From positions 72,855 through 132,712 of the forward strand of contig JBEKTP010000001.1 in assembly GCA_049515915.1 (NCBI GenBank): a DNA stretch of 59,858 nucleotides. Reading direction: 5' to 3'. Every line of letters begins with the position of its first letter. Within the stretch, counting starts at the first letter, position 1. The DNA is from Patescibacteria group bacterium. Its GTDB lineage: Bacteria > Patescibacteriota > UBA1384 > UBA12157 > JAENIV01. A program made the translations under genes and the position numbers. The notes below the pieces were generated by a model. The model did no database searches. It was not told the DNA's origin and saw only the letters and a list, made by a program, of their open reading frames with translations. This document shows positions 1 through 59,858 of this stretch, one piece after another.

Positions 1-312
1 CCTGACCGTTTGATCCAATCCCGTCCAACCGCGTTTTTCAACTAACACTTGCCAAAAAAATTTACTCTCATTTAAAACAGGAATAAATCCCTCTTGATCA
101 CTTACGGCAAGCTGACGAATCTGGCCGATAATCTCAGTAACCTCACTGAAGTATTCTTTATCTCCCGGTCTTTCGTCTTTTTCGATTCGTTCTTGCATCT
201 GAGCTAATGTTTGGTCTAATTCCTCTTGTGCCCTCGCTGCTTTTTCTTCATTGCTTAAATTTACTTCACTTGCTCCGAGATCTTTTGATTCTGGTTTGGG
301 AATTTCATTCAT
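1..312 (-). CDS. hypothetical protein, partial (runs off window)
   Basis: ATG at 312 after purine-rich RBS (AAAGGAAA); open to base 1: MNEIPKPESKDLGASEVNLSNEEKAARAQEELDQ...; absent from the ORF track because incomplete. Confidence 0.7.
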   Translation of the reverse strand, partial: MNEIPKPESKDLGASEVNLSNEEKAARAQEELDQTLAQMQERIEKDERPGDKEYFSEVTEIIGQIRQLAVSDQEGFIPVLNESKFFWQVLVEKRGWTGLDQTVR

Positions 313-395
313 AATATTTTCCTTTCTTTTTTATCTTAACTAATGATAATCCTTTGGTCAACCAGGCAATTTTAGGATCGACGTTATTACTCCAC

Positions 396-425
396 CAAAA
401 AGAAGCCCTTGCGAGCCTCTTTTTG
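396..425 (-). terminator. Rho-independent terminator closing the 16S transcript
   Basis: minus strand AAAAGAGGCUC-GCAA-GGGCUUCUUUUU. Confidence 0.8.
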
Positions 426-463
426 AAAATTTAATCTGGAAGAAACATTTGTTTTAAACATTC

Positions 464-490
464 CTTTCAGTATTTTTGTGGTTGCAAGAA
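464..490 (-). other. 3' arm of 16S precursor processing stem (partner 3039-3065)
   Basis: 27-nt inverted repeat with 3039-3065, 25/27 paired, flanking the 16S gene. Confidence 0.8.
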
Positions 491-647
491 ACGCTGACTA
501 TAACACAATCATATCTCCGCGATCGACACTATAATCCCTTGATTCACGCTTGCGCGCTTCACTCGGGACCTAGGTGTTTACTCCCTAGAAAGGAGGTGAT
601 CCATCGCCAGATTCCCCTAGCGATACCTTGTTACGACTTAGCCCTCC

Positions 648-1232
648 TCACCGACTTGGCCGTGTCCCGCATTCGCGGAATTCGGGCCCCGCCGACTCGG
701 CTGGCTTGACGGGCGGTTTTTTCAACCTGTTAATGTTACCATTAACAGCCGAAACACCACGGGGCAAGCGGTTTTCCCGCACCCTCGCGGTTACTGTCTT
801 TTTTCCATCTATTCTCATTCGTTGCTGGTATTTACGAAATTTTTGTATGCCTCTTGGAGTAAGATGTTCTTTCTTGGCAACGGCCTCTACCGCCTGACAA
901 AAAATTCTAAAACTTTTTGCCTTTTTGGCCTGTAAAGGATATTTTCGAAAAAAAGGTATTAGTTTTTCTTGAAAATCTTGGAGTTTCTGGATTTTGTATT
1001 TGACATGGGGATGCCAACCATATCTTTCGTAATTCAATTCGTATATATTGCCACATCCTAATGTCTCTCGAATTCTTTCCAGAATTTGTCTGTCATCAGC
1101 CCTCAACTCGATTTCAAACTCTAATTTGATTTCTCGACGATTCTTTAAAGTTTTATGCTGACCGATACTGATGGCAAAACATCCTTCTCCATCGATAAAC
1201 CCCGCAACATAATGGGGATTAAGTTTAGACAA
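648..1232 (-). CDS. intron-encoded single-motif LAGLIDADG homing endonuclease
   Basis: YVAGFIDGEGCF motif, FEIELRADD...LGCGNI pattern; ORF track start 1403 and ATG 1259 lie in ribozyme domains, so TTG 1232 after AAGGAG is the likelier start; stop TGA 650-648 is in the 16S exon. Confidence 0.9.
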   Translation of the reverse strand: MSKLNPHYVAGFIDGEGCFAISIGQHKTLKNRREIKLEFEIELRADDRQILERIRETLGCGNIYELNYERYGWHPHVKYKIQKLQDFQEKLIPFFRKYPLQAKKAKSFRIFCQAVEAVAKKEHLTPRGIQKFRKYQQRMRIDGKKTVTARVRENRLPRGVSAVNGNINRLKKPPVKPAESAGPEFRECGTRPSR

Positions 1233-1615
1233 TTTTGCTCCTTCCTCCGACTGAAACATCGGAGTACTATGAGCGCTGCAGACTTCTTGTATTACATTAA
1301 TAGGCTTGCGCTTTACTTTACCTCGAGTATAAATAACCCTCGAGGATAATACAAGATCTCCCTTGGTCATAAAAATACCATTCTTCACTATCTCGACACC
1401 CATATATTATTGAATCATTAAGTCTGCAAATCGCTTCTCCATGCACACGGAGGATCGCGCGGATTCAATAACCTTCGAGTATTCAAGCTAGCAAATGCTA
1501 CTTTCACCCTTCGCCTAGAAAGTCACCTTTCATTAGACTGTGATTTCGCTTTTTCCGGTTTGCAGGCCGGAAAGTTGGTTTCTCAACCAACTGGCATTTT
1601 TACGGCAAGGCGCCA
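718..1615 (-). mobile_element. group II (IIC-like) intron in 16S between E. coli C1397 and A1398
   Basis: exons join as GUACAC|ACCGCCCGUC; D1 closing helix CGUAAAAAUGCCA/UGGUAUUUUUAUG; EBS1 loop GUGUGCA (1448-1442) pairs with exon end UGUACAC; IIC-type D3 motif AAGUCUGCAGCGCUCAUAGUAC; D5 with CGC triad (756-791); D6 hairpin (720-754). Confidence 0.9.
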
Positions 1616-2032
1616 GTGTACAAGACTCGAGAACGTATTCACCGTGGTGTGCTGACCCACGATTACTAGCGATTCCAACTTCATGAGGGCGAGTTGCAGC
1701 CCTCAATCTGTACTGGGGTGGTTTTTGAGAGATTAGCTTAACGTTACCGTTTTGCGACTCTTTATATCCACCATTGTAGCACGTGTGTTGCCCAGGACGT
1801 AAGAGCCACGCTGATTTGACGTCATCTGCACCTTCCTCCGTATAAACTACGGCAGTCTCCTGTGAAAATTAACACAGAATACAGGTTGCGCTCGTTGGAC
1901 CACTTAAGGCCACACTCTACAGCACGAGCTGACGACAACCGTGCAGCACCTGTCTTAGGGTTCCGTTTCCGGCACGAGTCTATTTCTAGTCTCTTCCCTA
2001 GATGTCAAGTCCTGGTAAGGTTCTTCGCTTAT

Positions 2033-2067
<35 letters not shown>

Positions 2068-2070
2068 AGT

Positions 2071-2110
<40 letters not shown>

Positions 2111-2193
2111 TCCCAGGCGGCAGACTTAACGCGTTAGCTTCGCTACAAGAAGGGTCGATACTTCTGATAGCTAGTCTGCATCGTTTACGGCGT

Positions 2194-2227
<34 letters not shown>

Positions 2228-2874
2228 ACGCTTTCGCATCTGAGTGTCAGGATAACCTAGCAAGCTGCCTTCGCCATTGGTGTTCTTCCCGATATCAACG
2301 CATTTCACTGCTACACCGGGAATTCCGCTTGCCCCTGCTATCCTCAAAGATTTCCAGTATCGAACCCCGAACCGCAGTTGAGCTGCGGGCTTTGAAGTTC
2401 AACTTAGAAATCCACCTGCATGCGCTTTACGCCCAATAAATCCGGATAACGCTCGAGCCCTACGTATTACCGCTGCTGCTGGCACGTAGTTAGCAGGCTC
2501 TTATTCTTAGGGTACCGTCACAATCGTCCCCTAAAAAAGAAGTTTACACCCCGAGGGGCGTCTTCCTTCACGCGGCGTCGCTGCGTCAGACTGTCGTCCA
2601 TTGCGCAATATTCCCAACTGCTGCCACCCGTAGGTGTATGGGCCGTGTCTCAGTCCCATTGTGGCTGGTCAACCTCTCAGTCCAGCTACCCGTCGAAGCC
2701 TTGGTAGGCCATTACCCCACCAACAAGCTGATAGGAACAAGGCCGATCTTATCCCGCCGGAGCTTTACTCTTGCGAGACTATGGGACATTAACCCACCTT
2801 TCGGCGGGGTATTTCCCGGGATAAGGCACGTTCCTTGCTATTACTCACCCGTTCGCCACGCTCTTACGAGCGTA

Positions 2875-2932
<58 letters not shown>

Positions 2933-3038
2933 AAAATTGTTATGAGAATCTAGATTGCTCTAGATAAACATCTGACTTAGATTTCTTTTATTTCTAATCT
3001 TAAAGAAAGGAGTTTTTTTACTTCTATTACCATAGAAG

Positions 3039-3065
3039 TTCTTGCAACCGCAAAAAAACTGAAAG
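3039..3065 (-). other. 5' arm of 16S precursor processing stem
   Basis: CUUUCAGUUUUUUUGCGGUUGCAAGAA complementary to 464-490. Confidence 0.8.
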
Positions 3066-3259
3066 TATTTCGTTTTTTTACGATTTATTGGTTCGCACAT
3101 TCGATATTACGTTGTTAAAGTTCATGCCATCAAAGACAATCAAAAAAATTCCTGACAGTCGGAATTTTTGTGACTATCTTCGATACATTTTTAACGTTAT
3201 ATTGTTAAAAACTTTTCTCCATCAGCAAAACTCCTTGGAACTTATCACAGCTCAAGCTC

Positions 3260-3288
3260 ATCATAAAATATTTCGTGATTGATGTCAA
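3260..3288 (-). promoter_or_regulatory. sigma70-type rRNA promoter
   Basis: TTGACA-17 nt-TATGAT upstream of the 16S leader. Confidence 0.75.
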
Positions 3289-3310
3289 GAGCCTATATGT
3301 TAGTGGTTTA

Positions 3311-3327
3311 AGAATCAGGAATGAGGA
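3311..3327 (-). repeat. cassette 1 terminal helix, 3' arm
   Basis: UCCUCAUUCCUGAUUCU pairs fully (2 G-U) with 4430-4446; homologous to 22628-22646. Confidence 0.8.
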
Positions 3328-3720
3328 GGGGACGCGGGTGCGTCCCCTCGGTATGGAACGAGCAAAAGACTTGCTCGAGGATTTTATGTGCGGGCGCGTG
3401 TAGGTGCGCGCCCGCACTTTGCCTGTAACGAAATCTTCAGTTTTCACACCGGTTCGGTGTGTGTCAGCCGGAAGAGCATTCTCCTTCCACAGCAGTTTGT
3501 GCGACAACGAAAACGAATATGAGCCGAAGCTCGGGACTTGTGGTCGGATGGGCGCCGCTGCGGGTGAGACGTTGGCGCCCATCCTAGTTGTTGGCCACGC
3601 TATTTGGGGTTTACAAGGAACAGAACAACGTAGCGTGGGTCCATCTTGTACAGAGGCCCGCTTTCTCCTCTCTCTCACGGCCTATCGATAGGCCGAAGCC
3701 TAAGTTTCGTCAGAATAGCA
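3326..3720 (-). ncRNA. putative structured ncRNA downstream of tRNA-like gene 1
   Basis: series of strong hairpins: 3326-3349 (10 bp), 3360-3376, 3388-3417 (11 bp), 3445-3461, 3521-3532 and 3689-3702 (both cUUCGg on minus strand), 3546-3584 (11 bp), 3595-3638; no credible ORF. Confidence 0.65.
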
Positions 3721-3721
3721 A

Positions 3722-3808
3722 TGGCCCCGGCGGGATTCGAACCCGCGATATCCGTCCCGGGTCACTGCTGTGGCCCAGTAGCCTTAGGCCAAACTAGGCG
3801 ACGGGGCC
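3722..3808 (-). tRNA. tRNA-like gene 1 (87 nt), anticodon undeterminable, no encoded CCA
   Basis: acceptor GGCCCCG/CGGGGCC+A, D arm GCCU/AGGC, T arm GCGGG-UUCGAAU-CCCGC; anticodon arm CUGGG/CCCGG encloses 12 nt (CCACAGCAGUGA); 10-nt variable region. Confidence 0.75.
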
Positions 3809-4003
3809 CGTCATGTCATACAGTAGTGCCAGCGTGATTGAAAGATCCGGATCCACTTCCCTTACCGATTCACACCACGCCAGCCCTGGATCCATCTCAC
3901 CCGGCACCAGCAATCCAGCACGGTTAGATGGAAACATCTCTGCTTCCCTCGCCGCTTTGCCTGGCTGATAGTGCTTATGCACGACTGGCAGAAACCCCGC
4001 CAT
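3794..4003 (-). CDS. small hypothetical protein (69 aa); stop codon lies inside tRNA-like gene 1
   Basis: AAGGAGG 5 nt before ATG; last 15 nt overlap the tRNA 5' end. Confidence 0.6.
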   Translation of the reverse strand: MAGFLPVVHKHYQPGKAAREAEMFPSNRAGLLVPGEMDPGLAWCESVREVDPDLSITLALLYDMTGPVA

Positions 4004-4029
4004 CGTCGCCTCCTTTCAACCCTTTCTCT

Positions 4030-4113
4030 TTATCCCACCCAGTTGAAAGTCAGCCCCACCAGAATGATGGTAGCCATCAGAATTCCAAGCAGAACATCCT
4101 CCAGCTTCTTCAT
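4030..4113 (-). CDS. 27-aa hydrophobic peptide MKKLEDVLLGILMATIILVGLTFNWVG
   Basis: GGAGG RBS; ATGA overlap with upstream ORF; below ORF-track cutoff. Confidence 0.55.
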   Translation of the reverse strand: MKKLEDVLLGILMATIILVGLTFNWVG

Positions 4114-4205
4114 CGCCGTTTCCTCCGACTCCGGTAGATGACAATGGCTGGAGACGCCATAAAGAGGAACCATGCAACTGCCAACAGCCAGTGATACCAT
4201 TTCAT
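4110..4205 (-). CDS. 31-aa membrane peptide with basic tail MKWYHWLLAVAWFLFMASPAIVIYRSRRKRR
   Basis: AAGGAGG 5 nt before ATG; below ORF-track cutoff. Confidence 0.6.
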   Translation of the reverse strand: MKWYHWLLAVAWFLFMASPAIVIYRSRRKRR

Positions 4206-4217
4206 CGCCGCCTCCTT

Positions 4218-4436
4218 TCAGTCATCGACTCCGAAGAATGCAGCTCCAACTTCGCGGCGCCAGGCAACGGTGTGCCAATAAGCTCGATCGGCATCGGCTT
4301 CATCTTCAGAACGACTTGCCAGATCTGCTCTAATTGCATGATGTAATGCGATGTCTCTGGCCGTCACCCCGTACTCACGAAACCGGCTTTGGACATGATC
4401 CAGTTCGTTCATTATCAGATCCCCTTTCTTCCTCAT
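4218..4436 (-). CDS. small hypothetical protein (72 aa; alternative start 4412)
   Basis: ORF track; GGAGG before ATG 4436 and AAGGGG before ATG 4412. Confidence 0.6.
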   Translation of the reverse strand: MRKKGDLIMNELDHVQSRFREYGVTARDIALHHAIRADLASRSEDEADADRAYWHTVAWRREVGAAFFGVDD

Positions 4437-4446
4437 TCCTAATTCC
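4430..4446 (-). repeat. cassette 1 terminal helix, 5' arm
   Basis: GGAAUUAGGAAUGAGGA; homologous to 23152-23170. Confidence 0.8.
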
Positions 4447-4585
4447 CTCCTGCGCCCTTACTGAAAAACCTATTACAAAGTGTACTTTCAGTGCGGGCTA
4501 TGGAGAGCAAGCCAAATTTTTAAGTTGCAATATTTTCTTTTGTATTTTGTATTTTTGTATCGAATTTTTTGTAGTTTGTAGCAGT

Positions 4586-5206
4586 TTAACTTTTTATCAC
4601 TTGATCGACAATTCCATATTTCTTAGCCTCCGCGGCGGTCATATAGAAATCGCGGTCGGTGTCTTTTTCGATTTTGGCGATTGTCTGACCGGTATGTTTG
4701 GCTAAAACTTCATTAATCGCTTTTTTGATCCGTAAAATCTCGCGCGTTTGGATTTCGACGTCGGTCGCTTGGCCTTCGGCCCCGCCCATCACTTGATGAA
4801 TCATTACCCGCGCGTTCGGTAAAGCGTATCTTTTCCCCTTTGTGCCGGCCGCGAGCAATACCGCGGCGGCCGAAGCCGCTTGACCGATACAAATCGTTTC
4901 CACATCCGGTTTGATGTACTGAATCGTATCGTAGATCGCCATGCCCGCCGAAACCACCCCACCAGGTGAGTTGATATAAACGGAAATATCTTTTTTCGGG
5001 TCTTCCGATTCCAAAAACAAAAGTTGGGCCATAATCAAATTGGCGACATGGTCGTCAATCGGCCCACCCAAAAAGATAATCCGGTCAACCAAAAGCCGAC
5101 TATATATATCATAGGCGCGTTCACCAAACTGGGTTTTTTCCACCACCATCGGCACCAGATATTGATTGATAATTTCCTTTTTATTAAGAGAACTTTTTTC
5201 GTTCAT
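4586..5206 (-). CDS. clpP: ATP-dependent Clp protease proteolytic subunit
   Basis: [30 protein letters not shown] motifs. Confidence 0.98.
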
Positions 5207-5222
5207 TAATACCTCGACGTAA

Positions 5223-5251
5223 ATTATACTTTACATTCGAGCGTTTGTCAA
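5223..5251 (-). promoter_or_regulatory. consensus sigma70 promoter of clpP
   Basis: TTGACA-17-TATAAT. Confidence 0.8.
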
Positions 5252-6117
5252 ATCAGAAAAGAACGATAAGTATCCTTGAGAGTCTTTTCTAAACTGATCT
5301 TTGGCTGCCAGCCGAGTTTTTTAATTTTAGTGCTATTGACGCAATTTTTAGTGATGTCTGACAGCCTTATCCGTTTTAGGTCAGGTGCGGTTTTAATTTT
5401 CTTTTTCGAGATGGCGATGATCTTTTTTAAAACTGATTTCATCGAGACCGGATGACCAGGACCGATATTATAGAACTCGCCGGTTTTTCCCTTTTGCATC
5501 ACCATTTTGTAAGCTCGCACGCAATCGCGAACATCGAACAGATCTCTTTTAGTCTCCAGGTTGCCGACCGCGATTTCGCCGTTATCTTTGGTAGCCGCAA
5601 TTTCAAAACAAAAATCCGGCACGGCAAAACCAGGTTTCTGACCCGGACCAGTGTGGTTGGTGGCCCGCGTAATCACAATTTCAAGATTATCGCCATGATA
5701 CTTTTTTGCTTCGACTTCCATCTTTAATTTGCTTTGGTCGTAAAAACTTCCAGGTGAGGTCGCGGCATTTTCTTTGGCACAAGTCGACGTATTACCATAA
5801 ACATAAGCGGTGGAGGCCAGCAACACTTTGCAGGGTTTTCCGATTTCCTTTAAGGCCCTCAAAATATTGAGAGTGCCCTCGACATTAACTTCAAAAATTA
5901 AATTCTTATCTTTGCCGGCCCCGGAAGCAAACCCAGCTAGATGATAAACTTGATCCGGTTTAATTTTTTTTAAGTAAATTTTTACTTGTGAAAATTTGGT
6001 GATGTCGGCTTGCGGACGATCGAGCCGGTAAATTTTATCTTGACTACGCCCTAAAAGTTCAACTAAATATTTACCAACAAAACCGTCAGAACCAGTGACA
6101 ACAATTTTCTTTTTCAT
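5248..6117 (-). CDS. NAD-dependent epimerase/reductase, GDP-4-keto-6-deoxymannose reductase (Rmd)-like
   Basis: TGSDGFVG, YxxSK, NHTGPGQ, RDLFDVRD; adjacent to gmd. Confidence 0.8.
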   Translation of the reverse strand: MKKKIVVTGSDGFVGKYLVELLGRSQDKIYRLDRPQADITKFSQVKIYLKKIKPDQVYHLAGFASGAGKDKNLIFEVNVEGTLNILRALKEIGKPCKVLLASTAYVYGNTSTCAKENAATSPGSFYDQSKLKMEVEAKKYHGDNLEIVITRATNHTGPGQKPGFAVPDFCFEIAATKDNGEIAVGNLETKRDLFDVRDCVRAYKMVMQKGKTGEFYNIGPGHPVSMKSVLKKIIAISKKKIKTAPDLKRIRLSDITKNCVNSTKIKKLGWQPKISLEKTLKDTYRSFLI

Positions 6118-6118
6118 C

Positions 6119-7159
6119 TCAAATCCTAAAATTTTGCAGGGTGTCTAAATCTCTTTTTACTCGAGTAGTCAGATGATTTCTCACGTCACTTTCAACCATC
6201 ATTTTAACCAGCTCTTCAAAATCTACTTTCGACTTCCAGCCCAGTTTCTTTTGGGCCTTCGTTGGATCAGCTCTTAAATCCATCACCTCGGCCGGTCTCA
6301 TAAACTTCTGGTCGATTTTAACATATTTTTGCCAGTGATCGATATCAGCCGCCTTAAAAGCAGCGATGACAAAATCTTTAATCGTATGATTGACGCCGGT
6401 CCCCACCACGTAATCATCAGGCTTGTCTTGTTGTAAGATCAACCACATCGCTTCGACATAATCGCCGGCAAAGCCCCAATCTCTCTTAGCCTCTAAAGTA
6501 CCGAGCCTTAACTCCTTAGCCAAACCTAACTTGATTTTGGCCACCCCATCGGTAATTTTTCGAGTGACAAATTCTAAGCCACGGCGTGGCGATTCGTGAT
6601 TAAATAAAATGCCGCTACAAGCAAAAAGGCCATAACTTTCTCGATAATTCACGGTGATATAGTGGCCAAAAACTTTTGAGACACCGTAAGGCGAGCGAGG
6701 ATAAAAACGGGTTTCTTCATTTTGCGGCGGTAAAGCCGCGCCAAACATCTCCGAAGAAGAAGCTTGATAAAACTTCGCTTTGGAACAAACCTGTCTCATC
6801 GCTTCTAAAACTCTTAACACCCCCAGACCGGTATATTCACCCGTGGAAAGCGGTTCGCTCCAAGAACCTTTGACAAAAGATTGGGCGGCTAAATTATAAA
6901 TTTCGTCCGGCTGAATTTCAGTCATAATACTAACCAGCGATGACTGATCCCCCAGATCGCCGTTGACAATATGAATCTGATCTAAAATATGAGCAACGCG
7001 TTCAAGATTTTGAGTGCTGGTCCGGCGAACCATTCCATAGACTTCATAGCCTTTGGAAAGTAAAAACTCGGCTAAATATGATCCATCTTGACCAGTTAGC
7101 CCCGTGATTAAAGCCCTTTTTTTCTTATTCGTCTCCCCTTTCCTTTGATTTTCGGGCAT
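6119..7159 (-). CDS. gmd: GDP-mannose 4,6-dehydratase
   Basis: [39 protein letters not shown]. Confidence 0.97.
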
Positions 7160-7204
7160 TTTTATCCTCCTGTAAGTTAGTCCTTAGTAAATCAAAATTA
7201 TCAG

Positions 7205-7233
7205 ATGTTAAGAGAACTGGCAAGTTCTGTCAA
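7205..7233 (-). promoter_or_regulatory. gmd-rmd promoter with palindromic operator in the spacer
   Basis: TTGACA-17-TAACAT; AGAACT-N4-AGTTCT at 7213-7228. Confidence 0.6.
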
Positions 7234-7266
7234 GGACACTATCGATTTTACTCAGGGAGTACTAAT

Positions 7267-8451
7267 TTATTTTGTCGCCAAACTTATTAATTTTTCGAGA
7301 GCTTTTTTACCCGCTTCTTTATCCTTAGGATCAATCTTTTCAGATTTCACTATCTCTCCTAAAGCCAGACCAATTTTAATCGTACGTTCTGCTTGAGGTC
7401 TCAAACCTTCCTTAAATTCATCCAAACTTTTTTTCAAATTTCCAAGATATTGTTCAAACGTTAAACCAAACATCGAAACGCGCGAACGCATTTCATTGAC
7501 TTCGCGTTCAATTTCTTGCTTAATCAGACTTTCCGGCACGTCAACTTTAACCATCCGCAGCAATCCTTCCAAAACTTCATTTTCGATTTCTTTACCTTCT
7601 TTTTCTCTTTTTTGTTTGATAATATCTTCCGCGATCGATTTTTTAAGCTCCGGAACCGAGGGTTTTTGAAATTTTTTGGCAAAATCGTCGTTAATTTGAG
7701 GCAGGATGACTTTTTGTGTTTCTAAAACTTCCACTTTAAAATCTATTTTTCGCTTTTTATCTTCAGGTTTCGGCGACATTTCTAAACTAAATTCCTTTTT
7801 TTCACCCTTCTTAAGACCGATGAGTTTTTTTTCAAACTCGGGGATTAAAACTTTACTGCCTAAGATAACCGGATAATTTTTGCTTGATAAATTCTCGAGC
7901 TTGATCCCTTTTTCAAAGCCCTCAAAATTCATTTCCAGACGATCACCTTCTTCTAGCGGACCTTCAAAAGATTTAAAGTCGGACTGCTGCCGCGCAAGAT
8001 GTGAAATTACTTGCTCGATTTCTTCGTCACTGGCTTTGAAATTTTTAGTTAATTTTTTATGAGCCTTAATTTTCGTATAATCGCCCAATTCCACTTTCGG
8101 CAGCAAATCAATTTCTGCCTCGTATTCAAGTTCGGCCGTATCGGCCGTCAAATCTTTAAGCATTTTAATATTGATAACGGGCGGCGCAATCGGCAATAAG
8201 TTCTCTTTTTTTAGCGCTGAAGGATAACTTTCCTGCAAGGCCAAATCAACAATCTCCGAGTTAATTCGGTTTTCACCAATGGCCGAAAGAATCATCGAAC
8301 GCGGCGCGCTGCCGGGTCGAAAACCTTCAATTTGGACTTGGGGCGCGAGCTTTTTATAGACACGATCAAAAAAACCTCGCATTTCCGGCGAAGATAATTT
8401 TATCGTCAGCTTGGCTTTGGATTTCGGCAGTAATTCTTTTCTTATTTCCAC
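7267..8451 (-). CDS. tig: trigger factor
   Basis: GFRPGSAP ribosome-binding motif, FKBP-like middle domain; GTG 8451 is the likely start (track 8502). Confidence 0.95.
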   Translation of the reverse strand: MEIRKELLPKSKAKLTIKLSSPEMRGFFDRVYKKLAPQVQIEGFRPGSAPRSMILSAIGENRINSEIVDLALQESYPSALKKENLLPIAPPVINIKMLKDLTADTAELEYEAEIDLLPKVELGDYTKIKAHKKLTKNFKASDEEIEQVISHLARQQSDFKSFEGPLEEGDRLEMNFEGFEKGIKLENLSSKNYPVILGSKVLIPEFEKKLIGLKKGEKKEFSLEMSPKPEDKKRKIDFKVEVLETQKVILPQINDDFAKKFQKPSVPELKKSIAEDIIKQKREKEGKEIENEVLEGLLRMVKVDVPESLIKQEIEREVNEMRSRVSMFGLTFEQYLGNLKKSLDEFKEGLRPQAERTIKIGLALGEIVKSEKIDPKDKEAGKKALEKLISLATK

Positions 8452-8515
8452 AAGTTCAATGATAACAAAAAATCGCTCTTTTATCAATAGTCCATCAGAC
8501 AATAAAAATCTTAAA

Positions 8516-9634
8516 CTATTCTAACACTTCGAGCCCAGGTAATTTCTTACCGGCTAAATATTCTAAAGACGCCCCGCCGGCATTGGAAATAAAATCAAAA
8601 TTATCCGCTAAACCGACTTTTCGGACAAAAGCAGAAGTATCGCCCCCGCCGGCATATTTTTTGGCGCTGGAATTGGCAATAGCTTCCGCAATCCTCCAGG
8701 TGCCTCGGCTAAATGCCGGCACTTCGGAAACGCCCATGTTGCCATTCCAAAAAATGGTCTTGGCTTTTTTAATTTCATATTTATAATTGGCTGTCGTCTC
8801 CACGCCAATATCGACACCCATGAGCCCGTCAATTTCTTGAGTTGATTTAATGCTAATTTCTTTTGTTCCGACCGGCTTTTCTAAAGACTTTGAAAACAAG
8901 AGATCGGTCGGAAGAAACAATTTCTTAGATGAGTCTTTCTCAAAATTTTCAATAATTTTTTTAGTATAAGGCAAAACTTTTTCTTCGATTAATGACCGGC
9001 CAAGCTGATATCCTCGGCCCACCAAAAATGTACTGGCCACCACTCCGCCGATAATAAATACTTCCCCTCGATCGAATAGATTTTCAATGACCGGTAATTT
9101 GTCCTCGGCTTTTTTCCCACCGATAATAATCATCAATCCTTTTTTCGGACTTGATAGAATCTGAGATAAACCCTCGACTTCGTGCTGAACGGACATCCCG
9201 GCATAGCTTGGCAACAATTTGGCCACCCCGACCGTGGAAGCGTGGGCTCTGTGGCAGGTGGCAAAAGCATCCTGGACAAAAATGTCCTGACCCAACGCCA
9301 GTTTTTTGGCAAAGGCCAAATCATTTTTTTCTTCACCGGCGTTGAAGCGAAGATTTTCTAAGATATTCCAGTAATCATGCGTGCCGATTAATTCGACAAG
9401 TTTTTTTTCCACCGGCAAAATTTTCAAATGATTAACCGTCTGGCCCATCGGTCGACCAAGATGACCCATAATCGTGACTTGCCGCGCGCCGTTTTCAAGC
9501 AGATATTTAATCGTTGGGACGCTAGCCGATAAACGCTCACTGTCAGTTACTTTACCGTCAGTGATCGGTACATCGGCATCAATACGTAAGAGGATATTTT
9601 TACCTTTAATTTTTGCTTGTTGAACCTTTTTCAT
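8516..9634 (-). CDS. pgk: phosphoglycerate kinase
   Basis: GHLGRP, LENLRF, DAFATCHRAHAS, GGGDT, NAGGASLE. Confidence 0.97.
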   Translation of the reverse strand: MKKVQQAKIKGKNILLRIDADVPITDGKVTDSERLSASVPTIKYLLENGARQVTIMGHLGRPMGQTVNHLKILPVEKKLVELIGTHDYWNILENLRFNAGEEKNDLAFAKKLALGQDIFVQDAFATCHRAHASTVGVAKLLPSYAGMSVQHEVEGLSQILSSPKKGLMIIIGGKKAEDKLPVIENLFDRGEVFIIGGVVASTFLVGRGYQLGRSLIEEKVLPYTKKIIENFEKDSSKKLFLPTDLLFSKSLEKPVGTKEISIKSTQEIDGLMGVDIGVETTANYKYEIKKAKTIFWNGNMGVSEVPAFSRGTWRIAEAIANSSAKKYAGGGDTSAFVRKVGLADNFDFISNAGGASLEYLAGKKLPGLEVLE

Positions 9635-10136
9635 TTAATTTTAAGACTCCAAAAGCCATAACGCCGCCGATAAGTGCCGTGATGATTTGCGGCCAGGCCA
9701 TCATCGTGGCGGCTGCTTTAAGAGCGATATTATGATTTGAGATTAAGCCAATAACGATAGTTGATGTTAAATATAAAAAAGCGTATTTAAATAAGGTGCC
9801 GCCCAAAACGCCGGCCCAGTAGTTAGTTTTGCGCAGACTCGAAAACACGACTATTAAGATGGCATTGGAAATCATAATAAATGGAATCATGGGCGCTAAT
9901 GGCGCTAATAATAAACCCGATATTAAGGCCACCACCGACGGAAATAATCCGATCAAAACGGCATTTCCCGCCCCGATTGTCATTACGGCGATAAATAAGA
10001 CAGCGTTAACAATCGGCCCGGTCACAAATTGGTTGTGAATATAGTGTGGCACGACTACCGCCACGGCCATCAAACCTACAAACCAAGCAATTTCTTTAGC
10101 TCTTAATTTTTCTAAAACTTTTGTTTGAGCGTTCAT
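9606..10136 (-). CDS. integral membrane protein, ECF S-component/HymD-like, coupled to the hydrogenase
   Basis: 5-6 hydrophobic helices, QFVTGPIVNAVLF motif, WPQIITALIGG C-terminus; ATGA overlap with hydrogenase stop. Confidence 0.65.
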   Translation of the reverse strand: MNAQTKVLEKLRAKEIAWFVGLMAVAVVVPHYIHNQFVTGPIVNAVLFIAVMTIGAGNAVLIGLFPSVVALISGLLLAPLAPMIPFIMISNAILIVVFSSLRKTNYWAGVLGGTLFKYAFLYLTSTIVIGLISNHNIALKAAATMMAWPQIITALIGGVMAFGVLKLNEKGSTSKN

Positions 10137-11557
10137 TTTTCTCCTTCCATTAAACAAATTCTCGACTGCGATTTATCGTAAATCGTATGCAAATATTTTT
10201 TCGCTTTCGGGCTCCCAGCACAACCCAAAAATTCTTTATAAACTTGTTGGACGATGGGATTCTCGTGGGCCTTACGAATATTCTTTTTTTGATCAATTTC
10301 ATAGAGAGCTTTTCTTCTTTTGTCAATGACACCCATTTTTTGCGGCTTCGGCTGTCCGCCGCCGCCAACGCAGCCGCCCGGACAAGCCATCACTTCCACA
10401 TAGTGATAGATTTCGCCGCGATTAACTTCGGCAATAATTTTTTCGGCGTTGGCTAACCCTGTGGCAATGGCAATTTTGATCTCTTCCCCGCCGATTTTTA
10501 GCGTCGCTTTTTTAATGCCCTCCATGCCGCGGAATTCTTGATAATCTATTTTATCTAGTTTCTCGTTGTGAAATATTTCCGCGAAAGTCCGCACCGCTGA
10601 CTCTATCACTCCGCCAGAAGCACCATAAATCGCCCCGGCACCGGAGGCTTCACCCAGCGGTGAATCAAATTTTTCCAGCGTAATATTTTTCAAATCAATC
10701 TTGGCCAATTTAACCATTTTAATAAATTCGCGGGTGGTCAAAACCCAATCAACATCGTAACTCCCAGATTTATCCTCGCCCTGACGGCGGGATTCAAACT
10801 TCTTGGCAATGCAAGGCATAATTGAAACGACGACAATGTCTTTGGGATCAATATTTTTCTTTTTAGCAAAGTAAGTTTTAACCAAAACCGCCAGACATTG
10901 CTGCGGTGAACGAACCGTCGTGATGTGGTCAGCCAGTCCTGGATGGAAATCTTCAATATATTTTACTCGCGCCGGACAACAAGAAGTAAATAACGGCAAG
11001 GTATTTTTTTCGATTCGCTCTTTTAAATCGTGAGCTTCCTCATAAGTAGTAAAGTCGGCGCCGACATTGACATCAAAAACATAATCGAACCCTAATTTTT
11101 TTAAAGCGGCGACAATTTTCTCTTCCCAATTTTCCGCGACTGGGCCGCCAAAACTTTCGGAAACACTGACCCGAACCGACGGTGCGACTTGGGCCACCAC
11201 GCATTTAGTTGGGTCAGCCAAGGCCGCTTTCACCTCATCAATATTTTCTTTTTCGGCTAATGTTCCAGTTGGACAAGCGATCACACATTGGCCACAACGA
11301 GTACAATTACTTTCGGAAAAGTTTAATTTGCCATCTGGCCGAAAATAAAGACACTCCCCCACTTTTTCCTCGACGGGAATGCCAAGCGAATTATTGGCTA
11401 GACAAACCTCGCGGCAAAGACCGCAGCCAATACATTTTGACTCGTCACGAGTAATCGCGATATCACTAAAATCTTTGAAAGGCTTACCTTTCTGATTTTC
11501 CAGAACCGTTTGATGGGGTTTTATCTCAAACTTTTCACCATTAAATTCCACTTCCAT
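10133..11557 (-). CDS. hydA: monomeric [FeFe]-hydrogenase with two 4Fe-4S ferredoxin motifs
   Basis: CIGCGLC..C and CTRCGQC...CP; H-cluster motifs TSCCPAR, MPCIAKKFE, EVMACPGGCVGGGGQP. Confidence 0.93.
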   Translation of the reverse strand: MEVEFNGEKFEIKPHQTVLENQKGKPFKDFSDIAITRDESKCIGCGLCREVCLANNSLGIPVEEKVGECLYFRPDGKLNFSESNCTRCGQCVIACPTGTLAEKENIDEVKAALADPTKCVVAQVAPSVRVSVSESFGGPVAENWEEKIVAALKKLGFDYVFDVNVGADFTTYEEAHDLKERIEKNTLPLFTSCCPARVKYIEDFHPGLADHITTVRSPQQCLAVLVKTYFAKKKNIDPKDIVVVSIMPCIAKKFESRRQGEDKSGSYDVDWVLTTREFIKMVKLAKIDLKNITLEKFDSPLGEASGAGAIYGASGGVIESAVRTFAEIFHNEKLDKIDYQEFRGMEGIKKATLKIGGEEIKIAIATGLANAEKIIAEVNRGEIYHYVEVMACPGGCVGGGGQPKPQKMGVIDKRRKALYEIDQKKNIRKAHENPIVQQVYKEFLGCAGSPKAKKYLHTIYDKSQSRICLMEGEK

Positions 11558-11655
11558 AAGGCCTCACTGATAGCAAACTTAAACTAATAACTAATACTGA
11601 TCTTTCTAATTATATATGCGTTATTTGTTACAATTTATTATTAGTGAGGCAAGCT

Positions 11656-11850
11656 TTAGTCGAACAATGTCCGAAAAAGCCAGATGGCCCCGATTAAAAA
11701 CAAGACCAAGGCCACAATGGTCAGCACGGTCATGGGTGGGAACCAGCTCGTTCCCGTGTCGGCCGAGACGAAGATTCGATCCACGCCCAAGGTCAAGACA
11801 CCTATAATTAAAATAATAATCCCAATGGATGATTGAACTGATTTTTTCAA
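11656..11850 (-). CDS. small two-helix membrane protein
   Basis: 64 aa, two hydrophobic segments, co-oriented with neighbours. Confidence 0.65.
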   Translation of the reverse strand: MKKSVQSSIGIIILIIGVLTLGVDRIFVSADTGTSWFPPMTVLTIVALVLFLIGAIWLFRTLFD

Positions 11851-11882
11851 ACTTCCTCCTCTTTAGAATCCTTATTCATATA

Positions 11883-12287
11883 TTACTTATGTTGGTCAAG
11901 CCACGCTTTGAGAGTATTTTCATCCTGATAACCCGTCAAACGATCACCATTGGCGGCGATAAAAGTCGGCGTGCCATCGATTTTGTATTGCGAAGCCAAA
12001 TTAGAGTCCGTCGCAATATCCATCGGTTTAAGTTTATAACCTTGTTTGCCTAAATCAGGCAAGACGTCCGCTTCTTCTTGTTGACACCAATGGCAATAAT
12101 CGGAATAAAAAAACATTATCTTAGCGTCAGAAGAAAAATAGGTCTGATTTTGCGACAAGGCTGTCGGCGAGGGTGAAGAAGTGGCACTGCCACCACTGTT
12201 ATTTGAAATTTTCGAGTATCCAAAAATGGCAAAAACAACAATCACGACTAAGACGATACCAATCACGATTATCCAACTTTTACCCAT
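11883..12287 (-). CDS. membrane-anchored thioredoxin-family protein
   Basis: N-terminal TM helix, CHWC active site, GTPTF cis-Pro motif. Confidence 0.85.
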   Translation of the reverse strand: MGKSWIIVIGIVLVVIVVFAIFGYSKISNNSGGSATSSPSPTALSQNQTYFSSDAKIMFFYSDYCHWCQQEEADVLPDLGKQGYKLKPMDIATDSNLASQYKIDGTPTFIAANGDRLTGYQDENTLKAWLDQHK

Positions 12288-12307
12288 GGCGCTCCTCTAT
12301 TGGGATA

Positions 12308-13327
12308 TTATTTTTTGATTTTTTCTTCGACAAACTGGCAAAAGGCGGCTAAACGCTCCGAGTATCCCATTTCGTTGTCGTACCACGCGACAACTCTTAT
12401 AAGATTACCATCAATCACTTGGGTCGACAAGAGATCAACAATCGCACCATGAGGATCGCTTCGAAAATCAATACTCACTAATGGTTCCTCAGTAACGGCC
12501 AGGGCTTCTTTATACGAAGGATCAGCGGCCGCTTTTTTAAATGCCTCATTGACTTCTTCGACTGTCGTGTTCTTGCCGACTAATGCCACAAAGTCAACCA
12601 AAGAAACGGTCATTGTGGGGACACGATAAGATAGGCCGTCCATTTTTCCTTTAAGATCGGGAATCACCTCGGCGGCGACGATGGTAGCACCGGTCGTGGT
12701 GGGAATAATTGACTGCGTCGCCGAGCGAGCGCGCCTTAAATCTTTATGGGAATCATCCTGCAATCTTTGATCCATCGTGTAGGAATGGATGGTCGACATC
12801 GATGATTTTTCGATTTTAAAATTCTTATGTAAAACATCAGCCACCGGCGCTAAACAGTTTGTTGTGCACGAAGCCATTGATAAGACATCTTCACTCGGAT
12901 TAAATTCGGCGTCGTTGACACCCAAAACGACCGTTTTGACTTTTTCCGCCGCATCTTTTTTATCTTTAGCTGGTGCTGAAATTATTACATTTTTAGCTCC
13001 TGCCTGAATATGGGCGCCGGCGCTTTCGTGATCGGTAAAAACGCCCGTTGATTCAATAACAAGTTCAACCCCTAAATCTCCCCAGGGCAGCTTGGCCGGC
13101 TCTTTCTCTGTCAAAACTTTAATCATTTTTCCGTCAACCATCATTTGACCATCTTTAACCGCCACTTGCCCCGCAAACGACCCGTAAGTCGAATCGTATT
13201 TTAAAAGATGAACCAGTGTTTTAATATCGCCCAAATCATTAATGGCCACGATATCTAACTTTCTTTTATAAGCCGCCCGAAAAAAAGTGCGGCCAATTCG
13301 CCCAAAACCATTGATGGCGATTTTCAT
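12308..13327 (-). CDS. gap: glyceraldehyde-3-phosphate dehydrogenase type I
   Basis: INGFGRIGR, ASCTTNCLAP, WYDNEMGYS. Confidence 0.98.
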   Translation of the reverse strand: MKIAINGFGRIGRTFFRAAYKRKLDIVAINDLGDIKTLVHLLKYDSTYGSFAGQVAVKDGQMMVDGKMIKVLTEKEPAKLPWGDLGVELVIESTGVFTDHESAGAHIQAGAKNVIISAPAKDKKDAAEKVKTVVLGVNDAEFNPSEDVLSMASCTTNCLAPVADVLHKNFKIEKSSMSTIHSYTMDQRLQDDSHKDLRRARSATQSIIPTTTGATIVAAEVIPDLKGKMDGLSYRVPTMTVSLVDFVALVGKNTTVEEVNEAFKKAAADPSYKEALAVTEEPLVSIDFRSDPHGAIVDLLSTQVIDGNLIRVVAWYDNEMGYSERLAAFCQFVEEKIKK

Positions 13328-13353
13328 TTGCTTACTCCTTTCCAATTAAATAT

Positions 13354-13752
13354 TTAATTTTGATCAATAACGACCCACCCCCGGCGATCTTTTTTTCTAA
13401 AATTAATCGGGCTGATAAATTTCTGGGGATTCTTTAAAAATATGACCGTGGCAAAATGAGAATCCAACTTCTTTTGCCAAAAAGAATCTTCCATCGCGGT
13501 ATCTTCAAAGTGGACATCTTGCAAGGCTCGAACCATTTTAGGGGTAAGATTATCATAGAAAAGAACGTTTTCCACTAAAGCTCGGCCGATCACCCGTTCC
13601 CCCGATGTTTTAAGCAGAATTTCGTCATCTTTAGAAACTTCTAAATAAGGCAGGGTTCGATTTTGTGAGAGCCGGATTTCAACTTTCTTTTCCCCGCTCA
13701 GAACCTTCTCAGCCGCACCTTTTAGGAAAATCGCAAGGTGTCGGCGGGCCAT
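13354..13752 (-). CDS. ASCH/PUA-domain protein
   Basis: VLSGEKKVEIR (GxKxxExR) ASCH signature. Confidence 0.75.
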   Translation of the reverse strand: MARRHLAIFLKGAAEKVLSGEKKVEIRLSQNRTLPYLEVSKDDEILLKTSGERVIGRALVENVLFYDNLTPKMVRALQDVHFEDTAMEDSFWQKKLDSHFATVIFLKNPQKFISPINFRKKDRRGWVVIDQN

Positions 13753-14729
13753 CTGTACTCCTTCGCCCTCCTCGAAATTATATTTTTCCTCAACAATCCG
13801 CCTTGGGCCCCGATTACTCCCACCACCGAAGCGGCATTAATGACCCCCCATTTTAAGGAATCTTTCATGGACTCACCATAAATTTGGGCGGCTAAAAAAC
13901 CCGAAGCAAAGGCATCGCCCGCGCCCGTCGCTTCTAAAAGATGACCCGGATATGAACCAACTTTTAGAAAATCAATCCCGTTATAAGCATAGGCGCCTTC
14001 AACCCCGTCAGTAATAACCACGACCTGTGGACCCTGGAACTGAATAACTTTGGCCATGTCTTTAACCGTTGGAAAACCCGAAAGACCAGAAAGTTTTTGG
14101 GCTTCCTCGCGATTTAAAAATATAATACTTATTAATTTAAGTAAACCACCAAAGGAGTTTAATCCTCTCTCGATCTGCTCGCCACCGGGATTGAGGGCAA
14201 TTTTTATATCATTTTTAACGAGAGCGCTCACAATTTGATTAAATAATTTTTCGTAGCCTTCAGCCATAGGCCCCAAATAGTACCACATCGTTCCGGCGTC
14301 CGGTAATTTAAAATCCGCTGGACCAAAAGAATGATAAACAAAAATCGTTCGTTCGCCTTTATAAGATACAATGACTGAAAAACCTGATTTTTTCCCTCGG
14401 ATGATTTTCGTAAAAGAAGTCTGGACTTTTTTGTCCTCGATCGATTGACGGAGCTCTTCGCCCACCGTGTCACCTCCCAGCGCGCTGACAAGAGCCGTTT
14501 TTAGACCCAATTTTGTCAGCCCGACAGCCACGTTAGCGGCCGTGCCGCCATCAGAATACTGAGCGTCAGCAACGGTAATTTTATCACCTAAACCAAAAAC
14601 GAGATATTCATTATATTTTTCGTCCTTTGAAATTTTTCTACCCTCAATCGGTTTTTCCATTTCGGAAAGCGCCGGAAAAACGAAAATATCTCTCATGCAA
14701 TCGCCGATTGTGATACAATCATAAATCAT
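13722..14729 (-). CDS. PfkB-family carbohydrate kinase
   Basis: GGTAANVAVGLTKLG and ATGAGDAFASGF PfkB signatures; between fba and gap. Confidence 0.9.
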   Translation of the reverse strand: MIYDCITIGDCMRDIFVFPALSEMEKPIEGRKISKDEKYNEYLVFGLGDKITVADAQYSDGGTAANVAVGLTKLGLKTALVSALGGDTVGEELRQSIEDKKVQTSFTKIIRGKKSGFSVIVSYKGERTIFVYHSFGPADFKLPDAGTMWYYLGPMAEGYEKLFNQIVSALVKNDIKIALNPGGEQIERGLNSFGGLLKLISIIFLNREEAQKLSGLSGFPTVKDMAKVIQFQGPQVVVITDGVEGAYAYNGIDFLKVGSYPGHLLEATGAGDAFASGFLAAQIYGESMKDSLKWGVINAASVVGVIGAQGGLLRKNIISRRAKEYRWPADTLRFS

Positions 14730-15568
14730 TTTGAAACTTTACCGTCTGAACCAAACAACTTAATTTTTTCTTCAACCAGCCTTTGAACTTCGCCCATCAC
14801 CGGAATTAAAATCTCTCGGGGATCATTCTCGTGAGGGTTTTGGCTAACAACTTTTCTTATTGATTTTGAAAAGGTGAGCCGAATATCAGTGTCGATATTA
14901 ACCTTGGCAATACCATATTGAATGGCGGCGCGGATATCACTTTCGGCCACCCCGGACGCGCCGTGTAAAACCAGCGGCTTATCCGTCTTTTGGCTGATTT
15001 TATTTAAAAGACTAATCTTAAGATTTTCCGTTCCTTCACCTTCGCTCCCATGTTTTGAGCCAACCGAAACCGCCAAAAAATCCACCCCGGTCCGTTCGAG
15101 ATACCCCGGCACATCATCCGGGTCCGTGTAATCAATCGTATTTTCTTCCACTTTACCCAAATGTCCCAGTTCTCCCTCGCACGGCACCCCTTGATGATGA
15201 GCCAGCTCAACGGCGTGGCGAGTTTTGACTTCATTTTCTTCCAAAGGGAGACTCGAACCATCGAACATCACCGAAGTGTAACCGGCTCGAAGACATTTTT
15301 CGACGGTGGTAATACTTTGACCGTGATCAAGATGCAAGGCTACCGGGATTTTAGCTTGAAGAGCTTCTTCTTTAATCAACGCGGCTAACGTTTCTAAACC
15401 GGCATACTCAATCGCTTTTTCAGAAGTGGCGATGATGACCGGTGAATTTTGAGCTGTGGCCGCGGCAATAATTGCCTTGGTGATTTCCAAATCGGAAGTA
15501 TTAAAACAACCGACCGCATAACCGTTTTGGCGGGCTGCTAAAACCATTTGTTTGGAAGTCACAAGCAC
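14726..15568 (-). CDS. fba: fructose-bisphosphate aldolase class II
   Basis: LHLDHG, SVMFDGS, EGELG, LVLHGASG, KVNIDTD. Confidence 0.95.
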   Translation of the reverse strand: MLVTSKQMVLAARQNGYAVGCFNTSDLEITKAIIAAATAQNSPVIIATSEKAIEYAGLETLAALIKEEALQAKIPVALHLDHGQSITTVEKCLRAGYTSVMFDGSSLPLEENEVKTRHAVELAHHQGVPCEGELGHLGKVEENTIDYTDPDDVPGYLERTGVDFLAVSVGSKHGSEGEGTENLKISLLNKISQKTDKPLVLHGASGVAESDIRAAIQYGIAKVNIDTDIRLTFSKSIRKVVSQNPHENDPREILIPVMGEVQRLVEEKIKLFGSDGKVSK

Positions 15569-16369
15569 TTATTCTTCCTCTCTGCCAGCAATTTTTTCGC
15601 AAATTTTAATAAACTCATTGGCTTTCAATGACGCGCCCCCCACTAAAGCCCCATCAATTTCCGGTTGATAAACAAAATCTTTAATATTTTCCGAATCCAC
15701 CGAGCCGCCATAGAGGATTCTTATTTCCTGGGCAATTTCATCGCCGTATTTATCCGATAAAACCTTTCTTAATTTAAAGGCCATTTCATTGGCATATTCA
15801 CCAGTGGCCGGCGTACCAGTGCCGATTGCCCAAACTGGCTCATAGGCAATAATCACTTTAGAGACATTTTCGGCCGAAACACCCTTTAAAGCCGCTCTTA
15901 ACTCTTCCAAAATATCCATTTTAACGGAAATCTCTGAAGGACGGCCTCTCCCTTTTTTGACTTGAGGCATTTTTTTAAGTTCGCCGACAGCAATAATGGG
16001 CCTAATTTTATGCAGTAGCGCCGCTTGAACTTTATCATTGATTAAGGCATTAGATTCGTCAAAATGCATTCGCCGTTCGCTGTGCCCTAAAATAACGTAA
16101 CTGGCTAAACCTTCGAGCATTAAAGGTGAAATTTCCCCGGTCATGGCTCCTTTTTCAGCAAACCACATATTTTGGGCGCCAAGTTTCAGATTAGCCGGGG
16201 CATGTTCTAACAATTCCTGCATCGGCACGAGCCAAGTAAAAGGCGGGCATAAAACAATTTCCGCTTCTTCGAGTTCGTGAGCCGCATTGCGAATGGCCGT
16301 CGTTAAAACGATGGCGTCGGACAAAGTCGTATTCATTTTCCAATTACCAATAATCAGAGGCTTTCTCAT
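15569..16369 (-). CDS. tpiA: triosephosphate isomerase
   Basis: GNWKMN, GHSERR, AYEPVWAIGTG, LYGGSV, GALVGGASL. Confidence 0.98.
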   Translation of the reverse strand: MRKPLIIGNWKMNTTLSDAIVLTTAIRNAAHELEEAEIVLCPPFTWLVPMQELLEHAPANLKLGAQNMWFAEKGAMTGEISPLMLEGLASYVILGHSERRMHFDESNALINDKVQAALLHKIRPIIAVGELKKMPQVKKGRGRPSEISVKMDILEELRAALKGVSAENVSKVIIAYEPVWAIGTGTPATGEYANEMAFKLRKVLSDKYGDEIAQEIRILYGGSVDSENIKDFVYQPEIDGALVGGASLKANEFIKICEKIAGREEE

Positions 16370-16435
16370 TATAAATCTCCTTTAGTACTAATATACTATA
16401 TTTTTATCAAACGAGCCATGAGCACAACCGAGCAA

Positions 16436-17644
16436 TTATTTTAAATTCTGCCGATGTCTCAGACGGTAATATTCAATCGCAAACCGGTGAGCTTCGTCGC
16501 GAACCCGAAGTAAGAGTTTTTTATCGAACGATAAATTATTCGCCCCGATGATTTCGTTTTTATCTCGATCTGGTCCTTTGGCGATGCCGATGACTGGAAT
16601 GGGCAAACGCCTAATTTTTAAGATTTCTTTGGCCCCATTGACCTGGCCTTTCCCGCCATCGATTAAAATTAGGTCCGGCATGGCCCATTCGCTATGATTC
16701 AAGCGTCGATCCAACATTTCTTTTAAAGCGGCAATATCGTTGACGCCGGAAACGGTATTGATTTTGAATTTGCGATATTGCGACTTATCAATTAAGCCTT
16801 CGGTAAAAACAATCATCGAACCAACCGCGAACGCACCCGAAATGTTAGAAATATCGTAGGCCTCAATTCGAGACGGAATGTCTTGCGGATACAGCAGATT
16901 TTCTTCGGTGATTAAGGCGACATCTTGAATGTGCTTTAAAGCAAAAATTTTATCGCGTAATTTGGCCGCGCCTTCGAAATCCATTTTTTTGGCCGATTCT
17001 TTCATCTCTTTTTCTAATTCTTTGATGACGCTCTTTTTTTTGCCACGCAAAAACAGTTTTATTTGGCGAATGGTTTTTTGATAATCTTTCTTTTCCACCT
17101 TGCCGGCGCAAACGCCCGGGCATTGGCCGAGATGGTATTCAAAACAGGCTTTGCCAGACAAGGGTGTGCAAGATACTCGAAACGGAAAGATTTTACGAAT
17201 AATTTGGAGCGCCTCGCGGACTTGACCAGCCGATGGAAATGGACCGTAGAATTCTCCTTTGGGCAATTTTTGAGTGATTCTCGCCGGATATACCCGCGGC
17301 CACTCTTCTTTAGTAATAAAAATACCCAAAAAAGTCTTGTCGTCTTTGAGCTTAATATTATATTTTGGTTTATATTTTTTAATTAAGTCATTTTCTAAAA
17401 ATAAGGCTTCGATCACCGAATCGGTTTTTTTGGTTTCAATATTAGAAATTTGAGAGAGCATTTGTTCGATGCGCGTTTCCTGCGGCCGCTGAAAATACGA
17501 CAATGTCCGCCGCTTAAGCGAAGAAGCTTTGCCGATATATAAAGGACGACGATTTTTATCACGCATCACATAAACACCGGGACTATCGGGAAATTTTTTA
17601 ATTTTAAAAACAAGCTTTTCGTTCATGATTTTATATTTTAACAC
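16436..17644 (-). CDS. uvrC: excinuclease ABC subunit C, short form
   Basis: GIY-YIG N-terminus (PGVY...LYIGKA), RIEAYDISN, LILIDGG, RDEAHRFA; no C-terminal HhH. Confidence 0.93.
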   Translation of the reverse strand: MLKYKIMNEKLVFKIKKFPDSPGVYVMRDKNRRPLYIGKASSLKRRTLSYFQRPQETRIEQMLSQISNIETKKTDSVIEALFLENDLIKKYKPKYNIKLKDDKTFLGIFITKEEWPRVYPARITQKLPKGEFYGPFPSAGQVREALQIIRKIFPFRVSCTPLSGKACFEYHLGQCPGVCAGKVEKKDYQKTIRQIKLFLRGKKKSVIKELEKEMKESAKKMDFEGAAKLRDKIFALKHIQDVALITEENLLYPQDIPSRIEAYDISNISGAFAVGSMIVFTEGLIDKSQYRKFKINTVSGVNDIAALKEMLDRRLNHSEWAMPDLILIDGGKGQVNGAKEILKIRRLPIPVIGIAKGPDRDKNEIIGANNLSFDKKLLLRVRDEAHRFAIEYYRLRHRQNLK

Positions 17645-17661
17645 TTATTTAAAAAAAATAG

Positions 17662-20484
17662 CTATTTTTTTTGTTTCAGAACATTTTTTAAAAATTGGCC
17701 CGTATATGATTTTTGAACATGAGCGATTTCTTCGGGATCGCCGGTCGCCACGACTTTACCGCCGTCGTCGCCGCCTTCGGGTCCTAAATCGATAATGTAA
17801 TCGGCAGTTTTTATAACATCGAGATTGTGCTCAATTACTATAACAGAATTCCCAGCGTCAACCAAACGATTCAAAACATTTAACAATTTTTTGATGTCGT
17901 CAAAATGAAGGCCGGTCGTCGGCTCGTCCAAAATATATAAAGTTTTGCCTGTCGCCCGATGGGCCAGTTCGGTCGCCAATTTGACTCGCTGAGCCTCCCC
18001 ACCCGAAAGAGTTGTGGCCGGCTGACCTAAATGAATATAGCCCAAGCCGACATCATTTAAAACTTCTAATATATCCGCGATTTTAGGAATATCACGGAAA
18101 AAATCCAAGGCCTCTTCAACCGTCATTTCTAAAATATCAGCGATATTTTTTCCTTTAAATTTAACTTCTAACGTTTCACGGTTAAAACGTTTGCCGCCGC
18201 AAACATCACACGGGATGTAAACGTCCGGCATAAAATGCATTTCAATTTTAATCACGCCATCACCTTGGCAATTATCACAACGACCGCCGGAGACGTTGAA
18301 AGAAAACCGGCCCGGTAAATAGCCCCGCATCCTTGCCTCTTTAGTTTTGGCAAATATTTCACGGATTGGCGAAAAAACACCCGTGTAAGTTGCCGGATTT
18401 GAGCGCGGTGTTCGGCCAATTGGCGATTGGTCAATAATAATCGCTTTATCCAAACTTTCGGCGCCTTCGATCCGATTATATTTTCCCGGCCTTTCCAATG
18501 CACCCATTAATTTTCTCGCCAAGGCTTTGTATAAAATTTCATTAACAAGCGATGATTTTCCGGAACCAGAAACTCCCGTCACGCAAGTCAAAACCCCCAC
18601 CGGAAAATGTACGGTGATATTTTTCAAATTATTTTCGTTAGCGCCGTAAACACTTAAATATTTTTCTTTTATCTTCCGGCGGTTTTCCGGAACTTCGATT
18701 TTTTTTACGCCGGCCAAGTATTGCCCGGTAATCGAATCGGGTGTCCCAATAATATCTTCGATCTTCCCCTGAGCTACAATTTCTCCGCCGCGACGCCCGG
18801 CGCCCGGTCCGATATCAACGATTTGATCCGCTTCGCGCATGGTTTCTTCATCGTGCTCAATAATAATAACGGTGTTACCTAAATTCCGCAGTTTTAATAA
18901 GGTATTTAAAAGTCGAGTATTGTCGCGCGAGTGCAAGCCAACCGACGGTTCATCTAAAATATACAAAACGCCGACCAGACCAGACCCGATTTGAGAGGCC
19001 AGCCGAATTCTTTGTGCTTCACCGCCAGCCAAAGTAAAGGCCGCGCGGTCTAAAGTCAAATAATCCAAACCGACATCAACTAAAAATTTCAAACGGTTTT
19101 TGATTTCTTGAATGATTTTTTGAGCAATCAAAATTTCTTTGGCGGAAAGTTTTAAATTCTCAAAAAAATTGAATGCACTTTTGACCGTCAGCGCCGTGAC
19201 TTCGGAAATGTTTTGAGCTTGAATCATCACCAGCAAACTTTCTTTTTTCAACCTTGCCCCGAAGCACACTTCACACGGCCGGTTGCTCATATACCGTTCA
19301 ATTTCGCGGCGAACGTTATCGGACTCCGTTTGTTTGTAACGCCGCTCTAATAAAGGGATCATCCCTTCAAAATTGATCCAAAAAGTATTGGCATGGCCAT
19401 GAGTCCAGTAACGAATCTTAATGGTTTCAATGCCGCCTGAACCATGCAAAATCGAATCGATTTGTTTATCATTAAAGCTCGTAAGCGGCGTATGTTCCGA
19501 AAGTCCTAACCTTTGGCAAGCCGCCCTTAAAATTACACCGTAATAATTATTCGGCTTGTAAGACAAGGGTAAAATAGCCCCTTGAGAAATGGCTAGATTT
19601 TTATCGGGAATAATTAAATGCGGATCAATTTCTTTTTTAACGCCTAAGCCATCGCAGGTTGGACAAGCACCGTAGGGGGAATTAAACGAAAATACCCGCG
19701 GTTCAATTTCGGGGATACTCACGCCATGAACCGGACAAGTCAATCTTTGATTAAATATTTCCTCTTTTTTATTATGAGTAATTAAAACTAAACCGTCAGC
19801 CAACTTTAACGATTGTTCAATATCGTCGGTGATTCGACCGATATTTTCAGATTTGACTTCGACTTCATCAACCAAAATTTCAATCGTGTGCTGCTGGTAG
19901 CGAGCGAGTGTAACTTTCTTTTCTAACTCAATTATTCGACCATTGACGCGCGCTTTGGAAAATCCCTGCTTAAAATAATTTTTCAACAAGGTATGATATT
20001 CCCCTTTTCGGCCACGAACGACCGGCGCATAGATTTTGACTTTTTCGCCCTCGCCCAAATCGAGAACCTTTTCTACTATTTGCTCGACGGAAAGTTTAGT
20101 AATCGGCTCGCCGCCAATCGGACAATGAGGAATACCGATGCGGGCATAGAGAACCCTGAGATAATCGTAAATCTCCGTCACCGTGCCCACCGTCGAGCGC
20201 GGGTTGTGCGAAGCCGCTTTTTGATCAATTGAGATCGCCGGCGATAAGCCTTCGATTGATTCGACGTTCGGTTTTTCCATCTGCCCTAAAAATTGCCGCG
20301 CATAGCTCGACAAAGATTCTAAATATCGCCGCTGGCCTTCGGCATAAATGGTGTCAAATGCCAAAGTTGACTTGCCGCTCCCGGAAAGTCCAGTAAAAAC
20401 AATTAATTTGTTGCGCGGCAACTCAAGATTGATATTTTTTAAATTGTGCTCTTTCGCCCCGCGAATGATGATTTTATCGTACAT
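17662..20484 (-). CDS. uvrA: excinuclease ABC subunit A
   Basis: two Walker A motifs (GLSGSGKS, GVSGSGKS), zinc fingers, LSGGEAQR. Confidence 0.98.
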   Translation of the reverse strand: MYDKIIIRGAKEHNLKNINLELPRNKLIVFTGLSGSGKSTLAFDTIYAEGQRRYLESLSSYARQFLGQMEKPNVESIEGLSPAISIDQKAASHNPRSTVGTVTEIYDYLRVLYARIGIPHCPIGGEPITKLSVEQIVEKVLDLGEGEKVKIYAPVVRGRKGEYHTLLKNYFKQGFSKARVNGRIIELEKKVTLARYQQHTIEILVDEVEVKSENIGRITDDIEQSLKLADGLVLITHNKKEEIFNQRLTCPVHGVSIPEIEPRVFSFNSPYGACPTCDGLGVKKEIDPHLIIPDKNLAISQGAILPLSYKPNNYYGVILRAACQRLGLSEHTPLTSFNDKQIDSILHGSGGIETIKIRYWTHGHANTFWINFEGMIPLLERRYKQTESDNVRREIERYMSNRPCEVCFGARLKKESLLVMIQAQNISEVTALTVKSAFNFFENLKLSAKEILIAQKIIQEIKNRLKFLVDVGLDYLTLDRAAFTLAGGEAQRIRLASQIGSGLVGVLYILDEPSVGLHSRDNTRLLNTLLKLRNLGNTVIIIEHDEETMREADQIVDIGPGAGRRGGEIVAQGKIEDIIGTPDSITGQYLAGVKKIEVPENRRKIKEKYLSVYGANENNLKNITVHFPVGVLTCVTGVSGSGKSSLVNEILYKALARKLMGALERPGKYNRIEGAESLDKAIIIDQSPIGRTPRSNPATYTGVFSPIREIFAKTKEARMRGYLPGRFSFNVSGGRCDNCQGDGVIKIEMHFMPDVYIPCDVCGGKRFNRETLEVKFKGKNIADILEMTVEEALDFFRDIPKIADILEVLNDVGLGYIHLGQPATTLSGGEAQRVKLATELAHRATGKTLYILDEPTTGLHFDDIKKLLNVLNRLVDAGNSVIVIEHNLDVIKTADYIIDLGPEGGDDGGKVVATGDPEEIAHVQKSYTGQFLKNVLKQKK

Positions 20485-20612
20485 ACGCTAAAAGTTCCCG
20501 CGTTTGGCGGGTTTTCCTACACAAAGATTTTAAGTGCGGCTATATTGTAGCACAATAAACAGTGGAAATCTATTGACATCTGATTGCCGCCCCTCAATTC
20601 ATTTTCGAGAAC

Positions 20613-22571
20613 TTATCTAAGCCTCAATTTTTTAAGCTGAATAATCTCGTCACGCAAAATCGCCGCCCGCTCGAATTCTAAATTTTGAGCCGCTTTTTTC
20701 ATTTCGATTTCTTTAAAACGGATCGCCGCCGGCAAATCTTCGATTTTTTCTAAGTCAATAAATTCTGGGGTGACTTCGGGCCTGAGTTCATGATCGATAA
20801 TACTCTCGATCGTCTTTTGAATAGTTTTCGGTGTAATATGATGTTTTACATTAAATTTTATTTGTTTAGCCCGCCGGCGATTAGTTTCGTCAATCGCTCG
20901 TTTCATTGAGCCAGTCATATTATCGGCATACAAAATGACCATACCGCGAACATTTCGCGCTGCCCGGCCGATAGTTTGAACCAACGATACATCCGAGCGT
21001 AAAAATCCCTCTTTATCCGCGTCTAAAATTGCGACTAAGGAAACCTCCGGCAAATCCAAGCCTTCGCGCAATAAATTCACCCCGACCAAAACATCAAATT
21101 CACCTTTGCGCAAATTTTCCAAAATTCCCACTCGATCCAAAGTGTCAACTTCGCTATGCAGATATTCGGCACGCACGCCAATTTCTTTAAAATGGTCTGA
21201 AAGTTCTTCGGCCATTCTTTTTGTTAAAGTAGTAACTAAAATTCTCTCCTCCGCTTTGGCGCGTTTTTTGATTTCTTTGGTTAAATCATCGACTTGTCCT
21301 TCGATTGATCTTACTTCGACTTCTGGATCAACCAAACCGGTCGGTCGGATAATCTGCTCGACAATTTGTTTCGAATGTTCCCTCTCAAAGCTTGCTGGCG
21401 TCGCCGTGGTATAAATAACTTGATTTATTTTGGTCTGAAATTCCGGAAATTTTAACGGCCGGTTATCTCGAGCCGATGGTAAACGAAAACCATGTTCAAC
21501 CAGCGAATCTTTTCGCGATTTATCGCCCTCAAACATTCCCCGAAGCTGAGGAATAGTCACGTGTGATTCATCAATAATCATCAAAAAATCTTCGGGGAAA
21601 TAATCAATCAACGTATAAGGCGCTTGACCTTCTTTTCGGCCGGTCAAGTACCGCGAATAATTTTCAATTCCGGCGCAATAACCGATTTCACGAAGTAGCT
21701 CCAAGTCGTAACGCGTCCGTCGTCGCAGTCTCTCCGCCTCCACAAATTTCCCCCTTTTTTCAAAATAAGAAACCCGCTCTTTTAGTTCTTTTTCAATGGC
21801 CATAATCGATTTTTGCATCGTCGGTGATGTAACCACGAAATGCTTGGCGGGATAAATCATCAGTTTTTTTTCATCATAAAGTTTTCTCATCGTGACAGCC
21901 TCAAAAACCGTGATTTTAGTTAGCCAATCTTTCTCAATTTCGATCCGAATAATAACTTCTCGATCGGCCGGCATAATTTCAATTGTTCCGCCATGAACTC
22001 TAAATTTCCCGCGAGATAAAATTTCAGAGCGTTCAAAATACATTTCAACCAAACGATTAATAATATCCTCGCGCGCAATTTCCTCGCCCACCGCTAAATT
22101 TAAATGACTTTCGCGATAAACTTCCGGACTACCCAAACCATAGATACACGAAACCGAAGCGACGACAATCACATCGCGCCGCGCCAGTAACGCCTGGGTA
22201 GCGGCATGGCGCAACCGATCAATTTCTTCATTAATTTCAACATCTTTTTCAATATAGATATCAGTGTTCGGCATATAAGCTTCGGGTTGATAATAATCGT
22301 AGTAGGACACAAAATATTCGACGGCACTTTCCGGAAAAAAAGTGCGAAACTCAGAACAAAGCTGGGCCGCCAAAGTTTTATTGTGAGCGATAACTAAAGT
22401 CGGCTTTTGAACTTTTTCAATCACATTAGCAATGCTAAAAGTTTTACCCGAACCAGTCACACCCAATAAAGTCTGGTGTTTAAAACCTTTTTTGATACCA
22501 TCAACCAATTTCGATATCGCCGCCGGCTGATCCCCGGCCGGCTTGAATTTTGAGGAAATCTTAAAATCCAT
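20613..22571 (-). CDS. uvrB: excinuclease ABC subunit B
   Basis: GVTGSGKT, YYDYYQPEAY, DESH, QTIGRAARN, C-terminal UVR domain. Confidence 0.98.
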   Translation of the reverse strand: MDFKISSKFKPAGDQPAAISKLVDGIKKGFKHQTLLGVTGSGKTFSIANVIEKVQKPTLVIAHNKTLAAQLCSEFRTFFPESAVEYFVSYYDYYQPEAYMPNTDIYIEKDVEINEEIDRLRHAATQALLARRDVIVVASVSCIYGLGSPEVYRESHLNLAVGEEIAREDIINRLVEMYFERSEILSRGKFRVHGGTIEIMPADREVIIRIEIEKDWLTKITVFEAVTMRKLYDEKKLMIYPAKHFVVTSPTMQKSIMAIEKELKERVSYFEKRGKFVEAERLRRRTRYDLELLREIGYCAGIENYSRYLTGRKEGQAPYTLIDYFPEDFLMIIDESHVTIPQLRGMFEGDKSRKDSLVEHGFRLPSARDNRPLKFPEFQTKINQVIYTTATPASFEREHSKQIVEQIIRPTGLVDPEVEVRSIEGQVDDLTKEIKKRAKAEERILVTTLTKRMAEELSDHFKEIGVRAEYLHSEVDTLDRVGILENLRKGEFDVLVGVNLLREGLDLPEVSLVAILDADKEGFLRSDVSLVQTIGRAARNVRGMVILYADNMTGSMKRAIDETNRRRAKQIKFNVKHHITPKTIQKTIESIIDHELRPEVTPEFIDLEKIEDLPAAIRFKEIEMKKAAQNLEFERAAILRDEIIQLKKLRLR

Positions 22572-22627
22572 ATGGCGATATCATACCATATTTTTACAAA
22601 AAAATCTATTATTGATGAAATTAGTTC

Positions 22628-22646
22628 TAAGAATTAGAGATGGGGA
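22628..22646 (-). repeat. cassette 2 terminal helix, 3' arm
   Basis: UCCCCAUCUCUAAUUCUUA pairs with 23152-23170 (18/19). Confidence 0.8.
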
Positions 22647-22910
22647 GCGAGCCTCGCCGGCCGGCGGGGCTCGCGATAAGAGGATAAGAGAGAGGTGGGC
22701 GCCGGACCACAGCCAGTCTGACGCCCTCAAGATGGCACAAGTTGGGGTGGTGGGGGGGTGTCGACTTGAGCCTCCCTGATTTTAACCTCTCAAAGTTAGA
22801 GGGTGCGAGGGATATTTGGGTAGGGAGAACCCATTTATCCACAATGCCCTGGATCTTGGCTATTCACTCATTGACGCCGCTTCCCTTTTCGGACACTCGC
22901 ACCCAAATCA

Positions 22911-22986
22911 TGATAGGAACTTTCGGATTCGAACCGAAGAGCAACCATTAGCTACCGCTTGCTCTTCCATCCTAAGCTAAGTCCCT
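22911..22986 (-). tRNA. tRNA-like gene 2, degenerate anticodon arm, ends AUCA
   Basis: acceptor AGGGACU/AGUUCCU, D arm GCUU-AGGAUGGAA-GAGC, T arm UUCGG-UUCGAAU-CCGAA; anticodon loop UAGCUAA lacks U33; weak anticodon stem with G.G mismatch. Confidence 0.7.
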
Positions 22987-23035
22987 ACCCGACATAAGAG
23001 GAGAGGACCTTGCGGTCGAAACATCAGAGAGGCTT

Positions 23036-23158
23036 TTACCACAGGACGTAGCCCAAGTTACGCGTGACAAAAGGCCTGTCTGATTTAGTGTTTCCCATCA
23101 ACACGGACAAGGGCCTTGGGGCTAACCCGATCAGATAGCTCTCCTCACTTTTCCTCAT
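23036..23158 (-). CDS. possible 40-aa ORF within cassette 2 (MRKSEESYLIGLAPRP...)
   Basis: ATG lies inside the terminal-helix motif as in cassette 1, but no SD and it overlaps a structured domain. Confidence 0.2.
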   Translation of the reverse strand: MRKSEESYLIGLAPRPLSVLMGNTKSDRPFVTRNLGYVLW

Positions 23159-23170
23159 CTCTAATTCTCA
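23152..23170 (-). repeat. cassette 2 terminal helix, 5' arm
   Basis: UGAGAAUUAGAGAUGAGGA. Confidence 0.8.
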
Positions 23171-23193
23171 ACGTACGATATTGTAATATCACC

Positions 23194-23221
23194 ATTATAG
23201 TCTCAATTGGCGACGTGTCAA
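23194..23221 (-). promoter_or_regulatory. consensus promoter driving cassette 2
   Basis: TTGACA-16-TATAAT; GATATT-AC-AATATC palindrome just downstream; no substantial CDS before uvrB. Confidence 0.8.
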
Positions 23222-23231
23222 TTACTCATCC

Positions 23232-23274
23232 TTAAACAAAATCCCCTTCGTCTATGGTCAGGGATTTTGTTTAA
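23232..23274 (-). terminator. terminator of the rpsB...proS operon
   Basis: TTAAACAAAATCCC / GGGATTTTGTTTAA 14-bp inverted repeat. Confidence 0.7.
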
Positions 23275-23283
23275 ATTTATAAA

Positions 23284-23520
23284 TTATTCGGTATCCACCG
23301 GGGGTTCGTCATCTCCCGGTTTATTTTCACCAGTCTCATCATCACTTTCGCCATCGGTTATTTCGGCTTCGGGATCTTTAACCGCCGGTGTTTCAAGACT
23401 TCGAGCCATCGGCGCTTCCTCGCCTTCGCCGGTTTTTTCCACCGCGCCGCCGGACGCATCTTGGGTGCCATCGTCATCATCGTCACTAACCAAATTCGCG
23501 TTTGGGTCTTGGTAATCCAT
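23284..23520 (-). CDS. small acidic, probably disordered protein (78 aa)
   Basis: AAGGAGG 5 nt before ATG 23520; very D/E-rich. Confidence 0.75.
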   Translation of the reverse strand: MDYQDPNANLVSDDDDDGTQDASGGAVEKTGEGEEAPMARSLETPAVKDPEAEITDGESDDETGENKPGDDEPPVDTE

Positions 23521-23581
23521 TTTAACCTCCTTGTTCACTATTTTGTTCTTACCAATTAAATTCACTCCCAAGCTTTCGAGA

Positions 23582-24799
23582 TCATCGTAACAATTCGGCT
23601 ATCACTTCGTCAACAGCCAAAATCTTAGTTTCTTTTTCGGTCCTTTTTTTGACTTCAATTTTCTCGCCGGTTTTTTCACTAACAACTAATCGATATGGAA
23701 TACCTAAAAGATCGGCGTCGGCAAATTTAACACCGGCGGCGGTTTCGCGATCATCATAAAGAACATCAAGACCACTTTGAACCATTTTTTCATAAACTTT
23801 ATCGGCCTTTCCGTCAGTTAAATCAATCAAAACAGTTTTAAACGGCGCAATCGATTCCGGCCAAATAATGCCGTAGTCATCGTGCGAGACTTCCACGATG
23901 GCCGCCATCAGCCGCGGGATGCCAATGCCATAGCAACCCATAATAAAATTCTTCATCTTGCCGTCGGAGTCAGTAAAAGCGGCGTTCATTTTTTTGGAAT
24001 ACAAATCATCGAGCATAAAAATGTGCGCAATCTCAATTGCTTTAAGTGATTTGACTGCCCCGCCGCAGGATGGACATTTGTCCAAATCGGAAGTCAGCTC
24101 GACATTGACAGCGTAATCGCAGGCGCCGCAGATATAAATTGTATTTTCACCGGTTTCAGAAAGGAGCATAAATTCATTCGATTTCTTGCCGCCAATCGAG
24201 CCTGAATGAGAGCTGACAAGATGAACGTCCCGCCCCATTCGTTTGAATATTTTTCGATAAGCAATAATGACTTTTTCATAATAAGCTTCAAACTCTTTTT
24301 GATCAGCGTGAAAACTATAGGCGTCCTTCATCAGAAATTCTTTGGTTCGTAAAAGCCCGCCGGTAAAACGCTGTTCGTTGCGAAACTTCGTCTGAATTTG
24401 ATAGAGCATTTGCGGCAATTCCTTAAAGGAAGAAATGCGGTCCTGAACCAAATCGACAATGACTTCTTCGTGCGTCGAACCTAACGCTAATTCTTTATCG
24501 TGGCGGTCCTTAAGTTTAAGTAAAGGTGGATCCATCGTATTCCACCGGCCTGATTCTTCCCAAAGCTCTTTTGGCTGCAAAGCCGGCAGGAATATTTCTT
24601 GGCCGCCGATGGCATCCATTTCCTCCCGAATAATTTGTGAAATCTTAGTAATAACTCGCCAGCCGAGCGGCAATAACGAATAAACTCCGCTCATTTCCTG
24701 ATCGATATAACCGCCACGCAATAACAAAGCTGAGGAGATATTATCGGCCTCCTTGGGTGTTTCACGTTGAGTTTTAATTAAAGATTTAGAATACCTCAT
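23582..24799 (-). CDS. proS: proline--tRNA ligase, short form without INS editing domain
   Basis: THEE, FRNEQRF.GGLLR.KEF.MKDAYSF, MGCYGIG, GVKFADADLLGIP. Confidence 0.95.
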   Translation of the reverse strand: MRYSKSLIKTQRETPKEADNISSALLLRGGYIDQEMSGVYSLLPLGWRVITKISQIIREEMDAIGGQEIFLPALQPKELWEESGRWNTMDPPLLKLKDRHDKELALGSTHEEVIVDLVQDRISSFKELPQMLYQIQTKFRNEQRFTGGLLRTKEFLMKDAYSFHADQKEFEAYYEKVIIAYRKIFKRMGRDVHLVSSHSGSIGGKKSNEFMLLSETGENTIYICGACDYAVNVELTSDLDKCPSCGGAVKSLKAIEIAHIFMLDDLYSKKMNAAFTDSDGKMKNFIMGCYGIGIPRLMAAIVEVSHDDYGIIWPESIAPFKTVLIDLTDGKADKVYEKMVQSGLDVLYDDRETAAGVKFADADLLGIPYRLVVSEKTGEKIEVKKRTEKETKILAVDEVIAELLR

Positions 24800-24817
24800 T
24801 TTGCCACCTTTCTTTTT

Positions 24818-25873
24818 TTATCTCAGTCTCAATATATCACGAAAAGTAATGGCCAAAATTAAAATAATTAAAATAATAAAGCCGATGGTGTGGATAAGAT
24901 TCTCCACTTCTTGCCGCACTATTTTTTTACCGAAAATGCCTTCTAAAACTAAAAAGAAAATTTTTCCACCGTCAAGGGCTGGGAACGGTAAAATATTAAT
25001 AATGCCCAAGTTGATCGATAAAATGGCCAAAAGCTGCAAGATATAAATCCAACCAATTCTTAACGCTTCGGAAGTAAAATTGAAAATCCCGACTGGTCCG
25101 ACAACGGCTTGGCCGGCCTCGCCGGCTTTCCCTGTTGTAAAGATGCTGGCAATAATTCCCCACAAGGCCACAATAACCGCCGCAATACTCTTACCCACTT
25201 CGATCACCGCTGTTCCCAGTGCCCGAAAGAAAGGTTGTTTCACTTTTGTAATCGAAACCACCCCGACACCCAGTGGCGCATCACCTTGACCCAAAGTAGT
25301 CGTGAAATTTTCGCGGCGGTTATTCGATTGGATATTTAAAGTTACTTGCTCGCCAGCGTGAGATTTGGTAAATTGCTGAAGCTGGCTCGGCGAAGAAAAA
25401 CCGTTTAAAACATCGCCGCTTTCGAGACCGATTTTAGCGGCCGGGGAATCGGGCACCACCTCGACAATCATCACTTGAGAAGTTTTGGTGCCAGAAAGAG
25501 CGGCCGGATCAGAAACCAGCGGCGTCATGCCAATAGAAAAGCCAATGGCAATGACCAAAATTCCCAAAATAAAATTCATGACCACCCCGGTGCCGACAAT
25601 GGCAATTTTTTGCCAGATTTTCGCCGAATAATATGAACCAGGCTCTTTAACCGCTTCGTCTTCGCCGAGCAAAGAAACATATCCCCCCAAAGGAATAAGA
25701 TTTAAAGAATAGCGCGTTCCCCCTTTGACCACCGACGTAATTCTCGGCGGAAAACCAAAAGCAAATTCTTTGACTTTAACACCGGAAAGTTTAGCCACCA
25801 CAAAATGGCCAAACTCATGAATAAGAATGAGAACAATGAGAATCGCTATGAAGATAACAATAGTTAATAGCAT
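24818..25873 (-). CDS. rseP: RIP metalloprotease (M50) with PDZ domain
   Basis: HEFGH, GGYV, NILPFPALDGG. Confidence 0.95.
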   Translation of the reverse strand: MLLTIVIFIAILIVLILIHEFGHFVVAKLSGVKVKEFAFGFPPRITSVVKGGTRYSLNLIPLGGYVSLLGEDEAVKEPGSYYSAKIWQKIAIVGTGVVMNFILGILVIAIGFSIGMTPLVSDPAALSGTKTSQVMIVEVVPDSPAAKIGLESGDVLNGFSSPSQLQQFTKSHAGEQVTLNIQSNNRRENFTTTLGQGDAPLGVGVVSITKVKQPFFRALGTAVIEVGKSIAAVIVALWGIIASIFTTGKAGEAGQAVVGPVGIFNFTSEALRIGWIYILQLLAILSINLGIINILPFPALDGGKIFFLVLEGIFGKKIVRQEVENLIHTIGFIILIILILAITFRDILRLR

Positions 25874-25875
25874 TT

Positions 25876-26433
25876 TTAGATCGTCCGGATTTCTTTTTCT
25901 TTTGTTTCCACCTGAACGTTGATTTTTTTATTAAAATCTTCAATCAGTTTATTAAGTTCTTTTTCAGCCACATAACGGTCGTCTTCGGTAATTTGCTTAA
26001 CACTCTCCAGGTTTTTAATCTCCCGCCAGGCTTCTTCTCGAAGGTTTCTTAAAACCACTCGGCTTTCTTCAGCCATTTTGTGAATCATCCGCACTAGCTC
26101 TTCGCGCCGTTCGGCGGTCATCGGTGGTAAAGATAATCGAATAACTCGGCCGTCACTGGAAGGATTAAGACCAATTTCGGAATTTTGAATAGCGAGCTCG
26201 ATATCGCCCAACGCATTGGCATCCCACGGTTGAATGACAATTAAACTCGCATTAGGGGTGGTAATACTAGCTGTCTGTTTAAGCGGCACTTTTGAGCCGT
26301 AGTAACTGACCGAAATATTTTCAACTAAAGAAGCACTGGCTTTGCCAGTTCGAAGACTTCGAAAACTTTCGGCGAGATTATCCAGCACCTGTTGCATTTT
26401 AGACTGAAGGTTGCTAATGATTTTTTGAAACAT
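25876..26433 (-). CDS. frr: ribosome recycling factor
   Basis: LRTGKAS, IQPWD, IRLSLPPMTAERR. Confidence 0.97.
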   Translation of the reverse strand: MFQKIISNLQSKMQQVLDNLAESFRSLRTGKASASLVENISVSYYGSKVPLKQTASITTPNASLIVIQPWDANALGDIELAIQNSEIGLNPSSDGRVIRLSLPPMTAERREELVRMIHKMAEESRVVLRNLREEAWREIKNLESVKQITEDDRYVAEKELNKLIEDFNKKINVQVETKEKEIRTI

Positions 26434-26454
26434 TCTCCCTCGCTTTAGAGTGAA

Positions 26455-26913
26455 CTAATTTTCTTCACCTAATTCATATCGAACAAATCTCTTAATCTGA
26501 ATATTTTCACCAGTTTTAGCCACGGCTTGCTCAATTAAAGCTTGAACGGTCGAAGACTCATCTTTAATAAAATTTGAGGCTAATAAATCCTCAAGATTTT
26601 TCGGATTCATCGAGGCAATCTGCATCGCCAAGTCTTTGGCTAAAGTTTTAAACTCAGCATTGCGGGCCACAAAGTCAGTTTCGCAGTTCAACTCTAAAAC
26701 AACGCCAATTTTACCACTATGGCAATAGCATTCGATTAAACCTTGCTTGACTGATCTCTCTTGTTTTTTTTGGGCGATCACTTGAGCATGGCTGACTAAA
26801 ATTTGCTTAGCTTTTTCAAAATCGCCGCCGGTTTTTTCAAGCGCTTTTTTACAATCCATCACCCCCCCACCCGTTTCAGCTCGAAGTCTGGCTACAAGTT
26901 CACTCGAAATCAT
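26455..26913 (-). CDS. tsf: elongation factor Ts, short form
   Basis: LRAETGGGVMDCKKAL, ELNCETDFVA, GENIQIKRF. Confidence 0.95.
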   Translation of the reverse strand: MISSELVARLRAETGGGVMDCKKALEKTGGDFEKAKQILVSHAQVIAQKKQERSVKQGLIECYCHSGKIGVVLELNCETDFVARNAEFKTLAKDLAMQIASMNPKNLEDLLASNFIKDESSTVQALIEQAVAKTGENIQIKRFVRYELGEEN

Positions 26914-27665
26914 TTATCCTCCTTTGTTTTGGATTTTATCGAGGAGTTTACCTTTTCGGTTTTCTCATCCTTTTTAGCTTGAAACTTTTTTCGCAGAATA
27001 GTTTCTTTGACGCCACTTTCAACCGCATTCAGCAAAAGAGTAATGGTTTTTTCCGAATCATCATTAGCTGGAATCGGATAATCAATTAAGTCTGGATTAG
27101 CGTTGGTGTCGCAAATAGCCACGATCGGAATTTCTGTTTTAATGGCTTCTCTGACGGCCACCTCTTCATGAGCGGCATCAACGACAAACAAAACATCAGG
27201 CAGATATTTCATCTCTTTGATCCCTTCAAAAATGGAGTTTAATTTGGAAACCTTTTCTTCAATGCGCGATCTTTCTTTTTTAGTGTATTGATTAAACTTC
27301 TCGGTTTTCATTAATTCCTCAAGATTGGTTAACTGTTTGAGGCTGCGGTTAATTGTCTCGAAATTGGTAATTGTTCCCCCCAGCCATCGTTCGATAATAA
27401 ATGGCATCCCCAAGTCGGAAGCAACTTTTTTGACAGCCTCTTTAGCCTGCCGTTTCGTGCCCAAAAAAAGAATAATTTTACCAGCGTCAATCTCCTTTTT
27501 AAGGTATTCAATCGCCGTATTTAATCGAGCCACTGTTTGTTCAAGATCAATAACATAAACACTATCACGAATCGTGTAGGTGAAATCTCGGGCTCGAGGA
27601 TGCGATCTCTCTTTTTTATGACCAAAATGCGCCCCGGCCTCCAGAAGTTCGGTTAAAGTGGGCAT
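26910..27665 (-). CDS. rpsB: 30S ribosomal protein uS2
   Basis: LLEAGAHFGH, RWLGGTITN, DTNANP, PANDD. Confidence 0.98.
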   Translation of the reverse strand: MPTLTELLEAGAHFGHKKERSHPRARDFTYTIRDSVYVIDLEQTVARLNTAIEYLKKEIDAGKIILFLGTKRQAKEAVKKVASDLGMPFIIERWLGGTITNFETINRSLKQLTNLEELMKTEKFNQYTKKERSRIEEKVSKLNSIFEGIKEMKYLPDVLFVVDAAHEEVAVREAIKTEIPIVAICDTNANPDLIDYPIPANDDSEKTITLLLNAVESGVKETILRKKFQAKKDEKTEKVNSSIKSKTKEDK

Positions 27666-27733
27666 GTTCTTTGACTCCTTAGATAATCTTAATTAATTAT
27701 ACTAAAATATAGCCGAAACTGCTATCAAAAGAA

Positions 27734-27762
27734 ATCTTACCATATCTTATAGCTTTTGACAA
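27734..27762 (-). promoter_or_regulatory. rpsB promoter
   Basis: TTGTCA-17-TAAGAT with extended TG. Confidence 0.6.
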
Positions 27763-27798
27763 TAGACGACATTAGGATCGATAAAGCTGTTTAGACGG

Positions 27799-27827
27799 TT
27801 GCAAAATTAAGGTTTTTTTGATAAGAT
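27799..27827 (+). promoter_or_regulatory. rpmE-prfA promoter, divergent from rpsB
   Basis: TTGCAA-17-TAAGAT with extended TG. Confidence 0.6.
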
Positions 27828-27842
27828 ATTAATGTTTAAAAC

Positions 27843-28118
27843 ATGAAAAAAAATATCCACCCAAAATACTACAAGAATGCCAAAGTTACTTGCTCCTGCG
27901 GTAACACTTTTGAAGTTGGCTCAACTGTTCCCGAAATCCATGTGGAAGTCTGTTCCGCCTGCCATCCATTTTACACTGGCACGGCTAAATTTATTGATAC
28001 GGCCGGGCGAGTTGATAAATTCCGCGACCGAATCAAAAAAGCTGAGGAAATGAAAGCCAATCTTCAAAAGCAAGCAACCAAAATAAAAAAACCGCAAAAA
28101 ATAGTAAAAAGTAAATAG
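27843..28118 (+). CDS. rpmE: 50S ribosomal protein bL31, zinc-binding type
   Basis: [29 protein letters not shown]. Confidence 0.98.
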
Positions 28119-28124
28119 ATTAAA

Positions 28125-29006
28125 ATGTCCGATGATCTAAAAAAAGAGTTAGCGGAGATTGAAGAGTTGGCCAAGAAAACTGACGATCCCGAAATCAGAA
28201 AACTCGCTTTTGACGAAATTGAATCGATTAAAAATAAGCTCATCTCTTCCGACATAAATACCAATCGAAATGTTATTTTAGAAATTCGTGCCGGCACTGG
28301 CGGCGACGAAGCCGAGATTTTTGCCGGCGAGCTCTTGCGAATGTACCAGCGGTATGCTGAAAAAAGATCCTGGTATTTTGGGATTTTAAATTCAGATCGA
28401 ACCGCTTTAGGCGGGATTAAAAATCTCACCGCCGAAATTATTGGCGCGGACGCTTATCGCGATTTGCAATTTGAATCCGGGGTTCATCGCGTTCAACGCG
28501 TTCCTAAAACTGAAAAGTCCGGCCGATTACATACTTCGGCCGCTACCGTCGCCGTTTTGCCAGAAGTCGAAGAAGTTGATTTGCAAATTAACCCAGCCGA
28601 TATTCGAGTTGATGTTTATCGTGCTAAAGGTCACGGCGGTCAAGGCGTCAATACGACTGACTCAGCCGTCCGCATCACTCACTTACCGACCAGCACGGTG
28701 GTAACTTGCCAAGACGAACGCTCCCAGCTTAAAAATCGCGACAAAGCGATGAAGGTTTTACGTTCCCGACTCTATGAAGTTCAACAAGAAAAAAAACAGA
28801 AAGAGTATGGCCAAATGCGCCGTACTCAAATCGGTACGGGCGACCGCAGTGAAAAAATTAGAACTTATAATTATCCCCAAGACCGTGTGACCGATCATCG
28901 GATTAAAAAATCGTATCACAAAATAAATTCGATTTTAGAAGGCAATATCGATTCAATTATCGAAGATCTCAAAAAAGAAGATTTGGCTCTAAAACTTCGC
29001 AAGTAA
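28125..29006 (+). CDS. prfA: peptide chain release factor 1, N-terminally shortened
   Basis: GGQ, PKT (PxT) recognition motif, [23 protein letters not shown]. Confidence 0.95.
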
Positions 29007-30182
29007 TCAGCTTGTGGATCCTAATTTGACCTTGACCGTGTAGTCTTTGCTACCGCGCAAATATTTGATGGTCACCTCATCATTGGGGTTATACTGCGAA
29101 ATCACCCCGCCGAGGGAATTATTCTGGTCAAGAACCTGACCGTTGATCTCCAAAATGATATCATTTTCCTTGAGTCCCGCCTTATCGGCCGGACTACCCG
29201 AGATAACGGCATCTTGACCTTGACTGGCGGTAATTAATGCTCCTTGACTGACGGATAAATTGTTGCTCGAGGCAATGTCCGGAGTCACCGTCACATAACT
29301 AACGCCCAAATATGGCTTAATGATTTTTCCGGTTTTCTCATAAGAACTAATCGCCTGTTGGGCCTGATTGATCGGAATGGCAAAACCGATGCTTTGAGCA
29401 TCACTGGCCACCGCTGTATTGATCCCGACAACTTGGCCAGCTAAATTAACGAGTGGTCCCCCCGAATTGCCGGAATTAATGGCTGCATCGGTTTGAAGAA
29501 GGTTGTTGAGCTGTTCCGTACTCGTGCCGCTACTATCACCGGCTGTCAGCTGCCGTTCTCGGGCCGAAATCACGCCTACCGTGACCGTATTTTGTAACTG
29601 CCCCAAGGCATTACCGATGGCGACCACCCACTGCCCAACCTGCAAACTATTGGAATCGCCCAAGTCAACCACCGGTAAACCGGTAGCATTAATTTTTAAG
29701 ATGGCTAAATCATTCGTCGGATCTTCAGCCGCCACGGTCGCGCTGTAACTTTTCCCCGAGGCCATCAAAACCGTCAACGTGCTCCCCGACTCGGCCACAT
29801 GTTTATTGGTCAAAATTAAACCGTCATTGGTAATAATAAAACCGGTCCCGGCCGCTTGTTGCTGATAGACCTGACCAAAAAAATCCGAAACATTACTTGT
29901 GGTCGTAATCGAAACCACCGCCGGCGAAACCTTTTTAACCGTATCGATAATAGCCGAGGACTCTTCGAGCTGTAATTTCTCGGTTTTGGTCGTCGTCAAA
30001 TTGATCCCGCTATTTTGAATCCCGAGCGCTTTTTGAAGACTGCTGTTTGATGAAATAAAAAGCAAAGCACCCGTTCCGCCAACCACCCCCATTAAAAAGG
30101 CTAGGATTAAAAAAATGACAGTAAACTTCCCCCCACGATTTTTCTTAAAAAAGTCGCTGTCTAAATAGTTAATTTTAGCCAT
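29007..30182 (-). CDS. htrA: HtrA/DegP-like serine protease (TM, trypsin, PDZ)
   Basis: TNKHV, DLAILK, GNSGGPL, PDZ. Confidence 0.92.
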   Translation of the reverse strand: MAKINYLDSDFFKKNRGGKFTVIFLILAFLMGVVGGTGALLFISSNSSLQKALGIQNSGINLTTTKTEKLQLEESSAIIDTVKKVSPAVVSITTTSNVSDFFGQVYQQQAAGTGFIITNDGLILTNKHVAESGSTLTVLMASGKSYSATVAAEDPTNDLAILKINATGLPVVDLGDSNSLQVGQWVVAIGNALGQLQNTVTVGVISARERQLTAGDSSGTSTEQLNNLLQTDAAINSGNSGGPLVNLAGQVVGINTAVASDAQSIGFAIPINQAQQAISSYEKTGKIIKPYLGVSYVTVTPDIASSNNLSVSQGALITASQGQDAVISGSPADKAGLKENDIILEINGQVLDQNNSLGGVISQYNPNDEVTIKYLRGSKDYTVKVKLGSTS

Positions 30183-30194
30183 AAAGTTTTCCTC

Positions 30195-30458
30195 CTAGGA
30201 TTCGTTAGCATGCTCGTTTTCTTCCTCTTGAATCAAACGCCCTAAATAATAAGTGACCAGCACGGCAATGATGGTAATAATCATCGCATAAATGAGCTGG
30301 GAAATCAAGGTATTGCCCGGCGAGATAAAATGACTGATCAACGATTTGATCGTATCATTCCAGGCAAGGGCGGCCACCAGACCAAAACCGGCCGTCGCCA
30401 ACTGAATCATTGTTTTTAATAATTCCCGTCTTAAACTTTTTTTTCTGCCGTTAGCCAT
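30195..30458 (-). CDS. small membrane protein, DUF5654-like
   Basis: TAGFGLVAALAWND motif, two TM segments. Confidence 0.7.
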   Translation of the reverse strand: MANGRKKSLRRELLKTMIQLATAGFGLVAALAWNDTIKSLISHFISPGNTLISQLIYAMIITIIAVLVTYYLGRLIQEEENEHANES

Positions 30459-30459
30459 T

Positions 30460-31866
30460 TTACTTCCTAATCGTTAATTTGTCATTTAAAATTTTATTGA
30501 CCAATTGCGGATTGGCTTGGCCGCGAGTTTTTTTCATCACTTGGCCAATAAGAAATCCCAGCGCTTCTTTTTTACCGACTCGATAATCAGCGACTGATTT
30601 TTCGTTCTCTTTTATGACTTCGTCGATAATTTTACCAATTTCATTCTCTGAACCGATTTGGGTTATTCCTTTTTCCGCGATGATGTCGTCAGCCGATTTA
30701 CCCGAACTGATCATCTCGGCAAAAACTTCTTTGGCTATTTTCCCGGAAATTTCACCCTTTTCAAGCTTAGAAAGTAATTTTATTAAAGCATTCGGTGCGA
30801 TGTCTAAAATCCCTTCGCTTTTTAGCTCGTTGATAATCCAGTTAGCAGCCAGTTTAGGACTGACTTTTTCAGCCACTTTTTCAAAATAGAAGGCCTCATT
30901 TCGATCAATCGATATGATAGCGGCGTCTTGCAGAGCTAAACCCATAGCAATATAACGTCGGCGTTTCTTTGCCGGCAGTTCGGGAAGTTCTCTTTTAAGA
31001 TGTTTGATATTAAAAGCTATCCGTGGATGATACGGTGGAAGATCAGGCTCGGGAAAATAGCGGTAATCCTGAGCAAACTCCTTGGAACGTTGCGGTATAG
31101 TGACACCTTTAGCATCATTCCAACCGCGCGTTTCTTTAGTGATTTTTTCACTTTTTTCTAATAATTTCTGCTGTCTACCTTCTTCAAACAATAAGGCCCG
31201 CTCGACCATCCGAAATGAATTCATATTTTTTATTTCCACAGGTGTCCCCTCTTGTTCATTAATGGCAACACTAATATTTGCATCGCATCTAAAATTTCCC
31301 TTTTCCATATCCGCATCTGATACGTCCAGATATCGTAAAATCGATCTTAATTCTTGAATAAATATCTTGGCTTCCAAGGGTGTTGAAATATCTGGCTCGG
31401 TGACGACTTCCATCAACGGCGTGCCGGCTCGATTTAAATCGACTAAAGAATAATCCTTACTGGTTGGATGTAAAAGTTTTCCAGCGTCTTCTTCTAAATG
31501 CACACGTCGTATATTAATACGCTTAAACTCGCCATTCATTTCAATTTCAAGGTAACCTGCCTTACAAAAAGGCAGATCGTACTGCGAAATCTGATAACCT
31601 TTGGGCAAATCGGGATAAAAATAATGCTTGCGGTCAAAGCGGGAAAATTCAGCGATTTGACAATTCAAAGCCAGCCCGGTCTTTAGCGTCCATTCAACCG
31701 CCTGCTTATTGACCACTGGCAAAGTCCCCGGCATTCCCAAACAAATCGGGCAAACCAAAGTATTCGGCATTGCTTCTTCAGCATTATTATCACACCGACA
31801 AAACATTTTCGATTTGGTTTTGAGCTGGATATGAATCTCCAGCCCAATAACGGTTTGATAAGACAT
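30460..31866 (-). CDS. gatB: Asp/Glu-tRNA amidotransferase subunit B
   Basis: IGLEIHIQL, YFYPDLPKGYQISQ, HLEEDAGK, DLNRAGTPLME. Confidence 0.98.
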   Translation of the reverse strand: MSYQTVIGLEIHIQLKTKSKMFCRCDNNAEEAMPNTLVCPICLGMPGTLPVVNKQAVEWTLKTGLALNCQIAEFSRFDRKHYFYPDLPKGYQISQYDLPFCKAGYLEIEMNGEFKRINIRRVHLEEDAGKLLHPTSKDYSLVDLNRAGTPLMEVVTEPDISTPLEAKIFIQELRSILRYLDVSDADMEKGNFRCDANISVAINEQEGTPVEIKNMNSFRMVERALLFEEGRQQKLLEKSEKITKETRGWNDAKGVTIPQRSKEFAQDYRYFPEPDLPPYHPRIAFNIKHLKRELPELPAKKRRRYIAMGLALQDAAIISIDRNEAFYFEKVAEKVSPKLAANWIINELKSEGILDIAPNALIKLLSKLEKGEISGKIAKEVFAEMISSGKSADDIIAEKGITQIGSENEIGKIIDEVIKENEKSVADYRVGKKEALGFLIGQVMKKTRGQANPQLVNKILNDKLTIRK

Positions 31867-31873
31867 GATTCCT

Positions 31874-32086
31874 TTATTTTTTTCTGGCCGCCAGAACTTG
31901 TTGAACCGCTTCCTCGCGAGAAATCACCGTACCATCAGAACGGTTTTGACCTTGAAGTTTGGTAACCTGATCCCACTCGTCGTCAGTTAGCTCTCCAACC
32001 CGATCATCCAATTCATGGTCGTTTTCAATCTTATTAAGCGGCGGTTGTTTAATGATTTCGGCCGGATCAAATCTTTTGTCATCCAT
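31874..32086 (-). CDS. small hypothetical protein
   Basis: 70 aa, GAGG RBS, abuts gatB. Confidence 0.65.
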   Translation of the reverse strand: MDDKRFDPAEIIKQPPLNKIENDHELDDRVGELTDDEWDQVTKLQGQNRSDGTVISREEAVQQVLAARKK

Positions 32087-32191
32087 ACTTTACCTCTTAA
32101 AGCCAAAGGGATGTCCCCGAACGCTAGTTCAAATCTAGGCTGGCTAGGGCAGCCGCATTTGAACCAGAACGACCCAAGGCGATAATTTAAT

Positions 32192-32665
32192 TTATATCAA
32201 TTCATCTAAAGCTTTTTTAAAGTTACTAATCGTATCTTTGGCTTCATAATCCATCAGCTGATACTGGGCATTGTGGACTAATTCGTTCCTGACTTTATGT
32301 CCCTTCCATGCCGCGTCATAACTTTCTGGACTAAAGCGATTCCGCGAAGCCTTCAGCCGATCCGCCATGGTCATGCCCGGCGCCCTGAAACCCTTTAAAA
32401 CATGGTCAAGCAATTTATCGGCTTCAAGTACAGCACGGGCGAAATTGGATGGGCTTCCTAACCGCATCAATTGCTCAATTTCTTGCCATTTAGAGTGAAT
32501 AAATCCTCGATCCAATCCTCCGCCGGCCGCTCTTTGACCAGATTTTCTTCGCCCAAATAACAGCTTAAATGGCAACGTTATCAACCACCATATTGTTTTT
32601 AATATGCTTTCCAAAATGTTCCCACTTTTTTGCCCCTCACGGTAGCGATGGACTTGGTAAGACAC
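32192..32665 (-). CDS. conserved hypothetical protein (TM plus helical HEPN/DUF4145-like domain)
   Basis: GTG 32665 after GAGGAG; AVLEADKLLDHVL...RNELVH pattern. Confidence 0.7.
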   Translation of the reverse strand: MSYQVHRYREGQKSGNILESILKTIWWLITLPFKLLFGRRKSGQRAAGGGLDRGFIHSKWQEIEQLMRLGSPSNFARAVLEADKLLDHVLKGFRAPGMTMADRLKASRNRFSPESYDAAWKGHKVRNELVHNAQYQLMDYEAKDTISNFKKALDELI

Positions 32666-34091
32666 CTCGACTCCTCTCAAATGAAGAACCAAGGTCAAAT
32701 ATTTTGTTTTCCGAAAGCGCTGGCCCGATAATTTGCAAACCCACCGGTAAATTATTACTTAATCCGGCCGGAATACTCATCGCCGGCACACCGGCAAGAT
32801 TAATCGAAATGGTATAAATATCAGATAAATACATCGTCAACGGATCATCGGTTTTTTCGCCAAATTTGAAAGCGGTCGTCGGCGAAACCGGTGTCAATAT
32901 TAAATCAACTTTTTTAAACGCCTCGTCAAAATCTTTTTTAACCAAAGTTCTGACTTTTTGCGCCTTGGCATAATATTGGTCAATATAGCCGGCCGACGAA
33001 GCGTACGTGCCAAGCATGATTCGCCGTTTTGATTCGTCGCCAAAACCCTCAGAACGACTCCTTAAATAAACTTCCAATAAGTCTTTTACATCTTTGACAC
33101 TATGCCCATATTTAATTCCATCGTATCGCGATAAGTTAGAAGCCACTTCCACCGCCATAATATTATAGTAGACCGGCAAAGCGTATTCGGCATTCGGCAT
33201 CGAGATCTCGATAATTTCATGTCCCATTTTTTTGATCGTCTCGATAGCTTTTTCGATAACTCCTTTGACGCCCGCCGTCATCCCCTCCCCCATATATTCT
33301 TTGACTATTCCTATTTTAAATTTTGAACTTCGAGCTTCATCTGACATTTTAATTTTGTCATTTGGAATTGAAGTGCTATCCATTGGATCATAACCAGCGA
33401 TAACTTTATACATCATTACGGCATCTTCGACTGTTTTAGCGAATGGGCCGATTTGATCAAGCGATGAAGACATCGCCATCAAACCATATCTTGATACTTT
33501 ACCGTAAGTTGGTTTAAAGCCAACTACGCCACACAAACTGGCTGGTTGGCGAATTGAACCGCCGGTGTCCGAGCCCAAAGCAGCCAAACACATATCCGCC
33601 GCGACCGCGGCGGCCGAACCGCCTGAACTTCCACCCGGCACCCGCAACAAATCCCACGGATTTTTGGTTGTCTTAAAAGCCGAGTTTTCCGTTGAAGAAC
33701 CCATCGCAAATTCATCACAATTTGTTTTGCCAATAATAATCGCCCCCGCATCTTTAAGCTTCTTTACGACCGTGGCGTCGTATGGCGGCACAAAATTTTC
33801 CAAAATTTTCGAAGCGGCCGTTGTCTTGATGCCTTTGGCGCAAATGACATCCTTAATGGCAATCGGCAGGCCGTCAATTTCAGATAAGGATTTTCCTGCT
33901 GATCTCCGACGATCTGATTCTCCAGCCATCTTAACTGTCTCATCCGATAAGACCGTTAAATAGGCATTAATGTCTTTATCATGTTTATCAATTTGGGTCA
34001 AACAATCACTAACAATATCACCCGACGATAATTCATCGTTTTTTAACTTTTCCGACGCTGTTTTTAGAGTTAATTTATTGAGCTGGCTCAT
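32637..34091 (-). CDS. gatA: Asp/Glu-tRNA amidotransferase subunit A
   Basis: amidase signature GGSSGGSAAAVAA, SDTGGSIRQPA; ATG 34091. Confidence 0.98.
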   Translation of the reverse strand: MSQLNKLTLKTASEKLKNDELSSGDIVSDCLTQIDKHDKDINAYLTVLSDETVKMAGESDRRRSAGKSLSEIDGLPIAIKDVICAKGIKTTAASKILENFVPPYDATVVKKLKDAGAIIIGKTNCDEFAMGSSTENSAFKTTKNPWDLLRVPGGSSGGSAAAVAADMCLAALGSDTGGSIRQPASLCGVVGFKPTYGKVSRYGLMAMSSSLDQIGPFAKTVEDAVMMYKVIAGYDPMDSTSIPNDKIKMSDEARSSKFKIGIVKEYMGEGMTAGVKGVIEKAIETIKKMGHEIIEISMPNAEYALPVYYNIMAVEVASNLSRYDGIKYGHSVKDVKDLLEVYLRSRSEGFGDESKRRIMLGTYASSAGYIDQYYAKAQKVRTLVKKDFDEAFKKVDLILTPVSPTTAFKFGEKTDDPLTMYLSDIYTISINLAGVPAMSIPAGLSNNLPVGLQIIGPALSENKIFDLGSSFERSRGVLPSPSLP

Positions 34092-34383
34092 TTTCTTCAA
34101 AGACCGCTTTGACTTTGATAAACCCGTCTTCTTGCTCTGGGGTATTTTTTAATATTTCACCACGATCCCATTTCTGGCCTATTCGATCGTCAGTCGTCAC
34201 ATTTTCCATCTTATTTATCTGATTAATTGGCTTGATGTCAGCCGTTTCCGCCTTATCAAGTTTCTCAAAATATTCCAAAACCGACGAAAGCTGTTTCGTA
34301 AACTTCTCTTTTTCTTCGGAGCTTAATTCCAAACGAGCAAGACTAGCGACATGCTCGACATCTTGCCTTGATATTTTTGCCAT
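34075..34383 (-). CDS. gatC: Asp/Glu-tRNA amidotransferase subunit C
   Basis: MAKISRQDVEHVASLARLEL...FIKVKAVF; track ORF to 34782 is over-extended. Confidence 0.93.
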   Translation of the reverse strand: MAKISRQDVEHVASLARLELSSEEKEKFTKQLSSVLEYFEKLDKAETADIKPINQINKMENVTTDDRIGQKWDRGEILKNTPEQEDGFIKVKAVFEENEPAQ

Positions 34384-34410
34384 TTCTATCTTAAATCTTA
34401 CATTTTTTGT

Positions 34411-34439
34411 TTGACATATGCAACTTTTTAATCTACAAT
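34411..34439 (+). promoter_or_regulatory. promoter of GC-rich orphan gene
   Basis: TTGACA-17-TACAAT. Confidence 0.75.
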
Positions 34440-34470
34440 ATGTTTTACTGTAACCCAAGGAGCGCAGACG

Positions 34471-35304
34471 ATGGCAAAAAAGCATCGTGGAAGGCCGGCT
34501 CTTAATGCGGCCGCTGTCTGGCGTTGGATTGTCAATGGCATTCTCGAGATCGAACCGGTTCGACGAACACCGGCCTTCATTCTCACGAAAGGCAAGTCTG
34601 TTCGGCAACGATGGGTTCGCCGGCGGCGCGGTCAGATCGAAACGGCCACTGCCGTCACCTATCTCCGCCTCGGAACATTCCTGGTACCACGGTGGTTTGC
34701 CGTACCGAACTGGCGGGTCGCGCATCTTAAGGAGCGAGGCTTGGATAACCGGATCCACGGCTACGCCACCTTTAAAGGACAACTAAAGGAACTCTGTTAC
34801 ATGCAGGTAGACGATCTCGACCACTGCATGCGACAGCAAGTCTATGTCCTCGAGGGCTACGAGCATCCTGGAAAGCCAATCATGAGTGACTTCATGGCGC
34901 TGATGGATCGCCTGGCGCGAATCGAGGCGATCACCGGACATATCGCCAGCCGCAAAGCCGGTGTCGACAGTCTCCACACCCTAACACTGGCGCGGCTTCG
35001 ATCCCTTCGACGATCGCTCAGCTCAATCGTGGTGAATGCGCCAACCTTTCAGGGCGACACCGATGAAAAAAAGCGACAAACAGTTTTGGCTGCACTCGAG
35101 AAAGTATCGCGGGAATGCGGAGCAATTGCTATGAGACCGCTGGGCCGGCGGGCTCGCCGCGCCAGCCGTTCGCTTCGGCGCGCGGTCGAGCACATCAGAA
35201 CTGGTCGACTGAAACTCGCCCGCGTGAGAATCATTTCGGCCTACAACAACCTCGCATATCCGTTGTCAGAGGAAAAGATCCTCGACAGGTTAAAGCGAAT
35301 ATGA
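34471..35304 (+). CDS. orphan Arg-rich protein (277 aa)
   Basis: AAGGAG RBS, own promoter and terminator, GC-rich codons. Confidence 0.75.
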   Translation: MAKKHRGRPALNAAAVWRWIVNGILEIEPVRRTPAFILTKGKSVRQRWVRRRRGQIETATAVTYLRLGTFLVPRWFAVPNWRVAHLKERGLDNRIHGYATFKGQLKELCYMQVDDLDHCMRQQVYVLEGYEHPGKPIMSDFMALMDRLARIEAITGHIASRKAGVDSLHTLTLARLRSLRRSLSSIVVNAPTFQGDTDEKKRQTVLAALEKVSRECGAIAMRPLGRRARRASRSLRRAVEHIRTGRLKLARVRIISAYNNLAYPLSEEKILDRLKRI

Positions 35305-35329
35305 GTTATGCCCGCGTAATGACGGGCCT

Positions 35330-35361
35330 ACGCCAGAGCATCTTGCTCTGGCGTTCTGTTT
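35330..35361 (+). terminator. terminator after orphan gene
   Basis: ACGCCAGAGCA-TCT-TGCTCTGGCGT then T-rich. Confidence 0.7.
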
Positions 35362-36133
35362 AGTTCGCCGTTACTGCCACGTTATCGTAAAGCACGTGGG
35401 CATCTTCGTCATAAAGACCGATTTTGCCGCTCAAAAACGAGCTCGAAGCATCGGTGTAGTTTAGTACCAACGTGCCGTTAACAAATATTTGGATATTATT
35501 ACCTTTCAGAGCGACTTTATAGGTACTCAATGTATTCAATGTTAGCTTTGGTGTATCGGCGGTCGCTAAAAATGTCTGGGTACCATTGACGAATTTGCCC
35601 AGCTCAATGCCGTTGGTTTTGGGAATAAAGTAGTAGAAATGTTGGGCGTCTTGATAACGAAACAAAATCCAGCCGACTTCCCACGGATTCGGCGTGCTAC
35701 CGGTGCGAAGCTGCTGAACCGTATCCATTTGAACGCTCAAAATATAATTTGTCCATGACGTATCACCGGCGGCCACCAGTGCGGCGTGAGTTTCAGAAGA
35801 GGAAGTCGAAACCTGCGGCGCCAGACTAAGCTGGCTATTTACGATGGCGACCGTGCCATAGCCAGTATAAACGACCTGCCACTTTGACAAGGTACCATTA
35901 AAGTCGTCTGAAAAAAGTATGGCCGCTGCTGTACCTGATGTTGACGTCGGCGTAGCCGTTTTAGTGGGCGTCAGCGTTGGAGTTGATACCGGTGTCGGCG
36001 TCGATCGCCATCTTCGCGACATAAGATACGAGGCATCAACAGTGGGTTTTAAAAAGATAATTATGCCGATCATCGCATAGATTAAAATCACTAAAAAAAC
36101 GAGGAGAAATTTGAGACGCCGGTTTGATTTCAT
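35360..36133 (-). CDS. membrane-anchored extracellular protein, Thr/Pro linker plus concanavalin-like (DUF1080/LamG-type) domain
   Basis: N-terminal TM, TPTPVSTPTLTPT linker, FSDDFNG...GKIGLY...YDNVAV beta-sandwich pattern. Confidence 0.75.
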   Translation of the reverse strand: MKSNRRLKFLLVFLVILIYAMIGIIIFLKPTVDASYLMSRRWRSTPTPVSTPTLTPTKTATPTSTSGTAAAILFSDDFNGTLSKWQVVYTGYGTVAIVNSQLSLAPQVSTSSSETHAALVAAGDTSWTNYILSVQMDTVQQLRTGSTPNPWEVGWILFRYQDAQHFYYFIPKTNGIELGKFVNGTQTFLATADTPKLTLNTLSTYKVALKGNNIQIFVNGTLVLNYTDASSSFLSGKIGLYDEDAHVLYDNVAVTAN

Positions 36134-36165
36134 CGAACCCTCCTATCGAATTTTGAATGCTAATT

Positions 36166-38139
36166 TTATTTTAGCATATTAATGAAGGCTTCTTCGTTAA
36201 GCGTTTTAATACCGAGCTCTTTGGCTTTCTCGTATTTTGAACCCGGATCGGTGCCGACAATCACATAATCGGTTTCTTTTGAGACTGATTCCAATACTTC
36301 CCCGCCCAATTCGCGAATTTTGACCTTGGCCTCGTCACGCGTCATTGATTCTAAACCGCCGGTGAGAACAAATGTTTGCCCCAATAATTTACCGGCATGC
36401 TCTTTTTCTTTTTCAATATCCACCCCAGCCGCCATCAATCGTTCAACAAAACTAATGTTTATTTTATCTTGAAACCAGTTATAAATACTTTGTGCCACGA
36501 CATGACCGATATCGCGAATAGTATCAATTTCCGCCAAACTTGCTCGGCGCAAGCGTTTAATATCGTGAAAATTTTTCGCCAAATCGATAGCCGTCTCCTC
36601 ACCAACATTTGGGATACCCAGCGCATAAATGAATCTCGAAAACGTAATCTTTTTATGGCTTTGAATACTATTGATAATATTTTGGGCGGATTTTTCGGCG
36701 AATCTTTCAAGCGGTTCAACGTCACTAACCTTTAATTTAAATAAATCAGCTGCATCTTTGACTAATCCTTCTTCGGTAAATTTTTCTAAAATTTTCGGGC
36801 CCAAACCGGCCATATCAAACGCGGGACGCGAAACAAAATGGTCTAGAGACCGCCATTGGATCGTAAAACATTTTTTATTAACGCAACGGTAGGCGGCAAA
36901 ACCTTCAGCCCGAACTACTTTGCCGCCGCATTTCGGACAGGTTTTGGGGAAATGAAATTTACGAGCACTTTGAGGCCTTAATTCTTTTAATACTTCCTCG
37001 ACTTCAGGAATGACGTCACCAGCTTTATGAACAATCACCGTGTCACCGATACGAATATCTTTTTTACGAATTTCGTCTTCATTGTGAAGCGTCGCCCGCG
37101 AAACAGTGGAGCCCGCCACTAAAACCGGTTTTAAAAAAGCCACTGGCGTCAATACGCCCGTTCGCCCGACATTGACTTGAATATCTTGAATAACAGTGGT
37201 TGCTTCTTCCGGCGCAAATTTATAGGCAATCATGCCGCGTGGAGCTTTACCGATCACACCCAATTTTTCGCGAGCGGAATTATCGTTGATTAAAACTACG
37301 ATACCATCAATTTGATAAGGCAATCTCTCACGCTCTTTTTCGATTTCCTCTTTAAACTTCTCGATCTCACCCAAATTACGGCAAAATTTATTTTGAGCAA
37401 TTGTTTTAAAACCAAACTCTTTTAATTTTTTATGCGATTCTTCATGAGTTTTAGTCTCAACACCAAGTAAATCCCAGGCCATAAAATTCAACCTTCGCTC
37501 AGCCGAAATTTTGGGATCTAATTGACGAATTGATCCGGCCGCCGCATTCCTAGGATTCGCCAGTAACGCTTTTCCCTCTTTCTTATATTTAGCGTTTAAT
37601 TTATTAAATGTTTCAATCGGCAGATAAACTTCGCCACGGATTTCGCAGGAAACATTTCGTGATAGTTTCAAGGGAATCGCTTCAATCGTCTTTAAATTCT
37701 GGGTTACATCTTCTCCCACTCGCCCATCCCCGCGCGTGGCCCCACAAATAAAAATCCCATTTTTATAAATAAGTGATACCGCCAAGCCATCCATTTTTAA
37801 TTCCGCAAAATAATCTGGCCACGTCGGCTTAATTTTGGAATTACGCGTTTCCCATTCCTTAAGCTCATTAAAACTAAATGCATCAGTCAGCGAAAGCATC
37901 GGGTATTGATGCGTCACTTTGGTAAATTTTTCCAACGGTTTGCCGCCAACACGCTGCGTTGGTGAATCGGACGTCACAAATTCCGGATACTTACTCTCGA
38001 GTTCCTGCAGTTCGTGTTTTAAAGAATCATTTACTTCATCGGAAACTTCCGATTTATCTAAAACATGATAAGAATAACGATATTTCTCAATCTGCTCTCG
38101 AAGCTTTTTGATTCTTTCCTCAGTTTCTTTTTTGGTCAT
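36166..38139 (-). CDS. ligA: NAD-dependent DNA ligase
   Basis: ELKMDG, RGDG, NPRNAAAG, Cys zinc finger, HhH, BRCT. Confidence 0.98.
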   Translation of the reverse strand: MTKKETEERIKKLREQIEKYRYSYHVLDKSEVSDEVNDSLKHELQELESKYPEFVTSDSPTQRVGGKPLEKFTKVTHQYPMLSLTDAFSFNELKEWETRNSKIKPTWPDYFAELKMDGLAVSLIYKNGIFICGATRGDGRVGEDVTQNLKTIEAIPLKLSRNVSCEIRGEVYLPIETFNKLNAKYKKEGKALLANPRNAAAGSIRQLDPKISAERRLNFMAWDLLGVETKTHEESHKKLKEFGFKTIAQNKFCRNLGEIEKFKEEIEKERERLPYQIDGIVVLINDNSAREKLGVIGKAPRGMIAYKFAPEEATTVIQDIQVNVGRTGVLTPVAFLKPVLVAGSTVSRATLHNEDEIRKKDIRIGDTVIVHKAGDVIPEVEEVLKELRPQSARKFHFPKTCPKCGGKVVRAEGFAAYRCVNKKCFTIQWRSLDHFVSRPAFDMAGLGPKILEKFTEEGLVKDAADLFKLKVSDVEPLERFAEKSAQNIINSIQSHKKITFSRFIYALGIPNVGEETAIDLAKNFHDIKRLRRASLAEIDTIRDIGHVVAQSIYNWFQDKINISFVERLMAAGVDIEKEKEHAGKLLGQTFVLTGGLESMTRDEAKVKIRELGGEVLESVSKETDYVIVGTDPGSKYEKAKELGIKTLNEEAFINMLK

Positions 38140-38250
38140 TATAAGTTAATTATACCATATACGGCCCTTTTAATCCAGCAAGCATTATGCTAACTTTGTA
38201 AGTAGGAAGTCACGGCTTCTCATTACACTACCGCGAGAGGGAGCTTAAAA

Positions 38251-38565
38251 ATGGAAATTGCTCGTAGCAGCAACGTTCGCACGTCACACCGTTTCGAAGT
38301 CGGCGACACTGTTGTTGTCACCAGTCTTATTCAGTATCCGCGTGCAACTTTCAGCCGGGCTCAGCGTACCGGAACCGTGGTGGCCCTTGGAAAAGCAACC
38401 ATGGGTCCAGTTGTCTATGTTGACCTTGGCTGGCCCATTTATGAGGGTTGCATCGACTCCAAAGCAGCCGCTAACCAGATCGCTCGTGAAGTCAAAGCCC
38501 TCAATCCCTCTTTCGAGGGAGATGGCTACAGTATCATCTGTATCGCCGAGGACTTCGTCGAGTAG
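38251..38565 (+). CDS. orphan protein (104 aa) with possible SH3/KOW-like start
   Basis: GAGGGAG RBS, FEVGDTVVV...TGTVV pattern, own terminator. Confidence 0.7.
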   Translation: MEIARSSNVRTSHRFEVGDTVVVTSLIQYPRATFSRAQRTGTVVALGKATMGPVVYVDLGWPIYEGCIDSKAAANQIAREVKALNPSFEGDGYSIICIAEDFVE

Positions 38566-38588
38566 TTTGCCTTTCTTGTCACGTCATC

Positions 38589-38620
38589 AAGGACGCGGGC
38601 TAGCTGGCCCGCGTCCTTTC
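38589..38620 (+). terminator. terminator between orphan gene and htpX
   Basis: AAGGACGCGGGC-TAGCTG-GCCCGCGTCCTT. Confidence 0.7.
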
Positions 38621-38639
38621 TCTATACCCAGAACATTTT

Positions 38640-39560
38640 TTATTTAGATATCATTGCTCTCAGTCTTTTAATCCGCTCTTCGACCGGCGGGTGGGTATCA
38701 AATAAACCAGCGAACCAGCCACGGCTGCCGTGGCCATCTTCGACATTCTCTTTAAAAGGATTTTCGATATAAAGATGGGCGGTTGCTTTATTGGCTGCTT
38801 CCAGCGGTTCAGTATCTTTCGATATTATTTCCAGCGCCTCGGCTAATCCTTCGGGATAGCGCGTCAAGAGCGCTCCGCTCGCATCAGCGAGATATTCACG
38901 CTTTCTCGAAATGGCCAGTTGAATCAAAGTGGCCGCAATCGGCGCCAAAATCGCCATTACCAGCGCAATTATTAATAGTATTAACTGCAATTGGCCGCCG
39001 TTACCATCACTCCGGCGCCGGCCGCCGCCAAGCCACGTCCATCTTAAAAAGAAATCGGAAAGTAAAGCCACCACTCCCACCAAAACGACCACAACCGTCA
39101 TTAAACGAATGTCATAATTACCAACGTGCGATAGTTCATGGGCAATCACCCCTTCAAGTTCTGTTTTATTTAATTTTTCCAGTAAACCAGAAGTGACGGC
39201 AATGGAGGCGTGTTTCGGATCGCGGCCGGTGGCAAAAGCGTTCGGCGCCGAATCATCGATGAGATATATTTTTGGCTTCGGCAGCCCGCCAGCGATGGCC
39301 AGATTCTCGACCACGCGATGCAAATCTAAAAATGGCTCTTTGCGCGGCACTTCTTGAGCGCCGGATACCGCCAAGGTGATCGAATCAGAATAGTAATATG
39401 AAACCAAAGCCTGAACGACAGCGATAACCACCGCAATAATTAAAATCAATTGATTATTAAAAACATAGCTTAATAAATATCCCAACCCAATGACAAAAAT
39501 AAGGAAAAAACCCATCAGTAAGACGGTCCTCCTTTTGTTAGAATCGATATCCTTGTACAT
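38640..39560 (-). CDS. htpX: M48 zinc metalloprotease HtpX
   Basis: PNAFATG, AHELSH, SRKREYLAD, THPP. Confidence 0.95.
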   Translation of the reverse strand: MYKDIDSNKRRTVLLMGFFLIFVIGLGYLLSYVFNNQLILIIAVVIAVVQALVSYYYSDSITLAVSGAQEVPRKEPFLDLHRVVENLAIAGGLPKPKIYLIDDSAPNAFATGRDPKHASIAVTSGLLEKLNKTELEGVIAHELSHVGNYDIRLMTVVVVLVGVVALLSDFFLRWTWLGGGRRRSDGNGGQLQLILLIIALVMAILAPIAATLIQLAISRKREYLADASGALLTRYPEGLAEALEIISKDTEPLEAANKATAHLYIENPFKENVEDGHGSRGWFAGLFDTHPPVEERIKRLRAMISK

Positions 39561-39565
39561 GATTT

Positions 39566-40117
39566 TTAGAACTTAACTTCGGGCAGGGCTTTTTCGCCTT
39601 CGTCAGTCTGAAAAAGCTCGAAGGTTTTAGCGCCGACCATGCCGGCGAAAATATTATTCGGGAAAACTTGGATTTTAATATTAAAGTCCCGAACACTGCC
39701 GTTATAAAAACGACGAGCGGCTTCGATTTTATCCTCGGTATCAGTTAATTCGTCTTGAAGCTTTTGAAAATTGTCTGAAGCTTTTAATTCTGGATAATTT
39801 TCCGCCACCGCAAAAACCGATTTCAATGCGCCGCTTAAAACATTTTCCTTTTGACTGGCTTCCGCTGGACCTTTGGCATTAATCGCTTCCGTTCGAGCTT
39901 GAGTCACTTTCTCAAAAAGCTCGCGTTCATGTTTGGCGTAACCTTTAACCGTTTCGACTAAATTCGGGATCAGGTCGTGCCGGCGCTTAAGCTGGACATC
40001 AATATCCGACCACGCCTCTTGGGTCCGATTGCGTAATGTAATAATGCCGTTATAAACGGCGATAAACCAGATAATAATAATTGCCACAATGGCAATAATC
40101 ACCCAAACAATCGTCAT
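39566..40117 (-). CDS. lemA: LemA family protein
   Basis: WSDIDVQLKRRHDLIPNLV, ENYPELKAS, ARRFYN. Confidence 0.96.
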   Translation of the reverse strand: MTIVWVIIAIVAIIIIWFIAVYNGIITLRNRTQEAWSDIDVQLKRRHDLIPNLVETVKGYAKHERELFEKVTQARTEAINAKGPAEASQKENVLSGALKSVFAVAENYPELKASDNFQKLQDELTDTEDKIEAARRFYNGSVRDFNIKIQVFPNNIFAGMVGAKTFELFQTDEGEKALPEVKF

Positions 40118-40132
40118 AATTTACCTTTCTTT

Positions 40133-40930
40133 TTATTGGCCACTCGAATCGGTGACCGTATAAACATTTAAGTTGCCATTTAAAGTACCGGACTTATCTG
40201 TCTTATTGTCAAGAACAGCCGTCAGAGCAAATGTTTTGCCGTCTGAGGAATAACCATAATAATACTGAGGGGCTGCTGGATCATCCGGTAAAGCTGAGAG
40301 ATAAGTCGGCACCAATGCTTGGGCCAAAACACTCGATTGATCAGAAGTTTTGATTTTAGAAGAACTTATGGGATAAGCACCGTTATCGGCAAAATATTTT
40401 TTCAGCGCTAATTGTAAAGTGGCCAAGTCCTTTTTCCGCGTTGCATCGTTCGAAAGGGGAGACTCTGTGGGTGAAATCGCGACCGGGCTTGGCTTGACCG
40501 AACCGCCACCCCAAAGTTTTTCGACACCGCCTAAGTTTATATAGCCCTTCCATGAAAGAAAAACCAAAACAGCTAAAATCAACAAAATAAAAAGGATACT
40601 GATCAATAACCAAGATCCAACCGAGCTTGAATGGGGTGGGGCGGACGGATTTTCAAGATCTTTATCGGCGATGGTCGGAGGATACGAACTGCTATTTTGG
40701 GGAAAAACTAATCCTCGTGGGGGCACAGGAGTCGAAGAAGAGGCAGGCCCGGTGGTGGCGGGTGACGACGGCGGGGCGACTGGCGGAATGGGCCGATTCC
40801 CGCTTTGAGGAAAACTTGGTTTTCCTCCCATTGATTCGGGCGGAGTTAGCCCGCTATAATCAAACTGACTTGGTTCTGAATTATCTGGTTTATTGTTACC
40901 TGGCAAAGATTGGTCCATTACCCCTCCCAA
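40133..40930 (-). CDS. Pro-rich protein with internal TM and pilin/GspG-like C-terminal domain
   Basis: DATRKKDLATLQLALKKYFADNGAYP...LPDDP...YYGY pattern. Confidence 0.7.
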   Translation of the reverse strand: MGGVMDQSLPGNNKPDNSEPSQFDYSGLTPPESMGGKPSFPQSGNRPIPPVAPPSSPATTGPASSSTPVPPRGLVFPQNSSSYPPTIADKDLENPSAPPHSSSVGSWLLISILFILLILAVLVFLSWKGYINLGGVEKLWGGGSVKPSPVAISPTESPLSNDATRKKDLATLQLALKKYFADNGAYPISSSKIKTSDQSSVLAQALVPTYLSALPDDPAAPQYYYGYSSDGKTFALTAVLDNKTDKSGTLNGNLNVYTVTDSSGQ

Positions 40931-40967
40931 AAACTCTATTCGATACCTCGAACTTAATTACATCATA

Positions 40968-41393
40968 TCACTTTTCTGGACTAATATCTATCTCCACTTT
41001 GGCCAGATTTATCCCCGCTTTAATTTCCAACTTTGTTTTTCCGATCTGTTTTAAGGGAGCCACCTCGACAAGGCTGGGATCGATATTTAAAGCTTGAGCA
41101 ATTTCCCGACCCGTGATAGCCCGATACAGACGCCCTTGAGCGTTAACTTTGACTTTAAAAGCAATTTTTTTATCGTCAAGCGTTTTGACTTTTTCTTCCA
41201 GAGATTGCTTTTTCTTTTTGACTTCAAGGGCTTTGAGCGCCGAAGCGGCCAAAATTTTTTGGGCGGTTTTTCCAGAAGCCACCTCGGCTAAATTTTTCGG
41301 CAAAAGAAAATTACGGGCATAACCGGGTTTAACCTCGCGGATTTCACCCGCTTTACCTAAATTGGGAACATCTTTTAATAAAATAATCTTCAT
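40968..41393 (-). CDS. rplI: 50S ribosomal protein bL9
   Basis: [32 protein letters not shown]. Confidence 0.97.
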
Positions 41394-42589
41394 TATTTCG
41401 CCGCGTCTTGCAACGCCCGATCAAGCTGCGGATCTTTGCCTGCCGCCGTATCTTGCGCGGTTAGCCCAATTTCAACATCGGGTTTTAAGCCGACTTTATC
41501 GATGGTTGAACCATCCGGCGTCAGCCATTTAGCCACCGTAATTTTTAAGGCCGAGCCGTCAGGAAGATTGTCAATCTCCTGAACGGAACCCTTACCAAAT
41601 GAATTCTCGCCTACTAATTCCGCCCCTCGCGCATCGCGCAAAGCGCCGGCAACAATTTCTGAAGCGGAAGCCGAGCCGCCATTGATCAGCACGACGACCT
41701 TAGTATTGGCAAAAACACTATTCAAAGTCGTTTTCAGCTGTTCGACATGACCATCTTTAGATTTTTCCTGAACGACCACCCCTCGATTCATAAATAGGCT
41801 AGAAACATCAATCGCGGCATTTAAATATCCTCCCGGATCATCACGCAAATCGAGTACAATTCCTTTGGGATTTTTGGCCGCCAGTTCCGCCGTCGCTTGT
41901 TTAATCAAATCCGAGGTGTCGGTGTCGAATTGAGAAATTTGAATATAACCAATATTACCTTTCATTTCCCACTGAACCGACTTAATCGTAATTACATCGC
42001 GCGTAATGGTAAATTCTTGAGGCTGGCTAAAACCGGAGCGATTAATTAAAAGTTTGACCTTCGTCCCGGCCGCCCCGCGAATTTTAGTAATGGCATCGTC
42101 CAAAGACATGTTTGTCGTGACATGGTCATCAATGGCCATAATTTGGTCACCGGCTTTAAGGCCCGCTTTTTCGGCCGGCGAACCGGCGATCGGTGCCACA
42201 ATGACAATTTGATTATCCTTTTGGGAAATTTCCGCGCCGATGCCTTGAATTTGACCGGAGAGATCTTCATTGAAAGCCTTCGTATCCGTCGGGTCCATAA
42301 ATTGAGAATAAGGATCACCGAGGGAGGAAACCATACCTTTAATCGCGCCGTAAACCATATCCTGCGCGGAAGAGCTGCCGACATAATTGGCCATCACTTT
42401 ATTCCAGGTTTCCCAGAAAAGTCCAAAATTCACATTTGCCGGTTTGTCAAGATTGGTATTAATAATCTGGGGCGTATAATTTTTTTCAAAGATTAAGTTT
42501 TTATGACCAACAAGATAGCCAGCAAAAAAGAAAACAATCGCTAAAACCACGATTGAAAGATTTCGTTTCAGTTTAGATTTTTTTGGCAA
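41393..42589 (-). CDS. ctpA: S41 carboxy-terminal processing protease
   Basis: [29 protein letters not shown]. Confidence 0.93.
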
Positions 42590-42590
42590 T

Positions 42591-43718
42591 TTAATCTCCT
42601 AAACTTTTGTCGATGACGCCGCCGCCCAAAACTTTTAATCTCTCATAAAAAACAATTGATTGGCCCGGCGTAATCGCCCGCTGGGAATTTTCAAAAGTCA
42701 CTTCGGCTTTATTTTTTAATATTTTAACTGAACACGTTTCGATCGGATGGCCGTAACGAATCCGGCCACCGATATTTGACAAAAATTTCTGATGCGATGT
42801 TTCGGAATTAATCCAATTCAAATTGGTCACGATCAGTTTTTTCCGATATAAATCATCCTCATCGCCCACAATTAACACATTCTTTCGACTATCTAATTTT
42901 ACCACATAATAAGATCGCGGACCACCTAAGCCCAAACGTTCTCTTTGGCCAATGGTATAGTTAATCAAACCGGCGTGGAGACCTAGCTTATGACCTTGGG
43001 TATCGTAGATCGGCCCGGGTTTGGTCAATTTTTTAGCGTGGCGCCTTAGAAATCCGCAAACGTCGCGATCCGGAATAAAACAATTTCCTTGAGATTCTTT
43101 TCGTTCGGCCGTCGGCAGCTCTAATTTTTTGGCGATGGTCCGGACTTGCGGCTTGATTAGATCGCCCACTGGAAAAAGCATTTTTGATAATTTTTCCTGT
43201 GTCAACGTCCAAAGAAAGTAAGTCTGATCTTTATTCAAATCCTTACCTTGATATAAATAGTATTTCTTATGTTTAATATTTGATTTTTGATTTTTGATTT
43301 CTCCCATTTTTAAGCGGGCATAGTGTCCAGTGGCCAAAAAGTCACCTTCAAGCCCAAGAACTCTTCGTATTAAAATTTCGCCCTTGATATCGCGATTGCA
43401 AATCACACAGGGGTTTGGCGTCCGGCCGGCCTCGTACTCTCGAATGTAATCATCAACCACCGTTTCTTTAAACTCTTTTCTTAAATTAATCACATAAAAG
43501 GGAATCCCGAGCTTGTTTGCCACTCCCCGAGCCGCCGCGGCCGCCTCAGCCGAGCAACAGATATTTTCGCGTATCAAATCCGTCCGAGAGGCTTCTTCGG
43601 ACCAAAGTTTCATAAAAATACCAATCACCTCGTAGCCCTGCTTTTTCAAAAGGGCCGCCGCCACCGACGAATCCACGCCGCCACTCATGGCCACAATAAC
43701 TCTGGATTTTCTTTTCAT
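42591..43718 (-). CDS. mnmA: tRNA 2-thiouridylase
   Basis: SGGVDS, PNPCVICN, ATGHYA, KDQTYFL, AITPGQ. Confidence 0.97.
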   Translation of the reverse strand: MKRKSRVIVAMSGGVDSSVAAALLKKQGYEVIGIFMKLWSEEASRTDLIRENICCSAEAAAAARGVANKLGIPFYVINLRKEFKETVVDDYIREYEAGRTPNPCVICNRDIKGEILIRRVLGLEGDFLATGHYARLKMGEIKNQKSNIKHKKYYLYQGKDLNKDQTYFLWTLTQEKLSKMLFPVGDLIKPQVRTIAKKLELPTAERKESQGNCFIPDRDVCGFLRRHAKKLTKPGPIYDTQGHKLGLHAGLINYTIGQRERLGLGGPRSYYVVKLDSRKNVLIVGDEDDLYRKKLIVTNLNWINSETSHQKFLSNIGGRIRYGHPIETCSVKILKNKAEVTFENSQRAITPGQSIVFYERLKVLGGGVIDKSLGD

Positions 43719-43764
43719 TGTAGAGCCATTTTAGCACATTACTGAGAACTAATAAAGTTAACTT

Positions 43765-44568
43765 CTATTTCAGGATCGGCTTCTTGGCCGCTTCGACAAG
43801 GTTTTTCATGAGCATCGCCACCGTCACCGGGCCGATGCCGCCGGGGACAGGCGAGTAAGCTTTGACTTTAAAATAGACGGCTGGCTCAACATCACCTTTG
43901 ACTTCTCCCTCACTTTCAGCCGTGCCGGCGTCAAGAACAATCGCATCGCTTGAAACCATCTCTGGCTTGATTAAGCCCGGCACACCAGTGGCCGCCACCA
44001 ATATTTTCGCTTTTAACGTTTCATGTTTAATCTCAGGTGATTGGGCGTCGAAGATTCGGGGTTTTAAGCCCTGTTTGACCAAAATTTTTTCGAGGGGCTC
44101 ACCGACCAGCCGGCCATGACCAATCAGAACGATATCGCCCTCCCAGCTTAAATGATAATACTTCATTAATTCGATAATCGCCCCCGCGGCGGGCGGCGTT
44201 ATTTGACCTTGAAGCCCATCAATATCTTTTTTCGGGTCAACGGCTTGAATAATTTCTTCCGCGTCAATTTTTGCCGGTACCGGCAGCTGAACAACGATAC
44301 CATTAAATCGGTTGTTATTGTTTAGTTCATTAACTAAATCTAAAACTTGGTTTTCACGGGCATTTGTCGCAAAGTGAAATAATCGAAAATCAACGCCCAG
44401 CTTTTCCGCCACTGCTTCTTTGGCTCGAACATAAGTGAGACTGACCGGATTTTCACCCACTAAAATTACCGCCAAGGAGGGGATAGTCCCCTGTTCTTTA
44501 AGATTTTGAATTTCTTTTTTTAATTCCGCCTGGATTTTTTGAGCGACGATTTTCCCTGAAAGTTCCAT
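43765..44568 (-). CDS. folD: methylene-THF dehydrogenase/cyclohydrolase
   Basis: YVRAK, IVVQLP, KDIDG, VPGGIGPVT. Confidence 0.93.
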   Translation of the reverse strand: MELSGKIVAQKIQAELKKEIQNLKEQGTIPSLAVILVGENPVSLTYVRAKEAVAEKLGVDFRLFHFATNARENQVLDLVNELNNNNRFNGIVVQLPVPAKIDAEEIIQAVDPKKDIDGLQGQITPPAAGAIIELMKYYHLSWEGDIVLIGHGRLVGEPLEKILVKQGLKPRIFDAQSPEIKHETLKAKILVAATGVPGLIKPEMVSSDAIVLDAGTAESEGEVKGDVEPAVYFKVKAYSPVPGGIGPVTVAMLMKNLVEAAKKPILK

Positions 44569-44580
44569 CTTTTTCCTACT

Positions 44581-45534
44581 CTAATCGGTAAAGACTTGAG
44601 TAAACATTTTACCATAACTGCCGAGGTCAAGAACACCCACCCCGACGCGATTAAACGCTGGATCTAAAATATTTTGGCGATGTTCAAGCGAATTCATTAA
44701 ACCAATCATGGCCAAATCCTCCGTGGGAGCCAAGGCCAAATTTTCGCCGTCAACTCGAAATTGCGCGCCGGCCAGTGTTAAACGGTCAGAAGGCGTTACG
44801 CCTTGCAAATCATTGTGCGAAAAATATCCTTTCATCACCATATCAATCGCGTGACCACGCGCCACATTTCTCAAAAGCAAATCTTCCGTCAGTGGTTTTA
44901 ATCCAGCCTGGGTTCTGGCGCTGTTGATATCGCTGACCATTTGCTTTTCGGCGGCGGCATCAATCTGGTAATTGTCGGTTTTAAAACCCAAGTTACTGAC
45001 GGCCCCGTTTTGAGGAACTTCGCCGATAAATCCTAAACTATTATTCATTTGCCAGAGAGCGGTGTTAACTCGGCTTTCGATCGAAGCGGTCGCTTTAATT
45101 AAATGCCCAGTTAAAAATGAGGAAGAAAGCATTTCCTTAGTCTTATTGCCCACCGGCAAAACCATCACCAGAATTAAAAAAATCGAGACAATCAATGTCC
45201 CTTTGAGCGCGCCAATCAAAAGACCAAAAGATTTATTTGTGCCGCTACTTTGAATTTGATCGGGAAAATGTCGAAAAATAAAAAAACCAATTAAATAAAA
45301 AATAATTTGGACCAAAGTCCACAAAATAAAAAAACCGATCGGTTGGGTAAGGTTGGGTCCCAATCCCCAGTTTCCGAGCAGTGTTCCCATGACCGGATAA
45401 AATTTTAAGGCCACCAAAAAAGAGAGAACGATTCCCAAAAGATCAAAAGTTTGTTTGACAAAACCTTGGCGATAGCCGTCCACCACATAAATCGCCACAA
45501 TTAAAACGACAATTAAATCAATCCAAGTAAACAT
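44581..45534 (-). CDS. CvpA-CAP (SCP) domain fusion protein
   Basis: N-terminal CvpA-like TM region; C-terminal HAIDM...YFSH...GENLA...HRQNIL CAP domain. Confidence 0.88.
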   Translation of the reverse strand: MFTWIDLIVVLIVAIYVVDGYRQGFVKQTFDLLGIVLSFLVALKFYPVMGTLLGNWGLGPNLTQPIGFFILWTLVQIIFYLIGFFIFRHFPDQIQSSGTNKSFGLLIGALKGTLIVSIFLILVMVLPVGNKTKEMLSSSFLTGHLIKATASIESRVNTALWQMNNSLGFIGEVPQNGAVSNLGFKTDNYQIDAAAEKQMVSDINSARTQAGLKPLTEDLLLRNVARGHAIDMVMKGYFSHNDLQGVTPSDRLTLAGAQFRVDGENLALAPTEDLAMIGLMNSLEHRQNILDPAFNRVGVGVLDLGSYGKMFTQVFTD

Positions 45535-45603
45535 GTTTCAAATTTAAAATTTAAATCTCAAAATTGGGAGATTCAAGATATTGAATCTAAGATCCTTCTA
45601 AAT

Positions 45604-46008
45604 TTATTTTACTCGTTTCTTCTTTGTTTTCCAATCGGCGATAGCTTTTTCTAAAGCTTCGTGAGCCAAAACCGAGCAATGGCGCTTAACCGGCGGCAAA
45701 CCGCCTAAAGCTTCGGCGACGGCTAAATTGCCGGTCTTTAAAGCTTCTTTGACCGTTTTCCCCTTAATCATTTCTGTCATTATCGAAGAACTGGCAATCG
45801 CCGCGCCGCAACCAAAGGTTTTAAACTTCGCATCGCTGATAACATCCTCACTATTTTTTGGGGAGATTTTGATGTAAAGTTCCATAACATCACCACAAAC
45901 CGGGTTGCCGACTCGGCCCACCCCGGAAGGATTTTTAATCGCGCCCATATTGCGCGGGTGCAAGAAATAATCGGTCACCTTTTTATTATACAAACTATCG
46001 ATACTCAT
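45604..46008 (-). CDS. iscU: Fe-S cluster scaffold IscU/NifU
   Basis: GNPVCGD, FGCGAAIASSS, LPPVKRHCS. Confidence 0.95.
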   Translation of the reverse strand: MSIDSLYNKKVTDYFLHPRNMGAIKNPSGVGRVGNPVCGDVMELYIKISPKNSEDVISDAKFKTFGCGAAIASSSIMTEMIKGKTVKEALKTGNLAVAEALGGLPPVKRHCSVLAHEALEKAIADWKTKKKRVK

Positions 46009-46017
46009 TTTTTCTCC

Positions 46018-47214
46018 TTAATTATACGGGCTGATTGCCCTTAATCTCTTAACGACTTCTTTAATTTTTGAAATTGAAAAATCCAATTCGGCCTTGGTTG
46101 TTTCTTGACCAAACGAAAACCGCACTGAACCGGCGGCACGCATTGGGTCATCGAAGATTGCCATAATCACATGCGACGGTTCTAAACTCTGCGAAGTGCA
46201 AGCTGAGCCGGTGGAGCAAGCGACACCTTCAAGGTCCAGCGCTAACACAATTGACTCGCCTTCAATATTTTTAAAATATAAATTTGCATTGTTCGGGGTA
46301 CGGGATTCTTTTGAACCATTTAGATAAATTTCAGGAATTTCTTTAACGATCCGGTCCACGAAATAATCTCTCAAATTTTGCAATTTGGAGTTGTTATTTT
46401 GAGATTTAATTTTTGATTTTTGAATTATCTCAACGGCTTTCCCGAGCCCAGTAATAAAAGCGGTATTTTCCGTGCCGGCTCGAAGTCCGCGTTCTTGCTC
46501 ACCACCATCAATAATCGAAGCAAGTGGTGTACCTTTACGAACATACAAAACGCCAACCCCTTTCGGTGCCCCAATTTTATGACCAGCAATTGTCAGCATA
46601 TTAACATGTAAAAAATCGACGTTCATCGGCAAAAACTCGGCCGCTTGAACTGCATCGGTGTGAAAATAAATTCGTTGTTTGCGACTTTTATTTTCTTTTT
46701 CAATCATTTTACCGATTTCACGAATCGGTTGAATGGCGCCAATTTCATTGTTCGCATACATCACTGAAACCAATACTGTATTTAGTCGTATCGCTTTTTT
46801 AACTTTTTCGGTTTCGATAATACCATCAGTGTTAGGTTTTACATAGGTCACCTCGGCCAGTCCCATTTTTTCAAGCTTTTGGCAGCTGTGTAAAACGGCA
46901 TGATGTTCGATCTGAGAAGTGATAATGTGTAGGCGAGATCGGTTTTGAGATGATGTACTGAGTCTGTATATCAGTCCTTTGATCGCCAAATTATCCGACT
47001 CCGAGCCAGATCCCGTGAAAATTATTTCTAATGGACTTGCCCCCAAAAAACCGGCCATTGTTGCACGGCTATCTTCAATCGCCTTTTTCGCCTCTCGTCC
47101 AAAAGAATGAATACTTGAAGGATTACCAAACTCATTTTTGAAATACTTAAGCATCACTTCCAAAACTTCTTTTTTGACCGGCGTCGTCGCGGCATAATCT
47201 AAGTAGACTTTCAT
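46018..47214 (-). CDS. iscS: cysteine desulfurase
   Basis: YLDYAATTP, GNPSS, HTDAVQ, GHKIGAPKG, STGSAC. Confidence 0.95.
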   Translation of the reverse strand: MKVYLDYAATTPVKKEVLEVMLKYFKNEFGNPSSIHSFGREAKKAIEDSRATMAGFLGASPLEIIFTGSGSESDNLAIKGLIYRLSTSSQNRSRLHIITSQIEHHAVLHSCQKLEKMGLAEVTYVKPNTDGIIETEKVKKAIRLNTVLVSVMYANNEIGAIQPIREIGKMIEKENKSRKQRIYFHTDAVQAAEFLPMNVDFLHVNMLTIAGHKIGAPKGVGVLYVRKGTPLASIIDGGEQERGLRAGTENTAFITGLGKAVEIIQKSKIKSQNNNSKLQNLRDYFVDRIVKEIPEIYLNGSKESRTPNNANLYFKNIEGESIVLALDLEGVACSTGSACTSQSLEPSHVIMAIFDDPMRAAGSVRFSFGQETTKAELDFSISKIKEVVKRLRAISPYN

Positions 47215-47405
47215 TTGGCCAACTTTCTTAAATCCTCGACGCATTTTCGGCAGTTTCCCTGAAGTTTAAGATAATCTTGATACGATAAAACCACCGCGAC
47301 GGGCTCGCTATAGCGCATCACTTCAAAAACGTCACCGCTTTCCGTTTCGCGGATGACTTTGGAAATTTTTGATTGCAGCTCATTGACGTTAATAGTTTTG
47401 TTCAT
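47211..47405 (-). CDS. Phd/YefM-family antitoxin-like protein with C-terminal CRKC
   Basis: TINVNELQSKISKVIR...EVMRYSEPVAVVLSYQDY Phd pattern; ATGA overlap with iscS. Confidence 0.75.
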   Translation of the reverse strand: MNKTINVNELQSKISKVIRETESGDVFEVMRYSEPVAVVLSYQDYLKLQGNCRKCVEDLRKLAK

Positions 47406-47509
47406 CTTTCTTTTGCTCTTTTTGATCTTTAATTTTTTATTTATCAATTGTATATTACATTCTATATACCTTTTTGTCAAATCTTTCAACCTTACTCAGG
47501 GTAAATTAA

Positions 47510-47540
47510 ATGACCCGGGCAGGACTCCTGCCCGGGTCAT
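47510..47540 (-). terminator. terminator of GC-rich orphan gene
   Basis: perfect 14-bp stem ATGACCCGGGCAGG/CCTGCCCGGGTCAT followed by UUAAUUU on minus. Confidence 0.75.
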
Positions 47541-47568
47541 TGCGTCCACTGGATCTGATACGTACCGG

Positions 47569-48396
47569 TTAACCCCTTGCTTGCTTTGGGGGTTGAGCGA
47601 TGAAGGCGGCGAGAACAATCTCCTCGCCGTTTTGTCTCACCGCAAGGATATGCCGCTCGGAATCATGATCGAATCGGAGATAGCGGCAGGAATCCACCGC
47701 CACCAACCGGCCGACACCGCGCTTGAGATCTTCCAGATGCGGCGCCCAAAGCGGCGGGTCGAAAACGTAGGTACCCCCGGGCTTAAGCCGCTTACGCATC
47801 GCGCGGTTGATCACTCTGACTTTGATAGACAGTCCGTCCGCTGTCTTGAGAGGGCCGCTCTGAGTCTTGATGAGGCCGTTGGGCATTACGTAGATACGAA
47901 TGCCCTTAACAACCTGGAGTTGGGGAAAATCAGTTGGGTTAAGCTCGATCCCCGTCTCGACAGCCTCAATGGCCGGTTCCTGTTCTGGCGTAGTCGTCGT
48001 CGGCGCGGCGTTCAGCCAGAGTTCGCGCCCGTCGGCGTCCTTGACCCAAGAAATCATGAAGTCATCGAGCACGAGCTCTCGCTCGTCTCCTTCGTAGTAG
48101 AAGTAGAATCTGCTGCCATTCCATTCGATGTACCCTTGTTTGACCCGGTAGATCCCGATATTATGATCGAGCGGCTCGAGAGTCACCAGGTCGGGATGCG
48201 ACCGAGCAATCGCGAACATCACACCGTAGGGCGCCCGTTCGTTGAACCGGAACGAATAACCCCCGTCGTGGAAAAGCTCGAAACCGGCGTGAGACTCGCG
48301 CCGGCTATCCCGCGGTTGCCATGGCTCATCCGATCGCGAACTCCTCGGGAAGAGCTTGTCGACCGAGCGAAAAGTATCGAAAGGGTCCATCAGCAT
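47569..48396 (-). CDS. orphan protein (about 275 aa), GC-rich
   Basis: GAGGAGG RBS before ATG 48405/48396; promoter TTGACG-17-TATATT upstream; own terminator. Confidence 0.7.
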   Translation of the reverse strand: MLMDPFDTFRSVDKLFPRSSRSDEPWQPRDSRRESHAGFELFHDGGYSFRFNERAPYGVMFAIARSHPDLVTLEPLDHNIGIYRVKQGYIEWNGSRFYFYYEGDERELVLDDFMISWVKDADGRELWLNAAPTTTTPEQEPAIEAVETGIELNPTDFPQLQVVKGIRIYVMPNGLIKTQSGPLKTADGLSIKVRVINRAMRKRLKPGGTYVFDPPLWAPHLEDLKRGVGRLVAVDSCRYLRFDHDSERHILAVRQNGEEIVLAAFIAQPPKQARG

Positions 48397-48506
48397 TGCC
48401 GTCATCCTCCTCGGAATTGGTGACCAGTAGAAACTACCGGTTAAATACTGCAGCGCTAGGTGAAATATAGCACTTTTTCTTAAAATCGTCAATAAAAAAT
48501 TCAAAC

Positions 48507-49028
48507 TTACTGCACCGGGGTTTTTGTCCAGCTTAAAGAGTACAAAGTCAAATTATTATTTTCAGATTCAACCAGCAGCGTCAACTCATCCGAATCTCTT
48601 AAAAATTGAAAAGTTCTTTGATCACTACTTTCTAAAACCCAACCGCCACTTTCAAGTATTTTTTTATAATAATCGGTAATTAAACTGGAACCGGCCGGCG
48701 CCATATATTCATCGGTGACAAAGTTTTGATCATCTGAAAGATAATAGCTTGTTCGAATCGAATTCGGATATCGCGGCGCCACTGTCAAGTCCTCGCCGGC
48801 CACGTCAAAAGCGGGCATCGCCATTTGCGTGGAAGTCGGTTCCACGGTGGGCACGGTCACTGGGTTTTTAGAAACATTCAAGGCCGTGTGAGCGACCGTT
48901 TTGGCTTTCAAAAAAAGCCAGTAAGCCGTGCCGCCGGCCCAGAAAAATATAAAAAGAACAATCAAAATTAAAACCAGTGCCAGCTTAGAGAAAGACCTTT
49001 TCGCGTTGGAGTGCTTCGACTTTTCCAT
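48507..49028 (-). CDS. membrane-anchored hypothetical protein
   Basis: single N-terminal TM helix; host-like codon usage. Confidence 0.75.
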   Translation of the reverse strand: MEKSKHSNAKRSFSKLALVLILIVLFIFFWAGGTAYWLFLKAKTVAHTALNVSKNPVTVPTVEPTSTQMAMPAFDVAGEDLTVAPRYPNSIRTSYYLSDDQNFVTDEYMAPAGSSLITDYYKKILESGGWVLESSDQRTFQFLRDSDELTLLVESENNNLTLYSLSWTKTPVQ

Positions 49029-49096
49029 ACTCCCATCCTATCATCGCTTCATCTTTTTGTCATTTATCCTTGACCCAGACGTAATTTTATTCGGCT

Positions 49097-49855
49097 TTAA
49101 AATTTAAATAATTTTTCGGCGTTTTTTGAAGTTTGTTCAGCCACTTTTAAGAGAGGAAGTTTTTTTATCTCCGCAATTTTTTTGGCAATTTCAACCACAA
49201 AAGCCGGTTCATTTCTTCGCCCACGATATGGTTCTGGACTCATATAGGGACAATCGGTTTCAATCATTAGCCTGTCTAAAGGCACGTTTTCGATGACTTC
49301 CATCGTTTCAGAGTTTTTCGAAAAAGTAATTAATCCCGTAAATGAAATATAGAGACCCAAATCCAAAACAACTTTAGCAAAATTCCAATTCCCTTGAAAA
49401 CAGTGCATCACGCCCATTAGATCGTTTTTTTCTTCCATCAAAACTGACAAAACGTCGTCCGAAGCATCGCGCGAATGCAAAATCAGGGGTTTGGCAAATT
49501 TTTGGGCTAAATTTAAGTGTCTACGAAAAAGTTCTTTTTGCGCTTCCGCGCTCTGGTGATCATAATAATCCAAGCCTGTTTCTCCAACCGCTACGACTTT
49601 GGAATTTTTAACGATTTTTTCATACTCCGATATCTCGAAGTCTTCTTCTTTAACATGAATCGGATGAAGACCAATTGAGGCATAAAGGCCGCTCGGATAT
49701 TCACCAGTGATCTCGATTGCTTTTTTCGATGTTTCTAAATTCGAGCCAACGTTAATAATGGCTCGTACATCAGCGTTAAAAGCACGATCAATCGCTTCTT
49801 TGTAATCATCTTTGAACTTTTCAAAGTTTAAATGCGCGTGAGTGTCGATAAACAT
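49097..49855 (-). CDS. tatD: TatD-family nuclease
   Basis: IDTHAHL, GETGLDY, LHSR, HCF, ETDCPY. Confidence 0.95.
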   Translation of the reverse strand: MFIDTHAHLNFEKFKDDYKEAIDRAFNADVRAIINVGSNLETSKKAIEITGEYPSGLYASIGLHPIHVKEEDFEISEYEKIVKNSKVVAVGETGLDYYDHQSAEAQKELFRRHLNLAQKFAKPLILHSRDASDDVLSVLMEEKNDLMGVMHCFQGNWNFAKVVLDLGLYISFTGLITFSKNSETMEVIENVPLDRLMIETDCPYMSPEPYRGRRNEPAFVVEIAKKIAEIKKLPLLKVAEQTSKNAEKLFKF

Positions 49856-49884
49856 AATTCAAAATTTAAAATTCACATTTGAAA

Positions 49885-50721
49885 TTATTTTCCCAAGGTC
49901 GTAGCATACACAATGCAGCCTAAAATTACAACCGCGCAAGCCACGGTTCGAAACTTTAATTTTTCATGTAAAGTTACCTTCGAGAGCATATAAACCAAAA
50001 TTGGTGCCAAAATTAAGATTAACGAAGTGTAAATGACGCCATATTTTTCAAAGCCATAAAATTTAGTCACCATTTGAACAACTCCAAGAGCCGAACTCGA
50101 TAAAATCAGCCAAGTATTAGTCGAACTGATTTGCTCGACCCGCGGACGATAAAAAAAGTAAAAAAAGACAAAAAGAACTAGGGTTCTAAGAAAGTATAAA
50201 GCCACCGGTGAATAAGCTTCGAGCAAGATTTTTTGCAAAATAATCTCCACGGACATAAAAACCACGGCCAGAATCAAACCCCAAGAATATTGATCGAATT
50301 CAAAATGCTTTTTCTTTAAGTGCGCGATGATAAGCGCGATGGCCGCTAAAACCGAAGCAATAAAAACGTGGGCGTTGATATTTCGCTCAATCAAAATGGC
50401 CGCCAAAAAGATGGTAAACAAGGGCTGGAACATCATAATCAGCTCAAACTCCTGAACCTTTTCTTTCTGAGCGCCAAGATAGTAAAAAATATTCCAAACG
50501 GCAGCGGCCACGAGCATTCCTAAAAAGGCCAATAAATATTTCGGTTCAAGCGAGAGACTGGAAACTTTACCCAAAGAGGGCACGAAGAGACCCGTCAAAA
50601 GCATTAAAAACATAAAAAGAACGGGGATGAAAACTCGGATTTCCATCCGCCGCCGTGTGAGAATCACTTTATCGATAATTGTATTAGTCGCCGAAGATAT
50701 AGCCGAAATAAAAGCAAACAC
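49885..50721 (-). CDS. DMT/EamA-family transporter
   Basis: about 10 TM helices in two repeats. Confidence 0.8.
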   Translation of the reverse strand: MFAFISAISSATNTIIDKVILTRRRMEIRVFIPVLFMFLMLLTGLFVPSLGKVSSLSLEPKYLLAFLGMLVAAAVWNIFYYLGAQKEKVQEFELIMMFQPLFTIFLAAILIERNINAHVFIASVLAAIALIIAHLKKKHFEFDQYSWGLILAVVFMSVEIILQKILLEAYSPVALYFLRTLVLFVFFYFFYRPRVEQISSTNTWLILSSSALGVVQMVTKFYGFEKYGVIYTSLILILAPILVYMLSKVTLHEKLKFRTVACAVVILGCIVYATTLGK

Positions 50722-50760
50722 AACCCTCCTTTAGACGTTACAAGTTACACGTCTAACATA

Positions 50761-52182
50761 TCACCTTTTCCTGGGAAAAATCACGTACGGCTTTCTGCTT
50801 TTTAACTGCTCGGTGATTGACCAGGCAGTTTCGGGCATAAATGGATCAATAAGATATGTAATCTGAGCGAGTGATGCCAAAAGTTGACTAATAACTTCAT
50901 TTAATTTTTGAGGATTTTGCTTGGCTAATGCCCAAGGTTTTTCCAAATCAATTTTTTGATTTTCGGCGGTAATGATTTTCCAGATCAAATCTAAGGCTTT
51001 GTTAAATTCTAAGTTTTCAATCGCCCGATCAATTTCATGAGAGAGTTTCACCTCGAGCTGATATTGCCATTTAATATTGTATTTATTAGCCATTGTAATG
51101 ACCCGCTGAACTAAATTTCCTAAATCATTGGCCAGATCGTGTCGGTACCTTTGCTCAAGCCGTTCGATCGAAAAATCGCCATCTTGGCCGAACGGAATCT
51201 CGCGAAAAAGAAAATATCGCAACGGATCGACACCATAGGTTTTAACCACTTCTAATGGATCAATAACATTGCCTTGAGTTTTGGACATTTTTTCGCCATT
51301 GACAGTCAGCATGCCGTGAATAAATATTTTTTTTGGTAGCTCAAAACCGGTGGCCAAAAGGAGCGCCGGCCAAATGACACAGTGAAAACGCGAGATTTCA
51401 CCGCCAATCATTTGCAAATACGGCGGCCAATTGCCGCGTGAACCAGTGATATAATTTAACAAAGCGTCAACCCAAACATAAATTGTCTGCGTTTTATCCC
51501 AAGGCACCGTAATTCCCCACGGCACTTTGCTGCGGGAAATCGCCAGGTCTTGCAAAGGCTTTTTCAAAAAACTTAAAATTTCATTTTTCCGCGCCACGGG
51601 CATAACCTCAATTTTACCACTTTCAATAATTTCAATAATTTGTTTTTGATATTTGGAAAGTTTAAAAAAATAGACGTCTTCATAAACGGCTTGGCAAGCC
51701 GTTTTATGAATCGGGCAAAGATTGCCTTCCAATAATTCATTAGGCATTTTATATTCTTCACAAGCGACACAGTAAAGCCCTTGATAACGGTCCTTATAGA
51801 TTTCGCCTAAGTCATGAAGTTTCCCTACAAAATCCTGAACGTATTTTTCGTGGGCGGGGTCGGTCGTTCGAACAAAATTATCATACTTGATTTCTAAAGC
51901 CGACCACGCTGCTTGGTATCGAAGAGAAACTTCGTCCACAAATGCTTTAGGTGGTAAGCCCCGACTTTCGGCTTCTTGCGCAATCTTTTGCCCATGCTCG
52001 TCCGTGCCGGTCAAAAAGAAAACGTCGCGGCCGTGTTTACGCCAATAGCGCGCCAAAATATCGGCGGCGATTTTCTCATAAGCGTGGCCGATGTGCGGCG
52101 CTGACGTCGTATAATCAATCGCCGTGGTAATATAAAAAACATCTTTAATATTCGTTGATGGTTTCGGTTGAGTATTATTCAT
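50761..52182 (-). CDS. metG: methionine--tRNA ligase, short form
   Basis: HIGH, GTDEHG, YVWVDAL, KMSKT. Confidence 0.97.
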   Translation of the reverse strand: MNNTQPKPSTNIKDVFYITTAIDYTTSAPHIGHAYEKIAADILARYWRKHGRDVFFLTGTDEHGQKIAQEAESRGLPPKAFVDEVSLRYQAAWSALEIKYDNFVRTTDPAHEKYVQDFVGKLHDLGEIYKDRYQGLYCVACEEYKMPNELLEGNLCPIHKTACQAVYEDVYFFKLSKYQKQIIEIIESGKIEVMPVARKNEILSFLKKPLQDLAISRSKVPWGITVPWDKTQTIYVWVDALLNYITGSRGNWPPYLQMIGGEISRFHCVIWPALLLATGFELPKKIFIHGMLTVNGEKMSKTQGNVIDPLEVVKTYGVDPLRYFLFREIPFGQDGDFSIERLEQRYRHDLANDLGNLVQRVITMANKYNIKWQYQLEVKLSHEIDRAIENLEFNKALDLIWKIITAENQKIDLEKPWALAKQNPQKLNEVISQLLASLAQITYLIDPFMPETAWSITEQLKSRKPYVIFPRKR

Positions 52183-52219
52183 TTTTTTCGTATATTTGTA
52201 TCTATTTCGTATTAAATGC

Positions 52220-52864
52220 TTAGCGTATCAATATCACGAATTCTCCCTGCTCTTTAATTTTTGGTTGGATTGACGATACTTTACCGCGAAGGATTTCCTC
52301 AAATTTTTTGGTCAATTCTCGGCCGACAATGACCTGGCGATCACCCAAATTTTCTTTAATATCCATTAAGGTTTTTTTGATTCGATGTGGCGATTCGAAA
52401 ATGACGATCGGATACTCAAAATTCTTAATCGTTTTAAACAAGGTCTGACGGCCTTTTTTCTTGGGCAAAAACCCTAAAAATAAATATTTATCCGTTAAAA
52501 TCCCGCTTTGTGAGAGCAACAAAGTTGCCGCGTCCGGCCCGGGAACAGCCTCTACTTCAATTTTATGCTTTAGCGCCTCGGCAATCAAGACGCCGCCCGG
52601 ATCGGCAATCCCAGGCGTACCGGCATCAGTAACAAGGGCGATATTTTGGCCGGATTTTAGTTGATCGATTAAGTAATCAATTTTTTGCAAGCGTGAGTGC
52701 TGATGAAACGAAATCAAGGGTTTTTTAATATCGTAGTATTGCAGTAAGATTGCTGTCCGCCGGGTGTCTTCGCAAGCAATCAAATCTACCTCGCGCAAAA
52801 GACGCAAAGCCCGCAAAGTAATATCCTCTAAATTTCCGATAGGGGTAGCAACAATAAACAACAT
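52220..52864 (-). CDS. rsmI: 16S rRNA C1402 2'-O-methyltransferase
   Basis: VATPIGNLEDIT, EDTR, DAGTPGIADPG, ESPHR, RELTK. Confidence 0.96.
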   Translation of the reverse strand: MLFIVATPIGNLEDITLRALRLLREVDLIACEDTRRTAILLQYYDIKKPLISFHQHSRLQKIDYLIDQLKSGQNIALVTDAGTPGIADPGGVLIAEALKHKIEVEAVPGPDAATLLLSQSGILTDKYLFLGFLPKKKGRQTLFKTIKNFEYPIVIFESPHRIKKTLMDIKENLGDRQVIVGRELTKKFEEILRGKVSSIQPKIKEQGEFVILIR

Positions 52865-52889
52865 AATGAATTTTACAATTTATAATTTT

Positions 52890-54344
52890 TTAAAAGAATG
52901 CATAAATTGTCGCAATCGCTGTAATAATCATCAAGCCCGCCGCCAACCAACCAATCGTGGCGGTCAAGCGCGAGTTGTGATGAGAGTTCATTATACTCTT
53001 ATTTGAAGAAATAATCGAGATTAAAACCAAAATAATCGGCGCCACTAGACCGTTGGCGACAGCGGCGTAGATGAGAGCTTTAATCGGGTCGAGGTGAACA
53101 AAATTTAACAAGAGACCGATACCCATCGAAAGAATAATGACGCCGTAAAAATACACGGCCTGGCGCAAGCGCAAATTAAGGCCTTCGCGCCAGCCGAAAC
53201 TTTCGCTCGTGGCGTAAGAAGCCGAGCCGGCCAAAACCGGAATTCCCAATAGACCAGTGGCGATAATGCCCACGGCAAACAAGAGAGAAGCGTAATTACC
53301 AGCGAGAGGTTTAAGTGCCGCCGCGGCATCAGCGGCCGAACCGATATTGGTAATCCCGTGCGCAAACAAAGTTGCCCCGCAAACGGCAACAATAAAAAAC
53401 ATCACCAAATTCGAAAAAAACATCCCTACCCAAACATCCAAGCGCATTTTTTTAATTTCTTGAGAGGCCACCTGCTGCCGCGCAGCAATCGTTTCCTTGC
53501 CCTCGGAAATTTCCTCTTCAACTTCTTGAGAAGTCTGCCAAAAAAATAAATAGGGTGAAATCGTCGTGCCCAAAATGCCGGTAATTAAAATGATTTGGCT
53601 TTTGCTCCATGAAAGTGAAGGAATCACGGTGTGCTTTAAGACCGTAAGCCACGGAAATCCTTTGATCGTAAAAGCCGTCACGACATAAACCAGTAAAGTC
53701 AAGGCCAAATATTTAAGATATTTGGCGTATTTTTCATACGAAATAAAGATTTGCAAAATTAAAGACAAAGCCACAAAGCCGATAACTAAAAACCAAAAAG
53801 GTAAGAATGATCCCAGCAGCTGAGTGGCTTTGGCCATGCCACCTAAATCAGCGCCGATATTAAACGAGTTAGCGAGCAACACCAAAATCGCCACCGAATA
53901 AGCTAGCGTTTTGGGAAAGTGCTTCTTAATATTGTAAGCCAGCCCGCGGCCGGTCGCGAGCCCAATCCGCGCGCACATTTCTTGAACGACAGCCATCAGC
54001 GGAAAAGTCAGTGGCGCGAGCCACAGCAATTGAAAACCATATTTGGCGCCTTGTTGCGAATAAGTCGCCACGCCGGAGGGGTCGTCGTCGGCGGCACCGG
54101 TTGTCAGCCCCGGCCCCAGTCCATACCAAAAATGCTTGACCGTGTTGACCGGTGACACAGCCGCTTTTTTAACTACTTTAAGGCCACCTTTTTCCACTTC
54201 AACGGTCGTTTTGACCGCCTGAGCAACGGTTTTTGATGGCTCAACAATAATTTCTTCACCGAGTGCTTTTCCAATACTTAGACTATCAACCGGCAAGGTT
54301 TTTTTGAGTTCGTCTTTGCTTTCAAAAATTTCTTTCTTCGCCAT
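52890..54344 (-). CDS. NRAMP-family divalent metal transporter
   Basis: GAADDDPSGVATY, GTTISPYLFFWQ; ATG 54344 likely start. Confidence 0.9.
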   Translation of the reverse strand: MAKKEIFESKDELKKTLPVDSLSIGKALGEEIIVEPSKTVAQAVKTTVEVEKGGLKVVKKAAVSPVNTVKHFWYGLGPGLTTGAADDDPSGVATYSQQGAKYGFQLLWLAPLTFPLMAVVQEMCARIGLATGRGLAYNIKKHFPKTLAYSVAILVLLANSFNIGADLGGMAKATQLLGSFLPFWFLVIGFVALSLILQIFISYEKYAKYLKYLALTLLVYVVTAFTIKGFPWLTVLKHTVIPSLSWSKSQIILITGILGTTISPYLFFWQTSQEVEEEISEGKETIAARQQVASQEIKKMRLDVWVGMFFSNLVMFFIVAVCGATLFAHGITNIGSAADAAAALKPLAGNYASLLFAVGIIATGLLGIPVLAGSASYATSESFGWREGLNLRLRQAVYFYGVIILSMGIGLLLNFVHLDPIKALIYAAVANGLVAPIILVLISIISSNKSIMNSHHNSRLTATIGWLAAGLMIITAIATIYAFF

Positions 54345-54428
54345 ATTTTTAGTATAGCAGGAGATTTCGAGTTCCAAAAGAATTTTATTTCTTTAGCGCT
54401 TTCTCTCCTGGTCAGATCCTTCTTAGAT

Positions 54429-54854
54429 TTAAGGATGAAGTTTTCCGTACATAAAAATCGAACCCAAAACCGCGAAAGGAAGTGTTAATAATATCACCAA
54501 AATACCAAAAATTCGCGAGGTCCAACTTTTACGGCAGATTAAAAAAATCCCCGCCGCCCAACCAAACAAAATAAAAATGCGGGTAGAAATAAATTCTTTT
54601 TGAGAATTGTAGGGCGAAGCAAGTATTACAAAATTAAAGAGTACTCCCAAGGTGTAAGAAATAATTCCGATGGCTTTTTGCCAATTCGTTTTAAATAGAA
54701 AAAATCCTCCCCAAAAATAAAACGAGAGCATTAAAGGTATACCAACTGAAAGATTGTTATTTATTTGCCAAACGTTTCCAAAAAGATAATAAAATAAATA
54801 TATAAAAACAAAAGTTGAGATAAATCCTAAGAATATAAGACCTAATTTTTTCAT
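54429..54854 (-). CDS. small multi-TM membrane protein
   Basis: hydrophobic 141 aa, AT-rich. Confidence 0.7.
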   Translation of the reverse strand: MKKLGLIFLGFISTFVFIYLFYYLFGNVWQINNNLSVGIPLMLSFYFWGGFFLFKTNWQKAIGIISYTLGVLFNFVILASPYNSQKEFISTRIFILFGWAAGIFLICRKSWTSRIFGILVILLTLPFAVLGSIFMYGKLHP

Positions 54855-54898
54855 AACGCCTCGCGGTATATCACGACTTAGAAATTATTTTAGTTGTT

Positions 54899-55159
54899 TT
54901 ACCAACTCAAAAATCCACTGGGCAAATCGCCGTCGAGATACCACTTACCCTGATATTTTACAATCTTGATCGTTTGACCAGACTTTACTTTACAGTAGCC
55001 ATAATCACTGGTCTTACTAATAAGCTCTTTACAGCCGCGAAAAGCGTAATAATTATCAAATGTACTGTGGGCTTTTCGGAGCATAAAAAATTCATATATT
55101 CCCAAAACAATTAAAACTACAACAAGAACCAATATTAAAATTAAGATGTTCTTTTTCAT
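54899..55159 (-). CDS. small membrane-anchored protein
   Basis: N-terminal TM, CKEL...YGYC, KWYLDGDLP. Confidence 0.7.
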   Translation of the reverse strand: MKKNILILILVLVVVLIVLGIYEFFMLRKAHSTFDNYYAFRGCKELISKTSDYGYCKVKSGQTIKIVKYQGKWYLDGDLPSGFLSW

Positions 55160-55180
55160 ACTAACTCATATTGATATTGT

Positions 55181-55360
55181 TTACTTGGCCAAAAAGTGGA
55201 AAGCTTGGTAGACCAAGAATACCGGCCAGACAAGGGCTTTCAAAAATCCGACCACGCCCATGCCAAAACTCGTCGCTTGGCCGATAAAATAAACGGCCGC
55301 ACCAATGAATCCCAGCCCATAAACCGCGCTCGATACCCCATGTTTGTGCATACCTTTCAT
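55181..55360 (-). CDS. 59-aa membrane protein missed by the ORF track
   Basis: AAAGGA RBS; MKGMHKHGVSSAVYGLGFIGAAVYFIGQATSFGMGVVGFLKALVWPVFLVYQAFHFLAK. Confidence 0.8.
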   Translation of the reverse strand: MKGMHKHGVSSAVYGLGFIGAAVYFIGQATSFGMGVVGFLKALVWPVFLVYQAFHFLAK

Positions 55361-55380
55361 ATTATTCCTTTCTAAAGGCC

Positions 55381-55590
55381 TTAAATTATAATTGCGATAA
55401 TAAATACCAAAAGATAAATAACGACGAAGAATATCAAAAAGTTGAGAATATAATCAAAAATCTGCCGACTGAGTGTTCTCTCGGCAAGAATGTTAACATT
55501 TCGCAAGACAAAATTCATGGCGTAAATGACCAACAGCAAGGAAATAACCGCCGACCAAATAGCTCTCTTTAATGATAAAAACAATTTCAT
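55381..55590 (-). CDS. small two-helix membrane protein
   Basis: ATG 55590; hydrophobic. Confidence 0.6.
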   Translation of the reverse strand: MKLFLSLKRAIWSAVISLLLVIYAMNFVLRNVNILAERTLSRQIFDYILNFLIFFVVIYLLVFIIAIII

Positions 55591-55662
55591 AATTATCCTA
55601 TTCAAGTATACTCTTGAATTCCGACCGGTTGCAAGGTATAATGTGGGCAACTTAAAACTTAA

Positions 55663-56439
55663 TTAAATAGTACTCTTAAAGGTCTTGGTTAAATTAATCC
55701 AATCATCGAGCGTCAGATCTTCGGCGCGTTTAATCGGATCGATACTTGAACGTTTCAAAATATCGCGAACTTGGTCTTTCGGCAGTCGCAAAGTCGCCGC
55801 CAGCGAATTATGAATTTGCTGGCGCTTGGCCGCAAATCCGGCTTTGACGATGGCGAAAAATTGTTTGGGTTCGCTATCGGGAAGTTTTTCTTTGGGCACG
55901 ATTTTAATCACTGCACTGTCGACGGCCGGCACCGGGTAAAAATCGTCGCGGGGAACTTGAGCGACAATTTCTGCCGTCGCATAAAACTCTACTATTATAG
56001 TTAATAACCCCCGCGCCGATTCGCCCGCTTTAGCGGTGATTCGCTCAGCGACTTCCTTTTGAACCATCAAAACCAAAAGTTTCGGCCGCGGGCTATTTTC
56101 AATGAATTTTCTAATTAATGGTGAAGTGATGCTGTAAGGAATATTAGCAATAACTTTGTACGGGCCGATGAACTCGGGGCTGAAAAACAAAGCATCCTGG
56201 TGAATGATTTTTAAATTTTTCGCCTTGACGTTTTTTTTCAGCAATTCAATCAACTCGAAATCTTTTTCGACGGCGTAAACTTCTTTCGCATGTTTAGTCA
56301 GTTCTTCGGTGAGAATGCCGGTGCCGGGACCGATTTCTAAAACAATGTCGTCTTTCGATAATTCCGCCGCCTTAATAATCAGCGGCAACACTCCCAGGTT
56401 CTTTAAAAAATATTGTCCGAGATATTTTTTAGGTTTCAT
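55663..56439 (-). CDS. rsmA: 16S rRNA A1518/A1519 dimethyltransferase
   Basis: KKYLGQYFL, EIGPGTG, ANIPYSIT, QKEVAER, FYPVPAVDS. Confidence 0.97.
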   Translation of the reverse strand: MKPKKYLGQYFLKNLGVLPLIIKAAELSKDDIVLEIGPGTGILTEELTKHAKEVYAVEKDFELIELLKKNVKAKNLKIIHQDALFFSPEFIGPYKVIANIPYSITSPLIRKFIENSPRPKLLVLMVQKEVAERITAKAGESARGLLTIIVEFYATAEIVAQVPRDDFYPVPAVDSAVIKIVPKEKLPDSEPKQFFAIVKAGFAAKRQQIHNSLAATLRLPKDQVRDILKRSSIDPIKRAEDLTLDDWINLTKTFKSTI

Positions 56440-57341
56440 ATATTTAATGGCGGATAATATTTATCAACCTGGACATTTTGCAAAATGCCCATCCCGATCG
56501 TGCCACCAAGCGCTTGGAAAGCATCCAGTGAAAGATCAATCACGGCCGAAGTACCGACACCGCCACCGATAATCGTCACTGTTACCTCTCTACCATTATT
56601 TAAATTAACGACCGTCACTTTGGTGCCCGGTTTAATCGAATTATTAGAACCGGTCAGCGGTTTTTGATATGAATCGTAAGAAGCTTTGCCGCTGGCATAG
56701 ACAACGATTTTTGTCCCGACATCAACAATTTTATTAACCGGTTGTTTGACGACCGTGCTGGAGGTAAGCGTTTTTGAGACATCGACACCGTTAACTCTTT
56801 TGACGGTATAAGTATTTTGCTTTTGGCCGTTTTGACCTTGCTGCTCGACGCGAGTTTGATTTTTTTCCATCGTCGGATCATTTTTTTTAACCGTTTGATA
56901 AGCGATACTTTCCGTTTCGGTGACCTCAACTTCGGCCACGCGGGTAATCGTCACCGTCAGATCCGGCGTGATAGGCGTAGTGATAGCTGGGTCTGCCGTG
57001 TCTTCACCTAAAAGTCCGATGTTATTTTCCGCTAAAAGCCCTTGAATATCTTTCTGCCAAGTCCGATAAGTTGTGATGTGGCCGGCGTCATTGACAACGA
57101 CCGGCGTAGCGCGGATAATTGTCAACTGGCTTCCGACGCCAAGGGCCGGATCAGGAAAAACGTTAAACTTATCTTCGGGAAAAACCGTCACCCCAAGATT
57201 AGCCAACATCTCGTTAGCACTCTGAAAAGCCGGCGCGCCGTAATAAATTTCCGTCGGATGATTCAGATCAGAGCCAGCTTGCACGCCTGAAACGAGCGGC
57301 ACAATTGGATGGATACTGACATGAATAAACCAGAGTATCAA
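56436..57341 (-). CDS. YabE/RpfB-like surface protein (DUF348, G5, DPBB-like C-terminus)
   Basis: G5 pattern (QQGQNG...VKQPVNKIVDVGT), C-terminal GKASY...IDLSLDAF; start codon uncertain. Confidence 0.8.
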   Translation of the reverse strand: MILWFIHVSIHPIVPLVSGVQAGSDLNHPTEIYYGAPAFQSANEMLANLGVTVFPEDKFNVFPDPALGVGSQLTIIRATPVVVNDAGHITTYRTWQKDIQGLLAENNIGLLGEDTADPAITTPITPDLTVTITRVAEVEVTETESIAYQTVKKNDPTMEKNQTRVEQQGQNGQKQNTYTVKRVNGVDVSKTLTSSTVVKQPVNKIVDVGTKIVVYASGKASYDSYQKPLTGSNNSIKPGTKVTVVNLNNGREVTVTIIGGGVGTSAVIDLSLDAFQALGGTIGMGILQNVQVDKYYPPLNI

Positions 57342-57388
57342 TAAAATTTGAGTTAAAATAGCTCCTCCGTAATTTAGATACTATCGCG

Positions 57389-59242
57389 TTAGATTCTTTC
57401 AATCAAGTCTTCGGGAATATCGCCCAGGAATCGCGAGGGTTGGCTTCGGGAAACCGTGCCGTAAATCATCCGATTTTCCGCCCAGGAAAGATAGAGCCGT
57501 TTACAGGCCCGCGTCATGCCGACATAGCAAAGCCGGCGTTCTTCTTCGAGCTCGGACGGATCCATAAACGAACGGGCATGGGGGAATAGCCCCTCCTCCA
57601 TTCCAACCATAAAAACCACCGGAAACTCCAAACCTTTAGCGTTATGTAAAGTCATCAGTGTCACCGCCTCGGCGGAAGGATCATAATTATCAATATCGGA
57701 AATGAGTGAAACTTTTTCCAAGAAATCCTCCAGATTTTCCGATTGAGCGGCGACTGATTTTAATTCTTCAATGTTTTCCCAGCGCATCTCCCCTTCTTCA
57801 GTTCCATCTAAAATCCAATCTTTATAGCTGGTTTTAAAAGCGACTGAATCAATTAACCGCGCTACTTTAAAGTCTTTGACACTTTCTCTTAACTTCGTGA
57901 CCATCTCATTAAATTTTTGAATTTTGGGATTTTCATTTTGAGATTTGAGATTTGCATTTTGAGATTTATCCCCAATCCCTCTCGGTGGTACATTAATAAT
58001 TCGTTTCAGCGAAACCCTATCGTCCGGATTAGCAATAAGTTTTAGGTAGGCTAAAATATCTTTGATTTCTTTTCGCTCGTAAAACCGCAAAGCCCCGACA
58101 AGGCGGTACGGCATCGAACGCTGGAGTAGGATTTCTTCTAAAATGCGTGACTGAGCATTAGTGCGGTACAAAACAACAAAATCATTGTAAGAGCCGATAT
58201 GCTTTAAAGCATTTATTTCATCTAATATAAATTCTACTTCCTCAATATCGTTGGCTGCTTGGTAGACGGTCGCCGGCAGTCCATCTTCATTTTTCGTCCA
58301 AAGACTTTTCTCCGATCTTAAAACATTTTTTTCAATAACCTGTTGGGCGACATTAAGGATATTTTTTGTCGAGCGATAATTCTGTTCCATTTTGATAACT
58401 TTTGCTTTCGGATAGTCTTTTTCGAAGTCCAAAATGTTGCGGAAGTTAGCGCCACGGAAAGAATAAATTGATTGAAAATCGTCACCAATAACAAAAAGAT
58501 TTTGATGGCGTTCGGCCAAAAGTTTAATTAAAACATATTGGGCGTGGTTGGTGTCTTGATATTCGTCAACTAAAATATATTTAAATAAACTTTGCCAACG
58601 CCGGAGCGCTTCGGGAAACTTTTGGAAAAGTTCGACCGTTTTCATAATGATATCGTCGAAATCCAAAGCATTAGCCACTTTGAGATCTTTTTGATAACGC
58701 TCATAGACTTTTTGAATAATTTCGCCGAAATAACCCTGGGCGTAGCGTTTGTAGCCGACCGGGTTAATGAGCTCGTTTTTGGCCCCGGAAATAAAATTTT
58801 TGATCGTTCGAGGATTGTATTGTTTTTTATCAAGCTCTAAAGAGTCCATGACGTGCTTGATCGCCGAGAGCGAATCGTCTTCGTCGTAGATAGTAAAAAA
58901 CCGGCGATAGTCCAAGGCGGTGATTTCTTTACGCAGAATTTTGACGCAAACGCTATGAAATGTCCCCGCCCACGGAAGCAATTTTTGATTTGCTGTACCA
59001 AAAGCGTTCGGCCCAAGCAACTTCTGGATTCGGCCAATCATTTCTTGAGCCGCTTTATTAGTAAAGGTAGCAATTAAAACATTGTATGGCGAAACATTTT
59101 TTTCTTTGATTAAATATGCCACTCGATGTGTCAGCGCCTTAGTCTTGCCAGAGCCAGCACCCGCGAGGATAAGCACTGGCCCTTCCGTCGTTTTAACCGC
59201 CTTAATTTGTTCTGGGTTTAGACCATTAAATATAGTAGACAT
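57389..59242 (-). CDS. pcrA: UvrD/PcrA superfamily I DNA helicase
   Basis: LAGAGSGKT, VDEYQD, GDDFQSIYSFRGA, NYRST, TLHNAKGLEF, YVGMTRA. Confidence 0.96.
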   Translation of the reverse strand: MSTIFNGLNPEQIKAVKTTEGPVLILAGAGSGKTKALTHRVAYLIKEKNVSPYNVLIATFTNKAAQEMIGRIQKLLGPNAFGTANQKLLPWAGTFHSVCVKILRKEITALDYRRFFTIYDEDDSLSAIKHVMDSLELDKKQYNPRTIKNFISGAKNELINPVGYKRYAQGYFGEIIQKVYERYQKDLKVANALDFDDIIMKTVELFQKFPEALRRWQSLFKYILVDEYQDTNHAQYVLIKLLAERHQNLFVIGDDFQSIYSFRGANFRNILDFEKDYPKAKVIKMEQNYRSTKNILNVAQQVIEKNVLRSEKSLWTKNEDGLPATVYQAANDIEEVEFILDEINALKHIGSYNDFVVLYRTNAQSRILEEILLQRSMPYRLVGALRFYERKEIKDILAYLKLIANPDDRVSLKRIINVPPRGIGDKSQNANLKSQNENPKIQKFNEMVTKLRESVKDFKVARLIDSVAFKTSYKDWILDGTEEGEMRWENIEELKSVAAQSENLEDFLEKVSLISDIDNYDPSAEAVTLMTLHNAKGLEFPVVFMVGMEEGLFPHARSFMDPSELEEERRLCYVGMTRACKRLYLSWAENRMIYGTVSRSQPSRFLGDIPEDLIERI

Positions 59243-59273
59243 GACAAGTCATATTGTAACAAAATTTAGACAT

Positions 59274-59304
59274 GAGAAAAGGGCAAGGAAATCTTCCCTG
59301 CCCT
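59274..59304 (-). terminator. Rho-independent terminator upstream of pcrA
   Basis: AGGGCAGGGAA-GAU-UUCCUUGCCCU-UUUCUC. Confidence 0.75.
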
Positions 59305-59360
59305 ACAAGTGGTAACTGGAGAAACTGTAGAAACGTGGTAATGAAGCAACGGATAGCCCT
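59274..59360 (-). ncRNA. putative ~85-nt small RNA
   Basis: between promoter 59367-59395 and terminator 59274-59304; no start codon. Confidence 0.45.
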
Positions 59361-59366
59361 GACTAT

Positions 59367-59395
59367 AATTTAGCATAAAAGCACTTTTTTGTCAA
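59367..59395 (-). promoter_or_regulatory. promoter
   Basis: TTGACA-17-TAAATT with extended TG. Confidence 0.65.
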
Positions 59396-59396
59396 C

Positions 59397-59698
59397 AAAA
59401 AAGGCGCGATGGATTGCGGCCTATAATTATTTTAATATTGACCGATCCTCGCGCCTTTGTGATAAGGGCAAAGTAATTGGCTTTGTCCCTACCACAAACA
59501 TTTGTTTGTCATAAGGACTGCATTACCCTACCCGTTTTTCCTGCCGTTAGCTTGCTTTTTTTGAGGTACTTTTCGCGTTTTGTTTTTGTTTTTTTATTTT
59601 TGGATTTACGGCAGGGAGAAGATCTTGAGTATGAAAAACCCTCCTTATCTTTTCCCTAACGATTTCCCCTCCCTTATTAACGTGCGATTTGATATTAT
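59397..59698 (-). ncRNA. putative ~300-nt structured ncRNA
   Basis: strong promoter, multiple helices with minus-strand G-U pairs, 60-nt A-rich loop, terminal hairpin plus U6. Confidence 0.6.
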
Positions 59699-59704
59699 TA
59701 AAAC

Positions 59705-59733
59705 ATTATACAATAATTTTAAAGAAAAGTCAA
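59705..59733 (-). promoter_or_regulatory. strong promoter with no downstream CDS
   Basis: TTGACT-17-TATAAT with extended TG. Confidence 0.8.
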
Positions 59734-59739
59734 CCCTGC

Positions 59740-59858
59740 TGTATTCAAGAACTCAATGCAACATTATTTAATTTGTTATATTCACCCTCCAAGACCTCAC
59801 AAGGTGTTTGAAAGCCCAATATTTTTCGTGGACGATTGTTTAATTCCCAAGCAATATC
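59740..59858 (-). mobile_element. right end of an IS30-family insertion sequence
   Basis: terminal IR TGTATTCAAGAACTCAATGCAAC (59740-59762) resembles the IS30 end. Confidence 0.85.
59745..59858 (-). CDS. IS30-family transposase, C-terminal fragment
   Basis: DIAWELNNRPRKILGFQTPCEV...VALSS*, the IS30 C-terminal LNNRPRK.LG..TP motif. Confidence 0.88.
   Translation of the reverse strand, partial: DIAWELNNRPRKILGFQTPCEVLEGEYNKLNNVALSS

Follow-up and report, generated by a model that had tools for sequence, protein, structure and literature searches.

Two GC-rich intergenic islands in a 59,858-nucleotide stretch of Patescibacteria DNA, called here the window, raise the question of whether they encode related long RNAs, as a preliminary description proposed, and whether the inverted arms that close them act as a helix in a transcript or as repeats in DNA. 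As described, both islands are richer in GC than the host, which lies at about 0.42 (0.51-0.57 in cassette 1 and 0.46-0.49 in cassette 2; 0.55 and 0.53, respectively, between the arms), and they share a minus-strand layout with tRNA-like elements and with GC hairpins at the 3' arms.

Paired arms of the two islands

The degenerate arm pattern GRGAATTAGRRATGAGGA, with up to three mismatches, occurs exactly four times in the 59.9 kb window, at 3310-3327(+), 4430-4447(-), 22629-22646(+) and 23152-23169(-), and these matches form two inward-facing pairs, closing both islands as had been claimed; shuffled sequences gave a mean of 0.45 matches, and 0 of 100 contained four. In cassette 1 the 5' arm GGGAATTAGGAATGAGGAAG (4428-4447, minus strand) is purine-rich and SD-like and the 3' arm TCCTCATTCCTGATTCTTA (3309-3327, minus strand) is pyrimidine-rich and anti-SD-like; read from the sequence, they make 17 Watson-Crick or G.U pairs and two outer G.U pairs. 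The arms of cassette 2, TGAGAATTAGAGATGAGGA (23152-23170) and TCCCCATCTCTAATTCTTA (22628-22646), both on the minus strand, pair at 18 of 19 positions with a single A.C mismatch. The minimum free energy (MFE) fold of cassette 1 contains 18 of 19 arm pairs with a mean probability of 0.89, and the fold of cassette 2 likewise 18 of 19, with 0.92. Adjoining each 3' arm is a GC hairpin, GGGGACGCACCCGCGTCCCC in cassette 1 (3328-3347, minus strand; -21 kcal/mol) and its counterpart in cassette 2 (22647-22674, minus strand; -23 kcal/mol). Compared with shuffles, the folding of both islands reaches a z of about -6, on both strands.

A further hairpin, CTCC..GCCCGCACTGAAA..TTTCAGT..GGGCGC..GGAG, lies just upstream of the 5' arm of cassette 1 (4447-4505, minus strand); it was rejected as part of the stalk, being a dispersed repeat whose central 23-mer recurs downstream of uvrB at other loci (L269-L271).

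A cassette family in Berkelbacteria

The suggested search of relatives for arm pairs yielded nine more cassettes in related Berkelbacteria, so that the family, including the two of the window, counts 11 cassettes in 9 loci, all with the same arms in one orientation. Both islands are members of a real, Berkelbacteria-specific (CPR) family that is apparently new to description, and the idea of a cassette family with variable cargo is upheld. The MFE folds of all 11 contain the arm-arm pairing (15-18 of 19 pairs), with mean stalk pair probabilities of 0.82-0.95 even over 1.1 kb. In 10 of the 11 the 3' arm is preceded, at a distance of 0-2 nt, by a stable hairpin, and potential terminator hairpins lie 3' of the 3' arm in five.

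The cassettes are GC-rich, measure 0.16-1.1 kb and are flanked by the terminator of one housekeeping gene and the promoter of the following one. They use only two sites, one upstream of uvrB (n=7) and the other in the stretch from clpP to the 16S promoter (n=4). All seven uvrB-site cassettes have a perfect TTGACA -35, a spacer of 16-18 nt and a -10-like box, 17-55 nt upstream of the arm; the TTGACA-16-TATAAT promoter reported earlier for cassette 2 is indeed perfect (12 of 12 positions, 23221-23194 on the minus strand), 26 nt upstream of GAATTAG. No recognisable promoter was found at the four 16S-site cassettes.

A search with 4,227 Rfam models gave no family at gathering score that explains either island, in agreement with the earlier statement that they do not fit tmRNA, RNase P, SRP or 6S RNA, and there was no match to GOLLD, ROOL or YrlA, provided that those models are among the 4,227. 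GOLLD and ROOL are large folded RNAs that lie beside tRNAs or enclose them, and YrlA joins a terminal stem to a tRNA-like module; the cassettes resemble the former as large folded RNAs beside or around tRNAs and the latter in having a terminal stem and a tRNA-like module. It is nevertheless very improbable that they are divergent members of GOLLD, ROOL, YrlA/Y RNA, tmRNA or RNase P, since the likeness is one of outline only, and the tmRNA score of one tRNA-like element (28 bits in L248B, gathering score 47) concerns the tRNA-like part only, whereas none of the named families appears even at E<=10 in the two islands or at E<=0.1 in the 9 related loci, conservation between cassettes does not extend to the interior, and no Ro60/TROVE gene occurs among the Pfam-labelled neighbours.

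Cargo of the cassettes

The arms and the T loop are the only sequence that cassettes 1 and 2 have in common. Cassette 1, with all its features on the minus strand, begins with ORF1 (4218-4412; GC 0.53), which encodes 64 aa when started at the ATG of position 4412, with an SD-like AAAGGGG 9 nt upstream, or 72 aa if the start is the in-arm ATG at 4436; Pfam and PHROG searches gave no match to it, and no homologue was found. Next come two ORFs for single hydrophobic helices, ORF2 (4110-4205; 31 aa, MKWYHWLLAVAWFLFMASPAIVIYRSRRKRR, GC3 0.59), with a perfect AAGGAGG SD 6 nt upstream, and ORF3 (4030-4113; 27 aa, MKKLEDVLLGILMATIILVGLTFNWVG, GC3 0.64), with a GGAGG SD. The TIR block TGAAAGGAGGCGRCGATG of the ORF2 region recurs before ORF4 (3794-4003; 69 aa), which has an AAGGAGG SD and a GC3 of 0.60 against 0.42 in the host, and for which no homologue was found. 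The stop codon of ORF4 falls within the tRNA-like element (3722-3808), found both by Rfam (tRNA, 39 bits) and by ARAGORN, which gives its type as undetermined with an odd 4-base anticodon 'ccac'. This element has an acceptor stem GGCCCCG/CGGGGCC with A73, a normal T arm and an aberrant anticodon region of 27 nt; in an alignment with four relatives the acceptor stem is invariant and the T stem covaries (GCGGG/CCCGC, GCGCG/CGCGC, GUGGG/CCCGC). The 3' multi-hairpin domain (3348-3721; fold z -6.2) has no Rfam match at E<=10 except noise and no detectable homologue in the other cassettes, and it is not alignable with L248B.

In cassette 2, again on the minus strand, a variable segment (22988-23151) begins with conserved TGATCGGGTTAGC and sits where the homologous cassette L210 has its first tRNA; a 40-aa ORF that begins inside the arm (23036-23158) proved unsupported. 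The tRNA-like element (22912-22987) was detected by ARAGORN only, as tRNA-Ser, with no Rfam tRNA match even at E<=10. It folds with a 9-bp anticodon-type stem and, in position and to some extent in sequence, can be aligned with the second tRNA of L210; since that tRNA is a real one in a homologous cassette, the element is most likely a decayed tRNA. Two folded RNAs follow. Cargo RNA 'X' (22801-22903), with a conserved closing helix GGGTGCGAG/CTCGCACCC and a variable interior, is found in the window, L005, L008, L143 and L210 and as a remnant in L204, and has no Rfam match; its CAAUG/CAUUG in the window is CGAUG/CAUCG in L005, and a U.G pair in the interior of cassette 2 likewise becomes U-A there. 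Cargo RNA 'Z-prime' (22675-22800) has a GAGAGGTTAAAATC motif, a C-rich loop, a hairpin and a CU-rich tract in its predicted fold; L008 and L210 also have GGTTAAAA, and L142 has the C-rich tract. In the corresponding domain of L008 and L210, which includes the arm-adjacent hairpin, 9 of 57 pairs are compensatory and none is broken.

A tRNA mimic had been proposed as the constant payload, a claim that fails in general: a relative at 97% in UvrB (L005) has cassette 2 without most of the element and of the adjoining variable segment (about 200 nt in total), and two homologous cassettes hold ordinary tRNA pairs (tRNA-Met at 69.6 bits and tRNA-Phe at 64.6 bits in L142; tRNA-Gln at 44 bits and tRNA-Ala at 61 bits in L210). 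The mimic survives for cassette 1, which is, judged by alignment, the only one of the two whose element belongs to a conserved tRNA-like family, and is given up for cassette 2. Cargo in fact varies in nearly every genome, comprising tRNA pairs, a 21-aa hydrophobic ORF, a thioredoxin gene, tRNA-like elements and folded RNAs, with stable-RNA cargo always co-oriented with the arms.

The small peptides raise the alternative that the core is a type I toxin-like module: a hydrophobic peptide would be encoded by a small mRNA, and its SD, lying in the 5' arm, would be kept shut by the anti-SD-like 3' arm, much like the 5'-3' long-distance interaction of hok and aapA1 mRNAs, the tRNAs and other RNAs having been inserted later. 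The arms contain GAGGA and UCCUC, the 16S tail being CCUCCUUUCU. The smallest cassette, L204 (157 nt), consists of the 21-aa ORF with the SD-bearing arm before it and, after a short spacer, the 3' arm; this ORF (MGRWIAILLA...GGVR) is intact in L008, L204 and L210, the strong SDs of ORF2 and ORF3 in cassette 1 add two more single-helix peptides, and the predicted stalk probabilities given above also agree with such a lock. We consider it rather improbable all the same, as cassette 2, L005, L142 and L143 have arms without an ORF behind them, neither an antisense promoter nor an antitoxin RNA was found, most changes that distinguish the loci within the 21-aa ORF are non-synonymous, the thioredoxin-carrying 16S-site cassettes are left unexplained, and toxicity of the peptides is putative.

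RNA stalk or DNA repeats

Covariation, which the earlier term "covarying terminal helix" ascribed to the arms, is found in interior helices, namely the T stem and the domain compared between L008 and L210, and is weak in the arms. The double change from AGGAAUG/CAUUCCU to AGAGAUG/CAUCUCU between the two copies in the window is real, and 87.7% of cells in the arm alignment are paired against 39-51% with the partner slid; across the 11 cassettes, however, both sides change in only 3 of 20 pairs, and the covariation score is barely above shuffles (0.165 against 0.141, reached by 18 of 500). The position stressed earlier is G-C in four cassettes, A-U in three and an A.C mismatch in four. Because covariation is weak and A.C mismatches in the core are about as common as G.U, the arms are mostly sequence-conserved inverted repeats, equally compatible with DNA or protein recognition.

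This bears on the main rival, in which the arms are TIRs of a non-autonomous mobile insertion cassette, like MITE or MIC-like elements with TIRs, passenger genes and no transposase, or recombination anchors at a cassette-exchange hot spot, and RNA pairing is incidental. Besides inverted repeats of 17-20 bp conserved by sequence, occupation of the uvrB site varies among close relatives (L006, L265 and L269 are empty and L141 keeps a remnant), L248 carries tandem cassettes and L262 a duplicated [SD-ORF-tRNA-like] module, and cargo has turned over completely between genomes that are about 75-90% identical in the flanking genes. The cargo has a GC3 of 0.60-0.72, compared with 0.42 in the host, and the closest non-cassette homologue of the thioredoxin, 66% identical, lies in a GC-rich trx-trxR-nuo operon that does not resemble a reduced CPR genome; together with the patchy presence, this gives the look of mobile or horizontally acquired DNA rather than of a housekeeping RNA operon. 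In four cassettes the arm repeat extends to TTAAGAATT/AATTCTTAA, also readable as a TTAA duplication.

Several observations nonetheless make such a DNA element unlikely. No target-site duplication had been seen earlier, and no unambiguous one was found at any cassette; all copies are at the two sites, including all five true matches among those listed in a metagenome scan without site bias; and none was found in the viral contigs searched. Outside the arms, promoter and leader share the conservation of the cassette and are missing from empty sites, so that the arms do not delimit what is gained or lost. L005, L141 and L204 differ by internal deletions, not clean excisions. Invariant columns number 15 of 17 in the 5' arm and 8 of 17 in the 3' arm, an asymmetry not expected if one transposase bound both ends. 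No transposase or integrase was found within 5-10 kb on either side, and the Y1_Tnp gene that lies near uvrA in L006 and L143 shows no correlation with the presence of a cassette.

The best reading is that the stalk acts as RNA, in a promoter-driven transcript with stalk-closed ends and tRNA or tRNA-like cut points; this model is held tentatively, at a probability somewhat short of even. The cassette would give a single RNA, transcribed in the same direction as the downstream gene, from its own sigma-70 promoter at the uvrB site and by read-through or an unrecognised promoter at the 16S site. The near-invariant purine-rich 5' arm GAAUUAG-RR-AUGAGGAA would form 17-20 bp with the 3' arm, pyrimidine-rich CAUYYCUGAUUCUUA, with the stable hairpin stacking beside the latter. 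Since such a stalk would clamp the transcript ends together as in the processing stalks of rRNA operons, it is a likely entry or stabilisation site for a double-strand RNase of the RNase III type; it may also hide the SD-like GAGGA, which would serve the first ORF where one exists. The tRNAs and tRNA-like elements might be RNase P and RNase Z cut points, splitting the cargo into mRNA, tRNA and folded RNAs. We propose that this cargo is dispensable, turns over fast and includes horizontally acquired GC-rich genes. In favour of the RNA model count arms that are unique to the two islands within the window and common to the whole family, the promoters at the uvrB site, the genuine tRNAs and covarying helices of the interior, the stronger conservation of the 5' arm, an ORF that begins 6-9 nt past the SD-like tract of the arm in cassette 1, L008, L204, L210 and L248B, and a 27-bp long-range stalk that encloses the 16S gene of the same genome; against it count the weak arm covariation, the equal folding of the other strand and the four 16S-site cassettes without a promoter.

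The two cassettes of the window

The best named relatives of UvrB are found in Berkelbacteria, and the window is a Berkelbacteria (CPR/Patescibacteria) genome fragment in which the minus strand carries nearly all genes. With at most three mismatches, the arm pattern GRGAATTAGRRATGAGGA matches the window at four places only, against a shuffle expectation of 0.45, and these form two inward-facing pairs, namely 3310-3327/4430-4447 and 22629-22646/23152-23169. Read on the minus strand, the arms of cassette 1 (the island 3309-4447) make 17 pairs plus two outer G.U, and those of cassette 2 (the island 22628-23170) make 18 of 19 pairs with a single A.C mismatch. The GC content of both islands is higher than the 42% of the host, and both fold about 6 SD better than shuffles, on both strands alike.

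Cassette 1 is located between clpP and the 16S promoter (3288-3260). On the minus strand it holds four small ORFs with strong Shine-Dalgarno (SD) sites, a tRNA-like element at 3722-3808 (Rfam tRNA, 39 bits; 27-nt anticodon region; ARAGORN type '???'), a hairpin stretch of about 370 nt, and a GC hairpin at 3328-3347 which abuts the 3' arm. Cassette 2, also on the minus strand, has a terminator on one side and uvrB, apparently leaderless, on the other; a perfect TTGACA-16-TATAAT promoter stands 26 nt upstream of its arm, and the tRNA-like element at 22912-22987, detected by ARAGORN only (no Rfam tRNA match at E<=10), is followed by a folded RNA, after which a GC hairpin (22647-22674) adjoins the 3' arm. 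The layout that the preliminary description had seen in both islands, i.e., 5' arm, cargo, tRNA-like domain, multi-helix domain, GC hairpin and 3' arm, is borne out, and so is the double change from AGGAAUG/CAUUCCU to AGAGAUG/CAUCUCU between the two copies. The sequence common to the two cassettes consists of the arms and the T loop, and nothing else.

A family of cassettes at two syntenic sites

The neighbourhoods of uvrB were examined for UvrB homologues of 77-97% identity, and metagenomes were scanned for the 5' arm, where four of the 118 stretches listed held true cassettes. All 11 cassettes found lie at two syntenic sites, upstream of uvrB and between clpP and 16S, and their arm pairs can be described by the pattern 5' GAATTAGRRATGAGG with CATYYCTRATTC at most 2 kb away. 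Within the same population, identical cassettes recur in dozens of samples. The matches listed in a UvrB search of genome contigs were of 55-62% identity and came from other phyla.

The uvrB-upstream site is hypervariable across relatives. Locus L005 (97% UvrB identity) has cassette 2 minus about 200 nt, which include most of the tRNA-like element. In locus L008 the arms are accompanied by a 21-aa hydrophobic ORF and two folded RNAs, X and Z, whose cassette 2 counterparts lie at 22801-22903 (X) and 22675-22800 (Z-prime) on the minus strand, and L210 adds tRNA-Gln and tRNA-Ala to content of this type. The arms of L142 enclose genuine tRNA-Met (69.6 bits) and tRNA-Phe (64.6 bits) with hairpins, those of L143 an uncharacterised, hairpin-closed RNA of about 120 nt together with X, and L204 is a minimal cassette of 157 nt, made of the arm, the 21-aa ORF, a scrap of X and the 3' arm. 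L141 retains no more than the promoter and leader together with a scrap of 3'-arm sequence, and three further sites (L006, L265 and L269) are empty, with the promoter missing too. At the clpP-16S site, L248 has two cassettes in tandem, the first with a thioredoxin gene and a tRNA-like element, the second (L248B) with a 64-aa ORF, a tRNA-like element and a folded RNA, and L262 has one cassette with two modules of SD, ORF and tRNA-like element, of which the second ORF is a thioredoxin.

No further arms were present in about 150 kb of related Berkelbacteria DNA. Scanning viral contigs with the arm pattern gave mostly chance matches and cyanobacterial-type (AGGAATK)n heptamer repeats, without any cassette, and the 3'-arm scan of these contigs gave chance matches in coding DNA only; blastn of both cassettes against phage records yielded no match. 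In the full-text literature on Berkelbacteria, Patescibacteria or CPR in connection with tRNA, tRNA-like or structured RNA, we found no published description of such cassettes. The cassette family is real, lineage-specific and unexplained, and in it one conserved terminal stalk recurs at fixed sites of the genome with unrelated cargo inside. To our knowledge, hardly anything has been described of non-coding RNA in the CPR bacteria, which are uncultivated.

Constant parts and a possible processing stalk

In the alignment of 11 cassettes, the 5' arm GAATTAG-RR-ATGAGGAA is invariant at 15 of 17 columns, and the 3' arm CATYYCTGATTCTTA is less conserved, with 8 of 17. Ten of the 11 have a stable hairpin (-16 to -31 kcal/mol) whose end is 0-2 nt upstream of the 3' arm, and five cassettes have a terminator-capable hairpin just past that arm. 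A perfect TTGACA -35 box, a spacer of 16-18 nt and a -10-like box precede the arm by 17-55 nt in all seven cassettes of the uvrB site, these promoters being known as consensus matches only. Thermodynamic folding of the complete cassettes predicts end-to-end pairing of the arms in every case (mean pair probability 0.82-0.95). All the tRNAs, tRNA-like elements and ORFs are oriented as the arms. An invertible segment was ruled out, as the cargo orientation is identical in the 11 cassettes; so was an intrinsic terminator formed by the GC hairpin and the 3' arm, as no U tract comes right after the stem.

The end-to-end duplex, the promoters, the hairpins past the 3' arm and the tRNAs of L142 and L210 are structural features of an rRNA-type stalk, defined here as a long-range duplex of at least about 17 bp flanking stable RNAs within one promoter-to-terminator unit. 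In bacterial rRNA operons, long-range helices between leader and trailer are cut by RNase III. The window genome has such a stalk of its own around 16S (464-490/3039-3065; 27 nt, 93% complementary), enclosing the entire gene. In rRNA operons and cassettes alike, a duplex of 17-27 bp would join sequences hundreds to thousands of nucleotides apart that flank stable RNAs of one transcript, genuine tRNAs among them in homologous cassettes. Unlike in rRNA stalks, one arm sequence serves at two loci and has been kept from species to species around wholly changing contents, the stalk encloses protein genes and decayed tRNAs, the cassettes are dispensable, with empty sites in relatives, and the 5' arm doubles as an SD sequence.

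The reading that we prefer, and hold tentatively at slightly under an even chance, is that each cassette would be a single transcript whose ends are clamped by the stalk. By analogy with the 27-bp stalk around 16S, the stalk would probably be an entry or stabilisation site of the RNase III type. The 5' arm would supply the SD motif (GAGGA) for ORFs starting 6-9 nt later and the 3' arm is similar to CCUCCUUUCU, the anti-SD tail of 16S, so that formation of the stalk would mask translation; the tRNAs and tRNA-like elements would mark where RNase P and RNase Z cut. That the cassettes are transcribed, cleaved and masked in this way is what we infer here.

A type I toxin-like mRNA could be the ancestral core of the family. 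In hok and aapA1, which are type I toxin mRNAs, a long-distance interaction joins the 5' and 3' ends, and in cassette 1, L008, L204 and L210 a small hydrophobic ORF would likewise have its SD in a 5'-3' interaction, sequestered by the 3' end of the RNA; L204 has the same size and shape. This origin is nevertheless improbable in our judgement, since cassettes without such an ORF (cassette 2, L005, L142 and L143) do not fit. Unlike the toxin mRNAs, moreover, the cassettes come with no antitoxin RNA seen, promoter searches found no antisense promoter inside cassette 2, and the cargo extends to tRNAs, folded RNAs and thioredoxin.

RNA helix or DNA repeat

The arms had been described as a covarying terminal helix. 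They do pair, in 87.7% of alignment cells over 11 sequences vs 39-51% with the partner slid, and yet they barely covary: both sides have changed in only 3 of 20 arm pairs, and the covariation score is 0.165 vs 0.141 for shuffles, being equalled or exceeded by 18 of 500 shuffles. The position highlighted in the original claim is G-C in four cassettes, A-U in three and A.C in four, and departures of the G.U and A.C types occur about equally often in the core of the helix. With so few double changes, a score near that of shuffles and A.C about as common as G.U, the arms are kept mainly as sequence, and their covariation is no proof of an RNA helix.

The main rival reading is a mobile or exchange cassette bounded by terminal inverted repeats (TIRs). 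MITEs and mobile insertion cassettes are bounded by TIRs and lack a transposase, some of them with passenger genes, and Correia elements have TIR hairpins whose transcripts are cut by RNase III. The cassettes resemble them in repeats of 17-20 bp, 87.7% complementary and sequence-conserved, in having no internal transposase, in variable and foreign-looking passengers, in patchy presence, and in pairing as RNA if transcribed. On the other hand, only two fixed insertion sites are known for the 11 copies found, no target-site duplication was found and the flanks differ, the promoter and leader outside the repeats travel along, and decay proceeds through internal deletions and not by excision. Four cassettes have a palindromic TTAA extension, which is indistinguishable from the repeat itself. 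The arms are also asymmetrically conserved; if a single transposase bound both ends, this would not be expected, and so it counts for RNA.

We think a TIR-bounded mobile cassette unlikely; in favour of an RNA reading are the framing by promoter, hairpin and terminator-like elements, the asymmetry of the arms and the RNA-type constraint in the interior. As to the last, the T stem of the tRNA-like family covaries beside an invariant acceptor stem, L008 vs L210 gives nine compensatory pairs and no broken one, also in the hairpin that adjoins the arm, and window vs L005 gives CAAUG/CAUUG to CGAUG/CAUCG and U.G to U-A. At least one new folded RNA (X/Z) has compensatory changes. Automatic alignment of window-type with L008-type 3' domains did not succeed, the divergence being too high. 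Taken as a long-range processing or masking stalk or, alternatively, as a TIR cassette, the cassettes are unusually modular and turn over fast, and they are less exotic than first proposed. As an RNA device for processing or for SD masking, the stalk would be a simple, testable case of modular RNA architecture; as a DNA repeat, it would point to an unknown mobilisation system.

The gene cassette of integrons was also considered. The integron attC is a compact R''-L''...L'-R' site (RYYYAAC/GTTRRRY) at the cassette 3' end, with intI and attI nearby. Here the repeats are not adjacent and are separated by the whole cargo; TCTTAAC/GTTAAGA fit 6 of 7 attC positions in some cassettes only, and there is no integrase among labelled neighbour genes.

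Known RNA families

At gathering score, Rfam 15 (4,227 models) recognised 16S, a group II fragment and one tRNA in the window, and known families explain neither island. At E<=10 the two islands gave the tRNA match and noise only, and at E<=0.1 nine related loci gave tRNAs, 16S and one sub-threshold tmRNA match, which falls on a tRNA-like element (28 vs 47 bits). The earlier statement that the islands do not fit tmRNA, RNase P, SRP or 6S, all covered by this search, stands; GOLLD, ROOL and YrlA/Y RNA were covered only if among the 4,227 models. Large structured RNAs with tRNAs, or a tRNA-like module plus a terminal stem, are what the cassettes share with GOLLD, ROOL and YrlA, from which they differ in having no covariance-model match, no conserved core beyond the arms and no Ro60 neighbour. 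YrlA and other bacterial Y RNAs are encoded beside rsr (Ro60/TROVE), often with rtcB, and neither TROVE nor RtcB occurs among Pfam-labelled genes within 5-6 kb on either side of the two cassettes or of five related loci. A divergent member of a known RNA class is hardly credible.

tRNA-like elements

The proposal of a dedicated RNA that delivers a tRNA mimic is not supported by comparison with the relatives. The cassette 2 element aligns by position, and partly by sequence, with the second tRNA of L210 and is mostly deleted in L005, and for these reasons it is most simply taken as a decaying tRNA gene. The cassette 1 element belongs to a new family of five (one in the window, two each in L248 and L262) with an invariant acceptor stem, GGCCCCG/CGGGGCC, and A73, a covarying T arm, and D and anticodon regions free in length, so that the elements range from 75 to about 100 nt. 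A canonical tRNA was defined by an Rfam tRNA score of at least 29 bits and by U33 in an anticodon loop of 7 nt; the L248B element folds as a clean cloverleaf and has A33. The same acceptor and T arm occur in a phage tRNA-Leu, for which reason the family is probably tRNA-derived.

RNase P, RNase Z and the CCA-adding enzyme all recognise tRNAs by the acceptor/T minihelix. Conservation in the family is limited to this minihelix, the remainder drifting, and each element directly follows an ORF, from which we infer processing or punctuation signals and not decoders. Punctuation by tRNAs and tRNA-like 3'-end signals is found in mitochondrial transcripts, mascRNA/MALAT1 and tRNA-mRNA co-transcripts. 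Like these, the cassettes place an intact minihelix right after ORFs, twice in succession in L262, and keep invariant only the parts that the three enzymes read; unlike these, they are bacterial, lineage-specific and combined with an outer stalk, and their processing is predicted only. That a tRNA-like element duplicates an integrase attachment site was ruled out, both acceptor strands being present in every copy. An example of true duplication of a tRNA 3' half was observed in L272, a phage contig, at 6600-7370 (minus strand), where tRNA-Leu(TAA) has a 38-nt copy of its 3' end about 680 nt downstream with two small ORFs between, an arrangement that resembles a small integrative element inserted in the tRNA gene of a phage.

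Cargo and other GC-rich genes

The cargo ORFs have a GC3 of 0.60-0.72 vs 0.42 for host genes, and the cargo can be fully replaced between genomes whose flanking genes are 75-90% identical. The ORFs of the two window cassettes matched no Pfam or PHROG family, and a concatenated search with the four ORFs of cassette 1 returned no homologue, a weak negative, as the same search also missed the window's own proteins. The cassette thioredoxin (CPPC motif) is under weak purifying selection between L248 and L262 (pN/pS 0.58), and its nearest relative outside cassettes, at 66% identity, lies in a GC-rich trx-trxR-nuo operon unlike a reduced CPR genome. In appearance the cargo is foreign, and it seems dispensable. 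A thioredoxin-fold gene of ordinary host GC is present in the host itself (11883-12287, minus strand), so that the thioredoxin in the cassettes of L248 and L262 is an extra, foreign-looking copy.

Both cassette sites are where GC-rich, foreign-looking genes accumulate in a reduced genome of 42% GC. The arms and the invariant minihelix might even constitute a lineage-specific system by which a streamlined CPR genome, with two fixed landing pads, captures, swaps and expresses foreign GC-rich genes and RNAs through integron-like or RNA-mediated exchange without a known recombinase, with the stalk-closed transcript as the functional, possibly transferable or circularised unit; this is a speculation to which we give little credence.

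Two orphan genes elsewhere in the window are also GC-rich. The gene at 34471-35304 (plus strand, opposite to its neighbours) encodes a basic protein of 277 aa (GC3 0.61) without a Pfam, PHROG, PADLOC or PDB sequence match, for which we found a family of 41 representatives at E<=1e-3. Its AlphaFold model (pLDDT 92.8) has a beta-rich N-terminal half and a long-helical C-terminal half, with no significant PDB fold (best E 0.02, TM <0.3). The family is real and the model confident, but a role as recombinase was dropped because no tie to DNA transactions was found. The other gene, at 47569-48396 (minus strand; 275 aa, GC3 0.68), has its own promoter-like site, a strong terminator hairpin around 47520-47550 and no flanking arms, and its protein has no Pfam, PHROG or PADLOC match. 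This gene and the cassettes suggest that foreign DNA rich in GC has been taken up repeatedly.

Repeats and other features of the loci

The cassette 1 arm GAATTAGGAATGAGGAA corresponds to the heptamer AGGAATK repeated 2.5 times. Long tandem arrays of heptamers that contain this string are present in one 100-kb IMG/VR contig and many metagenome contigs (viral L009-L060; many of L144-L261), often inverted around short hairpins (GAAATCCC..GGGATTTC TTTGATTGAAA), and the string is the only link to the cassettes that was seen. The arrays resemble the short tandem heptamer repeats of filamentous cyanobacteria.

A hairpin at 4447-4505 (minus strand; core AAGTACACTTTGTAATAGGTTTT), immediately upstream of the cassette 1 5' arm, is a dispersed repeat with a near-identical copy downstream of uvrB in L269 (5030-5095), L270 and L271, where there is no cassette. 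REP-like hairpins (CCNCCTTCGCRTRAAGCTACGGNGG, with GTAG) are scattered in L204 (about 3969), L210 (about 1274), L248 (2769 and 3750) and L269 (2957 and 5365). In L204, L210 and L269 a copy lies within the first uvrB codons, with a new ATG after each, and in L248 and L008 a copy makes up the local hairpin that immediately precedes the 5' arm. A gene resembling Y1 transposases (PF01797, weak match) between uvrA and uvrC in L006 and L143 could be a RAYT matching these hairpins. At 7323-9018 of L005, an Lcl_C-domain protein and a bAvd-like protein replace uvrA downstream of uvrB, a pair which hints at a diversity-generating retroelement; no RT was found in the 12 kb of L005 examined.

The 16S gene of the window is split (440-3065, minus strand). 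The Rfam match stops at 1571, directly after GTACAC, and the 3' end of the gene (AAGTCGTAACAAGGTA at 624-639, GGATCACCTCCTTTCT at about 590-605) follows about 900 nt beyond the break. Within the insertion are an ORF for a LAGLIDADG endonuclease (648-1403) and, at 1238-1320, a fragment of a group II intron (D1-D4), matched with 40.6 bits.

As to the host genes, -10-like boxes (TATGAT, TATAAT) stand 7-9 nt before the ATG, without an SD motif, at uvrB (22571-22600) and at the gene 36166-38139 for a 657-aa protein (box region 38139-38165), both on the minus strand, and about half of 45 host genes lack the SD motif. From these two observations, leaderless mRNAs may be common in this organism.

Follow-up and report, generated by a model that had tools for sequence, protein, structure and literature searches.

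ROOL and GOLLD are large bacterial non-coding RNAs that are often found beside tRNA genes. In the hok mRNA, fbi-tac pairing joins the 3′ and 5′ ends of the transcript. The Correia elements of Neisseria, the ERIC elements of enterobacteria and the intervening sequences and processing stems of rRNA are inverted-repeat elements whose folded transcripts RNase III cleaves. Finally, arrays of the heptamer TAACTGA occupy intergenic regions of Beggiatoaceae, Cyanobacteria and Bacteroidetes (PMC4679880). The locus analysed here, 395 nt at positions 3326-3720 of a 59,858-nt stretch of patescibacterial DNA (the window), has points of likeness with each of these systems.

Eight hairpins upstream of a 16S rRNA promoter

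The sequence-only reading had described these 395 nt as dense RNA structure with at least eight helices, placed immediately upstream of the 16S promoter, and our analyses agree on both counts. Each of the eight helices folds as claimed when taken alone, and a near-consensus promoter of the 16S unit (TTGACA-17-TATGAT, 11/12), conserved in the sister genome L189, lies on the minus strand at 3288-3260. In the minus-strand ensemble of 3720 to 3305, the mean pair probability of the eight helices is 0.95-1.00. The 395 nt fold far better than dinucleotide-shuffled sequences, with a minimum free energy (MFE) of -162.6 kcal/mol against -123.9 ± 5.0 on the minus strand (z -7.7, 0 of 100 shuffles as good) and of -165.1 against -140.0 ± 6.2 on the plus strand (z -4.0). 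Perfect hairpins of at least 7 bp number six, where 0.35 are expected and no more than 3 occurred in any of 1000 shuffles; those of 10 bp or longer number three, against an expectation of 0.003. When 200-nt windows are considered, hairpins H6-H8 give most of the folding signal (z -6.0), windows over the 5′ two thirds of the array reaching z values of only -1.7 to -2.1; the 295-nt “closed domain” by itself gives -3.0. Folding energy does not set the choice of strand, the two MFEs being near-equal and the G-U pairs numbering 13 on the plus and 12 on the minus strand. As had been proposed, both CUUCGG loops belong to the minus strand, where they read as CCGAAG on the opposite strand (3524-3529 and 3693-3698), and the plus strand has none. 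UUCG loops are a signature of RNA.

Read along the minus strand, the array begins with H1 (3679-3702), the palindrome hairpin GGCCUA-UCGA-UAGGCC at 3679-3694, which counts as a perfect stem of 7 bp over 3678-3695. This palindrome, GGCCTATCGATAGGCC, does overlap the hairpin UAGGC-UUCG-GCCUA (3689-3702), making the two folds mutually exclusive as previously noted, and the ensemble strongly favours the palindrome hairpin (0.95); its stem has 0/12 changes with respect to the sister genome. H2 (3595-3638) consists of an 8-bp perfect outer stem, CCACGCUA...UAGCGUGG, with an internal extension; the outer stem is unchanged (0/16) and the interior has two changes, one of them from C-G to U-G. The perfect 11-bp stem of H3 (3546-3584; GGAUGGGCGCC/GGCGCCCAUCC, inverted repeat I5) and its 17-nt loop are both unchanged, as is the 4-bp stem (0/8) of the tetraloop hairpin H4 (3521-3532; GAGC-UUCG-GCUC). 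H5 (3445-3461), CACACC(G)...(C)GGUGUG, is perfect over 7 bp and keeps its six outer pairs around a loop remodelled from AAC to AGCC. H6 (3388-3417; GUGCGGGCGCG/CGCGCCCGCAC, inverted repeat I4) is a perfect 11-bp stem with 0/22 changes and a single one in the loop, and H7 (3359-3377; CGAGCAA/UUGCUCG) a perfect 7-bp stem with 0/14 changes and a 2-nt loop deletion in the sister genome. On the plus strand, H7 is followed by AGGATTTTAT, the sole terminator-like site of the region. The perfect 10-bp stem of H8 (3326-3349; GAGGGGACGC/GCGUCCCCUC, inverted repeat I7; 0/24 changes) closes the series and adjoins the 3′ arm described below. A scan of 2800-4700 detected no intrinsic terminator on the minus strand and no hairpin with a canonical U-tract there. 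Beyond the promoter, the 16S leader (2939-3259, minus strand) carries six perfect AT-rich hairpins as well as two boxA-like sequences, one near 3211 and one near 3120, folds with a z of -5.2 and shows 4.7% divergence to the sister genome; it is followed by the 16S rRNA gene (1571-2938, minus strand; Rfam RF00177, 1334 bits).

The stretch is non-coding, as the sequence-only reading had supposed, and neither of its two long frames, ORF 3404-3691 on the plus and ORF 3205-3678 on the minus strand, has a true homologue. Pfam, PHROG and NCBIfam give no match for either, and searches against 1.84 billion representatives and a 5.8-billion-sequence set returned only the ORF itself and a repeat artefact; P0009 is a spurious translation of a 60-nt tandem repeat. 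With the folding energies given above, neither of the two observations named as refuting the sequence-only reading was made. The suggested search for RNA homologues was equally negative: the covariance models of Rfam 15 assign the stretch to no known family, and both at gathering thresholds and at E<=10 they match nothing relevant in 2900-4100 and 22400-23700 of the window, in 11500-12450 of L189 or in 11500-12100 of L191, the sole matches being a tRNA (39 bits) and the 16S gene. The families covered include RNase P RNA, tmRNA, 6S RNA, group I and II introns, ROOL, GOLLD, OLE, HEARO, raiA, YrlA, riboswitches and small ribozymes. In bacterial RNase P RNA, the P4 helix is formed from the conserved GAGGAAAGUCC and ACAGAA..CGGCUUA strands. 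The segment GAGGAGAAAGCGGGCC (3670-3655) resembles CR-I by eye but has neither a 3′ P4 partner motif nor a model match, and we judge the likeness to be a coincidence. Other candidates were discarded: ARAGORN and the tmRNA models revealed no tmRNA, one-piece or permuted; each of the eight hairpins is unique within the 59.9-kb window and its 16 kb of flanks, unlike multicopy palindromes of the REP/BIME type; the ssoA CS-6-like motif (TAGCGT) of H2 sits in the stem and not in the loop; and the R′/R″ motifs of integron attC sites were not seen. Comparison of 3300-4450 by blastn with phage and plasmid collections gave no match, and patterns of tRNA 3′ ends and hairpins found only unrelated tRNAs and isolated GC palindromes in viral contigs.

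Invariant stems and variable surroundings

The sister genome possesses the orthologous stretch upstream of the same rRNA promoter, and its 4-fold degenerate sites differ by 11.6% from those of the window. In this comparison, which rests on one diverged relative, the eight stems show 0 differences in 126 positions and the remainder of the stretch 53 in 269 (Fisher p = 4e-10), indicating that the stems of the array are under strong purifying selection. Not even G-U intermediates were observed, of which neutrality would predict roughly 4, and this complete invariance exceeds the needs of a generic “stable hairpin” role. The orthologous array also folds (z -6.7). Loops and junctions vary and stems are invariant, and tertiary-structured RNAs usually show the opposite pattern. 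Folding of the single sequence also predicts long-range helices (3712-3705/3433-3426, 3670-3665/3476-3471 and 3515-3509/3483-3477), and these are broken in the sister genome. Because these helices are broken and loops and junctions vary while stems stay, one large fold is unsupported, and the 395 nt look like an array of eight largely independent hairpins. Of the “large ornate ncRNA” originally proposed, the non-coding character and the dense structure are borne out and the single large fold is not.

The array had also been thought to be co-transcribed with a tRNA mimic next to it. This tRNA-like gene 1 (3722-3808, minus strand) has canonical acceptor, D and T arms, a long variable arm and an 8-nt “anticodon” loop, GGCCACAG; ARAGORN reports it as tRNA-??? 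with the 4-base anticodon ccac, and it scores 39 bits with the Rfam tRNA model, on which genuine tRNAs from this genome reach 71-72 bits. We rejected a genuine tRNA identity, which would call for a 7-nt loop with U33 on a 5-bp anticodon stem, given the 8-nt loop, the 4-base anticodon and the low score. The 10-nt complementarity of its “anticodon” region to 3496-3487 was dismissed as well: chance alone should produce about one match of this kind in the island, and in the sister genome the target segment is either deleted or altered. Homology to the latter begins at window position 3727, within the 3′ acceptor strand, and only the last 6 nt of the tRNA-like gene are present there. A functional tie between the two is not supported: the sister genome has the structured stretch without the tRNA-like gene and without four small ORFs that precede it in the window, their place being taken by one 33-aa hydrophobic ORF. 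At the level of sequence, this comparison shows that the array is independent of the tRNA-like gene.

The arm-closed unit E1 and its sibling E2

The array forms the 3′ part of a minus-strand unit, E1 (4445 to 3312), closed by complementary arms of 16-21 nt. The 5′ arm, GAATTAGGAATGAGGA (4430-4445), lies just upstream of the Shine-Dalgarno (SD) sequence of the first small ORF, and the 3′ arm, UCCUCAUUCCUGAUUC (3312-3327), is complementary to it; together they constitute inverted repeat I1, 16 nt long and 94% complementary, at the exact edges of a GC-rich island. The window contains the arm motif 4 times, where 0.3 occurrences are expected, a number matched by none of 100 shuffles. Pairing of the arms is predicted in both MFE and centroid structures of the whole unit, and the same terminal helix is predicted in both for the sister unit and for E2. 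In the sister genome the arms make up a 21-nt inverted repeat in which U-G is replaced by C-G, so that they are kept and even lengthened despite the entirely different cargo beside the 5′ arm. A GC hairpin adjoins the 3′ arm in all three known unit ends (H8 in E1, E2 and L008). The array accounts for 60% of the sister unit, and E1 stops some 20 nt short of the rRNA promoter's -35 box.

The cargo of E1 comprises small ORFs on the minus strand. The first, of 72 aa as listed (4218-4436), has only two diverged homologues (80% and 64% identity), which start at MNELD, window position 4412, and is absent from the sister genome. It is followed by a 31-aa hydrophobic peptide ORF, MKWYHWLLAVAWFLFMASPAIVIYRSRRKRR (4110-4205), behind a TGAAAGGAGGCGGCGATG junction that belongs to D1, a direct repeat of the stop/SD/start junction; an MQWYHW ORF similar to it is present in L008. 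Next come a 27-aa hydrophobic peptide ORF, MKKLEDVLLGILMATIILVGLTFNWVG (4030-4113), with the SD-like repeat D2, and a 69-aa ORF (3794-4003) that parts from its family at the C-terminus, beyond DPD (about 3822), shortly ahead of the tRNA-like gene. The window, the sister genome and L008 all have a cargo of small ORFs with strong SD junctions, among them ORFs for hydrophobic peptides of 27-33 aa. Their families have nothing usable in Pfam, PHROGs or NCBIfam and no relatives in viral contigs, and a metagenome scan gave only two contigs already known. No consensus promoter was found upstream of the E1 5′ arm. In the related island L182, complementarity between the 5′ and 3′ parts is not above that of shuffled sequences. 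The related islands L179 and L182 end in a classical hairpin followed by a U-tract.

A second unit, E2 (22631-23167, minus strand), appears as an arm-closed structured RNA without a convincing ORF. Its arms, at 23152-23167 and 22631-22646, have one mismatch, A-C on the minus strand, and it carries a tRNA-like module 2 (22912-22987) and a promoter with perfect consensus boxes (TTGACA-16-TATAAT, 12/12, at 23194-23221, minus strand). It folds with a z of -6.3 and an MFE close to the centroid, and a segment of 203 nt (23123-22921) is missing from the sister genome. The bodies of E1 and E2 show no sequence homology beyond the arms and GGTTCGAATCC. No further copies occur in about 76 kb, and the sister genome has both units at the orthologous positions; each unit has a tRNA-like module that is a lineage-specific indel, and the two indels end similarly, at the 3′ strand of the acceptor. 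Single-side changes that preserve pairing are exchanges between G-U and Watson-Crick pairs valid on the minus strand only, among them those at 3630 in H2, position 5 of the E1 arm and position 10 of the E2 arm, and 4/5 changes in the helices of E2 with respect to the sister genome are exchanges of this minus-strand-valid kind.

The 16-mer of the arms consists of two units of the heptamer GAAT[T/G]AG. In many unrelated genomes, from many bacterial phyla, and in phage contigs, this heptamer brackets short hairpin elements in the form of inverted arrays, and in other genomes it builds tandem arrays in untranslated regions near start codons. Scanning a genome collection with the 16-nt arm motif retrieved unrelated genomes with heptamer arrays and no orthologue among the matches listed. 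E1 and E2 might represent an undescribed class of arm-closed large RNAs with a constant hairpin-rich core and an exchangeable cargo slot behind the 5′ arm, that is, an RNA-defined cassette platform with heptamer-derived arms and with small-peptide genes or structured segments as cargo, which here would end in a tRNA-like module that a 3′ acceptor strand already in place would complete; taken as a whole, we consider this proposal improbable.

Possible roles of the array

The explanation that we prefer, tentatively and as a possibility rather than a probability, is that the array serves as a cis-acting structured 3′ region of a small-peptide mRNA, which it would stabilise, fold back and insulate. 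E1 would then be a minus-strand transcription unit with the array as its untranslated 3′ part, starting with a purine-rich 16-nt arm by the ribosome-binding region of small, partly hydrophobic peptide genes and ending with the GC hairpin H8 and the complementary pyrimidine-rich arm. In cis, the hairpins could act as barriers to 3′ exonucleases and as a termination or insulation zone, shielding the rRNA promoter from upstream transcription. The 3′ arm would pair back on the 5′ arm in a helix of 18-21 bp, closing the transcript and masking the translation start region, as in the fold-back-inhibited mRNAs of small toxic peptides, and this helix would offer a potential RNase III site. In the lineage of the window only, the tRNA-like module between ORFs and array may add an RNase P/Z cut separating both. 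We infer the transcription of the minus strand, all of these processing steps and the function. The arms cannot be a purely translational device, because E2 has the same arms without a credible ORF. Several observations count against our preferred explanation, namely that no consensus promoter was found upstream of the 5′ arm of E1 and no canonical U-tract on the minus strand, that a search for RNA sequencing runs containing the sequence found none, that the stems are over-conserved, that folding does not tell the strands apart, that L182 shows no 5′-3′ complementarity above that of shuffles and that an arm of E2 bears the A-C mismatch. If the explanation is true, it would show how an uncultured peat bacterium with a reduced genome uses RNA structure alone to control and insulate a small-peptide operon set directly against its only visible 16S promoter. 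The frozen stems and free linkers mark the eight hairpins as functional units that are directly testable and, if confirmed, the ORF-less E2 with its shared arms, the heptamer arrays bracketing hairpin elements and the tRNA-like indels would provide leads beyond this organism.

Somewhat unlikely, in our opinion, is that the array is a free-standing, trans-acting structured RNA, the idea of the sequence-only reading minus its tRNA link. RNase P/Z, acting in this lineage on the tRNA-like module, or RNase III, acting on the arms, would cut it from a precursor, and it would then be active as a stable RNA with protein-binding hairpins. The array is indeed the constant part of E1, and the larger part of the sister unit, whereas the ORF side carries a different cargo in each genome; E2 combines the same arms with a 12/12 promoter, pairing-preserving changes and no ORF; and the sequence-level invariance of eight different stems fits specific recognition. 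A trans-acting RNA agrees less well with the variable junctions and loops, the unconserved long-range helices and the lack of any Rfam family at E<=10 in either genome. We found no homologue beyond two closely related genomes, and none in L009 despite related ORFs upstream of its 16S gene; moreover, the array has no promoter of its own.

The stem invariance affects the sequence itself, not pairing alone, and the stems, being perfect palindromes, fold equally well on either strand. Both points would fit a DNA-level feature, with E1 and E2 as inverted-repeat-bounded cassettes (MITE-like, invertible or exchanged by recombination) and their palindromes as sites of protein binding or recombination. 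The exchange of cargo between 5′ arm and array among genomes, the indel nature of both tRNA-like modules and the hairpin elements that the arm heptamer brackets in unrelated genomes and phage contigs are compatible with this DNA-level feature, which we nevertheless regard as unlikely. A MITE or transposon with terminal inverted repeats was rejected: the inverted repeats are present, but there are no target-site duplications, in E1, E2 and L008 the sequences stay homologous past the arms, as far as the promoter region that follows, and the two copies in about 76 kb are both at orthologous sites. Contigs of four runs at 80% likeness are all identical, the P0026 and P0027 contigs are the same as the window or too short, and among more than 20 contigs, drawn from different samples, there is just one orientation and no variant, with the limit that contigs drop rare variants. 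Eight different palindromes would also presumably require many binding proteins in a small genome, and the differences in arms and helices are mostly G-U-compatible on the sense strand, which together with the UUCG loops points to RNA.

The hydrophobic ORFs of 27-33 aa found in every version of the unit bring to mind a type I toxin-antitoxin-like locus, in which the peptides would be toxins, the mRNA would be kept inactive by 5′-3′ fold-back, and a plus-strand antisense RNA of about 110 nt (about 3277-3386, ending at H7 and its T-tract) would overlap the 3′ end. The predicted 5′-3′ closure resembles the fbi/tac pairing of hok mRNA, and both a plus-strand promoter-like site (3242-3269) and the terminator-like site of H7 and AGGATTTTAT are kept in the sister genome. 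However, this promoter is weak (9/12) and, as it shares sequence with the rRNA promoter's -10 box, its conservation is not independent evidence; no known toxin family matches the peptides, and 300 nt of further hairpins, as well as E2, would be left unexplained. We consider such a locus quite unlikely.

Very unlikely is an upstream rRNA leader, read through from an upstream promoter across the tRNA-like gene and the hairpins into the 16S gene in a P1/P2-like tandem of rRNA promoters that has a tRNA in the lead. The stretch shares its strand with the 16S unit and adjoins it, and hairpin density carries on into the AT-rich leader with its six perfect hairpins (z -5.2), but the leader is uniformly conserved (4.7%) whereas the linkers of the array are about 20% different and the 23-nt spacer from the 3′ arm to the -35 box about 50%, the sister genome has no tRNA at the site, and in L009 an rRNA promoter and leader occur with no array. 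A protein-coding gene or pseudogene is as good as refuted: the open frames of 157 (ORF 3205-3678, minus strand, once called by a gene caller as P0008) and 95 codons (ORF 3404-3691, plus strand) lack SD sequences, homologues and Pfam matches, are both disrupted in the sister genome by seven indels (+2, +3, -4, -3, -1, -1 and -2 nt), mostly not multiples of three, and accumulate changes that track stems and not codons.

Relationship to known structured elements

E1 resembles hok/sok in having a small hydrophobic ORF in a highly structured mRNA whose 3′ end is, by prediction, complementary to the 5′ start region, with candidate sites for a possible convergent antisense transcript. It differs in its size (0.67-1.13 kb for E1-type units), its 400-nt hairpin array and its several ORFs; the peptides are unrelated in sequence to Hok, Fst, Ldr and TxpA, and the sibling E2 has no ORF. 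With Correia and ERIC elements, rRNA intervening sequences and rRNA processing stems, E1 and E2 share complementary ends that would form a helix of about 20 bp around a cargo, and an intergenic position beside promoters; rRNA intervening sequences can also carry small ORFs. Unlike these elements, E1 and E2 exist in only two copies in about 76 kb, without target duplication, and enclose a highly structured cargo of 340-1100 nt outside any rRNA gene.

The likeness to ROOL and GOLLD, and also to OLE, HEARO and raiA, lies in a length of hundreds of nucleotides, many helices and a tRNA-like neighbour in this genome. In contrast to these RNAs, the array matches no covariance model at E<=10 and conserves stems instead of junctions and loops; its long-range helices are not conserved, and the tRNA-like neighbour is missing in the sister genome. 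The intergenic heptamer arrays described for TAACTGA (PMC4679880) recall the form that the arm heptamer takes elsewhere, but the heptamer of E1 and E2 is another one, with only two degenerate units per arm, and the GAAT[T/G]AG arrays of other genomes are inverted pairs around a hairpin cargo, an arrangement not described in that work. As in tandem intrinsic terminators or 3′ stabiliser hairpins, GC-rich perfect stems end a unit before a strong promoter; here they are eight, without a canonical U-tract on the coding strand and with an invariance beyond the needs of stability. A cis-acting 3′ region of a small-peptide mRNA is our best, if tentative, guess at the function of the array.

Genomic setting and coding potential of the array

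The source organism is an uncultured bacterium present in many peat and wetland metagenomes. The window has 43% G+C and nearly all its genes lie on the minus strand, where clpP (5206->4586) is followed by a 1.1-kb GC-rich island (4445->3312; ~56% G+C), an AT-rich spacer with a near-consensus promoter (TTGACA-17-TATGAT, 3288-3260), a 320-nt leader with two boxA-like sites (2939-3259; sites near 3211 and 3120) and the 16S gene (2938->1571). The third of the island nearest the 16S promoter is the structured stretch studied here (3326-3720, minus strand), hereafter the array, with hairpins numbered from H1 (3679-3702) to H8 (3326-3349). Adjoining it is tRNA-like 1 (3808->3722, minus strand), which ARAGORN is unable to assign (8-nt loop, '4-base anticodon'); its score with the Rfam tRNA model is 39 bits, whereas tRNA-Ile and tRNA-Ala, genuine tRNAs of this genome, reach 71-72 bits.

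For comparison we used a sister genome, that of a close relative represented by a 542-kb contig (L189, L191), which cluster look-ups of neighboring proteins led to. The leader (minus strand) contains six perfect AT-rich hairpins (fold z -5.2) and differs by 4.7% from its sister counterpart; about half of the 23 nt between the island's 3' edge and the -35 box differ. The 16S match covers only 1368 nt of a model of 1533 positions. Approximately 900 nt just downstream of it (717-1617), including a LAGLIDADG endonuclease ORF (648-1403), are missing from the sister genome, and a match to group II intron D1-D4 (1238-1320) occurs in both. Elsewhere, some conspecific strains carry an IS30-like ORF (HTH_38 plus rve) upstream of uvrD (L186 8491-9498 and L187 2965-3972, compared with L188) that the contig of the window lacks; the genes beyond are also strain-variable.

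The array is a real, conserved, non-coding and unclassified feature. No Rfam family matched it at E<=10 in either genome, and blastn against phage and plasmid collections gave no match. The two long frames crossing it have no Pfam match: a search with the 95-aa frame (3404-3691, plus strand) returned no homologue, and the 157-aa frame (3205-3678, minus strand), searched against 1.84 billion representatives, retrieved only itself and a translated tandem repeat. Seven indels relative to the sister genome, mostly not multiples of three, break both frames, and that the stretch encodes a protein is barely credible.

Folding and conservation of eight hairpins

The eight helices proposed in the sequence-only reading all fold as described, each with a pair probability of 0.95-1.00 in the ensemble, and the predicted folding energy of the 395 nt is far lower than that of dinucleotide shuffles on the minus strand (-162.6 versus -123.9 +/- 5.0 kcal/mol; z -7.7) and also on the plus strand (-165.1 versus -140.0 +/- 6.2 kcal/mol; z -4.0). 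Folding does not help to choose the strand, energies and G-U counts being alike on both. Perfect hairpins with stems of 7 bp or more number six versus 0.35 expected, three of them of 10-11 bp versus 0.003; scanned in 200-nt windows, the array draws most of its signal from H6-H8. The two CUUCGG loops occur, as had been noticed, on the minus strand only, and the palindrome at 3679-3694 and the first UUCG hairpin are indeed competing folds, of which the ensemble favors the palindrome hairpin.

Window positions 3727->1617 align with the sister genome at 96% identity, so the structured stretch exists there too, upstream of the same 16S promoter, and this orthologue folds at z -6.7. The comparison rests on one diverged relative, with 11.6% of four-fold degenerate sites different. 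None of the 126 stem nucleotides of the eight hairpins differ, versus 53 of 269 in the rest of the array, indels counted (Fisher p=4e-10), and the changes affect every linker as well as the H5, H6 and H7 loops. In the single-sequence fold, a 290-nt 'domain' is closed by long-range helices (3712-3705/3433-3426, 3670-3665/3476-3471 and 3515-3509/3483-3477) that are disrupted in the sister genome. Besides the local hairpins, the two-sequence consensus contains just a new 7-bp helix (3491-3485/3358-3352), whose single compensatory pair is too little to build on. Since stems are invariant, linkers and several loops changed and long-range helices broken, the objects under selection appear to be eight individual hairpins. 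The idea of one large ornate RNA is not supported, there being no sign of a single tertiary fold.

Arm-closed units, tRNA-like modules and heptamer arrays

A 16-nt inverted repeat stands exactly at both edges of the island, with GAATTAGGAATGAGGA at 4445-4430 and the complementary sequence at 3327-3312, and the array is the 3' part of the unit, E1, closed by these arms. The arm motif occurs four times in the window versus 0.3 expected, and the second pair brackets E2 (23167->22631, minus strand), a structured non-coding unit located between uvrB and a small acidic ORF downstream of proS. E2 is preceded by a promoter with a 12/12 sigma-70 match (23194-23221, minus strand), has no convincing ORF and no Rfam family match, and folds at z -6.3 with an MFE structure nearly equal to the centroid and the arms as closing helix. 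The predicted folds of E1 and of its orthologue in the sister genome are likewise closed by the arms, which in the orthologue form a 21-nt repeat. Where arms or genomes differ, the exchange is mostly one between G-U and Watson-Crick pairs and preserves minus-strand pairing (U-G versus C-G in E1, G-C to G-U in E2), with a single A-C mismatch in E2 as the exception. When a 203-nt indel in E2 is set aside, four of five E2 changes at paired positions preserve the pair by the same kind of exchange on the minus strand; unpaired positions carry roughly a dozen more changes. Apart from the arms and a T-loop 11-mer, E1 and E2 have no sequence in common in their bodies. Each of the three known unit ends (E1, E2 and the relative L008) has a GC hairpin directly against its 3' arm. 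A hairpin also precedes the 5' arm in E1 (4447-4505, minus strand; imperfect, 20-nt arms), E2 (GATATTACAATATC) and L008 (CCCACC...GGTGGG).

In related organisms (L005-L009, L179-L182), GC-rich islands carry tandem small ORFs with strong Shine-Dalgarno junctions; a 'DP.LG.AW..S....DPD..IALA..R.IR' family recurs as paralogues, and the small proteins are all without a family assignment. In L005-L008, clpP is followed by a tandem pair of arm-bounded cassettes, and the L179 and L182 islands end in a classical hairpin plus U-tract terminator.

The supposed association of the array with a co-transcribed tRNA mimic is not supported, as the sister genome keeps the array without the tRNA-like gene. There, clpP and array are separated by 355 nt, versus 860 nt in the window, and the interval contains neither a tRNA nor any of the window's four small ORFs, only a single hydrophobic ORF of 33 aa, preceded by a good Shine-Dalgarno sequence. 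Homology restarts at GGGCCA, the final six bases of tRNA-like 1, and the 69-aa ORF of the window loses its family C-terminus ~14 nt before tRNA-like 1. A tRNA is also missing in the other relatives with homologues of the 72-aa and 69-aa ORFs (L005-L009, L179-L182), and the array is missing in L009, where the relatives' sequence reaches the 16S gene. By these comparisons, tRNA-like 1 lies outside the conserved unit.

Both tRNA-like 1 and tRNA-like 2 (22912-22987, inside E2) occupy segments absent from the sister genome, and in both the shared sequence restarts at the 3' acceptor strand (L189 11885; L191 11678-11683). In the sister sequence, the site of the extra 203 nt of E2 is the loop of a small hairpin; the extra segment supplies a better complement to the acceptor strand. 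In a viral contig (L183 8700-8868; IMG/VR 3300033153_008155), the T-arm and 3' acceptor end of tRNA-like 1 recur unchanged; the two acceptor strands there lie ~160 nt apart and ARAGORN calls no tRNA. This may be an interrupted tRNA.

The arm 16-mer consists of two units of the heptamer GAAT[T/G]AG. Among the exact 16-mer matches listed from genome and viral collections, 138 of 167 loci have tandem arrays of this heptamer, followed in 63 cases by a complementary array 20-2500 nt (mostly 20-300 nt) away; some single matches are coding coincidences. Such pairs form intergenic hairpin elements with long stems, in phage contigs as well as in Clostridiales-like, Bacteroidales and other genomes, e.g. 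L134 (967-1132 and 2207-2358), L145, L166 (10103-10319 and 10977-11336), L018 and L140, with about 60 further cases among L012-L178 from many unrelated bacteria and IMG/VR contigs. Their cargo is structured, intergenic and 20-300 nt long. They match no Rfam family, and a literature search with the sequence as words found no paper on them; the nearest literature deals with TAACTGA heptamers repeated between genes, whose function is unknown (PMC4679880). The arms of E1 and E2 may be degenerate members of this class. The tRNA-like modules in segments absent from the sister genome and the heptamer make-up of the arms may be the most interesting points.

Possible roles of the array

The most likely reading, inferred tentatively from sequence comparison and folding models, is that the array could serve in cis as the untranslated 3' region of a transcription unit for small peptides. 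It fits this reading that hydrophobic 27-33-aa ORFs are present in every version of the unit. We hold it with reserve because E1 has no clear promoter ahead of it, none of the hairpins has a minus-strand U-tract, E2 has arms without an ORF, and the stem sequences are more invariant than stability alone requires. That last point would suit an RNA that is released and acts in trans, its hairpins serving as sites for proteins, which we consider unlikely. A DNA-level cassette or recombination structure is rather less probable; similarity among E1, E2 and L008 runs on past the 3' arm into the downstream promoter region, which argues against transposon ends.

A type I toxin-antitoxin arrangement, with a plus-strand antisense RNA ending at H7, seems quite improbable; its promoter-like and terminator-like sites are both kept in the sister genome. 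The former (TTATCA-16-TAAAAT, plus strand; 3242-3269) stands back to back with the rRNA promoter, and H7 followed by a T-tract on the plus strand could yield a ~110-nt antisense RNA over H7, H8 and the 3' arm (within 3242-3386). That the array is the upstream part of the rRNA leader is very unlikely, because the two have very different divergence patterns.

If the array does act in cis as the 3' region of a small-peptide unit, its hairpins might block 3' exonucleases and stop or pause transcription ahead of the rRNA promoter. Fold-back of the 3' arm onto the purine-rich 5' arm, beside the ribosome-binding region, would make a duplex of RNase III size. Such pairing of the E1 arms would follow the same logic as the fold-back-inhibited mRNAs of small hydrophobic toxins.

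Follow-up and report, generated by a model that had tools for sequence, protein, structure and literature searches.

tRNA-shaped RNAs that do not decode are already known among Y RNAs, at viral 3' ends, in organelles and in mammalian lncRNAs; bacterial examples are few. In plant mitochondrial t-elements, MALAT1 mascRNA, viral 3' tRNA-like structures (TLS) and an element 5' of archaeal 5S rRNA, the tRNA fold is part of a longer transcript in which it serves for processing or end formation; what recognizes it is RNase P, RNase Z or the CCA-adding enzyme and not the ribosome. In M. smegmatis YrlA the tRNA-like domain has an acceptor stem of 7 bp; RNase P cleaves this domain and CCA is added to it, and the authors have proposed that the tRNA fold protects the RNA from nucleases (PMC4201824). 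At the DNA level, Correia repeats are dispersed and bounded by inverted repeats, and their transcribed hairpin is bound or cleaved by RNase III, which alters the expression of neighbouring genes (PMC2649163).

The tRNA-like gene described here lies in a Patescibacteria genome, in a 59.9-kb stretch of DNA analysed as a whole (the window), and belongs to a family found in helix-closed cassettes of related genomes. With the t-elements, mascRNA, viral TLS and the archaeal element the family shares a conserved acceptor/T half and a dispensable anticodon part. Those systems are, however, eukaryotic, organellar, viral or archaeal, whereas the present one is bacterial and its processing putative; the Rfam mascRNA model gave 16.9 bits against a gathering threshold of 42.5. 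As in YrlA, the ends of the elements are paired in a long stem enclosing a domain that mimics tRNA (T arm, D arm and acceptor-like stem) (PMC4201824), and in both the anticodon-like part is non-canonical. YrlA is only about 100 nt long (Y RNAs about 80-130 nt), while the present elements measure 310-1130 nt and can hold small ORFs. YrlA has a GNCGAAN0-1G motif and a Ro60-binding stem and adjoins rsr, the gene of the Ro60 orthologue, whereas the elements contain a complete closed cloverleaf and adjoin housekeeping genes (clpP/16S and aaRS/uvrB). No Ro60 (Rsr, TROVE) gene was found among the neighbours of either element in the window, and no Rfam Y-RNA match at E≤1 in positions 1-8000, 2900-3900 or 22500-23650. 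Membership of the Y RNAs was rejected on account of the size of the elements and the lack of a nearby rsr. Correia repeats and other bacterial MITEs resemble the elements in being dispersed and inverted-repeat-bounded, with sites that are occupied or empty. Correia repeats are about 100-155 bp long and have no cargo, whereas between the present arms lie 0.3-1.1 kb of variable cargo (small ORFs, tRNA-like gene, other structured RNA); the arm mismatches are G.U on one strand, and transposition is here hypothetical.

The tRNA-like gene and its possible folds

The features of the locus are collected in Table 1. The tRNA-like gene has the acceptor GGCCCCG/CGGGGCC with A73, the D arm GCCU-AGUUUGGCCUA-AGGC and the T arm GCGGG-UUCGAAU-CCCGC. 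It shares with decoder tRNAs the cloverleaf, the 7-bp acceptor and 5-bp T stems, the T-loop consensus and G18 G19 of the D loop, and its score with the Rfam tRNA model was 39 bits against a gathering threshold of 29. An initial annotation had described the acceptor, D and T arms as canonical and had noted that U33 and an encoded CCA are missing; these and its other base-level statements on the gene were all correct. ARAGORN, which can impose an 8-nt loop and an anticodon of four bases on the gene, returned tRNA-??? with the anticodon 'ccac', the undetermined call that had been expected. Compared with decoder tRNAs the gene has no encoded CCA, its 3' flank being UUG, no intron motif, and about half the Rfam score of the genuine tRNAs of the lineage (67-73 bits).

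Table 1 Positions of the tRNA-like gene, its surroundings and the second element in the window
Feature	Position	Strand	Remarks
tRNA-like gene, 87 nt	3722..3808	-	ARAGORN; Rfam RF00005; alternative folds
acceptor stem of tRNA-like gene	3808-3802 / 3729-3723	-	discriminator A at 3722
D arm of tRNA-like gene	3799-3781	-	
hypervariable 'anticodon + variable' region of tRNA-like gene	3780-3747	-	
T arm of tRNA-like gene	3746-3730	-	
10-mer CCACAGCAGU in anticodon-arm region	3764..3773	-	mostly sequestered in CAC-AGCA-GUG mini-hairpin in more stable folds
exact complement ACUGCUGUGG, in hairpin CACA-AACUGC-UGUG	3487..3496	-	unique in window; conserved in no relative
left arm GAAUUAGGAAUGAGGA of closing helix	4430..4445	-	contains AUG of first small ORF; GGAGG just upstream
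small ORF 1, 72 aa, GGAGG ribosome-binding site	4218..4436	-	no family match; called as gene in other assemblies
small membrane-peptide ORFs	4030..4205	-	GGAGG-type ribosome-binding site each
membrane-peptide ORF, 31 aa	4205-4110	-	
membrane-peptide ORF, 56 aa, or nested 27-aa ORF	4200-4030	-	
small ORF, 69 aa, 'DPGLAWCESV..DPD..IALAL' family	3794..4003	-	C-terminus replaced at junction
species-specific GC-rich RNA, several strong hairpins	3350..3721	-	no Rfam match; no homologue in other cassettes
terminal GC hairpin GAGGGGACGC-ACCC-GCGUCCCCUC	3326..3349	-	immediately 5' of right arm
right arm UCCUCAUUCCUGAUUC of closing helix	3312..3327	-	pair probability ~0.99-1.0, in MFE
predicted 16S promoter TTGACA-17-TATGAT, 11/12 matches	3260..3288	-	downstream of right arm
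second element, same family, no ORF	22631..23167	-	arms pair in MFE; stops in all sense frames
left arm GAAUUAGAGAUGAGGA of second element	23167-23152	-	
right arm UCCCCAUCUCUAAUUC of second element	22646-22631	-	
internal weak tRNA-like domain of second element	22987-22912	-	
promoter of second element TTGACA-16-TATAAT, consensus 12/12	23194..23221	-	

The canonical 7-nt loop with U33 and a purine at position 37 was not found. The anticodon loop may be of 12 nt, of 8 nt or a cap AGCA of 4 nt, and U33 is missing from each of these; the single U of the 12-nt loop is at its 10th position. The 12-nt loop had been presented as the anticodon loop of the gene. The stem CUGGG/CCCGG can indeed enclose CCACAGCAGUGA, but the open loop is only one of several folds and, at −35.3 kcal/mol, the least stable of those compared. 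The 8-nt-loop fold of ARAGORN, with a long variable arm and without U33 or a nucleotide at position 26, reached −36.5 kcal/mol, the fold in which the loop forms its own CAC/GUG hairpin −40.6 kcal/mol, and the MFE was −44.3 kcal/mol. Global folding in long context did not recover the cloverleaf (acceptor pair probability 0-0.05).

Other explanations for the odd loop were rejected. A spliced intron giving an ordinary anticodon, be it of the bacterial group I or the archaeal bulge-helix-bulge type, does not fit, since the excess is only 5 nt and no 5-nt deletion yields U33; no Rfam intron was found at the locus, the host genome is bacterial, and to our knowledge bacteria have no machinery for mini-introns of this kind. 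A tmRNA, one-piece or permuted, was dismissed because ARAGORN reported none and the Rfam tmRNA_permuted model gave 11.1 bits against a gathering threshold of 47. A +1 frameshift-suppressor or quadruplet tRNA was set aside since the 8-nt fold has no U33 and the loops of the family vary from 4 to 13 nt. Unusual decoders (8-nt-loop suppressors, intron-containing tRNAs, tRNA-Sec, allo-tRNAs) differ from this gene, which lacks U33/R37 and whose loop length is not conserved in the family. The gene is real and not a normal decoder. This agrees with the initial annotation, which had placed it outside decoding: no fold has a canonical loop, the score is low, CCA is not encoded, and only one of 11 family loops is canonical.

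Related tRNA-like genes

Twelve further tRNA-likes of the same kind were found, one elsewhere in the window and 11, all distinct, in related Patescibacteria, which were reached via ClpP homologues and a 16S-anchored metagenome scan. These 11 lie between clpP and the 16S promoter, the same position as in the window. The ClpP of the window is present in 62 assembly blocks, and samples that carry the organism include ERZ27250060 and SRR7027865. MAFFT alignments of whole elements or whole tRNA-likes were unreliable in the variable parts and were replaced by explicit bookkeeping of the arms and gap-free arm alignments. The middle of the tRNA-like alignment was highly heterogeneous. A scan of genome contigs for the pattern from D arm to T loop gave 59 loci and no homologue, the loci being ordinary archaeal tRNA-Arg (with intron), tRNA-Leu or tRNA-Ser, or Chloroflexota tRNA-Ser/Sec. 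There is no link to phages: scans of viral contigs gave only unrelated phage tRNAs, and a blastn comparison of the island with phage records found nothing.

In the acceptor-T minihelix 99.2 % of the cells were paired and 10 of the 12 pairs showed double changes, a covariation that none of 500 shuffles matched (slid controls were 45-68 % paired), and part of which would be isotype difference if the members are different tRNA isotypes; they may not all be orthologues. The acceptor stem was fully paired in all 10 members of this alignment, the T arms were intact, and GG was kept in 11 of the 12 D loops read. The 12-bp acceptor-T coaxial stack and the T-loop/D-loop elbow were thus conserved independently of the hypervariable anticodon arm, the loops of which measure 4, 7, 8, 9, 10 or 13 nt and usually lack U33 and R37. 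Rfam tRNA scores of the family were 33-50 bits, compared to 67-73 bits for genuine tRNAs of the same loci. CCA was not encoded in eight of the first nine tRNA-likes; L094 encodes it, as do the genuine tRNA-Ile and tRNA-Asn of the lineage.

Could the family consist of decaying tRNA pseudogenes, or of unusual real decoders such as quadruplet-reading frameshift suppressors with an 8-nt loop? ARAGORN read 4-base anticodons in three members (ccac, atac, acca), and one member (L096) lies 8 nt from a genuine tRNA-Asn, which is consistent with an origin from tRNA genes. Intact acceptor and T arms together with aberrant anticodon loops are, however, the opposite of what neutral decay would give, and the variable loop length, the usual lack of U33 and R37 and the missing CCA argue against a suppressor. 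We therefore regard both versions as very unlikely.

The loop sequence was conserved within subgroups while the stem covaried: L080 and L086_2 share GAAGUACAU, and L081 and L094 share YGAACGUAR. This conservation hints at a partner that reads the sequence, something for which a model of a pure shape module would not account. It is possible, though in our estimation quite improbable, that the RNA is charged or bound via its loop and acceptor and works outside the ribosome, where it would donate an aminoacyl group, draw away a tRNA-binding enzyme or toxin in the manner of a decoy or sponge, or serve as a Y-RNA-like protein scaffold. Besides the subgroup loops, such a role would fit the NAC-A motif (UACA, CACA) of many A73 members, which we take to resemble valine anticodons, the CCA of L094, and the full bacterial tRNA-Gly identity set of L096, which resembles tRNA-Gly in G1-C72, C2-G71, G3-C70, U73 and ACC. 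YrlA offers a precedent for a tRNA-like domain in a stem-closed RNA (PMC4201824). Such a role is harder to reconcile with the loop motifs, which differ between subgroups, and with the fact that most members lack CCA though genuine tRNAs of the lineage encode it. Neither Ro60/Rsr nor any other dedicated partner gene was found beside either window element, and the Rfam search at E≤1 matched neither Y RNA nor YrlA.

The 10-nt complement downstream

The initial annotation had further proposed that the enlarged anticodon loop docks on a hairpin about 270 nt downstream by a 10-bp kissing or long-range pairing, the gene thereby acting as a switch or docking module. The facts on which this was based were verified: CCACAGCAGU (3773->3764) and ACUGCUGUGG (3496->3487) are exactly complementary, each occurs once in the window, and the target is held in the hairpin CACA-AACUGC-UGUG. 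When the 40-nt anticodon region was compared with ±700 nt in 2000 dinucleotide shuffles, the probability of a complement of at least 10 nt was 0.017 (0.075 for at least 9 nt). The duplex has an energy of −17 kcal/mol and a pair probability of 0.25-0.29, and the target adjoins an SD-like GGAAGGAGAAUG, all of which would favour docking. The duplex is, however, absent from the MFE of the whole cassette, the 10-mer is largely paired in its own CAC/GUG hairpin in the more stable folds, and with nine members tested the family-wise probability of a 10-nt complement in at least one of them is about 0.14.

The relatives did not bear the proposal out. In ten related tRNA-likes the longest complement to the gene's own anticodon-arm region within ±700 nt was 6-7 nt, the mode of the null distribution, and the segment of about 365 nt carrying the target (3715-3350) had no homologue in other cassettes. 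Because the complements of the relatives reach only 6-7 nt, the pairing falls to the very observation that had been named as its refutation, homologues without the complement. The adjacent 16S and leader contained no consistent loop target, only chance-level matches at scattered positions. We consider docking a highly improbable explanation and take the 10-nt complement for coincidental or, at best, for a recent trait of this one species. A species-private function is conceivable, as the pairing is nominally improbable by chance (P = 0.017) and makes up 25-29 % of the ensemble.

Closing helix, cassettes and proposed role

The tRNA-like modules were found either close to the 3' end of small accessory cassettes or within non-coding RNAs. 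The arms of the elements form a closing helix of 16-20 bp with the consensus GGGAAUUAGGRAUGAGG / CUUCAUYCCUGAUUCUUA, which in the whole-cassette fold had a pair probability of about 0.99-1.0 and was part of the MFE of both window elements. Across nine elements the helix was 96.5 % paired and three pairs were changed on both sides, a modest covariation (observed values were reached by 10-38 of 500 column shuffles) that is equally expected for coevolving terminal inverted repeats of DNA. Where the arms differ, the sense strand nearly always has a G.U pair. TTAA flanks several arms; it is itself palindromic and is absent at some left ends.

The first element of the window has clpP, sugar epimerases, trigger factor and 16S as neighbours, and the second a class II aaRS, uvrB, uvrA and uvrC. 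The small proteins of the island gave nothing significant in Pfam or PHROGs. When the island, the second element and eight related loci were compared with Rfam at relaxed thresholds, neither the downstream RNA nor the arms nor a recurring 'motif-2' RNA could be assigned to a family. The terminal GC hairpin is near-identical in L109, and all cassettes have an equivalent hairpin. Promoters equivalent to the predicted 16S promoter (TTGACA-17-TATAAT) are present in L080 and L089. Since the predicted promoter follows the right arm, neither the tRNA-like gene nor the 10-mer target would be part of the promoter-proximal 16S leader. A position in the pre-16S leader was accordingly rejected, given the consensus promoter between right arm and 16S and the terminator that follows the tRNA-like gene in L074.

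The module also varies in its presence. It can be an RNA of its own: in L074 the tRNA-like gene stands alone and is followed by an intrinsic terminator, and in both L074 and L108 the gene has no arms. The site is empty in L110/L111, and L068, L088, L089 and L109 have arms without the gene. The tRNA-like module is, judging from these empty sites and arm-only cassettes, dispensable.

The arm-bounded elements have terminal inverted repeats, multiple dispersed copies, and empty as well as occupied sites. It is therefore possible, although we rate it as rather unlikely, that they are to be understood at the DNA level, the arms being the terminal inverted repeats by which a non-autonomous mobile element or cassette system is bounded, and the tRNA-like gene part of its constant backbone or a tRNA-derived recombination hot spot for the exchange of ORF cargo. 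At least two copies are present at unrelated loci within 60 kb, L086 has a tandem pair, the site downstream of clpP is found both empty and occupied, and the interiors are mosaics without relation to one another. Two different ORFs share the end AAGUAGUAGCC, directly 5' of the tRNA-like gene. The 69-aa ORF of the window enters the gene by 15 nt and has its stop UAG in the D loop, and its homology to relatives ends at about 3824, i.e. it is truncated 16 nt before the gene. The TTAA flanks, a fossil clpP 3' end in L080 and the example of the Correia elements, inverted-repeat-bounded repeats that also serve as RNase III substrates (PMC2649163), point in the same direction. On the other hand, no transposase or integrase was seen in or beside the elements at the loci examined, and two genes occur without arms. 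Acceptor and T stems keep their pairing via two-sided changes, which points to a folded strand rather than a DNA site as the object of selection. The arm mismatches are nearly all sense-strand G.U. The DNA-level explanation could be compatible with a role as an RNA module.

The reading that we propose, with roughly even confidence, is that of a non-decoding structural RNA module derived from tRNA, of a family specific to this Patescibacteria lineage, in which the downstream complement is coincidental or species-private. The selected feature would be the tRNA shape, i.e. the 7-bp acceptor stacked on the 5-bp T stem, the T loop UUCGAAU and the GG of the D loop, with the 'anticodon' arm free in length and sequence. 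Such a domain may be read by enzymes that recognize the shape and not the anticodon, by RNase P, by RNase Z or exonuclease trimming, and by the CCA-adding enzyme, and the cassette RNA would thereby gain a precise site of processing, an end that resists nucleases, or both. A candidate site for RNase III is the terminal helix, which would also hide the start codon of the first ORF. Processing by RNase P, RNase Z and RNase III is here something we purely infer. The expanded anticodon arm in the window would be an insertion peculiar to this gene, in its simplest form a hairpin of 5+3 bp with an AGCA cap. A bolder version, which we think unlikely, is a new class of modular RNA elements with a closing helix, a variable interior (small ORFs, structured RNAs) and a non-decoding tRNA-shaped domain, the subgroup-specific loops of which, conserved in sequence, would contact a dedicated protein or trans RNA partner; the 10-bp pairing in the window would then be a cis version.

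No Rfam family or published description matching tRNA-shaped cassette modules was found, nor any report of a non-decoding tRNA-shaped RNA in the candidate phyla radiation. The family of tRNA-shaped modules in helix-closed, dispensable Patescibacteria cassettes is apparently undescribed. tRNA finders label such genes as tRNA-???, tRNA-Ser, tRNA-Tyr or tRNA-Gly, and the mislabelled genes inflate or distort the tRNA sets and the inferences of codon reassignment for Patescibacteria MAGs. The family shows strong covariation and a clear pattern of selection, in which the shape is preserved and the anticodon arm can vary freely. With its natural controls, i.e. sites that are empty, cassettes that have or lack the module, and a gene that stands alone, it makes the role of the tRNA shape outside translation directly testable in reduced genomes.

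Locus, coordinates and folds of the tRNA-like gene

The window comes from a compact bacterial genome; its GC content is ~43 %, almost every gene is on the - strand, and ClpP homologues with a source name were called Patescibacteria. The tRNA-like gene is located between clpP and the 16S rRNA gene, inside a sharply bounded island of ~56 % GC with spacers of ~32 % GC on either side. As the predicted 16S promoter sits downstream of the right arm closing the island, the gene is outside the promoter-proximal 16S leader. Near its 3' end, GGAUCACCUCCUU (near 590), the 16S gene contains a ~1-kb insertion, which also matches Rfam group-II-D1D4-1 at 1238-1320; related 16S genes (L080, L093, L072; L numbers denote related loci or contigs compared with the window) contain group I introns and other insertions. 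Two further stretches of the window, 34450-35300 and 47500-48200, have 56-60 % GC and long overlapping ORFs on both strands.

Coordinates of features in the window
Feature	Position	Strand	Description
clpP	5206-4586		neighbour of tRNA-like gene, other side 16S
GC island	about 3290-4460		contains tRNA-like gene
Element 1	3312-4445	-	contains tRNA-like gene
Left arm, element 1	4445->4430		GAAUUAGGAAUGAGGA
tRNA-like gene	3722-3808	-	
10-mer of tRNA-like gene	3773->3764		CCACAGCAGU
Complement of 10-mer	3496->3487		ACUGCUGUGG
Right arm, element 1	3327->3312		UCCUCAUUCCUGAUUC
Predicted 16S promoter	3288->3260		TTGACA-17-TATGAT, 11/12 matches
16S rRNA	2938->about 585	-	helices shortened; interrupted by LAGLIDADG-encoding insertion
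16S insertion	about 600-1570		LAGLIDADG endonuclease ORF 648-1403
Element 2 promoter	23221->23194		TTGACA-16-TATAAT, 12/12 consensus matches
Element 2	23167->22631	-	helix-closed; internal weak tRNA-like domain; no ORF
Second ARAGORN call	22912-22987		'tRNA-Ser' (gct), inside element 2

ARAGORN called the gene 'tRNA-???' with a 4-base anticodon, 'ccac', and its Rfam tRNA score was 39 bits (gathering 29). At the base level the initial annotation was accurate: the acceptor, D and T arms are regular, the anticodon stem CUGGG/CCCGG is able to enclose CCACAGCAGUGA, neither U33 nor an encoded CCA is present, and the two 10-mers, both of them unique in the window, are exactly complementary. The stem can thus enclose the 12-nt loop described there, but the open-loop form (-35.3 kcal/mol) is the least stable among the plausible folds. 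ARAGORN's fold, with UACUG/CAGUG, loop GGCCACAG and a 16-nt variable arm, has -36.5 kcal/mol, the fold with the loop's own CAC-AGCA-GUG hairpin -40.6 kcal/mol and the MFE -44.3 kcal/mol. A spliced intron giving an ordinary anticodon fails as an explanation, since no 5-nt deletion could yield U33: the single U of the loop lies too close to its 3' side.

A 69-aa ORF upstream enters the tRNA-like gene and has its UAG stop in the D loop. Its homologues normally continue ('...DPD.EIALALSR.IR..') and are followed by more small ORFs and no tRNA-like gene; homology of the window to these relatives ends at about 3824, 16 nt short of the tRNA-like gene. The small protein family (window 3794-4003; L005, L007, L008) is about 66-69 aa long, conserves EAEMFPSNRA...GEMDPGLAWCES.RE.DPD.EIALAL and is present as tandem paralogues in both L007 and L008. 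No Pfam or PHROG family matched it, and only 3 diverged homologues were found among 5.8 billion proteins.

tRNA-like genes of related loci and the 10-mer pairing

Three loci of the window species (L001, L002, L083) are identical over the region, and searching species-representative genomes by pattern gave ordinary tRNAs only. The clpP-16S intergenic regions of relatives, collected from ClpP neighbourhoods and by a metagenome scan anchored on the 16S V1 hairpin of the lineage, contained 11 further distinct tRNA-likes in the same position: one each in L080, L093 and L074, one in L072 (8-nt loop AUAUACAG; ARAGORN 'atac'), two in L086, those of L084 and L096 with a long stem and the cap (U)ACCA(A), and those of L081, L094/L095 and L108.

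Acceptor stems (GGCCCCG/CGGGGCC, GCCCCCG/CGGGGGC, UCCCCCG/CGGGGGG, GCGGGGG/CCCCCGC, UCGCGGG/CCCGCGA) and T stems (GCGGG, GUGGG, ACGGG, GGGGG and GUCCG, each with a matching partner) differ between members. In the acceptor-T minihelix 99.2 % of cells are paired and both sides have changed in 10 of the 12 pairs, a covariation equalled by 0 of 500 shuffles (slid controls 45-68 %). GG is kept in the D loops. In the anticodon arm both the sequence and the size vary (loops 4, 7, 8, 9, 10 and 13 nt long), and L096 is the only member with a canonical loop. At 67-73 bits (Rfam tRNA) the genuine tRNAs of these loci score above the tRNA-likes, which have 33-50 bits or fall under the threshold; the genuine tRNAs encode CCA, and in 8 of the first 9 tRNA-likes it is not encoded. 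Neutral decay would give the opposite of this pattern of intact stems and aberrant loops, and the tRNA-likes are therefore tRNA-shaped RNAs under selection that do not decode; the aberrant loops, the mostly missing CCA and the low scores bear out the initial view that the gene is not a decoder. A canonical, intron-containing or suppressor-type tRNA and tmRNA were also considered, and none fits the element.

L081 and L094/L095 share another conserved RNA 3' of the tRNA-like, UGGGGGUGGGCYUAUGCCG ... AAGGUCCCAUCCCCA, with pairing ends, and L094 is the only case of a GCCCCCG-type tRNA-like followed by an encoded CCA. A viral contig (L103, IMGVR_UViG_3300007072_000340), probably of an unrelated lineage as judged from its 63 % GC, has at about 2866-2950 (-) a tRNA-like with the acceptor of the window gene (GGCCCCG/CGGGGCC-A) and a CCUUCAA loop; ARAGORN made no call on this sequence.

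It had been proposed that the loop docks on its own downstream RNA through the 10-mers. A complement of at least 10 nt to the 40-nt anticodon region had P = 0.017 (2000 dinucleotide shuffles, +-700-nt flanks), and in the 1.16-kb whole-cassette fold the duplex was absent from the MFE, with a pair probability of 0.25-0.29. In ten other members the longest anticodon-arm complement was 6-7 nt (+-700 nt, same strand), the mode of the shuffle null, and among those compared only the window member reached 10 nt. The target is in a 365-nt segment (3715-3350) that separates the tRNA-like gene from the terminal hairpin and for which no other cassette has a homologue; what is shared with others is limited to the 3' half of the tRNA-like gene, the hairpin and the right arm. 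Homologues thus keep the loop but lose the complement, which argues against the docking. No consistent loop target was found in the adjacent leader or 16S. Loop sequences are kept within subgroups (GAAGUACAU; YGAACGUAR) though the stems covary, which suggests that the loops may have a sequence-specific partner.

Helix-closed cassettes

The GC boundaries of the island coincide exactly with the arms of the 16-nt inverted repeat that closes it, and the same arms bound elements in L068, L072, L080, L086 (twice), L088 and L109. The usual order is left arm, small ORF(s), optional tRNA-like gene, GC hairpin, right arm, consensus promoter and 16S. The left arm includes the SD and first AUG, and the small ORFs encode TM peptides, the DPD..IALAL family and, in L086, a thioredoxin-like protein. 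The locus is empty in L110/L111, has a tRNA-like gene alone with its own terminator in L074, an ORF and tRNA-like gene without arms in L108, arms without a tRNA-like gene in L068, L088, L089 and L109, and tandem cassettes in L086.

When the whole cassette was folded, the closing helix formed with a pair probability of about 1.0. Over nine elements it is 96.5 % paired, with 3 pairs changed on both sides (slid controls 33-59 %). Differences between arms are nearly all G.U on the sense strand, with one A.C, which favours a folded RNA or single strand, though the counts are small. A DNA-level, MITE-like mobile cassette is a serious companion hypothesis, and it is compatible with the reading as an RNA module.

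The cassettes of L086 (-), about 1800-480 nt upstream of 16S, each have their own arms and tRNA-like gene; the thioredoxin-like ORF is in the first, and the stretch preceding each left arm (AGCCGUUGGUUUACCC...CGAAGGUGGGAAUUAGG) is likewise repeated. A structured-looking RNA block of about 120 nt, GCCCGUGCGACCGGAU...GGGAUA...CCUGCGG...ACCCAGGC...GGGUUGAU.CCG.GGGUAUUCC, without an Rfam match, recurs in three cassettes (L086, second; L093 217-330; L109 about 5210-5330), twice directly 3' of the tRNA-like gene. L080/L099 contain a fossil clpP 3' end (…KYGIIDQVIKS*) about 50 nt past the functional clpP stop; the original end of the gene seems to have been replaced by an insertion. In L110/L111 a partial 16S 5'-end duplicate (UUUGAGAGUUU...GAUCCUGGCUACG), split by about 45 nt, is found about 330-460 nt past clpP, shortly before the real start of 16S.

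The second element and possible function

Element 2 is placed between a class II aminoacyl-tRNA synthetase gene and uvrB, with uvrA and uvrC also nearby. Its arms (left GAAUUAGAGAUGAGGA, right UCCCCAUCUCUAAUUC) have kept their mutual match through changes relative to element 1 and are paired in the MFE; it has a terminal hairpin and stops in all sense frames. The ARAGORN call inside it had no Rfam tRNA match even at E<=1, and its interior has no sequence in common with any other element. These features indicate that the family also includes a self-contained non-coding RNA, about 540 nt long, whose ends pair and whose interior holds a tRNA-like domain.

No Rfam family matched these elements, and our literature search found no paper tying tRNA-like RNAs to Patescibacteria. 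In its proposed working the element most resembles tRNA-like modules for processing or stability, along with the domain of YrlA that mimics tRNA. YrlA of M. smegmatis is a precedent: RNase P cuts its tRNA-like domain, which has a 7-bp acceptor, and CCA is added to it (PMC4201824); membership in YrlA fails, however, as gene neighbourhood, size and model matches differ. As a further precedent, RNase III binds or cleaves the inverted repeats of Correia elements (PMC2649163).

We are confident of the description itself: the tRNA shape is selected and the anticodon loop is not, the closing helix is conserved, the content is modular and dispensable, and the 10-mer is unconserved. A role in processing or stability is a more tentative proposal, which we hold as somewhat doubtful. 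Enzymes that read the tRNA shape and are blind to the anticodon (RNase P, RNase Z or exonucleases, the CCA-adding enzyme) would recognise the domain, and this would provide the cassette RNA with a defined site of cleavage, a structure that resists nucleases, or both, while the terminal helix would be a candidate RNase III site that may also sequester the first start codon.
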